From Lingula anatina (Eukaryota; Animalia; Brachiopoda), in assembly GCA_051362555.1 (NCBI GenBank), contig CM120640.1, forward strand, positions 68,984,788-69,048,787: DNA of 64,000 bases, given 5' to 3'. Both the position numbers and the translations under genes were made by a program. Below, one piece after another: positions 1 to 64,000 of this stretch. Positions within the stretch are counted from its first letter, which is position 1. Every line of letters starts with the position of its first letter. The notes beneath the pieces are model-generated. The model was not told where the DNA came from. It ran no database searches and worked only from the letters and a program-made list of their open reading frames with translations.

Positions 1-263
1 CAGATGTTTCAGTAAAACCAATTGTTTGTTATCTATCAAAATGGGTAACCAACAAATCCTACTCATCAGAGCAAATAGACATTTATAGTATGAGAAACAT
101 CATTTGCAGAGTGCATCACTTTACAATTTATAATAGGTTACATCATACTTTTTTCTCTAGTAATTTGTCACAGCCTTTAAATTGGGATACTTGTTAAAAG
201 AGAATTGAAAACAGCAAATTTCCTAGGTTTAATAAATAATTCTAACATATACTTCTGACTCAC

Positions 264-3200
264 ATCACATATTTCCATGGGGTTGCCATCAGGATCATAG
301 GGGTCGCCATACATTTTCCCATTGATAGAACATTTATTAAATGTCATAATGTTCTGGAATAAATGAATGCAAATCAACAGTTCATTCAAGTGCAAGGAAA
401 ACAAAATCAAATAAAACATAATAGGCTGTTTGAAAATCTTAGAAAGCAACACATTTTATTTAAATAGGCTTGGTTTGTCACTTTAAGCCACCCAATCAGG
501 CTTTCACAAAAACTTAAAAACAAAGGTTTCTGAATTTTTCCTCAGCCAATACAAGTTATCTTCAAATATTACGGGACAGGAGGGTGGATGGGTGGGTGGA
601 GGGGGGGGGGGGGGGGGTAAAACCATTTCTACCCCTATTGCTCACAATGGTGGTAAAAAAAAATCAATTACCTGTGTAAGTGTCCCAGTTTTGTCTGAAA
701 AAATATATTCTATCTGGCCTAATTCTTCATTGAGAGTGGTAGTCCTGGCCCTGGCTGGGGTGTCAGACTGGGGGTGGTGCATCTTCCTATCCCAGTTGAT
801 CCACCAACTGTTCACAAAACGTATCACCTCAACACTGGAAGGGAGCAGCAGGCTTTCACATAATGTACAGAGTACAAAACTAAATAATATACTTCCAATA
901 TGAACTCTGGGTGGAACAGTAAATGAATAAATGGGAAAAAATACACCAAAATATCTAAATTCCAGAAGTGTGTGTGACAACGTTCAGGAAGAGGAACATG
1001 ATTATTTCCTTGAGCAGGGATAAGACTGCCATATAATAAAGAGAAAAAATCAGAAAAGATGGCGTGGGGTCCAGGGGAACGCCTAAGCCAATGATATTTT
1101 TGGCTCCAAAAAAGCCAGAAATCTGCCAATAGTCTGAAAAATCTCATACCTGCTTGAGAAAGAAATTGCATAAATGTTATTTGGGATTGTTAATCAGGAA
1201 CAGTTGTGATAACGACTGCTATAACAGTCTTCTAAAAATGATGCATTTAATCAAAGATGTTTTGTGAAATTAATTTCTCTCACCTGACATACAAAGAGAT
1301 TGGCACCACTGTATTCAATATGATGACGTATGAGAAGAAAACCATGAGTGCCAGCACCGTGGCCCCAGCCTCTTTGGTGCCAGACGTGGTCCCCAGGGAC
1401 GTCCCCGGGATATAGTCCTCCCAGGGTAAGTAGAGCTGGAAGTCAAAGCCTGTGGTCGACTCCCAGATACCAAATGCCACCGTGCAAATAAGGCACAAAC
1501 AGCATAAGGCAATCACAATCTGGAAATGCATTTATTCAGAACTTTAGGAAAACATGAGATCTTTTCCCGTGTATTTTATATAAAGTTAAAAGAATTCTTC
1601 AATTCTATTGAAGATACTGAAGTTGTAATTCTTTCTCAATAAAATACCATCAAAATAATCATCATACTGCCTGTCAAATGGATTAGATCAAACAGAGGAA
1701 GTTTGGCTGCCATTCTAAGGTAAATGCTGCTGCCTCATCCCATTTGGACACCTCAGTATTCATTTTGTTTCTGTGCCATAATAACTCACTAAAACTCACC
1801 CTAATAATGAGAACATTCATGAGACGATCAATATTGGTCCTTTTGAACATGCTCTCTCCACAGTTCATCATGAGTTTTGTGTCTTGTCCAGCAAACACCA
1901 CCAACCCATAACACCACATGGTATTTCTTAGTACACAACCACGGAGGAGGATCTTGTCGTTATCCACTGAATACGCCTCCCCCTTCCACTTCAGGGTGCC
2001 CTCGTATTTGTTCAGCCTGTTGTTGGGGGCTTCACAGGTCAGCTCTCCTATTGAAATCATACACAGAATAATGTTAACTAATTAAGGCACACCAAATGAA
2101 CTGACCTCTCATTATTAATCAGTTCCTTCAGTAATTATATAGCTAATTAATCAAGGAGTCATCAATAAATGCAACTGATTATTAGTTAGCCAATTTCTGA
2201 TCTTATAAGTTTAATCAACTCCACCCATTACTTTTTGAGTTAGGCTGTAAACTAACAAACCAACAAAGACATAAAATATGAATACCTAAACGGTGGTTCT
2301 TAAAGCAGACACACAATAATGAACTAAAAGTCAGTGAGATGTCAGTTGATTGTGATTTTGCAACTAATTCACTCCAAACACAATCCAACTGCATTTTCCA
2401 GGTCACTTTCTTTTTAGAATTCAGTTTTCCCAAATAACATTAATATCCACTGATCTTTTTTTTTTTTTTTATAATCATTGAAGCTTAAATATTTATAATC
2501 GAAATCAAGTAATCACCCACTTTTTATCCACAACCCCAATTTGCCTTTAAGCATAACAGGCATACATTGGAAAATGAAATAAACACTACAGTAAATAAAA
2601 AAGTGAACTTAACATTTTGCAAAAATTTTTTTTCTTGTATCCTACTTTTAAATTGCACCAAAAGGCCATTTTTCTACAGGTATTTCCACTGTTTCAACTT
2701 ATTCTGTAATTTTAACCAAATCCATAAAAATTCATATTTTTTCTTTTTTATTTTTTAAATTATTATCAAACAATTCCATGCTGGCCTGATTCTGGACTCT
2801 CTAATTCTGCATGCCATGTCTCACCATCAAATTTACTGAGCTCTCCAATATCATTCCCCATTTCTGCCGTCTCTGGCAGAGCCTGTCTGACCTTCAGGTT
2901 GGTTTCCCTGTAGATAGAACCAATAAGTTAAAATCTACAGAAATCAGGATTAATGTGCTTACAAAGGCATTCCCTTTATGAACTGGAAACTCAAACATCA
3001 TCATCATCAACCAGTGGGAGAATATAGCAAGAGAGCTTGACGTCTGAAGAATCGTTTTGTCTATGAGAAAATCAAGTTTTACATCCTCATATCCTGGGCT
3101 GTATATAATTCTATTACCCCAAATATGATAACATAGAAATAATGGATTTCTGTGGAATCGATTTACAAAACATACCCATCTAGTTCTGCTGTTTCAATAT

Positions 3201-6200
3201 AGCACAGACTGTTTGGTTCACTTGTTGAGAGCAGCAATAAATCGGCCTGAATCAACAAATATGAATAATTAATCATCAATAAAAATCGTCCAATATTAAG
3301 ATAACACTCAGTGAAAAAGGCCAGATCAATTCCCTGACAGTGACAACATCTTGCTTCTGCCAGTGAAATAGAAGGATGGTAAGATTGTGTATATTGGGAA
3401 CTTACCGCTACAAATTGATTATTTTCCATTTTGATGATATCCCCAACCTCCACTTTGTGCCAGCGCTCCTCCACGAGCTGCCCATTACGTAACACAGACG
3501 ACAGCCGGTTGTTGACCCGGTTATCGCTTCTGTGCCTTTGCTGAAATAATCCAACACAAAACGCACATTGACTTAACTGTGGCAATAAAGCTTAAACAAT
3601 CCAATACTTTCTCAGTGAAAAACTTGTTAGTTAATTAATACGCAATATTTACTCATACATGTATGTTTAACGTTAGACACAATTCAATCTAAGGGAAATG
3701 ATTGTAGTACAGTGCACATGGATTATTGACATCTTTGGATCTAGACCATATTGTCTAAATAAAACTGCCTTGCTTGCAACGCAGAAATAAATGATGGTAA
3801 TAATAAGATCAATAAATCATATAAAAATATGTAATGAAGAGTACACAAAGAGCTATGGATCTGCTCCTTAATGTTTAGACATGAAGACTGAATTAGATAC
3901 AACTCCCTCCTTCCCTGGAAGAATTGTGAATAATTTGCTATGAGTAAAAGCAGTAAAGATTTTATACAGCAATTGTTTGGTGCTATTCAAAGTGGGGTAT
4001 TTAATTTGTAGTTTTATAGAAAGTGGAAAGAAGCTAGACCTTGCATTAAGTGTGTTGGAAGTAAATGAAATAAAAATAAAATCCAATTTTTGGGATCTGG
4101 AAGTCTTCATTGGGTTGGTATTGAAATTACAGTGAAGTCTGAACTACCATTCATCACATTAGTGAGCAAGCCAGATTTCCAATTTCTGCAGAAACATCTG
4201 GCATTAATTCACACTGATGCATCTTAGTCCAGAGCATTCTATAATCAATAAAGAAAGATTAAATTCACTGTGGAGAGAAGTAATACAGACACTCAGTCCA
4301 CTTCTATAGATTATCAAGACTGATCTTAACTGGACCCTTGGAATGTTTCACAAAACGCTAATGGTAAATGTTTGCTTCTCATATAAGCATCTGCTTAGGA
4401 CAGCAAGGGACTGACCAAAATCAATAAGATTTTTTATCAGGCTGACCAGCAATTCTTTCCAACGTGATAGAAAAGCTTCCCTAAAACTCATTCCAGCTGA
4501 AGGTAATCTTGTTTTCCTAGATACCCATGTAACCTTCAGCTAAAAAGACTTACAATCAAGCAAAAAACGGATAAGATGGTTTTGATTTTTTAGACAACTG
4601 AAACCCAAGGAAAAGAAGTTTAAATGTGCAAGTCTATTTCAAAGCAGGTGCTGGTGACATGTTAAGTCTAATACAAAATTTACTGACACTTGTTTGGCAA
4701 ATTTGATCATCTGCACCAATACAACTGCACCCCAAATATGTGAATGCTTATATATATCAATGCAGGGGGGATAGAGACCGTCTTCTGGGTCTTCCGGAAG
4801 ACAGTCAGATTTGCAAGTTTACATTGACGAGTATCTATTTTTTTCTGCCAGAAGACAGTCAAAAATGGAGAATGGATCAACAAGGACAATTTGGAAGACC
4901 GTCAGAAAATATCTCTGGATCCCCCCTTGCTGGACCCGCCCCTGCTGGATATGCCTGCTGTGACCATATCAGGACTTTTCTAAATGGACCTGTCTGGCAA
5001 GCATAAAATGGTTTTGAGCCTTAATGATCTGCATGAACTCTGAAACTCTGACTAACCCCAAGGTATTGATAATTTCTACTATTCGTCTGTACCCCAAGTT
5101 TGCAAGTGCTGAAGGTGACTCTCCATTTCATTCTACATCTACCTGCCCAGTTTATTCTCAACTCCCTCACCTGCCCATAAACAGCCTGGTTATATATAAA
5201 TCTAATGATTCCCTGGTGACATGATGTTACCTCACCATGCTACAAAAGCCTGAATAAACAATTGCATCCAGACAGCATCAAGGTCTGCTGTAATTTATAA
5301 TTAACCACAAAGTCTCGTTATCATTTACGTAATATTCATTTGATGCTAAGTTTATATCCGACATGATATATGATGCTGCTGGTAACACTGTATGGAAGGT
5401 CCAAAATGATTTTGAGCAAATTATCTGTGTGAACTTTTGACCTCAGAGTAACCCCAATGTATTTCTAAATAACATCACTGAAGTGCAATAAATATCTTGA
5501 GTTTGTTTTCACAATATAAGTAGAAAAGCATGTAATGTCAATGGAGAGGAAACCTACATATGAAACACATGAAGATCCATAGCTTTCTGCTACATTATAT
5601 GTTAACATGCAATAAATGGATTTCCCACAATTGATTAAACTTAATGGGACTACAGGGTCATTTTTGCAAGCAAATGTCCAAGAAAATTAGAAGAAAACTA
5701 AACATGATTAATATCTTGGGAAACAAAACAGAAGGCAATATACAAGTATGACAAACTGAAATAATGCTGAGATGTTATTCAATATTTTTTCATCTTTTCT
5801 TTTGGACATTCAGAATTGCAATCATGAGATGCATAAGAATACTAGTTCAGTTAACACAAAACATTTAAGTCAAACATTTAACATAACAGACAACAGGCAA
5901 ACAGAAGCTTGGCGAAATGGACCCAAAGTATACAACAACATTCTCTAGTCCACTCACTAAGTCTTCCAACATTTCCTTGACAGCAGAAACAGCGAGTACA
6001 GTAGCAAGAGGAACCAGTGTGGTTAGTGGGGAGAGTGAGGAGACCCAGGGAAGCAGCTAGTAATGGGAAAGAATATGTAGGTGTATCAGTTAGTGCTGTA
6101 AGGTTCTATGGCAAGTAGTCAAGCGGCCATTATCTGGAATGGCAAGTTTTGAGGAGCTGGTCGGTTTTGACACCAATTCGGGAAGAACAGTTCGGAAACC

Positions 6201-7893
6201 ACCATCACACCCAAAACTGGAGGGAAACTTTGCCTGATGTCCGTGCCAGAATACTGTGTATAGAGCCAACAGAGGAACTGCTCGAAAGCACAAAACAGAT
6301 TTGCTGTAACACAAAGCTGATACATACAAATCTCTTTTAATGATTTTTTTATTCCCCTACACAGTCAATAATCTGAAACAGACTCAATCAAAGTAGGTAA
6401 AATCAAAAGCCAAAACCACAAGAGTCTTTTTCAGAAAGTTATGTCTAAATTGGCAATCTTTTTTTCTTTCAAAAACCCAGATTCATAAAAATGGATTTAT
6501 GAGTATAACTGTAATTAGTTGGAATGACATGTATTCCCAACAAACACCCTTTTTCACATAAAATATCCATTTTTATAAGCTGTTGGTTTTGACTTCAGAC
6601 TAACTCTAGTAGTACGCAGTTCTCCCGGCAAGCAGGCCTCCCTATGCCGAGGTGAATCACACGGTGAGCAGCACCAGTATACGTAACAACTTACTATGTC
6701 ATCAATAGCATCTTTGAGAGCAGTGATTGTAAGTACAACTGCCAGCGGCACAATGGTCGTGACTGGAGTCAAGGACGAGATCGGTGGAATGAGCTATAAA
6801 ACAGGAAACAAAATATCCATGCAAAACTTAGTAAACAAAATACTGAAACCATTAATTAAAGTATTCACCATAAAATAAAATTAAATACAACACTGAAGAT
6901 GTTAAACTGGAAGATAATGAAACTCTTCTGTCATTATGATGTAATTATAAATAATTAACTAAAGAATATTAAACAAATATGTAATATAGTTTTCATGCTC
7001 TTTATTTATATTTCAAGTAAACATAATGAACCTCCCAAGTATGTTTTTTATAAATTATTTCATGACAAAGTACTATACATGCTACAAAAATAGTAAGCAC
7101 ATCTCAAAATTAATATAATTGCTCAAATCAAACAATAAATCTTTTGTGTCTCTTTAATTCTTTTATCATTCTTTTAAAAATAAATAATCCCGAAAAAATA
7201 TAAACAGAAACATGCATCTCCTCACTGGCAAGTAAAAACAGGCCATGTTATTTCTAAACCAAGGTCTTTTAAAAGAGGATTTAAAACCCCTAAAAATGTA
7301 AATACCAGTACAATGTTAGTTAATCTGTTTTCATCAGCATATTTTTAGTAAATCAATGTTATGCCGCAATGAATAATTCAGCGGTGAGGTGTCACACATA
7401 GATACCTGAAACACAATCAATAAGAGTCTGTGTCCTGAAATAGCTGTGCTGAGCAGACCAGAAAATTATAATCTGCTGGAAAATTGGCTCTGTTACTCTA
7501 TTATTTTCAACACAAGTACTGTGCTCTAAATCCTAATTTTAAATTATATTAAATCACTGGAGTCAGAACAGACACCATCAGCAATGATGGTTCCAGTCTT
7601 CAACTTATTTCTATCATTAAGTTTATCAGGTTTTACACGATCAAAAATGTAATGAGATAATAATGTGTTTTATCTATAAAATGTTAACCTCTGTGACAAT
7701 GTAAAATTCAACTCATAAGTTGTCCTAAAACATTCACTGGTGACACAGTAGTAACAAATAGCTTACCTGAAGGATGAGTAAGCCAAGGAAATAAGAATTG
7801 GCTATCCTCTGAAACTGTTCAAACAGGTTCTTTGGCAGGAATGTGTACCAGGTATACTTGGAGGTACAGATGTAGTTGTTCTGGAAAATTGAA

Positions 7894-7933
<40 letters not shown>

Positions 7934-8082
7934 TCACATGCTTTACTGGAGATAACTGATTTACAAATGACACAACAAACGGTATCTGGTGCATTTTCTT
8001 CAAAGTACAGAAAGGATACTCACTGCATAATTAAAGCTTTCATTGTATGCCGAATCGTTGGACTTGATTTTTCTTTCTAATT
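264..8082 (-). CDS. ATP8B: P4-type ATPase phospholipid flippase, ATP8B-like (5' part; gene continues beyond the left edge of the window)
   Basis: Phase-consistent GT-AG exons on the minus strand: 8082-8024 ([20 protein letters not shown]), 7880-7767 ([28 protein letters not shown]), 6793-6695 or 6056-5958 (TM2), 3540-3406, 3246-3176 (..ETAELDG), 2907-2825 (ETNLK), 2047-1800 ([14 protein letters not shown]), 1519-1284 (PISLYV), 834-672 ([19 protein letters not shown]), 353-264. DGET, PISL and DKTGT are P4-ATPase hallmarks, and the QLIP..KDAIDD segment is ATP8B-type. Confidence 0.95.
4763..4944. mobile_element. Short MITE (CAGGGG..CCCCTG termini, hAT-like) in an ATP8B intron
   Basis: Termini caggggggatag..ctggacccgcccctg. 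The internal sequence matches the copies at 44016-44183 and 44759-44926. Confidence 0.7.
5958..6056 (-). CDS. ATP8B: ATP8B alternative TM2 exon B (99 nt, [33 protein letters not shown])
   Basis: ttactag acceptor, gtgagt donor, phase 0-0, same length as exon A and aligns to it without gaps. Confidence 0.85.
6695..6793 (-). CDS. ATP8B: ATP8B alternative TM2 exon A (99 nt, [33 protein letters not shown])
   Basis: ttttatag acceptor, gtaagt donor, phase 0-0, 33 codons. Confidence 0.9.
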
Positions 8083-8523
8083 CTGAAAATATATAAAAAA
8101 AATTTATATACAGTAATATTTCTGTTTGGTCCATAAGAATCTGCTTCAAATATGAAAGTTACACATTTAAAAACACAAGCTTAACACACAGAAATCCCTA
8201 AGATCATTGGAGGACAACAACTATTTTTTTCCCAAAGGGAGATTCATAATCATCAACTTCAATATGATAAATTCACAACCTGAGAAATTTTTTTTTTCAA
8301 AACATACCCCATCAGTACACAATCTAAAACAAAGCATGACATCATACAAGATAAGAAAGTGTCTTAAGTATCACTTTCTTCCAAATCCTGCAAAATCTTC
8401 TTTCATATTTACAAAGTAACAAGACTATGGGCTATCTGGGATGAAACCAACTTTCCTTCCACTGGCAGCCAACAAAATTGTTCAGATTGTGTAAAAATAT
8501 GTACATCCTCCCTGCAGTCTCAC

Positions 8524-8575
8524 CTTCAAATGGAACAGGAGCAGCATAGATACGATTTGACCTCCAGCAAGGCAT
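8524..8575 (-). CDS. Candidate alternative first coding exon of ATP8B (MPCWRSNRIYAAPVPFE)
   Basis: ATG-initiated, 17 codons + 1 nt, AAG|gtgaga donor in phase 1. Confidence 0.4.
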
Positions 8576-9247
8576 TGTCAATCACTGCCTTTATTTTCAA
8601 CTTGGTACTTGAACATACACTACACAAAGTAGATGCTGGGTTTTGGTAGAGAAAAATATCATCACTTCAGTGACTTTCCTTCCAGAATATGAAATCAATG
8701 CTGGCAGCAACAGATGTCATGGATCAGTAAATCTCAAGGGTTGTTAATTATTTACTTTTTTATCACTTTTTCTTTTTGTTTTAACTGTCCTTGAAACAAT
8801 TCAGAAAGTAAAGCTGCAACTGCTTCCAATCTGTTTACGGAATTCCTTTGATTATCCTACATGTATAAATAGCAAATACATGTAGCAGCTCATGAACATT
8901 AGTTAGAATTTAACTGCATGATCTTTCCACATCAGTTTCTTCCATAAGACTGTATATCAGAATATTTTCATGTCAAGATCCTAAGAAATTACAGCCATAC
9001 ACCTCTCCCAATGTGTGAAACTCAGTCAGTTCCAAAAAACATGAAAACTGACCACAGCCTCTGCAACCAAACTAAGGTAATTATCCAAACTGAATACATA
9101 TCAATGCAACCAGCCAACTTGGCAGCCAAATAATGAAGAACTTTGAGGGCACATCCATTTTCCCCAGAAACTTATCCTTGAAAGTATACCTTCCACTGTA
9201 TATATATACCACTACAGATGGGTCTGCCCACAGTATTGCATGCTTAC

Positions 9248-9320
9248 CTTGCCAACACCTAAATCTAATTACAAATTCAATAGATTTATGAATTCTTCTG
9301 GGAGTTGGATAGGTAGTCAT
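9248..9320 (-). CDS. Candidate alternative first coding exon of ATP8B (MTTYPTPRRIHKSIEFVIRFRCWQ)
   Basis: ATG-initiated, 24 codons + 1 nt, AAG|gtaagc donor in phase 1. Confidence 0.35.
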
Positions 9321-12125
9321 AAAGTTGGGGTAATGGCACAATATTTGATTAAATGTTAAAGAAAGTAAAAGTAATTAGACTGATGGAAGGAACAGACAAA
9401 GGTAAGAAATACTTTCTTTTTCCCTTCCTGTTTTAGATTACAGAAAAAAGGGAACTTTGAAGCAAATTAATGGCATGAACATACCTATATATTTTCTTCA
9501 ATAGTAGTTTAACATGAAGTAGAAGAGAGCAGTTCAAGATTAATACGTGTCAGTAGAAAATTCTGCATCACAATTAAGTGCTTAATTTGGGAAATTGAAA
9601 TGGCAGCGAATATATTTTCTAACAATTAAGACATAATTAAATATAATAACCTGGGGAGAACACTGCAATGCCATTCCTTAAACTGAACATTGCATGACTT
9701 AATAATTATTATACCATACATAGTCAGGAGATGCACTAGCTTACATAACACTGGCCTTTTTTTATTTAAGTTAAGCAATGAAAAATATCTACTGGTAATA
9801 TTTCTGAACAGAATTATGTTACTGAAGTCTGTAATTTTTAGATTTGAGAACATTTCTCCAAAGCTGGCTCCCGAGACAAGCAGACTAAACTGCATATTCA
9901 AAAACAGTTATTGTAGGAAACATTTGACAGTAAAGCTCTTCTAGGCTTCCTTTCAATTTCTACCCTGGCCTACCATAAAAACATTTGACCATCCATAAAT
10001 ATCTACGAATATGAAGTGGACTTTACAGATATCTTAATTTTTATCAATCCTCAGAGGGCATCCTATATGGGCTTTTGGCATGATGAAAAAAACCACAATT
10101 AACATACTTTCTTGGCTTTCTGTACTACTTCCAGAACTTATTACCTATTTCTATCAGTATGCACATTCAAAACAACCTATAGTATGTTTTCTCATTAAGA
10201 TTTAGTATTCTTCTTTTTTTTCACCTAAACTTCACAATGAAGATCAGATTCTTTTTTAAATATTGGACATCAGTTATGACACAAATAAAAGCACTTCAAT
10301 TGTGTGCGTGGGGGGGGGGGGGGGGGGTATAAAAAAAAGATTATCCAGCTTTTCTTTAAAAAAAATCAAATTTGACCATTATTTAAAAAAAAAAATTCTT
10401 AACTGAAAGTAGAGTAGTGTTGCATACCATCCAGTAACATGAGGTGATCTATTAGACAGCTGGGCCTAATTCCATATAGCTCTAACAGCCGGGTAAATAA
10501 CAGCGTGTCCATCAGCCTTGGAAAAAGGTAACTGGGGATCTGAGAGGATTCCAGGAAATAGTCATGACCAGATATTTATAGTGTTCAGACATGATCTTGG
10601 ACTGTAAGGAAAATAGTAAAAAGAAATGGCGCCTGGGGCTGCTTGAAGTGGGATTTCCAATTTAAATCAAAGAAATATACATGTGTGGATGTCTGGATAT
10701 TACACTGCTGATTTCCGCACATCTAGAAAATATTCACTGGCTTGAGAACTTGATCAAATACATGTACATTTTTTTAAATTTGTTTTCTGAATTCTAAGGT
10801 GGCCTATTTGGAGATTTGACAAAATCTCAAAAATGTCAGCTTTCACTTATCAGAGTTGTAATGGGATCTAAATGACAAAATATCCAATTCTTAGGAAGGT
10901 CTAACACCTCACAGCATTCCACACTGGGGCAGATCCAACCATCTGATCTATTTATTTGTAACACACCCATGTATGTAGAACCTATTACATATATGCCCAA
11001 ACAGTTTATCTGTGAGCTATGCAGGGTTGCCAAGGTAACAGTATTCACAATGTCTGGATCCATATATTGTTTAACACGCCATCAATAAGAAAATAGCACC
11101 TGAAAACAAAGGGAGCTTGTAAAGAAAAGACAGAGTGTGCTCAATATGAATATATATACAAAGAGTTGGAAATTTCGAAGATTAATTATGACATTAAGTT
11201 TTCTTGGGCATGGTGATGAATGTCTGGGTTCATGTGGATTTAAACCTTCTTTGTTTGTCTGGGCTTTAGTATTATTTGGATTATCTGTGTGGTATTTAAC
11301 ATTTCTGGTTGTCTGGTATGTCTGAACCCTATGGCCATTATTTGTGATATATGCTATAGTAGTGTCTAACAGATAAGGCTGAGGATCAACCCTTTGTGTT
11401 CCCATTATATTACACCACCCACTGTTATGAGTAGACCAATGTGAATGCTGTATAAATGGGTTATCAGCATTATAATATCTAGTCTGTGAGGCAGGCTTTT
11501 ACAATACACCTGACACAAAAGTGACCTACTTAGGTGAAGTAAGGTATGATACTCACATATGCATTATACAGATGCACATGACTTTTGTTTTATCACACCC
11601 AAGCTTAGGATGTAAATAAAGACACACCTAAATGACAGTGAAGGAAATAAATCTGTAAATTCTCTCAAGAATCTGGCAATCAACGATCCATTAACCACTC
11701 AGCATAAGTGATCTTTATGGGTTTTATGACAGAGGAGACTAATTGGTGACTGGTGAATTATTAATGGATAATTTTGCAGAAAGCATGTGTGATATAACTG
11801 TTAAATTTGGGGCAGATCCTTAATACGGCTTATCTATGAAATAACCACCCTACATATATACTCCTACCTGAAGTCACATGCAGCCTGTGTAGTACTCATA
11901 CACATACCAGCTAGTATATATACATGTATATATATAATAGAAGATATACTGTTGTACTGAATATGATCAATACATATGTGTCAGCCAGATATGTGAGAGC
12001 AATGATTCATCACACATTATGTATGTTTATTACAAAATACCACACTTCACATTTTCCTAGATGTATGAGCAGACAGGTATGTTTAACCACTGTAAAATGA
12101 TCTCCCCCTTGGATAGCCAACTCAC

Positions 12126-12168
12126 GTTTTTCTTCAAGTGTGACCGCAACCCGTTTGTATAGCTTCAT
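12126..12168 (-). CDS. Candidate alternative first coding exon of ATP8B (MKLYKRVAVTLEEK)
   Basis: ATG-initiated, 14 codons + 1 nt, consensus gtgagt donor in phase 1. Confidence 0.4.
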
Positions 12169-14255
12169 TGTACCTCAAGTACAGCCAGGACAGCGCTAAA
12201 TCACATCTAGCAGGATGTCACTCCCCTCACCACATACGACAGACTGTTCACCTGTCCCACACCTTGAACTGAGATAATTACTGACACTGTGTGTATGTGT
12301 GAGAGAGAGGAGAGGTTAAATGGCAAGGTTAACTGGTCTAGCAATTTATATGGAGGATATTATGCTAAATACATCCTGGCTAATAAATAAAATCTTGTCA
12401 TTAGTGGATCTCCTAGGACTGAGAGTTGAGCTACAGTCATATATATCTCACTAAGATGTGAAGATCTTGATGAAAGGTTACTCCTGTTACTGCTTGAAGG
12501 ATTCAGAAATAAAAGAATTAAAGTCAAAAGAGAAACACCCAGGATGCAAAACAACATAATGGTATGACTGAGTGGCAAATGGAGCGGATCGAGCAACTCC
12601 CTTTGGCTTATCCTGGTCAAGAATGAAGTTGAAACAGAAATTGGGTTACATGTGCATGTGTGTGTGTACATGTGTGTGTACATGTGTGTGTCTGTGTGCA
12701 CGTGTGTATGAGATTTGGTGGGTGTGTGGGTGGGAAGTGGGTGGACTATGAGGTTGGGAGATAGAATTAGTGCATGATAATAGAATAATACATTTAAACA
12801 GGATGTGGCATATTCATGATGAAGAGACAAACAGATAAATCAGTAGTAATAGGGCTATGCAAATAATACCATGCAAATTAAAGAACCACCTAACTGGGGC
12901 CCATTCTCTGATGAGTCACGTTTTCCAAGAATTTGTTGTAGCATCAGTGTAGCTAAACCACGCTAGAATATTAACAAACAAACAGAATAATGAAGAAAGA
13001 ATTACTTTCTACTGAGAAATATATTAAATTCAATAGTATTGAAAAATATGATCCAAACAAACATGTTGATAATTTGCATAATAATTATATTTTATAACAA
13101 TGTAATAAACAATATGGAATCCTGCAAAACAGTCCATTTTTGAGCAATGCTAAGTAACCACAGGCAAATATAATTAAAAGTTAATGCAATCAAAACCACA
13201 ATGCCAAGTTAGCTAGGTAAAATGCCAAAATCAAACAAAATTACTTTTTTTCTGTCTTGAAAGTAATCTGATCCTAGCTCTGTTATCTATTATTTTCTGC
13301 TGGCTCCCCACATTACTGCATCAAGAACATTACGACTCCAGTATAGTATACGGAGATCTATTTGAAAAGATGCCATATTGCTCTACACAAATTTATCAGG
13401 GTTGGCTTCATTATGCATATAAATAATTAAATCTGTAAGATACCTTATATACTGGTTTTCAACTTTTACACAAGAATCATGGTGCATGTATTTTTTGACA
13501 TAAAGCAGCTTGAATGGATGATTTTGAACTCTTATCTCAGGTACAATGGTAGCAGGTGCTTGCTAGGTGCCAGACAATAACTGAATTGTTTAATCTATAA
13601 GACACCCACAGCCAGGTACTAGTAGGGCACCTGACTTCACTCACTTAGGACACAGCAAGTTCAAAGATATCTCAGAGTCCCAATATTATATATCACTATC
13701 TCAAACAAAAAAAAGTCATATGAGAAGAAATAGTGAATTTTAAAATACCTATTTATAAGTTTTTTTTATGTTGAAACTCTGTACAGTGGTGACCTAAAGT
13801 TAATATAATATTGTAACAGATATCAGGAAAATTTGGTAATTCAAATTGTTCATGCAAAAATCACATTAACTGTCCTTTAAAGCTGAAACAACTATATATA
13901 TATATATATACATACTGTAAGGAAATTTTCACATGAGGTCATATAGGACATATGTCCTGGATAGAAATCCTATAGGATGTCTGATTAAAAATCCTAGAGT
14001 CCCATAGGACATACTATAGGAAGTTTTTTAAAGGGTATGCATGGGTCTTATCTATCATTAACACAACCAGATAGCTAGCTTAAATTAAATAAAGATACTA
14101 AAGCTTGATGGAAACCCACTCACCCAATATAAATTTGTCACCTGATGATGACAATACATCCACCCTCCAGATAATAATATATATATATACTTTATGTATC
14201 ATGTTATTAATAAGGCTCATAGATAGCCGGGACCTGAAATTGGTCTAAACTTTTA

Positions 14256-14481
14256 GGGTGTATTTCCAGAGATTTAGATCGATCCAGGGATTAAAATTTA
14301 GATCGACCTAACTCCCTGGGGGTTCACGCTAAATTGCAGTCAAACGAGCGCGCACTATAGTTAATTACCCCCTTACAGCTTCTGGTAGGCGGGACAGACG
14401 CTTAAGCCGGCCAAGCTGACAGTAATCTAGTGAGACTCCCCACAGGGATAGATCGATCTAAAAATCTATGGAAATGGGGTG
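14256..14481. mobile_element. ~225-bp MITE, PIF/Harbinger-like
   Basis: Imperfect TIRs (..atttccagagatttagatcgatc / gatcgatctaaaaatctatggaaat..) flanked by TTA on both sides. An inverted homologous copy lies at 29936-30150. Confidence 0.7.
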
Positions 14482-17400
14482 TTAGAAGCAAAAATTTGGT
14501 CTTCTTCAGTTAAATCAAGTACTCAATGTCTGACACAATTTCTTTATTGTTCTACATGTAGCACTGGCACAATATTTAGGGTATTACAGATTTATTTGGG
14601 GTCAAAGTAGACTAAAATTTGATCTTAAAGTTTAGACCAACTTCCAGCTAAAAGTTTAGACCAACTTCCAGTTGTTTTGTGTCACCAGTCCCTGATGGAT
14701 ATAAACGCTGGCTTTGCTGAGACAGGCACCTGCTCAGGTGACAGGAGGTGACAGGAAGACTGACAGGTTGTCACCACATTGTGTAGTTAAATCTCAATCA
14801 CCTGTTAAGGACACTTATATACATATGGTGTTTTTTTGTTTTGTTTTGTTTTTTTAATCAGGAAAGTTGTCTTCATATAATGTGGCAACATGTGCAATCT
14901 GCTATCAAAATTTATATCTTACAAAATTATTAGGCTACATTAAATATTGTACAATCTATTTCTATTTCTAATGAGAACTCTTTGATGGTAATAGCAAAAA
15001 TCCTTAAAGGGTTTGCTTCATGCCGTCAGAATGGCCTGAACGGAACATATTCTTCAGAAAACATGCCCAACTAACGATATCTTTATCCAAATACACAAAT
15101 TAAAAGCTCATTTTGTAAATTTTTGGCTTTAAAAAACGTCCTATTTGCTCGGCCTGGGAGTTAATGAGCTACGTGGTCACGTGGTCTAATGACGACAATC
15201 GAGCCACTGGAGAACAGAGTGTGCTTAGCTGTCAAACTGAGCTGCATTGTCTACCTGTAAGATGACTTCTCTGGCTTCTGATAAAAGTTCATACTCATTC
15301 AAATCTCTTACCGGAGGGGTCTAAATCCTCGTGAAGCTGTGTAAAACCATTTCCCGTCTAGTCATTTCTTTAACAAGCATTTCATTATGGTTATCCCAAG
15401 TTGTATAAAACACTGCATTTGAATGAGTTAAGGGAAATGTTGATTATTGCATATGAGGTCCATGTTATTTGTGAAATTCAATTTATTTTATTAAACCGCT
15501 GACACTCCGTCTTGCATACTTTTATTAAACTGAGGTAAACAATGCCCGTTACCTTTACAAGTCCTATCTTAATCATCCATCTACCTGGAACTTCCTTTAC
15601 CTCTTAATTAGAGGGTTAAATGGCATTCAATTTGTCTTGCTTGTATCGAACGCACTCTCTATCTAAGCTTTACTCCAGTTATCTCAGGTAAAAATCTACC
15701 TGTGCGTTAGTTACAAAGCGCAGCTCCCGTAGACCTGGGGGTACTAGATAAAATCTGAACACCAGGTTTATCGAGGAGCTGGAGAAAGAAAGGAAGAATT
15801 TTTCCTGCACAACTTCATAGGAATGTTAACACGGACTTGATCCAGCTTAGACCTCCAAACTAACAGGGTGACATGGGCAATTTTCACAAACAAATCATAA
15901 AACTATATTTCAGTTAACCGCCTTTAAAATAAATATACCGTTCTGGGTAAATTAAAATAGTTATTAAATCGCAAGAATATTTTTGACTTAAATAATGATT
16001 TTATTATTAATGGAAATTAAGCTACTATATGAGGTACATTTGCTGTGATTACGCTGTCCTTCATGTTTTGCGTAAGTCTACATTTTGCTGTATGTGCTTG
16101 TAATCTTTTTAAATATGTGCGTACAATTTTTGCAGGTCTGGTTACCCCCCTGTTATGTGATGAGAGTATTAATTTGGCAATTAGTTCCTTAGCTTATTTG
16201 AATAGAATTGCAGTGTAAAATTTTCAACAAGATGTTGGCGAAATAGCCCATTACTCTTTGTAGGTATTTCCCCCGTCAAAGTTTGTCTAAAATTATCTTT
16301 CAATCTTTACTCTTTCAAAGACAGTATAAAGTTACCTGACATATTTTCGTGTAAACTTAATGACAAGCCAAGTGTCTCCAGTTCATTCCGTACTCAATTT
16401 TACCCAAGCAAATTTTTTTCTTGAGTAGATCTTTATAGCACGTTGTTATAAGCTTACAAATTTGCAAAAAAAAATTGCGTACTGACGCAGAATTTGCGTT
16501 TCAAGTTATAAAATAATCAATCTTTTAAATTCTTTAATATTTCAGATGAAATAATCTTCAGAAACAAATCCTCAAAGCATAAATGAATTAGGATAACGAA
16601 CCATTTTATTATAGCAGTTCCCATTTTTTCTTTAATATGTTTTTCCTCAACACGTTTTCTTCCACGGAAGCTTCAAGATACCCTGAGAGCAATTTCTTTT
16701 ATTAATGTTCGCGACCGTGTTTGAACTTAATTGTTTAAGTATTGATATTTAACGTCATTTACAAATACCAATAAAATAACCCCATGAAATAAATGAGATA
16801 TATTGAAAAATATGAAAGCCCACCAAGACGAGTTTCATACCTGTTATTACCTGGCTTGGGAATTGCAGCGGTGCATAATTAACAGGTTTGTTGTAAACGA
16901 GCTTTTGGTCAACTACAATGCATTTAAAATGCATCAGCAATCAGTAAGTTTGCCAACTGTTGACAGTTAATCTGAAAGACTACCAGCTCTTGATATGATC
17001 TAAACCACCTGAGGTGACCATGATCTAGAGCATCGCAACTATTGTCACCGAAGTTAGTAAGTAAGTCATGGAAGACCGTCACAGACAAAGAAAGATTGTC
17101 AACGAGAGCTGCAATTTTGGTGAATCCCACGGCAACACACCGAGGCATAACGAAAATTCCTCAACTCCGTTCAACACAACTTTCCTTAACTTCTCCGTCT
17201 GTATGCACCTGCAGCTCAGTTGAGTCTCATAGACCTTTATCGTGATTGTCGTCACAGTACCACGTGACCCAGATCTGTTGCTTCATTTTTGCATATTGAG
17301 GTGAGGTTTACTAAAACGCTTTTTTTCTACTAATAGATTGTTTTTATAATTTTTAAATGGCGGGGATCGATTAAAACATACCTCTAGTGTATAGATTGAG

Positions 17401-20400
17401 TGCTGTATCTTCAAAATTCGAGAAATGGATTTTTACATGAACATTGTCCTTTAAAATCCTTCCAAAAAAAACCTTACATCTATTACATACCAATTGGTTT
17501 TTCCTTTTTCCAGCATGGCTTCATCTTCATTTTCAGGCTTCTTTTTTCCTTATGAGAGCACAGGGAATGTTTGGTAACAAAAATAGACTTGTTTGTATTT
17601 CCATATATTTGCACCACTCTCTAACCTGAAAAACAAGGAAGTGTCTCACTTTAAGGTCTTCATTTGGATAAAACATCAAATACTTCCTGCTATCATTTAA
17701 ACTGCAGGTAACACAAAGCATGGCTGAGCATATTTTCATATATATATATATATATATATATCCATTATTTACACTTGTTTGATCATAGAAAAGGTGACGA
17801 GACAGCTTTACAGCCAAATGCTTCTGATCCAGTTATCAGACTAAACCTATAACACCTTAGTCTATACACTTAAAATGGAAAAAAAATGCACTCAAAAAAA
17901 TAATAATAAATATCTCCTTATAAAATTAGGTACACATTATAACAGAAAAAGTCTTTTTTGTATATATTCTACTCTATGTCATGTTATGTGAAAGTAATGG
18001 AAAAAGAAAACAGAACCTTCTATATGCAAAAAATAATAATAATAATAAAATATATATATTGATCAGATGATGAAAATGAAATAAATGAACAAATAAACAA
18101 ATAATGTTATGCCAATATATAATATCACCATGTTTTTCAAGTGGGCAAGGTATTTTATTGGTTGGGACAAAATAACTAATAAAAGTGGTTGTTAAAGTGG
18201 ACGTTAATTAAAATCATAACCATGGGACTGACCAACCAAGAGGTACTCTTACACTGACTGTGGCAACTCTATTAAGTGGTTTCCTGTCAAACAACACTAA
18301 CTCCATTACCAAGCAGGAACACAAATATAAACAAGGCCACTGCAAACTTATTTAATGAGTTCTCTCAATTAGAATGCCTGCTATTCTAATCACAGGTTTC
18401 TTTTTTAGGAACATAACTTTTTCTTTCCTTTTTTTCTTTTTACCAAAACTTTGATAAATCAATAAATCAAACATTCATTGTGATTCCACTATGTGTGTTG
18501 TATTGATTAAGAAGGTTCTGTTATTTTCTGTACCACACTGTAAATATTATATTATATAGCTAGTACATAGTAACTGTGGCTTATTATGAGTCTTTAATTT
18601 CACCTACCCATCAATCACAAGCTCCTCTCTTCACCCCAGCTAAAGTGCTATCACTTGCTACATCCATCACTAGTTCAATGTTCACCCTGCTATCTAACCC
18701 CCATACAATGCTCTATATAATTTATCATTTACAACTGAAGAAGGATTCTAAATATAAAGTATAACGATGCACTGTATGCATCAACATTTTGTTTGTTTAT
18801 ACAACATACAATGCCCCAGCTCACTGATAGTGTCATTCAGTTGTCAGTGGAGATAACAAAACAGTACTGTTGCACAGATGAATATAATTAAAAACTCTGT
18901 AATCAAACAAAGTCTATGTATTATCCACTGGTTACAGTATAAATATGTTTATGGTTTAATCAATAGTAAAGAAAGGCCCTCATCTACAGTGCAAACCACT
19001 CAAAGTGTATAGTAGCAACTGCTTCCAAAGAAAAGCAGCTTGGCAACAACCAAGGTTATATCTTCAATGTCCCATGATTGATTTTATATACATATATTTT
19101 GAAACATAATTAATTACTGGTTAATACTTACAGTTACAGTACATAAATGCTTAAGGAATTTATTCATTTATTGTGTAACTTTTTGCACCTTGTGCTGATT
19201 AAGACGTTCATACAGTGCAATCAGTAAGACAGGACACTTATTCAAAAAAAAAAAGTGTTAACAGTACAAATATAGATGACAATGGCAAACTGTTAATAAC
19301 ACTTTGCAGTAATTTATAAGTGGTAATGGATGCAATGCAGCAGTCCTCTGAACTTCTGTATATGTTACCCATAAATACTGAGGTACAGTAACTGTTTGAA
19401 TTCACTCTGTTTTCCCTGCTCACAAAAAATAATTTTTAACTTTTGTACATATGTTAAATGGGGTTATTCATTGAGTAATAGAAAAAATGCATTCCATTAT
19501 ATACATTGCAAATAACTTAGATGCCACATAAAGAACTTACCACAAAGAATTTGTTAAAAATAATAAAGGCATACCTAAACATAAATAAATTCAATCAGAA
19601 CCAAAAAATTCAGCACACCAAGTATAATGCAACCCTGATTAACTAAACTACTCAATAATTAAATGCTACCATTAGTATGATATGATATTACATGTTATTA
19701 GTATGTACATTGTCTATTTGAAAATCTCACATTTATTATCAAAAAGACTCACCAATCTCTAGTTGCCGGAGGGCAACCAAGTAGGCACTTCAGCTACTAT
19801 TTCCTTCTCTACCCAAGTCAGCATATGTATCAGCTAACAAAACTGCAATGTATCTGAAAGCAGGGTAAGAACGTTCATTGATCCAGAATATACAGACTTT
19901 AATTTAACAAGTCTATAGCTGTATATAAGCCCTTTGTTGGAGTGTGACAGGTGCCTGTCATTTCTGGAGTATATAGAGAAAACTAGCATGTACCATAATT
20001 TTTCTCCACATCACAAGCTCTCCTGTATTACTTTTTCCATCCAGGATATTGAACATGTCATTTGATTTATGAGGAAGGGATATAATGAAGCAAATCACTG
20101 AACAGTCAGTGCGGCTCGCTTTGAGTTCTGACGTCTAATTACTGCTTCTGTCAAAAGATGCTACAAAAGTTCATGGACAATAAAAACAATGCCAACCCAT
20201 CACGACAATCAGTGCATCTGCCCTTTTTTCAAAGCAGTGAAGCAAATCACAATTATGTCACATAACCAGAACCGCACTGTTTTTTTAACAATACCCAGGT
20301 GTATGAAATAACATCAGTCAGGTGAAATAAGGACACTCCTATCTCTCTTTCTTTTTTCTACTAATGAAAAGATCACTACTAAATGACAATACATCATTGA

Positions 20401-21805
20401 TTTTGCATTCAAAAGCAACTTTACAAATGCGGGTTTGAAAATTATATAAAGGTTTTGATATCAGACAGAAAGCCAGCTTTAATATTTCTATCCACTCATC
20501 AGCTATAAAAACAGAGCATACTTATGCTTACAGGTTTTTAGATGAGTGACATTAAATTGATGAATCTAGTGTCCTCAGCTAGGTACAAATGAAATTCAAA
20601 TTATGACTGAGATTTTCAACAGTGGCCACGGCACACTGCTCTTTGGCAAGAACAAATGAACAAGATCAATATTCTTTGTGTAGCACTGAATCCACATGAC
20701 ACATCGCGGATGTGGAACCTTTTGGCTAAATCTGACTTGTTATCATTGATGTTTACAGTACAACCATGCTTCATTTCACTACAATTAACTGAAAGCTTAA
20801 GATAATATTGAAATAACCACCATGTTATCTACATTGTTTTCCTTAGCAGATATGCAAAATTTGGATTTTTGGTGAAGTTTTCTCTAATGAGGCCTTCATT
20901 AAGATGAGATGCATAGAAACAAAAGACAGGGATTAAATGATATTTTAATTATGCTTATTTGATGTTTTTACTCTATAATGCAATGCACCAACTTCACTTC
21001 ATATGCTCATTACTTTTAAGACTCTCTCCAACTGCAGATTATTTTATTTCAGTCACCAATATTTATAGACTACCTAAATGAGATCATTAGAAGCCTACTA
21101 CAAGTATGATCTTTAACATCAACCTACTGATACAGATCTTGATTTTTTCAACACGGTTTCTATAAGTTTTAAAGATAAAATTACATATTTTGATAAAGAA
21201 ATTTAATTTGTCCATTTGCTGATCATATATGAGAGCATAATGCTTTTTAAATAAACATTTAAGCAACTGGGAATTATAAAAACACATAAATATAAAACTT
21301 AAATAACTACAATAAAATTTTCTTGCTTTGAAAATATATCCCTTGGTTGGTCGTAAAGATTGCTTTGGATGGGCCTAAGATCTAATAAACGTATATTAGA
21401 TCTTAGGATGGGCAAAAGCATTTGGGAAGAAGGAATGGGGGGCGGGTGCTAAGAGTTTTGACTTCCCATTTTAAGCTTAGATTTGGACTCTGTGTATCAT
21501 TTACAGATCTAAATTTCATAAAAATTATTCCAAGATTTGAAAGAAACAGATCATTTTGGTCAATGTAAGTCATAAATAATTCTTCAAACAAACACGTCCC
21601 GTTTCTTTCTATCGCCGGTGCTTCAGCCGCACTCAGAAAGTTATCCTGGAAGCTCGTTTTCAAGATATTCAATGTGAAACAAACACGGTAAAATATCTCT
21701 ACAGACAATCTATGCCCAAAATTACCGAAAAAAATATAGCATCCTTAGTTAAACATTATATCACCACAGAAAACATCTCGACAAACTTAACCCTTAGAAA
21801 CGAAC

Positions 21806-21830
21806 CTGCTTCTATCCTGTCAGTCGCCAT
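21806..21830 (-). CDS. ATP8B: Probable distal first coding exon of ATP8B (MATDRIEA)
   Basis: caagATGGCG start context and CAG|gttcgt donor in phase 1, matching the phase-1 acceptor of exon 8082-8024. It lies in a CpG-richer, promoter-like stretch just downstream of the CFAP53 3' end. Confidence 0.6.
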
Positions 21831-22043
21831 CTTGCAAGTCATTATCAACAGGTCAAAGGTTATTGTCCGAAAAGAGAATCGTTCGGACCGCGGTTCACCA
21901 AATGCAATGGGCGTCGAAATCGCACTTAAAAGGCATTTACAATTTGTTTAGACTCTATCATATATTTTATTTTCTTCTCAGTCCTTTATTGCTAAATGCG
22001 AACATATTTAATTTTATTGTGTTATCCTTAATGTTGTTTTTAA

Positions 22044-22217
22044 GGGGCCGTAGCGATAGTCCGAAGGTTCAATAGTCCGAAGGTTCATTGGTCCGAATGT
22101 TCACTATAGAACCTTCGGACCAATGAACCCTTGATTAAAAAGTCGATGAAAACGTTACCACTTTTCGGACCAATGAACCTTCGGACCAATGAACCTTCGG
22201 ACTATCGTGACGCCCCC
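22044..22217. mobile_element. Foldback/MULE-like miniature element with subterminal 16-bp repeats
   Basis: GGGG..CCCC termini; inverted arrays of gtccgaaggttcattg / caatgaaccttcggac; direct repeat GTTTTTAA at 22036-22043 and 22218-22225. Confidence 0.75.
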
Positions 22218-23156
22218 GTTTTTAAAGGACTGCTCTTAAACTCATGACAGGATTGTTCCATGTGGGGCATTGCAGATTATATCATTTATGGTCTGATATT
22301 TTGCGAAGGGAATATCCTGCAAATGCCTACAGCTCAAACATTAAGGTATTACTCAATTTACCCATCAAAACTGGAATTTTTCTAAGAGGGCCATTTTTAA
22401 AAAGATGACATGCTTCTTTAAAGCTATTTTTCATCATATCTTTCATTAATATACAATGTATATACCATCTGAATCAATTAAGAACTTAATGTACTTGTAC
22501 TGCACTTATTTTAACTTCACCTTTCCCATTCATTGCAAAAATTCTTCATTGCTAAGATTGTTACGTTTTTGAGTTAACAGAAGATAAAATAAAAAGGACG
22601 TGCATAGTTTTCAAGCACAATTAGTATGAGCTTGCACACGTATTTTGCTGCCCAAAGAAAAGATTATAATACAGTTCTCAAAACCTCATTTTATTATTGC
22701 ATATTTATGCCATATGTGATTATACAAATATTCAAATTATTAGTGACAAATATTCAAATTATAAGATTATATTTACATTATTGGAAAATTTGAGGACCCA
22801 ACAAAAATAGAATTGAGCCCAAGAAAGATAAATACTGCAACACATGTACAAAATTATACTTAACATAGTGTAGTCAATATACATTTTGGTTTCATTAATT
22901 TTATAAGTAAAAATATATTCACCTCACAAAATACTTTTTACCTGATAAAAGCCAATTGCAGACTGGTCATTATACAACATCTTCAGCAATATCATTACAT
23001 AGGGTGCCTATTGCTGTCATACAACTAATACTTATTCAATTTTAATGAAACAATCTTACCCATAGAGTCATATTTTTTTCATTCCAAAAATTCCATAAAT
23101 GTTATCTAAGGAAGATCTCAAGTTGATTAACTTGTACAGATTAGAAATTCCATGTT

Positions 23157-26100
23157 TTAACCAAGATTTTGTGTGATAATTGTCTTTTTCCTCATGGGAT
23201 GAACTTTATCAACATATGGTCTGTCCAACTCTTCCTTTAATTTATGTCTATATGCCATTTCTGCCTCTAATTGCTTTTCATATTCCCTTTGAGCTTCTAA
23301 ACTTTCTATATGTTTCTGGCGTTGTGTATAGTTCATCTGTCCTTCAAGATCTGACTGATACTGTAGATTCTTCTGACGCTGTCTTTCTTGCTGTTCCAGT
23401 TCAATTTGTTTGTTCTCCTCAATCGCTCTCAGAATCTCTTCCCGCTCAACAAGAGCTTCTCGCTGCTTCTTTTCATTTATGGACACTGAAATAAGAAAAT
23501 TTTAATTTTCCAAATTAATCAGAATGCAAATGTATTGTACTTAATGAAAACAAAAATTGGTAGGTCATATTTAAAAAATTGATATAAATAATATTACTTT
23601 ATCTTATTCTTATAAAGGAAAACAGAAATGCATTTGATAAAGTATGCATGTGTTTTTTACTCACGTTTTTCATTAATCTGCTGCCTCCTAACAGCAAGAA
23701 CTTCCTCTAGCAGCTTCTTTCTAGCCTCCTTCTCAAGACGCCACTGAGCCAGTCGTTTCTGCCACATTCTTTCAACATCCTCATCGATTAACCGTTCCAT
23801 TTCACTCTCCCTGATCTTCTCTTCCTCCAACATCTGTTTCAGGTATTCACGGTATCGCCTATCCTCCTCCCTCAGCTCTTTCTGTAATGGGAAAATAGCA
23901 CTAAATAAACAAACTGTTTCAACACTTTCATTCAGTTGTCAGTCTTGGCTTACCAAAAAGGATACACATTTTATTTCATTTTGATAGCTGAAAGTTAACA
24001 TTTTATACACTTGTCTAGCTTTTTTACTTTAAAAGTGAAACATACCTTTCTCTGTTCCTGCTCCATTGCTTCATTGCGAGATTCCTCTAACAACTGTTCC
24101 AGAATCTTCATGTCAAATGCCAGCTCCTCTTGGATTTCCTTGGCCTTCCTCTTCATCTTCATCCTCACAGACCTGTCATAGATTTCTCTAGTTTCCTGCT
24201 GCTGACGACGTTTTTCTTCAAGGGCCTGTTGTTCTTCAAGTTTACGCAGCTGGTTTTGTTGTGCCTGAAACGTGACAAAAAATAAGTCAAACTTTTCCAC
24301 TGGTTTACTTATGCCTGCAGACATGATGAATTGAGCTTACCTGCTTGTACATACAAAATTTTGGACATCATGGAATCTATATAAAAATGACACTTTAAAC
24401 ACATAAAATTTGTTTTCCTTCTGCTTGATTTTCTTAGTCAATACAAAAAAAAAATAATAATTAAGTAAATGCACTCACCAATAACCTTGCTTCTTCTTCC
24501 CTTAGTCTTATAGCTTCTTCCTTCTGAGCTTCCAGCGCAGCTCTCTGCAACTGAATAACTCCAAGCACCTCACGATTACGAGCATGCTGTGCTTGAGCCT
24601 CGCGCTCTTCTCTCTCCATCTTAGACAGCATATCCTTATGCCACAAGTCAGCATACATGGCCTCTTCTTGCTTCTTTTCTTCTTCTATTCTTTCTTTGAT
24701 TCGAAGCTGCTCTAGTCTTTCAGTGCACACCTCATCCTGGTGTCGCTTACTCAATGTGGAACGCAATTCCTCACATTCATTTCTGAAACAACAACATCAG
24801 ATACATGTATTCACAAGGCACTGAATGAAACAAAAGTATAAGGACATATTGGATTTAGATAAAAGGTGAGTGGGTGAACAGTTAGGTTTTTCTTTTTTTT
24901 TTCTTTTTTTCTTTTTCATAATATAGGTGAATATTTTGACTACTTCTTCTCAAATGGATATATCTAACAAAGGCAAGTATTAAATCTTTTAGGTGATTTA
25001 GCAACATTGGTGCATACCTAAACTTCTGGTCTAGTTTTTCCTTGACAATTTGCATCCTCTCTTGTTCCCTTTTCTCTCTGAGGTCCTTGGCTCTGCCCCT
25101 CATTTTAGCCTGTCTTTCTAACACAGTTTCCTCTTTTTCTTCCATTTCCTTCAGATACTGTTGTTCCTCCTCCATTAGAAGATCTCTTAGTCTGAACAAT
25201 ATTAAAGCATATTTCTTAAACATTTGTTAAGATATGACAAGCAACAGTATGGTAGAACTATAAGAAAATTTCTGTATGTAAAATATTAAATCAGTGTTTT
25301 GCTTAAATAATATTAACTTATCAATGTGAATTGAGCTTGCATATAGGCAGCAAGGATTAATGGTGTTTTGCAATCACTAGTGTGTAATTTTATAATGACA
25401 TATATACTCATACATGTTTCTTCTCGTTTTAAAAATGTACAATTATCTTGACAACATGTAACTTACTTTTCTCTTCTGTCTTCAATGCCAAACTGTTCTG
25501 CCTGCATCAAACCTGCCACTTTCCTCTTCACTGTATTGATCTGTATTCGTCTGTCTGTCCATCTCTCCCAATCATTTTTCAAATCACAAAATTCATTATA
25601 CTTTGTCTGATGTAAAGCTTCTTCTCTCATTTCTTCTTTCTTTCTTCTTTCTAAGATGAGATGCTCAGGAGGTCTTTTATTGGTAGGGCGAGCAACCTGC
25701 AGAAGTGAAAATAGATTGTATCATTTGAATTCTATCTAGGATATATTCAATTAAAAGAACACTGTTGATAATGGATAAATAATTTAACTAAAACAAGCTT
25801 CAAATTCCACTTATACATGAAGTAGTTTCAAATTTACCAATCTAAATAAATGAAGATCCTTTCAAAAGAGATGTCGGATGTACATTTGGGCAAAAAAGTC
25901 GGAAAATTTTTGTAACAGCAAACTGATACTTTTATCAATAATATTCACTGGATCATTTATTAAAACAAATATAGGGAAAAGCTATCTTGTCTTTAAAAAC
26001 TAAATAAAACAAGCAAAATTTGCCAAGCATTACTTCATTGACCTACACATGGCCTACCAGTACTCTCAACCTTTAGATTCAACAACAGACATAACTTTTG

Positions 26101-26714
26101 CAAAAAAGAGATTTCTTTCAGCCCTACAAATTCCTAAAGTATTAAGGGCTTATTTGATGCCTTAAGCATCCTTTTCAATGAGTATCTTAAACTGATATAC
26201 TCTGATACAAGGTATATATTTGAGTAAGGATCAAAGACATGTTTCATATATACTAGTATTTTCAAGGGGGGAGACAACTAAAGAGAGTGATTGTATCAAC
26301 ATTTACTCATATAACTGACATTTTTCCACTGGTAATGATGTTGTTACATAAATCTTAAGAAAATTATTGCTCCACATATTATAAAATTTATTGTCGCACT
26401 TAAAATATGAGGTTGAAGTTAAACAAAGATTATTTTAGAATGGTTTCATTAAATGTTTAAATGTGCTTCTGTACTTTTCTGTACCAACTACGTTCTGTGA
26501 CAACTAAGTACAGCTCATTTCAATCATAAGCCAAGAATGATATTCATTGCCAGTGGTAGTTTAATTTTAGCAGTTTAAGTGGTGTAATTTGCTAAGTAAA
26601 AAGTATAACACCCTCAATGGGAACAAATTAAGCAAAAATACTTACGATAGCGACTGAATGTGGTGAAGGGCCAGTGTGCTCCCTACACCGCCGCTGCCTC
26701 TGTGTTGCCATCAT
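23157..26714 (-). CDS. CFAP53: Cilia- and flagella-associated protein 53 (CCDC11), trichoplein-type coiled coil
   Basis: Seven phase-consistent exons: 26714-26646, 25696-25467, 25191-25018, 24782-24479, 24264-24046, 23881-23665, 23485-23157. Recognisable motifs: N-terminal REHTGPSPHSV, LRDLL..EE..Y..EM..KEET, EKLDQKFRNECEELR, EEEARL, and C-terminal HPMRK. Confidence 0.93.
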
Positions 26715-27150
26715 CTTGGCAAGATGAAAACGTTCCGCTTTTTACCTTAAAATTCTTAAATCAACCACAGTGCTAAAACCTTGCAGACATCAATGTTGTT
26801 CCACCATTCTCTGACGTCACGTATCCAAGGTGCGCAACAACATATCAATGCAGTAGAAAATTAAGATTGGATTTTATATAGCGTTTCTGTTGTCATTTTT
26901 ATTAACATTTTCCTTTTTGTTTTAATATTACATGTTGTACTACAGTATAAAAGGGATTATTAAGGTAAATTCAAAATTAATCTCATTCAATTTGTAAATT
27001 GTACACCAATAAATTCGACTAACCTCACGTACATTCGTTCTCATTTTTACACGTACCGCAAAAGTCTCGTCAAATCTCGTCATATACGAAGGCGGTGATT
27101 TGAAACTTGAAACTAAGAGAATAAATGCTGACAAAAATAATTAAGGGTGC
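26715..27150. promoter_or_regulatory. Bidirectional promoter region shared by CFAP53 and SKA1
   Basis: Divergent start codons are 708 bp apart. CRE TGACGTCA at 26812-26819; GGCGG..TTTGAA (CDE/CHR-like) at 27091-27104 and CTTGAA at 27106-27111; probable SKA1 5'UTR intron ending at the ttttttag acceptor at 27418. Confidence 0.6.
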
Positions 27151-27421
27151 GTATTGTAGTAGGTACATCTATCAGTGAGATTGGAAACTTTCTCACATAT
27201 TGTCTCTCAGCAGAATAACTAAGATTTATTTTTAAACATTTAACTACCGGTATCTACTATATGTATCTATCCGAGTAGTACATATATGATTTTTTACTGT
27301 GACACTAAAACAAGAATGATTCATTATTTAAAGCAGGTCACATCATTTTTATGCCACTTTTTACCTTCTGTGTTCAAAAATGGCCTTATACTTATGTAAT
27401 TTTATATCATTTTTTTAGAAC

Positions 27422-29500
27422 ATGGATTCTTGCACTGTTATGGAACTTGCTTCACAATTTGGTGATAAAATCCAAAACTTGAAAAATTGTTTTAAGCTCC
27501 AAGCCTGCAGTGGAGATGTTAACTGCCAGCAGCTGTTGACAGGTATAGATAAAGAGATCTGTGAGTTGGAAGTTTTGATGGCCTTGATGAGAGCAGAGGT
27601 GGCAAGAGAAAAAGAACATTTGAAGTCCCTGGAGGTAAGAGCAGTTTCATGAATGTAAACGCCAGCTTTTTTTCTGTTATATTTTGTTCCCTTGTGAATG
27701 GAAAAGATTATCCTGTGCACCTGCCCCTCCCTGCAGAAGCATCACCTAACATTATCTACTGAGCAGTATAAGTTTTGTATTAATTTTACTTAGTTTCTTT
27801 GTCTCTTCTAACTTTTTTTCCTCTACTCTGTTAACTGTGATTATATTTTAAATTATTTTTACAGGAAAAAATCATTTATATGGATTTGTTTTCTAGGTGT
27901 TAAAGGAACAGGTTCTAGACCTCCAGAAGAATCTCCATTATGCAAATGATAATCTTCCACAAAGGCTTCCACAGAAAAAAGTTTGCACTAAAAATGAGGC
28001 ATCTGAAAATGGGTAAGTAATGATATTCGGCAAAAGACATGGGCATGTAAGTATACATTTCACTGGACTCCTCAGTTTCCCATGGCATATTGGCCACATA
28101 GTTGTTGGGTATTGAAAAAGAAAAATTTTTAAAACCTGAGAAAAAATAATAAACATTAGTTTTCTGTTAAGGTGATGCTGGAATAAGAAAAAAAAGGGTC
28201 AGCAATATGAGTAGAACCTACAGGAAAAGTGATTTTATTTCCCAGAACCCCCCCCCCCCCCCCCTTTTTTTTTAATTATTCATATTGCTTTTTCAAAAAA
28301 TACTCCAGAATTGGGCTGAAATAGATCTCTGATCTGGTTTTTTAACTGGTTTTTCAACCCTAGTTTCTTATGCTGCCTGAAACTTGAACCTCATTTATGC
28401 ACAATGTTTAGGTTATTTTAGATTTGCATCATGTAGTATGGTGAGGCCATTTTGTTTTTTAGAACAACTGGCAGCCCATTAGGAAGTAAGAAAGATGCAG
28501 TGAGCTCAGAAAATGGTACGGTGGTGCAGGGAGCTAGAAAAAGAACCAGACCCCCTGTTCCTGCTATTGAATATTTGACAAAGGATGAATTTGAGGAGGT
28601 GCCTAAGTGAGTAGTTCACTTTTTTCTCTCAGTACGAGACTGTTTAGTAGCATTGCCTGGTATATAGTACCAGTATATATGTTAATAGATGCTCAGTAAG
28701 TGTAACTTGACATATGCCATTGTCCTCCTAAAGACTGACCAGTTATTCCTTGAAAATAGGTTTGAATTTTTTCCTATTTAAAATGCTTTTCATTTTTTCT
28801 ATCTTAAGCTTTCTATTATGTATGGCATTTAAGAATGTGGAAAATGAGAACGTATTTTTATAATTTTTTCAAGGTACATAAAAGGAAGGATAAATTATGA
28901 CAGTGTTAATTTGGCTATTGATGAGCTTAACAAGGCTGTTTCTGCCAAGTACAGTATTGTTGGAAAGCCCAGATCTGTCATTATGAAAAGCAGTGATGCC
29001 ATAAAGAAACAGTTTGACCAGTTTAAAAGTCAAGAAACAAAGGAGACTAAAGGTTTGTGAGAATTGCATCTTGAAGATGTAGTAGATTTTCCTAGTCAAA
29101 AATGCAATATAGTAAACATGTGATACATTATATAATTATTAGAATGGGCATGTTCAGACATGTTAACTCTGGGTCAGTCAGAAATCAAAACTGCTTTTTT
29201 TGATGAGATAAGTGCTGTAATATTCCATGTTTATTTATATGTAATTTATATTCATTTGTTCTTTAAGACTGCATTGCTATGTTTGATAAACCCAAATACA
29301 AAACCGGGAGACTTACCACTTCTTCTGTTCAACTTTTCCTACAAATAGGTGTGCATTTCATAGTTGATGGGGACATCAAAACACTGAGCAGTTTAAAGAT
29401 GGACTCCAGTGCCAGATGTGTGCTAACCATACTAAGACACTGTGGTAGGATAAAGGAAGTCAGGGGAGGAGGCTGCACCAGATATTGTGTTTGTGTTTAA
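27422..29500 (+). CDS. SKA1: Spindle and kinetochore-associated protein 1
   Basis: Five phase-consistent exons: 27422-27634, 27897-28012, 28463-28606, 28874-29052, 29349-29500. Motifs of the SKA1 microtubule-binding domain: EFEEVPKYIKGR, INKAV..KY-like LNKAVSAKY, ETKETKG..FIV..DI, ILRHCGRIKEVRGGG.TRY. Confidence 0.93.
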
Positions 29501-29613
29501 AGATGGACTCCAGTGCCAGATGTGTGCTAACCATACTAAGACACTGTGGTAGGATAAAGGAAGTCAGGGGAGGAGGCTGCACCAGATATTGTGTTTGTGT
29601 TTAAAGATGGACT
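29391..29613 (+). repeat. 104-bp direct tandem duplication of the SKA1 coding 3' end
   Basis: gtttaaagatggact recurs at 29391, 29495 and 29599; the two 104-bp units look identical. Confidence 0.9.
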
Positions 29614-29935
29614 GCACCAGATACTGTGTTAAACATGTCAGACATATATTAGATACAGTGTGTAGTCATAATTTATTAGCTCTCTGTATGCCACAAAGGT
29701 GATAGTTCCTAAATTTATGAGAGATTAAGATCCTGATTTGCTTAACAATGTTTTTGACTTTTCCACACACTTTAGGAACATTGTTTTAGTATATTTTGAT
29801 CCATTTGCTTAAAACTTACTGAATCCACCATGACTATGCCTTTCCCATGGACAGCCACTGTACTGGTCTTGTCAAAAAAGTCCCATGTGTGGAATTTCAT
29901 CAAGTTTGTTAACATTATCATTTTATTACGACTAA

Positions 29936-30150
29936 GGCTGTATTCCCAGAGCTTTTAGATCGATCTGTCCCCGTGGGGAGTCTCACTAGATTACTGTCAG
30001 ATAATCTGTCTTAAATGTCCGTCCCGCCTACTACAAGCTGTAAGGGGGCAATTAACTTTCGTGTTGGCCCGGCTGACAGCTATTAAGCGTGAACCCCCAG
30101 GGAGTTAGGTCGATCTACAGTAGATCGATCTAATCTCTGGAAATGGGGTC
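29936..30150. mobile_element. MITE, inverted copy of the 14256-14481 family
   Basis: Shared core (ggggagtctcactagattactgtcag, gcgtgaacccccagggagttaggtcgatc); flanked by TAA and TTA. Confidence 0.7.
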
Positions 30151-30153
30151 TTA

Positions 30154-30319
30154 GACCCCATTCGGAATAGGGGACTAACCAGGCAGAGGGACAAATATGG
30201 CCGACCTACTTGAATACTTCCCCACAGGATATCTATTCAGTGTCTATTAGTGGATTAGACAGCAAGCTTTGTAGTGGGTTGCCCCTCGGACTAGTTAGTC
30301 CCCTGTTCAGAATGGGGCC
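30154..30319. mobile_element. Second Harbinger-like MITE abutting the previous one
   Basis: TIRs gaccccattcggaataggggactaac / gttagtcccctgttcagaatggggcc; TTA on both sides; related copy at 33561-33731. Confidence 0.65.
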
Positions 30320-31797
30320 TTAGAATTACCTGGTGCATGATGACACTCAAAAAAGGGCATTATAAACTTCAGATATGATCAATATTTCAGTAAAAATGAT
30401 GTTGTTGTACTGTGCTTCAAATTTACATATGGAAGCCAATGTTAAATCCTGATGAAAGCAACTTGAGTTGATATTTTAATCAAGCTATTTTATGTTTTGA
30501 TGCTTATCTTACAAGTGCTTACCAGTGTAATTTGATTAAAAAAGATATTACAGTGTTCAAGCGTATTGAATTTTTACTCTTAACAACTAATAGTATTTTT
30601 ATAACTTTGTATGTTAACATCCAAACCTGTTGGATGAAATAAAACTTGGGAATACAACTTGATGTTTAAGCATTTTGATGAGGGTTAAAGTAAATGGTAG
30701 ATTTTTCTGCTCTGAATGCATTTTATATGAATTGGTCCTTGGATAGAGGATTGAATAGGGATGCACAGTAATAATACAGCATAATTTTGAATCCAAGAAC
30801 AAGGCATTTGTCCTGTCAGATAGCAGTGGCAAAACTTCTGTAATATTTATATAATTAGCACATTGTATTACCCTTAATGGCTTTTTTTCTCAAAGAACTC
30901 TAGAATGGGCCTGATAAATCTCTGATCTGCAAAACTTTAGGTTTAACCATTATGCTATCTTTTTTCATAAATATTAAATTATACAAATTTAAAAAATGGA
31001 AAATTGCTAATGTTTTCACTAGTATCGATCATGTCCAGCATCTGGTACATGTCCTTTTATCAGCAGCTAAGATATAAACTGAGAATTTCCACTGTTTATG
31101 ATTGCAGAATTGTGGGCTTTAGGTGTCGCTTTCTACCAAACAGTTGTTTAATAAGAAATTTGCAGATATTCTAGCATGGGTATTTGAAATGTTATGCCAT
31201 TTTTGAAGTGGTCATATCCATGCTACACATCTCTAGGTAAAACCTGTGTAACAATTACACAATCAGAAAAGGTGGAGCTTGCTTCTTGTATGAGGACTTT
31301 GTGATTGATTTGTTATATGTTAAAATATCTCAGCCCAAACATTGATTTTTTACTAAGTTTCAGTTCATGATATTGATTTAGTACTCTGGAAAAAAATTAA
31401 GTGAAACGCCTGTCATTCAAAGTTGATTAATATCCAAAACGTTTCATGAAAAATATTTATTCATAGCTTACATTTGCTATTCAGTAAGTAAGTTGAATCC
31501 CATTACAACTCTTGTTTGTTTAATGCAAAACTTCCTTTGTTTACCCTATTGATTACTTGTTAGCAGTATTTCCCGTCTGTTGAAGTAAGGTCATTGAAAG
31601 TCCTAAACAATAGATTCATGCATGTTAAGATGGATCAATGAATCCACTCTTGAACCCTGTCAGAGTCTCATTTAGGTTGAGGCATGTCAATACTCGAGTA
31701 AGGTTTTTGCCCAAATTTCCTGTAGCAGTTTTTTCAAATTGGTAGAAACTTCGTACTTATACAACTCTACTAAGGTTGCATAAGAAGAGGAGACAGG

Positions 31798-34700
31798 ATG
31801 GGAATTTCCAGCATCTTGCTGGTAGTCCTTTTTCTTCAGGCTTCATTGGGGGTAGAATGGAATCCTGATGGCTCCTGTAAGAGTAGCATTCTTTACTCCC
31901 ACTTCACGGCATCCTCTGATATTTCCCGTCCTTTGCAGCACCTCCGAGACATCCACCACATCCGTCATGAACAGCAGTGCTCGGGATCTTGTATCACTGA
32001 ACAGGGGTGCCGCGTTTTCCATTATGACAAGGAAAAAATGGTCTGCTCTCTGTTTACTGACAATGGGCCAATAACACTGGACAATTATTATGTTGTCAAT
32101 ACAACCCAGGACTATAGAACTGTAAGTTGTGTATTTTGTTGTGAAGAATTTCACCTCTTTTGTAATAATGCATTTAATATAATATAATGTAATATTTAGA
32201 GAGTTTAAAAGTTTTGATCACTGAAAAACTATGAAGATGTATCCATGGGTACGAGTATCTATAATATCTGCAGCTCTAGTATTTAGACACTAGCTTTTCC
32301 TCTGATTCATGGAATTCAGGGATTATAAATTTTATTCTGATGGCAGCCCCCAAAACCCCTGTCGATTAAGTGAGCATTTAATATTTTTGTTATTTTTCAG
32401 TCAAGCAACATAAATTGATGTAAGCATTGTTGTTATGGTACAAATCGTAATGTTCAGGACTTGAGATGATGCTGTTTCTTCACTGTTAATAGTACAAGTA
32501 TTATCATCTTCATCTTTTTAGTTCTTAAGACACGCTGATTGTCCTTACTACACAGAGTGCAAGTTCGACCCTTATTGCCAGAATGACTGCCTGGACAAAG
32601 AAAACTTCACATGTGAATGCCCAACAAATAAGCATGGAAAAACATGTCTCCAAGGTAGAGTATCACAAATGAATTTGGGGCATAACATTTTTGTAAAGTT
32701 TTATGGATTATTTTTCCACGTAAATAAAATTTATAGTTTTTATAACTTTGACTTTGAGTATATTATATAATGAGTGTTTAAGATGAGCTTTATCATGTAG
32801 ACATATCCAATCTTTACTAAGCAGACCAGTTTGTTGAGATAACACATTTACTAACCATATCTTAAAAGTGAACAAACAATTTGTGTCAATTTCCTGAAGT
32901 GTATATATTATTTCATTTCTTGGTGGTTGATGACATTTCAGATTTCCAGCACGTCCCAGAGCTGGTGCAGACTATTCCTGTACATTATGGAGTCAATGGG
33001 GAACACATGACCATCAATGGAAAACACTACTTGATTATCGCCTCCAGGTAAATATATAAGCTAGTCTGACAAATATTTCAATTAGGGGATGATGTCAGAG
33101 AAAAAGGACAGAATGGCATTATTAATTATTTCAGATATAACCTATTTTAATGTTTGAAATATATTTGACATTGTCTTGAGGATTTCATACATGAAAAAAA
33201 AAATACATTCTTTATATACTTCATGATAATAGTGTTTTATTAATAAATGTCCAGATAGGTCTTTATCTAGGAGAATTTTTTGTGAATAACGTATATGCCA
33301 GTATAACAGTTAAAACAGTTATAGTTCAAAGCCAGCTGAATTTTTTAATCTGTTCTATATTTAAATTCTTTTTAAAAAAAATTAACCCATTTTAAATTAA
33401 AATTCTGTCTAGGTCCACCAAGTCCTGCTGTTGGACTTACGATGCAGGTCTGTCCAAAGTGTTTGTATATGAAGAGGTTCTGGAGAAATATGTGCACATG
33501 CAGAACTTGCTCCCCAGTAGTACAGCAGATCTCCAGGGGTTTGTCACTGAGGTAAAAATTGAGAACAGACAGCAGAGTAACAGATCTGCAGATCAAATAT
33601 GGCTGACCCACTGGAATGCGTGTTGCGTAATCCCTGTAGGGATTGTCTAATCAGGAATTAAGCAGCAAGCTTTTATATGGGTCGCCATATTTGATCTGTG
33701 GATCTGTTAGTCCGCTGTTCTGAATGTGCTCATTGACACATTGTTATATTACTATGTATTGTAACCTGTATGGTACCAAATGTTATATTTTAACCTCTAG
33801 TGGTACATCTGTGTTTCTTCATATTGTCTTTTATCCCATTACTTTCAACATTTGGTGTGTGGTGTTTGGCACACATGTTAGGAGAGCATACAATTGTTAA
33901 AAAAAAGAAGGAAAACAGAAAAGAGATAAAACTATTATAAAATTAAATACTTATAAAAAATAAAGTCTGGGAGAATGCTCATTTATTAATCTGATTAAAC
34001 TAATATAATGATGTAGACTGTATTTTCTACAAGCACAGTCACATATGAGATATATTGCATATTGTCTGCCAGCACCAATTTTATTGGCTCTTACTGAATA
34101 CATTGGAAAATTTGGTATTTTCAAAAAGACTCTTAAGTTATCAATATCATGAGGCCCATAATGCAATGTTCATAGAAGTAAATTGAGTAAAGCATTTGAA
34201 ATATTAACTGTGTCTCTGGGAGCATAGAAGCATGACAGGATGAATTGTTTGGAGCCAAGCTTATTCCAGTAGTTTTTTAATCAGGTCCTTTGTAAAGTGA
34301 GTGTGGTATAAACAATTATTGCTTCCATACAAAATCTATTGATTATGTTGGTAAAGCATTATTATCACACTGTTTGCTGTAGTTTCATTTTATTGATTAA
34401 TCTTTTGATGAAAAAAGGAATAAATACAGTGCACCAACGTCACAGAGGCAGGTCAATTCCTCATTCCATACACGATATTGATGGCTAAACGGTCTGATCT
34501 TGAACCATAGTGCCTTCACTTGCAGACCATTCATTTAGTTTGACAAAATCATAGAAATCTCTGAATGTGGTTGTAGCTTCCCAAGTACAGTAAACTTTAA
34601 TGTTAAATTATCATGCATAAACAGTCATTTCCAACAGCTGCTCTGTGTTAAATACAATGTTGATCCAAGCCAACCCAATTATTGATTTCAGCTTTCAGAT

Positions 34701-37700
34701 GGATCAATTTGGCTATTGTGTGTTTTTCCAATAATAATGATTAACAAATTCTTTACTTTGTAGATCAAAAATAGAAAAAAAAAGATGTTTTTCAATGTTT
34801 ATAACTTTGCGATTTTTAAAGTGGGAGCAAAGTTGCCAACAAAATAGAACACAGAATGCATGGATTTATTCTCTCATTAACAGCGGAATAAAACGTAAAA
34901 AATGGAAGTCTGTCCTAAATAGAATGTAGAAAGTGTGTAAATGCATAGAGTTGGCACTTCAGTGAAGACTTCCTGTTTATTTATACATCTGTCTTGCATC
35001 CTATGTCTTCTGTCCAGGCCATCCTAACGTTTTTTAAATTTAATAACTTTAGAAAGGATTGAGCTAAAATCACCAGACACTGAACAAATTGTTATCTTGG
35101 ATGAGCTTTTAAATACTTCATTTCAACATTGTTGAAGTTTATAGATTTGCTGTTACCTTACCTTTCAGATTTGCTGTTACCTTGTGGTTACCTAGTTGGT
35201 CTACATGTACTTTTCCTCTATTCCAGATTACTGCAATAAATCTTCGCAAACTCCTTAATCTCCTGTATAACCAGTGCTTTATAATAAACATTTTGGGCAT
35301 AATTTGTAATGATTCAAAATGCTTTAAAATACCAACTGTGTGATTTCCTCAACTGCAAAACAATTTTTATGTTGTTTAAGATATCAATATTTAAAATATA
35401 TGTTCCTTGTGACACCTATTCAGAAATTGTCATGTGTGTCATATAGTTATACATGTAAATATGTGTACTTTTTTCTTCAGGGCACTCACTATCTTATTAC
35501 AACAGCATATGAGGATCTGCCAGGCATAGCGGGAGGGAGTTCTAATGCCTTTGGAAATCCAACAGATAACACACTGTACAAATTTGAAGACACTGAAGGT
35601 AAAGTGGGCAGTTCTTGGTAAAATATTTCTAAAGAATATTTTTTTAAGTTTACATTGCCTGCAATTTGTGTATATGGGTGCATGTACTTTGCCACTTTCT
35701 CTGTGTCATCTTAGATTTTGAACTTTGCAGAAAATGAAAAAGATGCTTACATTATTACCAATTTTTTGTCTAGCCATTTTCCCTGAAATTGTCGCCATCA
35801 ATGCTGACCAGAAACTGACCTACATGGTGAAAATTGGAGGATCTTGGGAAATGCATGAATCTGAAACATGCTGCATGATGGCTGCAACTGTTCATCCCTC
35901 TGGCAATCTAGTTGGCATAACAACCGGCCGCTACATCCAAAGCAAACCTACTCTGGATTCTCCTTGGTATACCTTTTATTTTGTTTCATTTCTATCAAAT
36001 TTTTGTAATAATGATAAGATAAGTTTCAAGCTGCAAGCAGGGATAACTTGTCATATTTACCCAAAATCATGTTTGTTTGTTTTTTTTTTGTATCCTAATA
36101 TGCCATTAAAATGGCATATTTATATCCAATATAAGAACTTTCTTACCACAAATGAGAAGATTTGTTTCATGAAGTTTTCAAGAGTGATATCTACTATTTT
36201 TATGTACAGACACAGATGTGTCTGTACATATAGCCGTCATCTGCGTCTGTCGTCGCCGTTGCCGTCGTCGCCGTCGCCGTGCACTTTTACCGATAACACG
36301 ATAAGTGGAAAACTGTTTTTTCTTTTGGCTTGAAACTTACAGAACTGATGAATATTTGTAATACGCAGGTCAAGTTCGAAAATCAGCATGATCGGGTCAC
36401 TTATAGGGAATTTATGCTGTTTTTTCACTTTTTTCTGCATATATGCAGCACCGATAACACGATAAGTGGAAAACCATTTTACCTTTTGGCTTGAAACTTA
36501 CAGAACTGATGAATATTCATAATACGCAGGTTAAGTTCGAAAATCAGCATGATCGGGTCACTTATAGGGAATTTATGCTGTTTTTTCACTTTTTTCAGCA
36601 TATATGCAGCACCGATAACACGATAAGTGGAAAACCATTTTACCTTTTGGCTTGAAACTTACAGAACTGATGAATATTCATAATACGCAGGCCAAGTTCG
36701 AAAATCAGCGTGATTAGGTCATTTTTAGTGAATTTAGGCTATTTTTTCTCTTTTTTCAGCATATATGCAGCACCGATAACACAATAAATGGAAAACCATT
36801 TTACCTTTTGGCTTGAAACTTACAGAAATGATGAATATTCATAATACGCAGGTAAAGTTAGAAAATCAGCATGATCGGGCCATTTTTAGGGAAGTTTTGC
36901 TGTTTTTTCACTTCTTTCAACATATATGCAACGCTAATAACACAATATAAGAAAAACAGATAGGCCAATTGTCATTATACTCACAGGAGTAGTCAAACTA
37001 ACTAAAACGCAGGTTGAGTTCGAAAATCAGCATAATCGGGCCATTATTTTAGAAGTTATGCTGTTTTTTCACATTTCCTCAGATTCAATTGTTAGGCATG
37101 TTAACTGTCTCATTATTGAACTAATAAGATACGTAAAAGTGTTTGTTTGACATTTCCTGCATCTTAATAACATTGTTAGTTGATTATGTAAAAATGATGG
37201 TAAACTTGTTATTGTGTATTATGTTATAAAGTGTCAAAAATGGAAATAAATATCATTGCAGTTTGTCAGATTCAATCATCTACGATATTCATTATCTCAG
37301 AATGGAGGAAATTGGACATTTAACACTGTTCTATTGATATTTGTCCCATCTCATCAATTTTCTTAGTTGATCATATACAAATGGTAGAAAACTGTTTATT
37401 TTGTTTTATGTTAAAAAAGTGTTTTAAAAATGGAAGTAAACCCATTGCAGAACAGTGCTTTCTTGTTTCAGCATATATGCAGCACCGATAACACGATAAG
37501 TGGAAAACCATTTTACCTTTTCCCTTGAAACTTACAAAACTGATGAATATTCATATTACGCAGGTCAAGTTCGAAAATCAGCATGATCAGGTCATTTTTA
37601 GGGAAGTTGTGCTGTTTTTCACTTTTTTCACCATATATGCAACACTGATAACAGGATAAGTGAAAAATCATTTTACCTTTTGGCTTGAAACTTGCAGAAC

Positions 37701-40700
37701 TAATGAATATTCATATTACGCAGGTCAAGTTCGAAAATCAGCATGATCAGGTCATTTTTAGGGTAGTTATGCTGTTTTTTTCACTTTTTTCAGCATATAT
37801 GCAGCACCGATAACACGATAAGTGGAAAACCATTTTACCTTTTGGTTTCAAACTTACAGAACTGATGAATATTCATAATACGCAGGTCAAGTTTGAAAAT
37901 CAGCATGATCGGGTCATTTTTAGGGAAGAAATGCTGTTTTTACACTTTTTTCAGCATGTATGCAACACCTTTGTGCTATATGATGGTACTGTATGGATGG
38001 CAGCTAGTCTATAAAATTGTCCCTTGGGTGATCACTAATTAAATTAAGGTCTATAAAATCACTTGCCTACTCATTAATTTTCAATTGGCCATTAAATGAG
38101 ATTACATAAAACACTCCTTGAGATTTCCCTGTAAAGTCCCATAGGTTTAGCTCTCTTAACTGTGTCACAAAATTAGGATTTGGTGATAATTGTGCAGATA
38201 AATGGTGTTAAAGGGATAATAACTCTTCATTTCGGCCAAAAAATGAATTTTCCTGGAGTAAACAACAATTTTCCCATACTTACCAATGGTTAATGAATCC
38301 ATTTTTACATTCAAAGTTAGTCCCTGGTTTTTTTCTAAAAAGTTTGGTTTTTTGTTAAAATCTCTTAAGAGATTTTAAGAGACTATGGCCATCAATGGAG
38401 GTCACGTAGTCTAAAGACAAGCTCAGATATCAGAATAATAGCTATAACTGCCGTTTTTGTAGTAAAACAGAATATATTATATTTCTATGAGTTATTCACA
38501 ATGTTTTTGTTGTGAAATATAGATCTCATACAAAGAGTTATTATCCCTTTAAACATTGCAAATAAATTAACAACAAAAAGAATGTGTTATGCCAACATGC
38601 TATAGATGAATAACAGTGCTTTATTTTTCTCAAACTTGGTGGGGTTATTAATATCAAGTTAATACAGCTAGATTAAAAGTTTGAATAGCAGCTTTATTGG
38701 AATTTTTTACGTTTTATTTAAAATTTTTTTAAAATTATTTTTCAAACACTAGCATCTTCAAGATGTGATTTTTTACTCCCATCCAGCAGAAGTGCTGTGC
38801 ATTTTCTGTATTTTTTTGTATATAAGTCTTTTTTCCTCGGATTTAATTCTTAGGCATGTTAACAATCTCATTTGTGAACTAATTAGTAATGTAAAGGTGT
38901 TGTTTTGACATTTTCTGCATCTTAACAATATTGTTAGTTGATTATATAAAAATGATGGTAAACCTGTTATTGTGCATTGTGTAATAAAGTGTCAAAAATG
39001 GAAATAAACTCATATCTTTACAGTTTGTCAGATTCAATCATTCACCATGTTCAGAATCTCAGAATGGAACAAATTGGACATTTAAAATTGTTCTATTGAT
39101 ATTTTTCCTATGTCAACAACTTTCTTAGTTGATCATTTAAAAACGACAGTAAATTGATTATTTTGATATATGTAAAAAAAGTGTTGAAAGTGGAAAGAAA
39201 TTCATTTCAGTACAGTTATCTCTTGTGTACATTTTGGCATTTTGAAGTTGTGACTCTGAACTTCCATGGCCCTGAAGACCTTTCCATATCAAATTTTCTG
39301 AATATCCATGATACTTTTATTTTATTATTAAAAATTGATGGTCATTATGCTGTTAAGCATTATGTAATATTGCATCAAAATTGAAGACAACCCCATTTTA
39401 GACAATGCCTCCACAGTGACCATTAAAGGAAAACCAAGTCACTTACTCTTCTCAAACTTACAGAAATGTAGCATAGCATTAAATTATAGCTTCAGTTGGA
39501 AAACCTGTTATGTCGATTAACTTTCTTGGAAATTATATAGTTTTTTGTTACAATTAAAATTTTCACATATGGACATTTTCAAGGTGTGACTTAGTCTTTG
39601 AACTTCCATTGGCTTGAATACCATTGCTAGTCACATCTTTTGAATAGTTATGATACATTTACTTTATTATTAAAAATTGATGGCCATTGTGCTGTTAAGC
39701 ATTATGTTAAATTGCGTAAAAGATGAAAAAAAAACTTTTTTGGACATCGCTGCTGGGATGACCATTAAGGAAAAACCATTTTACTTATGATATTCTAACT
39801 TACTGAAAAGTTTCATAGGACTGAAGTGTAGCTTGTGTTGGAAATCAATGTGATTGTTTTCTGTTTTGGAAGCAATGCAGCTCTATGGAATGCTATATGG
39901 GGCTACTGTTTATGGATGGTGGTAATTGTCCATTAAATAAGATTACATAAAACACACGTTGAGATTTCCCATTCAAGTCCTATAGGTTAAGCTCTCTTAA
40001 CTGTGTCACATAATTAGGAATTGGTGATAATTATGCAGGTAAATGTTGTTTAATATTGCAAATAAGTTTACAAAAGAAAAAAAAATTGTGTAATGCCAAC
40101 ATTAATTCAATTCAATTCAATTCAATTTATTTCTGTACTGGTACATAGATTGTCATGACCTTGTACAATATGATATACAAATGATGATACAATACAGTTA
40201 GTGTATTACCATCTTTATATAATGAAGATAAGTACTAGTAAAATTACTCATAAAATATTCTAAACAATGAGATAAACCTTGGTGTGATTATAAATTTACC
40301 ATAAACATACCAGAAACATGTTACACAAAAAGAATATGTTTTTAAAGAACTTAAAACCACCGTTACATAGCTGTTTACATGGCTGTTTGATGACATTGAT
40401 AATTACGATTAATGACAATTACATAAGACATATAAGTAAATAAGTTACACAGATATAAATATTGTGCCATGTTCAGTCCCACTGCCGAGTCACTTCTCAC
40501 AACAGTGGGACCATACACTGACATTTTAAGGGATATGCTAAGAGTTACCAAGCAGAGCAACCACTTCACTTCTTTTCTTAAATGATTTGATTATAAAGTT
40601 GGAGAGGGACACTAAAGTATCTTTGTTGGCACTGTTAAATACATGGCATAATTGACTGTCTGGTGGCCTTGAATCAGCTTTTAGGAATGAGGTTTTACTG

Positions 40701-43700
40701 AAAAAGGTGACTCGGTCTGTTTTGTACATTGGGCATTGGAATATAAAATGGTATTCATCCTCAATTACCCCTTGTGTGCACAGGCGACAGATTCTGTCGC
40801 ACCTTTCAGTTTTTGGCCTGGTGTGCCGCCCAGTTTCGATGTGGAGTTTATGGTCACTAAGACGTAGTTTAGCAAGGGTTGATAAGGTGTCGTAATTTGT
40901 TATTTTATCAACATAAGTTGCCCTTTCACACTTTTGGTTAAGTATACGGAAAAGAGATAATTTACTGTTGGCTTGAAGTTTGCTATTGCATATTTGGGTA
41001 AAGTGGTCAGTTTGTCTTTGTTTGAAAATTGTGGTGAAGTTTTTTGGAGGTGACTGGCTAAGCCACACATCACCAAGGCCAAATGTGAAAAGGATTTTTC
41101 GGATACCCTCAGACCATGACATACAAGCTGGTCTGAGTGTGTGGACTGCGGGTGGGACATAGGGTGTCAGCAACTTGTAACTATTTATCTCTTGTATGTA
41201 TGCTTGTTTCATTAGTGTAGCATCAGACATTTGAATAATTTTACACCATAGTTTGACAGATGCAAACTGTATTTTGGTATAGAGGGGAAGGCGGCCAAGT
41301 TCAGTGTATACACCATAGTTTGATACGTTTTGATGGAGGCCAAGGATTTGTTTGCAAAATTTTAAGTGCAACTTTTCTGTAGGGCAGTTATCCGTTGACA
41401 CCGAGTAGCCCCATATCTCTGAGCAATATGTAAGGATTGGGGAAATGAGGGTATCAAATAATTTCTCTTTTAAGGATGTGTTAACATTACTCTGAAGTGG
41501 AAGAGACTTGGACAGACTGAAGAATGCCTTTGTAGCACGTTGTAGGAGATTATTTTTGGTTTCTGTAAAGCTTCCTGATCGATTTAGAAGGAGACCTAGA
41601 TACATGTATTTGTTGACCTCTTGGATTGGTTTTCCATACAGAAAAAAATTTTCACTGTGAGCTTTTGATTTTGAGTTGAAAATAACTACTTTAGTTTTGG
41701 TGACATTTACAGTCAGTCTCCACTTGTTACAGAAATTTTCTACTATTTCCAAACTTTGCCTTAGCCCATTGGGGGTCTTGGACATAAGGATGAGGTCATC
41801 AGCATAGAGTAAACCTTGTATTGGTATTCCATTTATATCTGGACTTGCAGCACTTTCGCTATCAATTGATCTAAGAAGGTCGTCAATAAAAATATTAAAA
41901 AGAAATGGGCTCAATGTGTCACCTTGTTTTACACCTAGTGTTGTATTAAAGGCCGGGAATATACCACTACTTGTCTTAACACATGCTTGGGAGTTTTCAT
42001 ACATGCTTTTAATGTTTTTGTACATAAGTCCTCTTATTCCTAGAGTACTTAGCTTGAACAGTAGTCCGTTCCTCCAAACACTATCGAATGCTTTTGAGAA
42101 GTCAATGAAACATGTGTATAATTTTTTCTTTCCTTTCATAAATTTTGTAATAATGGACTTAAATATAAAGATATTATCTGAAGTACCATGACCATGTTTA
42201 AACCCAGTTTGATGAGGTAGGGGTACCCCTTGTTGGGATGCGTGTGCTTGAATTCTGTTTAACAGGACCGAGTTGTACAGCTTTCCGAGGCAGCTTGTAA
42301 TAGATATTCCCCTGTAGTTGTTAACATTTGATTCATCACCAGATTTGTGGATAGGGACTATATATGCCTTGTTCCATATTGATGGGTACTTAGCACTTTT
42401 GTATATGATATTGAACAATTTTACAATTACATCTATAAGATAATCCTTCCCTGATTTTATCATTTCGTTGGTTACCTTGTCTTCCCCTGTTGATTTGCCA
42501 TTTTTCAATTTTTTTATATTGCTCATGATCTCATCAGCACTAATGTCATGGTCAAGTGCAGTTCTGTCTGGAGAATTCATTTCACTTTGCCTTAGTTTAT
42601 TTTCTATTTTAAGCTTGAAGTCTTTATCAAAGTTATGTTTACTTGATTCAGTTTCCTCACAAAGACTTTTAAAATACTCATAAAATTCACTTGGTTCAAT
42701 AAATTCAGTTTGTGTAGACTCCATATTTAAATCTTTAACCGCTTTCCAGAAACATTTGGGATTTGCATTTTCCATGGATTGCAACTTTTGAAGTAGGCCT
42801 TTTTTATATTCTTTTTTTGCTTTCTTACATCCTCTCTTATAACGATTGAATGTTTGGTAGTATGATGCATTGACTGAATTGTCAAAGGGTTTCTTGCTCC
42901 TAAGTTTTGCTAAGTTTTTTAAGTGGGACCTCAGAGATTTTAAGTCATTGCTGTACCATGTTGCCCTTTTCTTGTTTTTTCGAGGGTGGACTGAGGTGTA
43001 TTTTCTTGATTTAAGAGCCCTTTCAGCTGCAGTTGTGAATATTTCATTTACTAAGGGTAATGCCTCTTCAGGAGAGAGAGCTTGTGACATAAAGTAATCA
43101 ACCTTTTGTTTTGATTCCATGTTACCCAGGGCCTCAACAAATTTAATATGAGAATTATTTTCCCAAATGAATTTAGTTGGCTTTGGTATCAGCTGAATTG
43201 ATTTTGTATGTTTGTTGTAAGTAGTTTTGCAGTACAGTTTAAGTTCAAGTAGGGCGTGGTCAGAAAATATTGACAGATCATTGACGTGAAAGTATGGGAT
43301 GGTGCTGTACAAAGTGGCACTACAGATGACATAATCAACAATGCTGTTACCAGCTGGTTGTTAACAAGTATATTTGCCAAGTAGATCACCTAGTTTACGG
43401 CCATTTAAGCTTCTTAAATTGCAATCTTTGCATAACTCTAGCAGCTTTCCACCAAATGCATTGGCTTTTTGGGAGTCCATTGAGTTTCTAGGAGGGGGTG
43501 GGTTGTATGCATCACTGAGATAATGGGCCCCAGAAATTAAGGTTAAGTCTGTGCTGTCATCTGTGATAAAGTCTGAGTTAACTTTCGTTCTGGCATTGAA
43601 ATCCCCTTGGTTAATTATATTACAGTTAGCTGACACAGTTGTAAGTTCAGCTTTAAGTTTATCGTATGGGTCTGCATTTTCATTGATCACAGAGTTGGGG

Positions 43701-46700
43701 GGACTTATGTAGACTTATTAATGCTATAGATGAATAACAGTGCCTTATTATCCTCAAACACATTGGGATTATTCATATCATGTTAATACAGCAAGATTAA
43801 AAGTTTTTTAATTTTTTTCTAAACACTGGCATTTTCAACTCCCATCCACCTGAAGCTCTTCAGATTTTCTGTATTTCCACATAAGCAGTTGCATAGGTTT
43901 TTATGTCTTTAAACATTATGTAATATTATTTTATGCACTGTCAACATTTTTCAAATATTGGGCTTTTCATTATGTGAATTTCAACTCTCATGGTCCAGAA
44001 ACTATAATCTTATTGCAGGGGTGGATTGAGGCCGTCTTCTGGGTCTTTCAGATGACGGTCAGATTTTAAAGTTTACATTGACTGGTATCAATTTTTTTCT
44101 GTTGGAAGACCATCAAAAGTGGAGGATGGATCAACAAATATAGTTTGGAATACTGTCAGAAAATATCTCTGGATCTGCTCCAGTTATTGAGCATGTTACC
44201 TGTTGTGCATGATTAAAATTCAGTGTTGATTGACAGTGCTATTATAAGCATTATTTAATATTGCATCAAAATTGACAAAATGACCCATTTTCTATAGGTT
44301 AAGCTCTCTTAACTGTGTCACATAATTAGAAATTGGTGATAATTATGCAGGTAAATGCTGTTTAATATTGCAAATAAGTTTACAAAAGAAAAAAAAATTG
44401 TGTAATGCCAACATTAATGCTATAGATGAATAACAGTGCCTTATTATCCTCAAACACGTTGGGGTTATTCATATCATGTTAATACAGCAAGATTAAAAGT
44501 TTGAATAGCAGCTTTATTGGAATTTTTTTTTTTGTGTGTGTTTTCTTTTTAATTTTTTTTCTAAACACTGGCATTTTCAACTCCCATCCACCTGAAGCTC
44601 TTCAGATTTTCTGTATTTCCACATAAGCAGTTGCATAGGTTTTTATGTCTTTAAACATTATGTAATATTATTTTATGCACTGTCAACATTTTTTGAAATA
44701 TTGGGATTTTCATTATGTGAATTTGAACTCTCATAGTCCAGAAACTGTAATCTTATTGCAGGGGTGGATTGAGGCTGTCTTCTGGGTCTTTCAGATGACG
44801 GTCAGATTTTAAAGTTTACATTGACTGGTATCAATTTTTTTCTGTTGGAAGACCATCAAAAGTGGAGGATGGATCAACAAAGATACTTTGGAATACTGTC
44901 AGAAAATATCTCTGGATCTGCTCCTGTTATTGACCATGTTACCTGTTGTGCATGATTAAAAATCAGTGTTAACTGACTGTGTTATTATAAGCATTATTTA
45001 TTATTGCATCAAAATTAACAAAATGACCTATTTTGCATCTTTATTATCTGTTTTTTGTCTGTACATTTGACAGCTTTGCTGCCTTGTTGGCATTTATAAC
45101 CATTGGTGCATGGAAAGGACATAATTTGAATTATTATATATTAAACAGCTCAGAATAAAATCTCTTATCTGGGGATTTGAGTAAACATAATATTGACTGG
45201 TGGTCATAGCCAAAGTTTATGACCAATCAGAGTAAAGAAAACAAATCAACAATCAGAAGACTGCACAGTAAAGGAAGAATCATCAATTTGATGACAAACA
45301 ATTTGGCAGATTTCAGCAATGCTGCAACTTTTGATGTAAACTATATATTGACAACTAGGTTTTAAGTAATATAATAAAAGATTGATTGACTTTCGCTTTC
45401 AGTCAATATGCAGTTTTGCATGTCTAACTCAGGAAAGTCAATATAATTGTGCAAAATCTAAGGAGTAAAACTGCATTCTTTGTATATGCAGTCAGAATGC
45501 CATGTTTTAAATACATATTTTCCTTTTTTCTACAAACGTAGGTCTACTAATCATCCACATTCCTGCTGTGCCTATGATGTATCTGCTATGGAAAATGGGA
45601 CACTTATAACAGTTGGTGGTAGTGACACGTTGTACTACAGAAATGGTTTCTTTGATAGCTGGCACCTAACTTCTGAGGGTAAATAATTTATAGTGAAATA
45701 TATGGAAAAAATGTGGTGGTGATTTTACATTCTCTAGTGATTTCATTACATGTGAGTATCATTGTTACATTGAAATTAAGTGTAGCATGATAAATGGAAA
45801 CTGATTAATGTCATTTTAATATTAAATCAGTGCCTAATGTTGATGGAAAAGCTTGAGTATGTACTTTGTGGCACCGACCCAGGTATTGCTTTCATTGCAG
45901 TTTAATGCTCATACTAAAGTTGACTATCCAATAGACTCTGGTGCAAATCAAGTCCAATTATAAGTACATATCAATAAGTTGCTTTAGTGATAGCATGTTG
46001 CAAAAATAAAGTTTTCTGGTATTGTTTATAGCATGCTGTGTTAAAAAAGCAGCTGTCATGGCAGACGGGAGGATAATTGGGGCAGGCACAGACAACCAGC
46101 TGAAGGTTAAGCAGAGTTTGAATGACCCCTGGGTGACCATTCCTAGCTCCTGCTGTATCATAGACGTCGCAATCACACCAGATGGCACCATTGTTGGCCT
46201 GGGCACCAATCAGAATTTATACCTGCGCCAGAAGCTTGAGTTTCCATGGGTTCACGTCCCCAACTCTTGTTGTGTCACAGACATTGGTTCAAGTATGAGA
46301 CAGAAAATATATAAGAATTTTTTAATGTCATCAAACTTTCATTTTATTCATATTTAGAGACCTTTTTCTAGAAGTTAAATTCTTAATAAGATTTTTGTTT
46401 TCTCATTCAGAATTTTTTACATATGTAAAAGTTACTTAAAAAAAGGAGTTATTAATTTTAACATTTTTTTTTAATTATCTGTTTGTTATTTGGGCAATTG
46501 TGATTGAACATTGCTTATGTCATGGCTTAAATGATTTTTATATCTATTTATCAATACATCTGTATGATTGCTTTTCCATCTTATTAATGAAATTATTTTT
46601 ATGACAGTAGCATTCTAAATTGCATATTGTGCTTAATTTTCCAGAATTATTATCTCTGCCTGTGTTGGTTTGTTAGTTGCCCCACTCAATAAATTACAGG

Positions 46701-49700
46701 CAGATAATGTTAAAATTATCAGGATGGATCAAAAGTGGGTTAACTTAGAATCGATTAGATTTGGCGATGATCCATTAATTAATTGAATAATTAATGAGTA
46801 TTGAGCTGCCATGTCAGAGGTCTGAGCTCTCTGAGAGCTTTTCTAGTTTTCAGTATTTTCAGTATTTTGACATATGTAATGATATATGTCCTTTGACTAC
46901 TCTCAGATGCATTTGGGCACCGTTTTGATATCACCAGCAGTTATTTGGATGGGACAATATCAGAGTCCTCCCACTGCTGCACAAACAACCTAGCTGCTGA
47001 CTGCGGGACGGAGAATGGAGAGTAAGTGTATATGTCTGTGGGTCTTAAATTGGCTTTGACAGCATGCCATTCTGTTTGATGTTTAGAATTTTGCATGGAA
47101 TATGAGATGTCAGCTTCTGCACAGCAAGGGTAGGCTGAATAGGTCTGAATAGCTGTGTTAGGCAGAGCCATCTCCATCATACTAAAAGAAGAACTTTTGT
47201 TAAATTTAGGTGGTGTTTTCTTGTAACATATTACAAAAAGTCAAAAAGTTTTTGTTCCTTTTTTTAGGCTATTCACAAGTTATGGATCAACTATTGCTTG
47301 GTGTTCAAGCTCTAATGATGAATCTCAGTACCTTCAGGTTGATTTGGATGACATTTACCTGGTCTCTAGGGTTGCTGTTCAAGTAGGTGAAGTCAAACAT
47401 AACTGATTAAATGGTTAATGAACTGGAAGGACCCAAATTTTTGGCACCTATTTTTCATTCGAATGGAAAAAATCAATTTGGTATTGGTTTGGTAAATGGA
47501 AGAACTTTACTGAAACTAGAAAAAGAACTGAATACTGTTGTTTTTATGCTCTAAAATTGCAAAACAGTGGATTTGACATTTGCACCCTCTCTAGTTGAAA
47601 ATCAAAAATTCACCAAGCTAACCTGAAATATATTTGTTATGCTTGTAAAAGATCTTATCTTTAAAAAAACATATCTACTATTTACTGAGGGTTGTTGCTC
47701 GTTAACCAAATAATCAACTTTGTCTGGCCTTAGTTGCAAGTGAATCATAAAAAGCTTAAGAAGCAATCAAATATATATATAACCAAACAAACAACCAATG
47801 AAACAGAATAAATCAAAAGTCAGAGTTCATTTTCCATGACACCATATATTCCCTCCATGTATTATAATGGCATTTTTCTCTTTTTTTTCAAAGTTTTCTT
47901 GATTTTCAGTACAGTTGTTGTCATTACAACTCTGATGACATTGTTTACCAATGGAGAAGGACTACAAAATGCTGTATTAAAAAGGCTGAATTTGTATGAA
48001 TTCTATTGATAGATGTATAAACATTTGTACATTTGTTATAATGTACAAGAATATATATTTGTTCTATAGGTTTTTTTCCTAAAGAAATTTCTTTTCAAAA
48101 TATTATTCTGCATGACACATGTACAGTTTCTATATCTTTCAGGGACGGTATAATAGCAATCAGATGGCAAAAACTTACCAAGTGTTTTATTCTACTGATG
48201 GGACACATTTTGATTGTTATAGAGAGGATGTAAACTCTCACTGTATGGTAAGGTGTATAAAGATTCCAATTACTCATTCCCAATAGAATTATTGTTCTAC
48301 ATTGATCAATCCAAATCTGCGGGGACTTGCTGAATGCAATCAGATTAATGTCTGATAGAATACAGAAAATCTTGTGAAGAGGCATGTAAATCTGTTAATC
48401 TGAGTGCATTCAGCTGGAGTACCCCCGGATGGGTCAATCTACGATGAATGATAGTTTCTTTTGGAATGAGTAAAAGTATTAAATTGATAAATGTTTTGAG
48501 TATTTGTCTTCTTTCTTAAATAAATCATAGGTTTCGTTCACATTTCATTACTTCATATATATTATTTATATAACTAGATAGGCTTTGTATCCTTGGATCT
48601 TTTGGGGGTCAAAGAAGCAAGAAAATAGCTCTGTGTGTTTTTGTCCCATTCATTTATTCACACACATTGTTGGTGGTACCCACCCCAAAAGATGGCTGAC
48701 ACTTCTGAACGTCTACTTTTTTCTCTACATACGAATTTTGGAAGTTCTAAGAAATGAATTATTCAGTTGTTTGCCTTGTTAAATAAAATAAAACAGTGGC
48801 GTTTTATATATAAAAATGTTTTATATACACAAAATCATCCTTATCAAATTTAATGTAAGCCTATTTTAATATATGAAACTTTCTATAATTGCTTTATTAC
48901 AGACCATTCAACATGTCAAGATCCATTCTGTTTACTGAAAGTTTTTTACTTCCAGATGTTTTCTGCCAACCAAAATAGTTATGCCCATGTCCCTGTAGTT
49001 CAGTCATTTAACCACTCCGTGTATGCTAAACACATACGATTTAGATTCTGGTCTTGGGTAAACCATTTATCGGCTAAAGTAGGAGCTTTTGGCTATAAAC
49101 CAAGTAAGTTCCTCTGTTGAAAGCAAATAAAAAAATATGTCTGTTTAGTGAATAGTTTTTTTTTCTGTTGGTTCTCTCTCACATACCAGATCTGGTATCT
49201 GCTGTTATATTTATGAGGAAAAGAGTATTAGTTTTTGATCTTGCATAGTCTGACAAAAGATTTAGTAATAAGCAAATTGCATTACTGTTTGTGCTGTCCT
49301 TCACATGAAAAACCATGACAATTAGAATATAAGTCTCCATCTCCCAAATGATTAGAACTACAAGTGGATATATATGAAAATAAACACTTTTCCAGGCCGT
49401 TTCCTTCCTCACCAGAATTTAACCAATGCAGGTATCACAGGCACTTGTAGTTATAAGCGTAGTAATGGTGACATTGTCATGGTGCTGGCCCAGGAACACG
49501 ATGCTTGGTATAACACAGAAGTGGATACATACGGCTATGTCTATGTGTGGAACAAGGAGATGAAGATGTTCCTGAGCACGGCAGCACTTCCGGTATGTCG
49601 TTTACATTTTGAATATTCATGTCTTTGATTCAGAAAATGTATGTTTCAATTTTAGGTTTGGAGCAAATAGAAAATAATTGACAATTAAATCAGTACATCA

Positions 49701-52700
49701 AAAAAAAATGGTTAGCAATGAGTTCAAAGTCCAAAACTTTTCTTGAAATAAAGTTGGAATCAAATATCACTTAAAGGTACATCAAAACAGCTTTTTCTAA
49801 TGTGAAAAAAAGATGTATTGTTACCTCTTTTTTCCTTTTACTTAAGACCCCATATGGAGGCAGTGATTGCGGTTTGTTTGAGAGCAACAATACTATGCAT
49901 GCTGTTCTAAAAAGTGACCCAACCGATAGTCTTGTCTTCAAACTGCCTGATGCGATCACAAGACCTACCACAAGTAAATATTTTTTTTAAATTTTGATTG
50001 TATTACTTTTGCTGTTTGGCTGCAATCTTTTTTTTTTTCACGTTTTTACTCCATAGCCTGCAGGTGCTACCATCTGGATACAAAAAAAATATGTATAAAT
50101 AATGGTTGTAAATTGCACAACTTTGCCAGTCAGGCATTTTAGGCATTTTAGTTTTGATAAAACTGTAATGACTAGAGCCTAGATTGCAATGAAACTGTTA
50201 AGTGTTTTCACCAGGACAGCAGTTAAATGTTCTACCAAGTGGTACTTATATTGACTTCATATAACATTGAACATTGAGCATGTCATTATGTAGTAAAAAT
50301 GTTATTTCTCTTTTTTTTTAATTTGATTTTCAGTGTCAGTAATTGGAGAGGATATAGTGGCAACCACACGTAAAGATGCCAGTCCGCACTATTATGTGGT
50401 AAATTTGAGGCACATTTTCCCCTCTGATGGTAAGATCACTAATAGACTAAGATACAGCTAGAAGATTTTTCTGGAAATGTTAAATTATCCCCTCAATCAA
50501 CAAAAACCTTGAGCAAACTATGATCTGAATTGAGATGCATTTACATTATCATTCTCATATGCAACCATTATAAAACATAGTAAAACATAGTGAGCACACA
50601 ACTTGAATCTACATTGTTGCCCTTAATATATTATAAGGTAGCCTGCATTCCATTTATTTTCCCACAGGTGAGGTATTTGCCTGGCAATACTATGCCGCAG
50701 GTTCCGGGGGACCTTTGATTTTCTATATTTTCCGCCCTCTGTCTGGGACTTGTCAGTTTGAAATAGTGGGAGAATATAAGGTGAACTCAGTCAGAGAAAC
50801 TGGATATAGAGAGGTAAGACTATAGATCTACACTTTCACCTTTCATCATAAATGCAATTCCTGTTTATTGCATTCAATAAAGATTCATTCATCATAACAT
50901 TTTTGCTGTGAAAGTTACTTTGTTGTACATATTTTTGCTCCTGTGGAAAACAAATTATCTGAGTTAACCCAGTATGATTTTTTAGTGTAAAATCATTAGA
51001 GATCAACTTTTACCCTTATCGCTAAAAACTTAACCCCACTTCAGATGACAAAATTATCACACCTAGTCTCACTTTAGGCTATTTAGGCTATGTTTCCCGT
51101 TGCTGTATATATCTGGTCACCCTCACTGACATGAAGCTATTGTTGACATTTACAGAATGAAAACCTTGAATGTTCATTAATCACATTAAGAATGGTGTAT
51201 GTAATGTCATTCATGTAAGAAAAAGATAAATGAGTAAAAACATTAATATATCAGTGTGTTGGGCATTTGTGATGCTTTTAATGTATAGAATAGAACTACT
51301 AAGTAGCCTGCTTTTCAATTTTGTTATTACCTCTCTATAGGAATATTCTGATATACGACTTAAAAATACAACATCAATAAAATTCACAATTTCCCCATTG
51401 TCATTACCGTTACCGCAGTGTATGACATCACTTTCACCTAAGCATAATGTGTGACATTCAACTTCTTTCACTTCAGATAACTCTCCCTGTTAACCAGCGG
51501 ATGCGTGTTAAGGCAGGGGACCTGTTTGGTTTTGCATGGTTTGATACTGGGATTATGGGCTTTCCAAGTCATGACTGTGAGTGGTATAGACAGAGAAAGC
51601 AGTGAATTTAAACCAAAGACCTCACAACTTAGACTATTTGTTTTTTAATGTTAAAGGGGAAATCAAATTTGGTTTTAAACACTCGTGGACATGCCAGTCA
51701 GTACTTAAATAACAGAAAAATATCAGTTTCTGTATCAAACTCCTCAAACTTCATTTGCGTCTGTAACATTTTTTTCTAAATAGTTCTTCTAGGAACCCAT
51801 GTACTTCATCTACTAATAAGATAAAAATATGTGCATAAAATCTCTCCCACCCTCATATCCATCTGTTGCATTTCTAATTATTATTCAACATATACAGGGA
51901 ATGTTACAATACCAACCTTGATGCCTTAACATCTCTTTCTATTTCAGCTACCATGCAGGATGTGTATCTTCCCCTGGCTGCAAGCATCTGTCTGGCATCA
52001 CATGGTGGCACAGCTCCTACTGCTGGTCAAACTGTGACGCTTTCGACTGATTCCCCAAGATATTACTCTATGAGAGCAATATGGCAGCCATACAATGGTG
52101 GGTTCATCACACAATGTGGTGATATTATATTGACACAAAGACAAAGATTGCGATGTCATGCTATATTGCACAGATATACCTCCTGTTGTTCAATATGATT
52201 TTCGAAAAGAAAACCAAATTTCCTATTAAAAGATTTGTAAAACTAATAATTAAATATATCTCTAAGCGAAGTACAAAATGCACAGAAAAGTGATACACAT
52301 TCAATATATAAAAAAAACAGACTTGGGATTTCGTGATTTTCATCAGCCTTTAAAGATTTGAAAGGTCATCATCAATCCAGCATTTCCATTATGTTTTGTA
52401 TATAAAGATGTATGTATGTATGTACAGCCATTTTTGTTTCTTACAGATTCCAATAGTCCCCAAGCTCTGGGTATGGAGAGTGGTGCTATCCCAGATAGTG
52501 CCCTCAGTGCTAGTCATTCACACGGTGACTGCCACCTCACCAGAGCCAGGTTGAACTATTTTGATGACACTATCATTGGCAATTCTTGGTGTGGTCTTAC
52601 TTCTGGCACCTACTGGTTACAGATAGACTTACAGGATTACTACATGGTCACTGGGGCTGCCTCTCAGGTGATTCAGTTCTATACCAGTATAGACTCTGAC

Positions 52701-52841
52701 TGTAGCTGAGGTCAATATTTTATTTTTAAAATTATTCTATTGACTCTGCTTCTTGACTCAGTTCTCTACCAGTGTAGACCCCGACTATAGCTGAGGTCAA
52801 AATCCTGGGGATTAAAGTGGTGTGTGTGTGTGTGTGTGGGT

Positions 52842-52893
<52 letters not shown>

Positions 52894-55800
52894 TTGGGGG
52901 GGGGGTCACCAGAGGTCACACCTAATATTTTGGTTCTAAAATATTGTAAAAAAAATGTAATTGAAATTTTTAAAATTCAACATTACTATTCTATTGGCTC
53001 TGCCCCTGTTTGCATTTAGTGTATGTACGTAAAGATCCCAACTGTTTTGTTGTAAATTGTTAAGCTAAGTTATGGAGAACTCTGGACATAGATATAAAAA
53101 AATGAAATACGTCAGACATTTGTCAGACAATTTCAAGTAAGGAGGAGACTATTCAAAAGTTAAAACATTTCTGTATAGTCAGTCTTTTCCTCGCATTGAT
53201 ACAATTTTTTCACTCTAACAGGGACGTCCTCCCACCAGTGTTTGGTCTAGTCCAGGACAGTGGGTCACCCAGTACGAGCTTCACTTTTCAACAGATGGAA
53301 CTCAGTTTTCATGTTACAAAGATCAACAGGCATCGTGCAGGGTAAGAAATAACATCCCAGTGGGAAATAGTTTTATTTAAAAAAAAGAAATTGATTAAAG
53401 GTGGCAAGGCATCACGTGTTGTGGCAATAGACAATATAACTCATCTATCATTGAGAGACAGAAGTTATCTTTGTTCTATTTACCCTCTTTTCACCTTCTT
53501 TAGAAAGAGGCCTTCAATGTACCATCAGCTTGTGAAATTCCATTCGACAGAAACTTTTTTGAAAAATCTTTTTTCATGTTTTTCTAGGCATGACAGATTG
53601 AAGTCAAGTTTGCCATTTGTAATTTATTTCAGGCATTTACAGGCAATTCCAACCCCACAGCAGTTGTCCACAATGACCTCCCTAAACCATACTTGGCTCG
53701 CTATGTCCGCTTCTATCCCAAAGCTATATACGGCTATGGTTCCATGAGGGTAGAGCTATATGGATACCCTACAGGTAAGTTACGGGAAATTTTTTTCTTC
53801 CACTATTGATATAAGGAAGGGATGAAAGTTGTACATTCTTGTACATTGTGCACAGTATGGTCTTAACTAGTATATGCATAGGCCAACATCACAATTTAAA
53901 TGTCAGATTTTTAGATGATTTTTAATTTAACAAATTGTTTTTGGGGAATTTGAAATTGCTTGCTTAAGCACAGTTGCACATTTAGTGTAACACAAAAACT
54001 GGTCAGTCTCCCCTCAATACAACCAGATCGCCGTGTGGTTTGAGTGAGCCCAAGGAGGCAAGAACAGCAACACCCAGTCTGCATCGGGACCAAAAATAAG
54101 AGGGTGTCTAATGGAATTAAACCACACTGAAATGCACGTGGAGTGTGGTTTACAAGAAATGAACCTTACTTTAATTTGTGATTTGTGGTGATGTAAATTT
54201 GCATATCTTTTAGAAAATAAAAATGACATATAATTAATAATATCTTTTGTTCTGTATTGTTTTCATATTTGAGTGGTATGCAGTCATATGTCCATGTGAA
54301 GTCAAAGATTCTGCTTGACAGAGCACTTGTCTTTTTTGTTGTCCTGTTGAATAACTGAATCTTTTCTTTCTATTTTTCTATTGAAGACTGGAGTATGCTG
54401 GCAGCAGTTCCTAACAGTCAAGGTGGAAAATCTGTTGATGTCACAGAGTTCAGTGGAGAGGTATTTGCGGCTGTGACAAAAACAAGCACCATGACAGTCT
54501 CTAAATGGAACACAAACACCCAAGCATTTGACGAAATCCAGAATTTAAATGTTGGGCCTACTGCAGCAAAACCATCCTTCTTTAAAGCAGGTAATATTTT
54601 ACATTCATGGGCTGGTATATATAGGCATGCAACACAGTCTGTTTTAGTTTGTGAGATAAATATGAAAATTAGAGGACAGATATCTCCGTCCAAATAAGGC
54701 CACACTTTTTTATTTTTATGGATGACATCCTGCGCGTGCACCGATTTTCATCCGTTCTCCGGAAAAAAAAAAAAATTCTCCCCCCCCCCCCCCCTCCAAC
54801 GAAGTCGGTTGTCGCAAACGTCGTTATTGAATTTGCCCGAAAAATGAGCTTTCTGCGCATGCGTATTATCGCCACGTAGAAATATGGCCGCTTTGCTGTC
54901 AAATTCATCTCTAGGATTACTTTCAAATTACACGACAATTAATTATGTAAAGTCATAAAGAGAATGGGGCCGTTGTTTTGGATTGTTATGCCATTGATAT
55001 TGGGCATGGAGATATCCACTTTTTTACAATTATGCGAAAGGCTGGCGGTGGCCAGCGATTATCGCCCGGAAAATTTCAGTGACATTCTGTCCAAAGCAGC
55101 ACATACCAGGTTTTTTTGTAGCGAAAAAAGGGTTGACAGGGCGTCAAGGTATTTGGTGGGCAGAAGGTCGGTCAGGCCACCCGACAGTTTGGCTGTTTCC
55201 TGTGAGTCGAAGTAGACCAAATGACATTGACCGAAATTACCTTTTATAGATTTGGTGGTATTAAGCATATCTTAGCATCATTTTAAAGATTTCTGTGAAG
55301 TGTTCATAATGCTTTAATATTCTGAGTACAAATAAAGACACACTGTTTGTTTGATATTTGTTTTATTGATTGTTATACCAACAAAATGCATGAAATAAGC
55401 TAAATAGATTTGGTAATAGGCAGCATATATATCTATCAGGCCCGTAGCCAGCAATTTCAAAAGGGGGGTACTTTTTCTGAAAAAGTTGACCTTTTTCCAT
55501 AAAAACTTCATGTACCTAGATCAAATTTTACCCAGAGTGGACCTTTTCCCAGCAAAAGGGGTGGTTCTTTCTACTCTCCACCCCCCCCCCACCCCCCCAC
55601 CCCCCGGCTTCGGGCCTCTCTATTCATGACTTTTTTTTACCTTTCTACGAAGTATTCACAATGCTTAAATATTTTGAGAGCATGGATAAAGACATATTGT
55701 TAGTTTAATATGTGTTTCTGTGGTAAATTTGTGTTTCCAGCTGTGTACTGACAGCATTCCTTTACTTAAATAGCATTTTTTTTTTTTTAACTGTTCTTTT

Positions 55801-56439
55801 TTTTTTTTTTTCGCCCTCTCGCACCGATTTCGGGGTCCCAAGAGGATGTCATCCATAAAAATAAAAAAGTGTGGCCTAAACCAAATCTTAGGATTTGTGG
55901 GATAAAATTCTTAATTTTATTTAGATTGTAAAAATAGATTGGTTGTAGAAATAACATTTATGTAGATCACATGCAGAACCTTCAGGAGTATACAAGGTAA
56001 AGGACTTCAGTTTCACTGGCCAAAATGAATTGAGAGTGGAGTCTAGATGTTTTTGCACAGTGGTTGGGTTAATTGGTCATGTTATTGAATAAATTTTTTT
56101 TTTTTTTAACAAAGGAGAAAAGTCCATTGAACTGTTCTTACATTCCTAAAAATCCAACAGTAGTGTTCACATTACTCGTTTCTATTGATTACAGGTGGCA
56201 AGCTGTACCTGACCGCAGCAGACGAAAATGCATCCCAAGTGACCAACCCAGTCTATGTATGGGACGGGAGTAGTTGGTCGTCCCACACCACACTGGACGG
56301 ACACAGTGCCAAAGCCATCATTCCTTTCCAGCGTGACCGGGACACTTTCCTGGCTGTGCTGAACTACTTCAGTGATCAGCATTCCAGTTCTCATGCCAGA
56401 CACTATGATGCCTACCCCTTCATATACAAGTGGGCTTGA
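31798..56439 (+). CDS. Uncharacterised secreted mosaic protein (~1213 aa): SP-PAN-EGF-EARx2-[CC-repeat propeller-FA58C]-EARx2-[unnamed domain-FA58C]-EARx3
   Basis: 23 GT-AG exons, all phases consistent, 3642 nt with no internal stop: 31798-32121, 32522-32654, 32942-33047, 33413-33551, 35481-35598, 35774-35966, 45542-45678, 46032-46292, 46907-47021, 47268-47382, 48143-48247, 48956-49103, 49396-49592, 49847-49973, 50334-50429, 50668-50813, 51477-51576, 51948-52097, 52447-52667, 53222-53341, 53633-53774, 54387-54590, 56195-56439. Motifs: signal peptide MGISSILLVVLFLQASLG; PAN C-x3-C-x5-C..F.Y..C.L; EGF C.C..G..C; discoidin LGMESGAIPDS / WC / LQIDL / QGR / ARYVRF.P / MRVELYG. Confidence 0.85.
33561..33731. 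mobile_element. MITE with long internal inverted repeat, related to 30154-30319
   Basis: taacagatctgcagatcaaatatggc / gccatatttgatctgtggatctgtta inverted pair; ATT on both flanks. Confidence 0.6.
36290..37075. repeat. 161-bp tandem satellite, ~5 copies
   Basis: Unit start ccgataacac at 36290, 36451, 36612, 36773, and diverged at 36934. Confidence 0.9.
37485..37968. repeat. Second array of the same ~161-bp satellite, 3 copies
   Basis: Unit starts at 37485, 37645 and 37807. Confidence 0.88.
38212..38548. mobile_element. Kolobok-like MITE (TTAA target)
   Basis: 16-bp TIR AGGGATAATAACTCTT / AAGAGTTATTATCCCT; TTAA at 38208-38211 and 38549-38552. Paralogous segments near 40050 and 44360 lack the insert. 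Confidence 0.8.
40107..43716 (-). mobile_element. 5'-truncated RTEX-like non-LTR retrotransposon
   Basis: APE remnant (GDFNART, IVDY, SDH), RT (FIDFSKAFDSV, GVKQGDTLSP, LLYADD, YLG) and C-terminal CRLC..EDEYHFIFQC. One in-frame TAA at 43361-43363. AATAAA followed by a (TTGAA)4 tail. TSD ATTAAT at 40101-40106 and 43717-43722. Confidence 0.92.
40538..43312 (-). CDS. ORF2 remnant (reverse transcriptase) of the truncated LINE
   Basis: 924-aa open frame with RT motifs; in frame with ORF 43361-43690 across a single stop. Confidence 0.85.
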   Translation of the reverse strand: MYSTIPYFHVNDLSIFSDHALLELKLYCKTTYNKHTKSIQLIPKPTKFIWENNSHIKFVEALGNMESKQKVDYFMSQALSPEEALPLVNEIFTTAAERALKSRKYTSVHPRKNKKRATWYSNDLKSLRSHLKNLAKLRSKKPFDNSVNASYYQTFNRYKRGCKKAKKEYKKGLLQKLQSMENANPKCFWKAVKDLNMESTQTEFIEPSEFYEYFKSLCEETESSKHNFDKDFKLKIENKLRQSEMNSPDRTALDHDISADEIMSNIKKLKNGKSTGEDKVTNEMIKSGKDYLIDVIVKLFNIIYKSAKYPSIWNKAYIVPIHKSGDESNVNNYRGISITSCLGKLYNSVLLNRIQAHASQQGVPLPHQTGFKHGHGTSDNIFIFKSIITKFMKGKKKLYTCFIDFSKAFDSVWRNGLLFKLSTLGIRGLMYKNIKSMYENSQACVKTSSGIFPAFNTTLGVKQGDTLSPFLFNIFIDDLLRSIDSESAASPDINGIPIQGLLYADDLILMSKTPNGLRQSLEIVENFCNKWRLTVNVTKTKVVIFNSKSKAHSENFFLYGKPIQEVNKYMYLGLLLNRSGSFTETKNNLLQRATKAFFSLSKSLPLQSNVNTSLKEKLFDTLISPILTYCSEIWGYSVSTDNCPTEKLHLKFCKQILGLHQNVSNYGVYTELGRLPLYTKIQFASVKLWCKIIQMSDATLMKQAYIQEINSYKLLTPYVPPAVHTLRPACMSWSEGIRKILFTFGLGDVWLSQSPPKNFTTIFKQRQTDHFTQICNSKLQANSKLSLFRILNQKCERATYVDKITNYDTLSTLAKLRLSDHKLHIETGRHTRPKTERCDRICRLCTQGVIEDEYHFIFQCPMYKTDRVTFFSKTSFLKADSRPPDSQLCHVFNSANKDTLVSLSNFIIKSFKKRSEVVALLGNS
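44016..44183. mobile_element. CAGGGG-terminal MITE, copy 1 within a tandem duplication
   Basis: caggggtggat..gatctgctccag flanked by TTATTG on both sides; homologous to 4763-4944. Confidence 0.7.
44759..44926. mobile_element. CAGGGG-terminal MITE, copy 2 (duplicated together with its flanks)
   Basis: Near-identical to 44016-44183, with the same TTATTG flanks. Confidence 0.7.
52821..52893. repeat. (TG)n microsatellite
   Basis: Read directly from the sequence. Confidence 0.95.
54698..55876. mobile_element. PIF/Harbinger-like non-autonomous element, ~1.18 kb
   Basis: Perfect 34-bp TIR GGCCACACTTTTTTATTTTTATGGATGACATCCT; TAA at 54695-54697 and 55877-55879. Confidence 0.88.
55437..55617. mobile_element. 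Small hAT-like MITE nested in the Harbinger-like element
   Basis: caggcccgtagcc / ggcttcgggcct termini with a C-rich subterminal tract. Confidence 0.55.
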
Positions 56440-57380
56440 TTGGCATTACCAATCTTGACCTCATTAATTGTGCCTTAATGAATTCTGCTGTATGTGAGTT
56501 TGCTTACTGTAAATGAAGTCAACTTTCGCGTAATCTTACAAATCTGACAAAATACTTATCTGCGTTATGGAAATAATCAAATTCTGTTTTTCTCTGTTTA
56601 ATATCTATTGATATGTTTTATATACTGATATTTTTACCATATATCTTTTTCTCTCCAACTTACATTACAATGAGTTTCAGCAGTTTCATTTTAAATTGAT
56701 GGACTTTGTTTTAGAGTTTTGACGATGCCATTTCAGGCAAATGGCAAAGTTTTATGGTATTGTGGTTAAGTGAGATGTCAGTCTTTTCAAAGCAAAAATA
56801 ATCTATATAATTTTGTGTGCACTGTGATATATCATCATTTTCTCAATTAAGCAAAATTTTCTAAAATCTTAATGAGATATATTGATGTCAGGAAGTTAAG
56901 ATACTGCAAGCATAAGATCATTTCATGCACAATCTGCATGTGCTGAGGAACTTTATATTCAGCAAAAGAAGTTGGACTATTTCCTGACATCTCTAGGTAT
57001 GTTGTCATACAGGGAAACTTGGCTACAAACTTTTATGTAAAAAACTTTGTTAGAAACTTGTTTAGTAAAGACTTTGATCAATAAAACCCCATGTGTATCT
57101 TACAACTATTGTAGGACCTTAGAAAACAAAGGATAACATTATTTTTATTTCCAGTTTTGTTTTTAAAAAAATTCAATATGTCAAAATTAAGTACAAATCT
57201 ATTTTTAATATTCTTCTTTGTATGATGATTGAAATAAACTGTATGACTGTGCATATTACATGGTATTGGTGTATTAACTTATATGCATGATTGTAACAAA
57301 ACGCTTTCTGGAAAAAAAAAAGAAGTTTGGCAGACATATCATTAATGCTGCTTTGCATTCCACAATAACCACTGACATTG

Positions 57381-58514
57381 TTACAGTTTACTAGAATAAA
57401 AGCTCTGTAATGGCTTGACGTGCCCAAAAGGTTGTTGTACGTTACATACTATTTGAATATCACTTGAATTCCTAATTTCAAACCTATGGAGGGTGGTGGC
57501 CTTTGTGCGTAATTCTTCAATACTTTCCTCAAATTCTGGGGTTTCTGTGTTATTTTCACAGTCCTCCACATACAAACAATCCTGAGGTAAAATGGACAAT
57601 GCCCCATCTTTACAGTTCATCCTTATTGGTAACCATCTTTCATTGCCAAAACAAGCCCTTCTCACAGCAAACTTTTGTAAATCAAGGATCTTGTTGAAGT
57701 TCCTGAGTCTGCACAGTTCATACAATTGTGGGGGTGCGTACCAGATTCTCCTTTTCCTGTACTGCGTCAAAGCTGCATCTGGTGTGTACCATTCAGAGGA
57801 AACCATCTCTCGTTTACAAAATGCTGTATCAGGTACAGTATTGGTACATACAATATAAAACATTGTATCATATCGTCTGTTCTGACCAGGTCCTGTTACT
57901 TTGAAAGCCATGTCTGTAGGTGTGAGCCAGTCACTCCATTCACTAAGAGCCCAAACATCGGGTACAATTTTCAATTCTTTACACATTCCTATAAAATTCT
58001 GAGCACTGTCGTCAACTTTCCTCTGCCAATACTCAAGCACTGAAACTTGTGCAACATCACTGCTGATATTTCTTATTGTTTTGGCAAGCTCTATGTGGGG
58101 ACTGGAAAAAATGTCTTCATAGTTTTTAACCACTAGAATTCCAGACTCTTCAAATGTTTCCCTTATTGCACATATTCTTAATGCCACTTCATTGGGAATA
58201 ATACTCCCATAGTTATTCTTATAAAGAGGTGGCCTGACTGCAGCAGAATGTTCCAGGATGGCTGTAGAGGTTGTGAAACCTGCAGCTTGGAATACCTCCA
58301 TCCATTCTTCAGAATAATCAGCAGGGTCCAAGACACCACCTGGGAAAACATGAGCACTGGGCATAAACTTGCTCTTGCTACTTCGCTTCAGCATGAGAAG
58401 ATGGTAGTCCTGGTAAATATGTCTGGGGGATTTCTGAGATGTTAACTGCAAAGGAGATTTCCCCCTTCTGGCTGCCAGTATGAGTGTGGCAGCATCCTTC
58501 CATGGCCTAGACAT
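57381..58514 (-). CDS. NUDT19: Acyl-CoA diphosphatase NUDT19 (Nudix hydrolase 19), peroxisomal
   Basis: 377-aa uninterrupted ORF with W.DAATLIL, LMLKRS..SKFMP.A.VFPGG, the Nudix box RICAIRETFEESGIL, WSDWLTP, RRYDTMFY and APPQ.YEL.RL, ending in the PTS1 signal SKL. Confidence 0.93.
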   Translation of the reverse strand: MSRPWKDAATLILAARRGKSPLQLTSQKSPRHIYQDYHLLMLKRSSKSKFMPSAHVFPGGVLDPADYSEEWMEVFQAAGFTTSTAILEHSAAVRPPLYKNNYGSIIPNEVALRICAIRETFEESGILVVKNYEDIFSSPHIELAKTIRNISSDVAQVSVLEYWQRKVDDSAQNFIGMCKELKIVPDVWALSEWSDWLTPTDMAFKVTGPGQNRRYDTMFYIVCTNTVPDTAFCKREMVSSEWYTPDAALTQYRKRRIWYAPPQLYELCRLRNFNKILDLQKFAVRRACFGNERWLPIRMNCKDGALSILPQDCLYVEDCENNTETPEFEESIEELRTKATTLHRFEIRNSSDIQIVCNVQQPFGHVKPLQSFYSSKL

Positions 58515-58568
58515 TCCTGAAACCAGTCAAACATTTTCAATGAACTGCAGTACCATACAGTACTGTAG

Positions 58569-59600
58569 ATGTATGTACAGATCAGTTACAGTTGTGAGTT
58601 ACAGAATAGAAACTGGAACTCACAACCAACTAACCCCGGCAACACACATCACATCGTGGGATCCCATCAAACACACAGGCAAAACAAAAGCAGCTGGAAT
58701 CAAGGCTATTGCAACCCGGACAGGCATCACAGCAACTACTTGAATATAGACAATGTAGTCATATCTAGTTCGATTGGGAAAGATCTGCTAGCAGAAAAAC
58801 TATTCCCGAAGACAAACAGCCGCTGCTATATATTAAATGGAAAACAAATTTCGGATGCCAAAAAACTAATGACAGAAAATCATTTCGGACAACCCAGAAC
58901 TGTCACAGTCATCATAGGCTCTAATAATATCAGCGCAGGCCAACCCCCGCAGCAGGTGGCAGAGGAACTAAGTGACCTAATTAACCACACCAGACAACAA
59001 TACCCAAAAACAAAAATAATTGTCAGTGATATTCTCCCCCGTTGGGGAAATGAACAATTCAACGCGAATGCACTACAGGCAAATGCCATCATTCAGGACT
59101 TCTGCCACTCCTTGCCAGGAGTCCACTTCATGATGAATCATAACATAATAGGCAGAAGAGATCTTTTTACTACAGATGGAATACACCTCGCCCGGCCTGG
59201 AGTTATCACTCTTGCACGTAACATAAAGATGGCTTCAGGCACCATGCATCCAAACAGCACCTACATCTCCCACTCATACCAGCCCAGAGGACACCGCAAC
59301 AGCAAAGTGTTATCTTATCCACGTGACATCCAGCAGCACCAACATCCCGTTGGAAGTGAACTGAAAATGCTGCATTTGGAAAGATGGCAAAATGACAGCA
59401 GAAACCTCCACGTATATCCTCATTCCAACCAAAATAGGAACCACTACGGCCACAGTGAAAGAGAGGTGCCCCATAGACAACACATCGCTAACAACAGAGA
59501 TGGACAGACACTGCAGCAGCCAAATACACCGGTACGCGATAGTGACAATAACACTTTCATAATAGAAACGCTAAGGAATCTACTAAGCTACATTAGCTAA
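58569..59600 (+). CDS. LINE ORF1 with SGNH/GDSL esterase-like domain
   Basis: Block I-like VVISSSI, block III IIGSNN, block V DGIH; followed by an H/Q/N-rich tail. Confidence 0.75.
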   Translation: MYVQISYSCELQNRNWNSQPTNPGNTHHIVGSHQTHRQNKSSWNQGYCNPDRHHSNYLNIDNVVISSSIGKDLLAEKLFPKTNSRCYILNGKQISDAKKLMTENHFGQPRTVTVIIGSNNISAGQPPQQVAEELSDLINHTRQQYPKTKIIVSDILPRWGNEQFNANALQANAIIQDFCHSLPGVHFMMNHNIIGRRDLFTTDGIHLARPGVITLARNIKMASGTMHPNSTYISHSYQPRGHRNSKVLSYPRDIQQHQHPVGSELKMLHLERWQNDSRNLHVYPHSNQNRNHYGHSEREVPHRQHIANNRDGQTLQQPNTPVRDSDNNTFIIETLRNLLSYIS

Positions 59601-60098
59601 ATATGAACTGCATAAACTATTGAACGATACAGATGGACTTTAAAAGATAAAGTAAAACTGAGACCTCTCAGTAACGATGAATCTCAATATATAACATACT
59701 GGTACCATATACATAATTAAGCCTCTCAAAAGCATTCAATAAAGAAGCCGAAGAAGATGGGCTGTGGTAAGTCAATGTAGACAGTTAAGTAATTGTAAAG
59801 CAATGTAGTTATTAAGCTGTTGTTTGTTATCAGTTGATAGAGTTACATCCAAATAGATTAAATGCAATACTAGATTACTGAGTTTAAACAATTATAGTTA
59901 TTACGTCAATGGAATTTGTTTCAATGGATCAAAGTTGATTTTAAATGCAATCAATACCTATAGTTTGAAAAATGGTATAAACGCAGTAAACAATCCAGTC
60001 TAAAAGACTGAAAATGATACAATTGAATCTAGAAAGCTTGCATAGACGTAAGACAGTTAAAATACTAGAAGCTCTGAAGCATCCAATATTTCAGTAGT

Positions 60099-63000
60099 AT
60101 GTCGCAAAACCTTAGAATAGGAATGAGAAATGTTCATGGCCTTAGCGAAAAACTTAAGGACACTTACTTTGTAAATACACTCTCTAAATATGATATAGTG
60201 GGTCTTGTAGAGACCTGGAGTAGCATTAGATCAAATGTCAATTTCCCCGGAAGTGATTATGTACATTTTCACCAAATTCGAAATAAGAAAAAACTGAAAG
60301 GTAGACCTTCAGGTGGCATAGTAGTATACTACAGAAAAATTCTTATGCAAGGTATCACAAGAGTAGATAGTAGTAGTGAAGATCTCTTATGGGTACGGCT
60401 AACTAGAGAGTTTTTCGGCTTTGAAAGAGATATTTTTGTTTGTTTTGTTTATATAAAACCACAGAATAGTACAAGTGGAACAATTGAACAGAGCACCTAT
60501 GACGTGCTAGAAAAGGAAATCGCTCTATATAGCCAGAAGGGAGATATTATGTTAGCTGGTGACTTTAACAGCCGTACCCACAATATGAAAGAGTACATAG
60601 AGAATGATGAAGTAAACAGAGTGCCACTTCCAGACACTTATACCTGTGATACAAGAGTAAAGATAAGAAATAATCTGGACCACAAAATTAACCCTTTTGG
60701 CTACTCACTGGTCAACCTATGCATCTCTGCACAGTTACGTATCTTAAATGGCAGAAAACAGGGAGATACTCTCGGATACTATACATGTCACAGTAATAAT
60801 GGGAATAGTGTGGTAGACTACATGGTGGTTGGTTCAGATCTATTCAAATCAATCAAAAATTTCTGTGTAAACCCCATTGACTATATCTCAGACCATTGTT
60901 TACTGGAATGCATTCTTGAAATGAAAACAAAACAAGGTGAAAAAACACAACAACATGAAACTACAAATATTAAAAGCAAATTTATATGGGATAAAGACTC
61001 CAAAGTAGCCTTTGAAGAGGTTTTCATAAGTGCAGGAATAACACAAAAAATTATAGATTACGAATGCACCTCTTTTGCTAATAACGAATCAGGAGTAAAT
61101 GATGCAGTGAATGAGTTCACAAACATAATGGAATCAGCAGCAAACCGGGCACTCAAAAGAAGGCGTTCACATGTTAACAAAAAATCCAAACACAAAATGA
61201 AACAACCGTGGTTCGACCAGGACTGTAACATACTAAGAAAAGAAAGTATAGGACTAGGAAAAAAGCTGAGAAGAGACCCATTTAATATGGCACTGAAAAC
61301 TAGTTATCATCGAGCAACAAAAGAATACAAAAAACTAGTAAAATATAAAAAGAAGCAAATGAAAAACAATATTTTGAACAACCTATTACACATGGAAAAT
61401 AAAAACCCTAAAGAATTTTGGGAAATCATAGGGCAATTGAAGGGGCAAATGAAAAGTGACTCATCGGAATACATTGAGCCCAATACTTGGTACAACTACT
61501 TTAAAAAATTAGGTGAGAGTCAGAACTCTCAAAATGATCAGAACTTACACGAAAGTCTAGCCAACCTAGAAAAACACTTAGACCAAGAACAATACAAAAA
61601 GTTGGACTATCCCATAACCATCAAGGAAATTAAATCAGCTATCAGAGGTCTGAAAATCAGGAAATCATGCGGAGAAGATACAATATCTAATGAAATGCTA
61701 AAAACGTCTGCCGCATTCATAGCTAAATCACTGGCTAAACTATTCAATCTAATCCTAGGTAGTGGTAAATTCCCCTCTCTTTGGAATAAAGGTATGATAA
61801 AGCCACTGCTGAAGTCTGGAGATCCCTTAAACCCACAAAACTACCGAGGAATTTGTATAAGCAGTTGTTTAGGAAAACTTTTCACTTCAATTCTAAATAC
61901 CAGGCTTCTCTCTTACATCGAAGAATGTGAATCTCTTTCTAAAGAACAAGCAGGGTTCCGCCCTACATATAGAACCTCAGACAATATGTTCATTCTAAAC
62001 AGCCTTATTAACCAATTCATCAATAAGAATAATAAGTTATACGCATGTTTTATAGATCTTAAAAAAGCTTTTGATAGCGTGTGGATTGAAGGTCTATTCC
62101 TCAAAGTATTAAAACAAAAAATAGGAGGAAACTTTTACAGAACAATAAAACACATGTATCAAACTACAGAGCTGTGTGTCAAAATTGGCCAAAGACGCAC
62201 AAACTACTTTAAGACAGATATAGGAATAAGGCAAGGTGACAGCTTGAGTCCAATGCTTTTTAATATTTACATAGATGATATGAAAAATATATTCAACAGC
62301 ACATGTGATCCCGTAAAAGTTAATGCCAACACTACAATCAGTCACCTTTTATATGCTGATGACCTCGTTATTCTATCTAAATCTGCAAAGGGCCTACAAA
62401 AAAGTCTGGACAATCTGGGGGACTACTGCAAAAAATGGAAACTCACAGTCAATACCAACAAAACGAAAGTAATGGTATTTAGTAAGTCAGGCAAAAAACC
62501 AAACATGAATTTCACAATAGACCATCAAACAATAGAAATAACACATGAATATAATTATTTAGGGATAAAATTCAAACCGAATGGATCATTCAAAAGCGCA
62601 CTTGATGATCTGAAAGGTAAAGCCATGAAGGCGGTTTTTGCAGTTAAGCAGGCTTTACAGTCCACCACCCACAATATGACCCAGACACATTTAAAACTCT
62701 TCGATGTCCTTATAAAACCCATACTGATGTACGGATGCGAAATCTGGGGACCATCAATCACATCTAAAAGCATAAAATCTCTTAAATACATGAATACTTT
62801 GCCATTTGAAGTAGTACAAAATAACTATTGCAAATACATTTTAGGTGTGAGGCGCAATGCCAGTAATATAGCAGCTAAAGCAGAACTAGGTAGATTCCCA
62901 ATTACACATGACATAATTGGTCATGCTACATCCTACTGGCAAAGATTTTCTGAAATGCCAAAGCAGCGCTTGGCAAAAACAATGTATGAATATGAAACAA

Positions 63001-63578
63001 AACATGATACACAGGTAAAAAATTGGTCAAGGGAAATCAAATACATTACTCAAAATCTAATGAAAACACAGACTAATACCCCCTCGAAAGCAGAAGTAAA
63101 GAACGCACTGGAAAGTCATTATACCCTTTTGTTTCTCAAAGAAATAGAGCGAGAAAACAGCATACTACGTACATATCGATTATTTAAAACAAATTATGAA
63201 AGGGAAGCGTACACAACAGCACCTATACCAAAACATGAAATGCAAAATTTGGCAAAATTTAGAACAGGGGCACATGACTTAGAAATCCAAAGAGGCAGAT
63301 ACCGAAAACCAAAATCAATACCCCCTGAAGAAAGGATCTGCAAGTTATGCTCAGAGGAAGTGGAAAACGAAATACACTTTCTTTTAAAATGCCCCTTACT
63401 CACCAAACACAGGGAGATCCTAAAACCAGATCCTACACAAACCCCAGAGGGTCAGTTCAAATGCATAATGCAGTCAAATGATTTACAAGTTATAAAGAAT
63501 GTGGCCCACTATATCACAATGTGTAATAAGGAAAGAAAGAATATTCTCAACCAACCACCACCTAGTCAACCAAAGTAA
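60099..63578 (+). CDS. LINE ORF2: APE endonuclease, reverse transcriptase and C-terminal CCHC-like motif
   Basis: 1159 aa with no stops. APE: NVHGL, VETW, GRPSGG, GDFNSRT, VVDY, SDH. RT: QAGFR, FIDLKKAFDSV, GIRQGDSLSP, LYADD, YLG. C-terminus: CKLC..ENEIHFLLKC. Confidence 0.95.
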   Translation: MSQNLRIGMRNVHGLSEKLKDTYFVNTLSKYDIVGLVETWSSIRSNVNFPGSDYVHFHQIRNKKKLKGRPSGGIVVYYRKILMQGITRVDSSSEDLLWVRLTREFFGFERDIFVCFVYIKPQNSTSGTIEQSTYDVLEKEIALYSQKGDIMLAGDFNSRTHNMKEYIENDEVNRVPLPDTYTCDTRVKIRNNLDHKINPFGYSLVNLCISAQLRILNGRKQGDTLGYYTCHSNNGNSVVDYMVVGSDLFKSIKNFCVNPIDYISDHCLLECILEMKTKQGEKTQQHETTNIKSKFIWDKDSKVAFEEVFISAGITQKIIDYECTSFANNESGVNDAVNEFTNIMESAANRALKRRRSHVNKKSKHKMKQPWFDQDCNILRKESIGLGKKLRRDPFNMALKTSYHRATKEYKKLVKYKKKQMKNNILNNLLHMENKNPKEFWEIIGQLKGQMKSDSSEYIEPNTWYNYFKKLGESQNSQNDQNLHESLANLEKHLDQEQYKKLDYPITIKEIKSAIRGLKIRKSCGEDTISNEMLKTSAAFIAKSLAKLFNLILGSGKFPSLWNKGMIKPLLKSGDPLNPQNYRGICISSCLGKLFTSILNTRLLSYIEECESLSKEQAGFRPTYRTSDNMFILNSLINQFINKNNKLYACFIDLKKAFDSVWIEGLFLKVLKQKIGGNFYRTIKHMYQTTELCVKIGQRRTNYFKTDIGIRQGDSLSPMLFNIYIDDMKNIFNSTCDPVKVNANTTISHLLYADDLVILSKSAKGLQKSLDNLGDYCKKWKLTVNTNKTKVMVFSKSGKKPNMNFTIDHQTIEITHEYNYLGIKFKPNGSFKSALDDLKGKAMKAVFAVKQALQSTTHNMTQTHLKLFDVLIKPILMYGCEIWGPSITSKSIKSLKYMNTLPFEVVQNNYCKYILGVRRNASNIAAKAELGRFPITHDIIGHATSYWQRFSEMPKQRLAKTMYEYETKHDTQVKNWSREIKYITQNLMKTQTNTPSKAEVKNALESHYTLLFLKEIERENSILRTYRLFKTNYEREAYTTAPIPKHEMQNLAKFRTGAHDLEIQRGRYRKPKSIPPEERICKLCSEEVENEIHFLLKCPLLTKHREILKPDPTQTPEGQFKCIMQSNDLQVIKNVAHYITMCNKERKNILNQPPPSQPK

Positions 63579-63916
63579 CTGAGCGTATACTGCAATTGTA
63601 AAATCTGATCACAGTTATTGTATAAACAATATTGTAATTTACTATTGTAATTTTAGTTATATGATTATATAATGTATACTGTTAGGTCATAGTCATTGTA
63701 AAAAATGTACTTGAACCGCAATAAATAATAATAAATAATATGTAACTTGATGGAACACATCTTAGCAGGTGCTTGTTCCAGTAAAATTCTATCTGATAAC
63801 ATATTTATGCCCCATTTGCAGATTAATCAATCTTCTGTTTGTTTTCAGCAGCATATTGAATTGGCAATTGGTATTAAGTGGTAATTGGTAATTAGTATTT
63901 TGATGAAAAAAATGAG

Positions 63917-63986
63917 TATATAATATAATATAATATAATATAATATAATATAATATAATATAATATAATATAATATAATATAATAA
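63917..63986. repeat. (TATAA)n microsatellite
   Basis: Read directly from the sequence. Confidence 0.95.
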
Positions 63987-64000
63987 TTTAGGGGACAAAA

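What the first reader, a model, noticed from the sequence alone, without database searches (positions are those of the whole stretch)
31798..56439. Secreted mosaic protein built on a discontinuous seven-bladed EAR/EPTP propeller carrying inserted lectin-like domains
Seen: the spliced 1213-aa protein has exactly seven EAR-like units (pattern F/Y..Q.l...g...e.f...g..yL..a....vy.W): PELVQTIP..KHYLIIAS..KVFVYEE; KYVHMQNL..THYLITT..LYKFED; RFLPHQNL..VMVLAQ..YVYVWN; MFLSTAALP..HAVL..LVFKL; DWSMLAAVP..VFAAV..VSKWN; AFDEIQNL..LYLTAA..VYVWDG; SWSSHTTL..FLAVLNY..FIYKW. They fall in blocks of 2+2+3, separated by ~360-aa and ~325-aa insertions. Known: in LGI1-4, TSPEAR and ADGRV1 the seven EAR repeats are contiguous and form one propeller, and PAN, discoidin and tectonin-type folds often bind glycans or lipids. 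Inference: the seven blades reassemble into one propeller hub that displays two discoidins, a second propeller and an unnamed domain from its inter-blade loops, giving a multivalent recognition protein (immune, adhesive or matrix). I do not recognise this architecture from any named protein.
Basis: partly seen in the sequence, partly recalled or inferred. Interest (0 to 1): 0.88.

Follow-up and report, generated by a model that had tools for sequence, protein, structure and literature searches.

The report
Seven-blade propeller split by lectin-like inserts
A probably invertebrate gene holds all seven repeats of the ring-shaped domain known from the human epilepsy protein LGI1, broken into three pieces by two large inserts of likely sugar- or lipid-binding domains; the pieces are predicted to re-close into one ring in a secreted protein, and the first insert looks like a once-separate gene that may be spliced in only some of the time.

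Summary
A 23-exon, all GT-AG model gives 1213 aa. A profile built from 460 EPTP units of other proteins ranks exactly the seven proposed units first, 13.6 bits above the eighth peak. In 67 EPTP proteins checked, no seven-unit set is interrupted by more than 76 residues. All seven module borders from EGF onward are phase-1 introns, so the inserts probably arrived by exon shuffling. By LGI1's strand register, both inserts sit in a blade's C-D turn, so the blocks would swap strands to close one ring; this could not be folded. New: insert 1 is bracketed like a whole gene, with an in-frame ATG and signal-like peptide before it and a stop plus AATAAA after it, and its exons 10-12 were nearly unread in four runs that read exons 13-22. 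The 1213-aa form is therefore likely but unproven; an 855-aa 4+3 form is the main rival. Reads support 4 of 22 introns, none at a module border. The scan noted EPTP propellers in 11 other genomes; none of the eight notes shown describes an interrupted one. New variant of a known kind.

The parts
31798..32121 (+). Exon 1: signal peptide (aa 1-18) and PAN/apple domain
   Evidence: PAN_1 30.2 bits, cut-off 21.4; only strongly hydrophobic 19-mer of the protein; RNA depth 1.36 in X12 in the bin 31500-32146
32522..32654 (+). Exon 2: EGF-like domain
   Evidence: EGF 17.4 bits, under the cut-off 21.5; 7 Cys
32942..35598 (+). Exons 3-5 (32942-33047, 33413-33551, 35481-35598): EAR block 1, units 1-2 (aa 156-273)
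   Evidence: EPTP 25.2 bits on exon 3; units score 28.7 and 18.4 bits
35731..35773 (+). Strongest acceptor of intron 5 (exon would start 35731), ATG at 35734 and a signal-peptide-like frame running into exon 6: vestigial or alternative start of insert 1
   Evidence: Acceptor score 6.8 against 1.9 for the in-frame acceptor at 35774; hydrophobicity 2.87 against 3.0 for exon 1 and at most 1.73 for the 6 other exons with an upstream in-frame Met
35774..46292 (+). Exons 6-8 (35774-35966, 45542-45678, 46032-46292): tectonin-like domain, five 39-aa repeats each ending in Cys-Cys (aa 274-470)
   Evidence: Repeats aligned; exon 8 matches Tectonin 2 (5fsb) at E 5.6e-4; relatives P0103-P0105 at 36-56%
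36289..37969 (.). 161-bp tandem repeat arrays in intron 6 (dispersed, highly transcribed elsewhere)
40538..43714 (-). LINE-type retroelement in intron 6 (940-aa reverse transcriptase frame 40538-43360; short frame to 43714 probably its endonuclease end)
   Evidence: RVT_1 131.9 bits; the short frame had no Pfam hit at 1e-5
46907..49103 (+). Exons 9-12 (46907-47021, 47268-47382, 48143-48247, 48956-49103): discoidin (F5/8 C) domain 1, divergent Cys-rich start (aa 471-631)
   Evidence: Pfam F5/8 on exons 10-12; 49 of 176 columns identical to domain 2
49104..49131 (+). Read-through of exon 12: stop at 49118-49120 and AATAAA at 49126-49131, a possible own end of insert 1
   Evidence: Nearest stop-to-AATAAA distance of 22 exons (5 nt; next 50 nt; 1.5 per kb in introns); it lies in an A-run and the exon 12 donor is strong (9.7)
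49396..49973 (+). Exons 13-14 (49396-49592, 49847-49973): EAR block 2, units 3-4 (aa 632-737)
   Evidence: 12.8 and 2.4 bits; MAFFT puts exon 14 in EAR register; intron 13 read by 4 reads
50334..52097 (+). Exons 15-18 (50334-50429, 50668-50813, 51477-51576, 51948-52097): unnamed domain, 164 aa, 2 Cys (aa 740-903)
   Evidence: No match for the exons tried in Pfam, NCBIfam, PDB sequences, plasmids or metagenomes; intron 17 read by 2+2 reads
52447..53774 (+). Exons 19-21 (52447-52667, 53222-53341, 53633-53774): discoidin (F5/8 C) domain 2 (aa 904-1064)
   Evidence: Pfam F5/8 on all three exons; relatives at 39-48%; intron 19 joint read by 4+1 reads
54387..56439 (+). Exons 22-23 (54387-54590, 56195-56439): EAR block 3, units 5-7 (aa 1064-1213) and stop
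   Evidence: 5.0, 24.0 and 26.0 bits; exon 23 model matches LGI1 best, Z 7.6, rmsd 1.6 over 64 residues; intron 22 read by 5 reads

Best explanation
This gene has seven EAR/EPTP repeats split 2+2+3 by two inserts, and the repeats likely close into one seven-bladed ring in a probably secreted protein that would display likely sugar- or lipid-binding domains on one face. Shown: the repeats, the inserts, the phase-1 borders, low-level spliced transcription of exons 13-23. Inferred origin: an ancestral signal-PAN-EGF-EAR7 gene, like a coral protein found here, took up two phase-1 cassettes; insert 1 (tectonin-like plus discoidin) was probably a whole small gene that became spliced in and may still be optional, insert 2 (unnamed domain plus discoidin) is integral. 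Inferred structure: each sequence unit is strand D of one blade plus strands A-C of the next, so both inserts leave and re-enter at a C-D turn (blades 2 and 4), the same kind of position where the normal chain ends lie (blade 7). The ring would be held by three strand-swapping closures, with PAN-EGF and the two inserts hanging from one face at spacings of 2, 2 and 3 blades, and the opposite face free. Inferred function: a cross-linker that grips glycans or membranes with the discoidin, tectonin-like and PAN domains and a protein partner with the free face, in mucus, matrix or innate recognition.
For: Seven top peaks are the seven units, 13.6 bits clear of the next; each beats 300 of 300 in-place shuffles. 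Of 67 EPTP proteins, 46 have 7 units, 2 have 14, 2 have 28, 2 have 8 and 15 have fewer than 7: seven is the family's unit. 7 of 8 module borders are phase 1 against 4 of 14 internal introns (Fisher p 0.012); all 16 keep-or-drop combinations of the four inserted modules stay in frame, down to a 530-aa insert-free form. Porites lobata CAH3111713.1 (P0136) has a weak PAN match (15 bits, cut-off 21.4), EGFs and an unbroken seven-unit set. The exon 23 model has a four-residue turn between strands 16-22 and 27-34, which is the unit border, and LGI1 is the best match in both fold searches. LGI1's N-terminal strand completes blade 7 (PMC5906670); loops 1-2 and 3-4 share one face and most propellers bind at the other (PMC2716378). 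Reads lie on exons, on the expected strand, and support introns 13, 17, 19 and 22. The exon 12 donor is strong (9.7), which favours splicing from insert 1 on to exon 13. A few reads fall in bins holding exons 5-6, 8 and 10 in X18 or X19.
Against: No module-border intron is shown by reads; 18 of 22 introns are unsupported. The in-frame acceptor of exon 6 is weak (1.9) and lies behind three stronger out-of-frame AGs (3.5, 4.0, 6.8); the exon 6 donor is the weakest of 22 (-2.8). Exons 10-12 had at most 69 bases of cover against about 1880 expected from exons 13-22 in four runs (few, clumped reads). X12 reads exons 1-2 and 13-22 but nothing in the bins of exons 5-6, 8 and 10. Units 4 and 5 are weak. 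No full-length relative was found, so the layout is not shown to be conserved. The exon 23 model was built on an EPTP alignment, so its match to LGI1 is partly circular, its Z is under 8 and no Foldseek row reached E 0.001. No unit keeps the D-x-E pair of LGI1's calcium site (read).
Confidence: 0.6

Rival explanations
1. Two genes on one strand: a host of exons 1-5 and 13-23 (855 aa, ring split 4+3 by insert 2 only) and, nested in its 13.8-kb intron, a separate secreted tectonin-discoidin gene (ATG 35734 to stop 49120). The 1213-aa chain is never made. The ring is still discontinuous, but once.
For: Signal-like start exactly at the first exon of insert 1 (1 of 22 exons) and the nearest stop plus AATAAA exactly at its last exon (1 of 22). 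A Ptychodera flava relative (XP_070571614.1) starts with a signal peptide directly before the same repeats and aligns from its residue 1 to window 35746 onward (E 7e-4). Exon 5 to exon 13 is in frame. Uneven RNA cover. Insert 2 has no such marks.
Against: Exon 12 keeps a strong donor at the same place as the end of discoidin 2 (9.7 and 12.1), which a gene ending there would not need. No promoter or non-coding first exon is shown; intron 5 is 175 bp. Pyrimidine tracts read as hydrophobic residues, so false signal peptides occur (P0011 begins with such a stretch). The AATAAA lies in an A-run, 5 nt from the stop. Read numbers are very small.
Confidence: 0.22
2. Two transcripts in tandem: exons 1-5 (signal, PAN, EGF, two units) and exons 6-23 from ATG 35734 (five units). 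Their products would complete one ring in trans, or the five-unit protein forms some other oligomer.
For: The ATG and strong acceptor at 35731-35734; strong exon 12 donor; propeller fragments can assemble as oligomers (PMC6805158).
Against: Exon 5 ends in a good donor (8.4) at the unit border in the shared phase; its read-through stop has no AATAAA within 1161 nt; only about 110 bp separate that stop from the ATG. In PMC6805158 mixed fragments did not form hetero-oligomers.
Confidence: 0.08
3. One chain is made, but the blocks close rings with blocks of other copies, giving strand-swapped dimers or a network rather than one ring per chain.
For: The blocks are 325-358 residues apart and would each have open strand edges; the order of units carries no signal in profile or pairwise tests; LGI1 works as a higher-order assembly (PMC5906670).
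Against: Seven units per chain fit one ring per chain; each insert is made of modules with their ends probably close together (inference); V. cholerae sialidase closes one interrupted ring in one chain (PMC2716378).
Confidence: 0.07
4. A decaying gene or a chance string of exons that makes no working protein.
For: Very low expression; absent from protein collections that do hold the neighbouring NUDIX protein; weak sites around exon 6 and a repeat-filled intron 6.
Against: 3642 bases of exons without a stop or frameshift; spliced reads; paired cysteines in every module; a 96-aa relative at 43% ending at the same place (P0011).
Confidence: 0.03

Closest known systems
EPTP/EAR domain of LGI1-4, TSPEAR and ADGRV1 (Pfam PF03736; LGI1 structures 5y2z, 5y31)
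   Same: Seven units of the same repeat; secreted setting; exon 23 model closest to LGI1.
   Different: Units split 2+2+3 by 358 and 325 aa; no LRR, laminin G or membrane helix; no D-x-E calcium pair; other partner domains.
Coral EGF-EPTP proteins (Porites lobata CAH3111713.1 = P0136; CAH3035348.1 = P0122)
   Same: Probable PAN, then EGF, then seven EAR units: the same backbone as this gene without its inserts.
   Different: Units unbroken; no tectonin or discoidin; pairwise likeness of the PAN-EGF part is not above chance, so orthology is not shown.
Vibrio cholerae sialidase (1w0p), the 'type 2' interrupted Asp-box propeller of PMC2716378
   Same: One propeller interrupted by an inserted lectin-like domain, with a further lectin-like domain outside it.
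   Different: Other propeller family, an enzyme, one insert of one domain; here two inserts of two domains each, one itself a probable propeller.
Integrin alpha-I domain and the DDB1 propeller cluster (both recalled, not read here)
   Same: A domain, or a whole propeller, inserted within a propeller.
   Different: FG-GAP or WD40-like blades; the I domain is recalled to sit between blades on the top face, whereas these inserts are inferred at C-D turns on the bottom face.
Tectonin-type lectins (Tectonin 2, 5fsb; Pfam PF19193) and Ptychodera flava XP_070571614.1
   Same: Repeat pattern of insert 1; the P. flava domain is placed with tectonins by the Atlas (0.92, 185 of 256 features).
   Different: Five repeats here and a Cys-Cys pair per repeat; six blades are recalled for solved tectonins; binding untested.

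Membership tests
EPTP/EAR repeat family (PF03736) | Profile match at or above the curated cut-off | tested here: met
   Exon 3, 25.2 bits against 21; 1 of 7 EAR exons passes alone; home-built profile 63.2 bits on the whole protein
EPTP/EAR repeat family (PF03736) | Seven repeat units | tested here: met
   Peaks 1-7 of the scan; no eighth in exons or introns
EPTP/EAR repeat family (PF03736) | Folds as one seven-bladed propeller | tested here: inconclusive
   Only exon 23 was modelled (pLDDT 82, six strands; LGI1 Z 7.6, rmsd 1.6, 64 aligned), on an EPTP alignment; the whole ring was not modelled
EPTP/EAR repeat family (PF03736) | N-terminal strand closes blade 7 | not testable with these tools
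   Sequence register fits (unit 1 begins with a D-type strand, unit 7 ends after a C-type strand); no model of the closure
Canonical contiguous EPTP domain (usual layout, not a profile criterion) | Seven units in one unbroken run | tested here: not met
   Gaps of 358 and 325 aa; largest gap inside a set among 67 relatives is 76 aa (P0086), 46 aa in P0042
LGI1-4 | LRR domain before the EPTP domain | tested here: not met
   No LRR match on any of 23 exons; PAN and EGF instead
LGI1-4 | Central calcium site (D334, E336, D381, E383 in LGI1; PMC5906670) | tested here: not met
   At the matching positions no unit has D-x-E (N-E, D-Q, G-C, D-G, S-D, K-S, A-I; read; mapping inferred)
TSPEAR / ADGRV1 | Laminin G domain (TSPEAR); membrane helices (ADGRV1; recalled) | tested here: not met
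   No laminin G match on 23 exons; no internal hydrophobic 19-mer above 1.32
Tectonin lectins (PF19193) | Profile match | tested here: inconclusive
   Exon 8 alone 17.7 bits against 30; its relatives P0103 and P0104 pass (47.1, 46.0); Tectonin 2 at E 5.6e-4
Tectonin lectins (PF19193) | Six blades (recalled) | tested here: not met
   Five repeats by sequence; blade number not modelled
Tectonin lectins (PF19193) | Binds glycans | not testable with these tools
   Needs a binding assay
Discoidin / F5/8 type C (PF00754) | Profile match across the domain | tested here: met
   6 of 7 exons match in profile order (positions 23-118 and 13-127), each under the cut-off as a piece; all 10 relatives found carry PF00754
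Interrupted propellers ('type 2' of PMC2716378, by analogy) | One ring whose blades are separated by an inserted domain | tested here: inconclusive
   Sequence layout met; single ring not modelled

The most novel reading that the evidence does not exclude
The first EAR/EPTP propeller built from three separate blocks, caught in the act of swallowing a neighbour: a complete signal-tectonin-discoidin gene nested in a phase-1 intron at a blade's C-D turn still has its own start and end, so one locus yields a free lectin, an 855-aa 4+3 ring and a 1213-aa 2+2+3 ring, with frame-safe cassette skipping able to change the ring's binding arms.
Probability: 0.25. Interest if true: 0.78.

Novelty: new variant of a known kind. 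Interest (0 to 1): 0.6.

Why it matters
EAR/EPTP domains are known as one unbroken run of seven repeats. If this ring closes, the fold tolerates insertions of over 300 residues at C-D turns, the same kind of position as its natural ends; that is a natural lesson in propeller folding and a hint for building multivalent scaffolds. If insert 1 is also a working gene of its own, the locus shows directly how a nested gene becomes an inserted domain, a step usually only inferred. Both points can be settled by one long-read experiment and one full-length model. The biological role remains an inference from domain content.

Tried and rejected
Whole-protein fold: the spliced protein is not held by any search collection, so it was not modelled. 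Complex prediction of exon pieces from different blocks was not available: no verdict. A single-sequence model of the tectonin relative P0103 failed (pLDDT 33). Order of units: a full seven-unit profile scored other block orders as well as or better than the real one, and 13 to 146 of 150 random unit orders matched seven targets as well as the real order: uninformative. Replacing block 2 by shuffled or insert sequence gave best-domain scores of about 50 bits, against 52.1 plus 49.3 in two pieces for the real join: not a clean test. Unnamed domain: no match for exons 15-18 in Pfam or NCBIfam, nor for exon 16 in PDB sequences, metagenome contigs, plasmids (best E 2) or earlier findings; the Atlas could not read it; exon-sized queries are weak, so this is no proof of a new fold. 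A likeness to DUF4082-type sandwiches is recalled only and was not tested. Exon 8 found no locus in genome contigs. No RNA holder was listed in the run index. The first read lay was swamped by intron repeats: 15 of 312 joint rows were shown, all from repeats. No whole genome is held, so paralogues were not sought. Extra blades hidden in introns: none above noise.

Full report
Setting. The window is AT-rich spliced animal DNA (GC 0.30-0.41). The gene lies on the + strand between a SKA1 gene and a NUDIX gene. Its nearest named animal relative for the tectonin part is a Ptychodera flava protein, so a marine invertebrate is likely; this is inference. No whole genome is held.

The gene model. Order: signal peptide, PAN, EGF, EAR units 1-2, tectonin-like domain, discoidin 1, EAR units 3-4, unnamed domain, discoidin 2, EAR units 5-7. 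Pfam on the 23 exons singly gave PAN_1 above its cut-off, EGF and Tectonin below theirs, F5/8 on 6 of the 7 discoidin exons in profile order, and EPTP on exon 3 alone of the 7 EAR exons. The only strongly hydrophobic 19-residue window is the N-terminus.

Are there seven EAR units? Exon 23 was searched against 1.84 billion representatives and returned 100 proteins. I ran Pfam on 83 of these 100 and on three tectonin relatives; most carry EPTP, and 17 of them were WD40, other propellers or had no EPTP match. From 460 units of 64 proteins, leaving out the close fragment P0011, I built a repeat profile. hmmsearch found six units in the model, all at proposed places. A whole-unit scan ranked the seven proposed units as peaks 1-7, from 28.7 down to 2.4 bits, with peak 8 at -11.2. 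In 40 shuffles of the protein the best peak averaged -6.4 and reached 5.4, so units 4 and 5 are not significant as lone hits; they count because they sit in exact register beside stronger units, and each unit beat 300 of 300 in-place shuffles. MAFFT placed exon 14, the weakest, in EAR register on its own. Six-frame searches found no further unit in the introns. A model of exon 23 on a 19-row EPTP alignment (pLDDT 82) matched LGI1 first in both fold searches (Z 7.6, rmsd 1.6, 64 aligned; Foldseek E 0.097, none under 0.001); this is partly circular.

Is the split unusual? Of 67 proteins with EPTP units, 46 have 7, two have 14, two have 28, two have 8 and 15 have fewer than 7; gaps over 40 residues fall between sets of seven, except 46 aa in P0042 and 76 and 56 aa in P0086. 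A further 31 cluster members show no gap over 40 inside a set. None of the EPTP proteins scanned carries F5/8 or Tectonin. The sample is biased to relatives of exon 23 and is mostly unnamed or bacterial. Nine literature searches listed no paper on an interrupted EAR domain or on EPTP with discoidin or tectonin; the larger result sets were seen only in their top 12-25 rows, and subscription journals are not covered. Interrupted propellers as such are known: PMC2716378 (passages read) names V. cholerae sialidase as one propeller interrupted by a lectin-like domain.

How the ring would close. In LGI1 the N-terminal strand joins the three C-terminal strands to make blade 7 (PMC5906670, passages read; PMC3691968, passages read). 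Each sequence unit is thus strand D of one blade and strands A-C of the next, and the exon 23 model shows the unit border as a short turn between two strands. Both inserts fall at unit borders, so they leave from the C-D turn of blades 2 and 4. It means that no block is made of whole blades: each lends a strand to the block before it. Loops 1-2 and 3-4 share one face and most propellers bind at the other (PMC2716378), so PAN-EGF and both inserts would hang from one face and leave the other free. All of this is inference; the ring was not modelled. LGI1's calcium ligands are not kept.

How it arose. Seven of eight module borders are phase-1 introns against 4 of 14 internal ones (p 0.012), the pattern recalled for shuffled extracellular modules. 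All 16 keep-or-drop combinations of the four inserted modules stay in frame, and dropping all four gives a 530-aa signal-PAN-EGF-EAR7 protein. A coral protein has that backbone unbroken: weak PAN match, EGFs, seven units (P0136), though pairwise likeness of the front part is not above chance. The two discoidins share intron positions and 49 of 176 columns, so they are an old duplicate or two copies of one family.

Intron 5's strongest acceptor (6.8) is out of frame with exon 5 and lies three bases before an ATG that opens a signal-like peptide in frame with exon 6; the in-frame acceptor scores 1.9, within the range of the gene's weaker sites. Seven of 22 exons have an upstream in-frame Met, and only this one is as hydrophobic as the true signal peptide. 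At the other end, reading through the exon 12 donor gives a stop with AATAAA 5 bases later, the closest of 22 exons. These two marks bracket insert 1 exactly; insert 2 has neither. The P. flava relative is a signal peptide followed directly by the same repeats. Against a purely nested gene: the exon 12 donor is strong, the AATAAA is in an A-run, and pyrimidine tracts can mimic signal peptides.

RNA. Seven of nine listed RNA runs were laid, 6-30% of each. Expression is low. In the stranded runs reads lie on exons 13-22 in the sense expected. Four of 22 introns are supported: 19 as a joint (4+1 reads), 13 and 22 as loose ends that match the next exon (4 and 5 reads), 17 by 2+2 reads with other letters at the joint, under the tool's three-read bar. 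None is a module border. Exons 10-12 had at most 69 bases of cover against about 1880 expected in X12, X13, X14 and X20 (I left out two repeat-filled bins, the plus-strand depth of the stranded runs and one intron read; reads are few and clumped). X12 reads exons 1-2 but not the bins of exons 5-6, 8 and 10, whereas X18 and X19 have one to a few reads there. This leans towards skipping of insert 1 in some samples and does not prove it.

Function. From domain content only: a secreted, membrane-free protein with PAN, discoidin and tectonin-like domains, which in other proteins bind glycans, lipids or proteins (recalled). The most likely role is a multivalent cross-linker in mucus, matrix or innate recognition. 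No ligand is shown.

Verdict. Real, and not found in the relatives or papers examined. One chain with one ring and both inserts, at least in some transcripts: 0.60. Host with insert 2 only plus a nested gene: 0.22. Two tandem transcripts: 0.08. Strand-swapped oligomers: 0.07. Decaying gene: 0.03. An interrupted EAR ring of some form follows in the first two cases, about 0.8. PMC6805158 (passages read) shows that propeller fragments can form homo-oligomers but did not form mixed ones. Other papers were seen as search listings only; no supplements were read, and domain-architecture tables in supplements of invertebrate genome papers could hold this protein unnoticed. The names CFAP53, NUDT19 and ATP8B for neighbours, and the integrin, DDB1, DUF4082 and six-blade tectonin comparisons, are recalled.

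Noticed in passing
window 1-8030 (-), 23157-25720 (-), 27419-29500 (+), 57381-58526 (-): Neighbours: a phospholipid-translocating ATPase, a TPH-domain gene (CFAP53-like, name recalled), SKA1 and a single-frame NUDIX gene (NUDT19-like, recalled). SKA1, CFAP53 and ATP8B1 are recalled to lie on human 18q21, which would be old synteny.
   Followed up: partly
window 58569-63578 (+): An apparently intact LINE: a 343-aa frame with a GDSL/SGNH esterase-like domain followed by a 1166-aa endonuclease plus reverse transcriptase frame.
   Followed up: partly
window 40538-43714 (-): A second LINE inside intron 6, antisense to the gene, with a 940-aa reverse transcriptase frame and a stop separating it from a short upstream frame.
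   Followed up: partly
window 46034-46291 versus P0103: The tectonin-like repeats are 56% identical to those of an unnamed protein that looks bacterial (M57 peptidase plus five repeats), closer than to the P. flava relative (36%). Gene transfer or repeat uniformity; not tested.
   Followed up: no
P0011 (Logan contig, 1838 bp): A 96-aa fragment 43% identical to exon 23 that begins at the same exon border and ends at the same W-x-stop: a related gene exists in another genome or as a paralogue.
   Followed up: partly
P0015, P0022, P0045 clusters: Corals (Porites) hold many unbroken seven-unit EPTP proteins, some behind EGF domains; one 90% cluster has 74 members.
   Followed up: partly
window 36289-37969, 38000-40200, 43800-45090: A 161-bp tandem repeat and other dispersed repeats in intron 6 draw read depths of hundreds to over a thousand, most reads only 90-95% alike, so they are transcribed from copies elsewhere.
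   Followed up: no
window 51570-51576, 51986-52048: RNA reads differ from the window at several exon positions, including the last bases of exon 17; alleles are the simplest reading.
   Followed up: no
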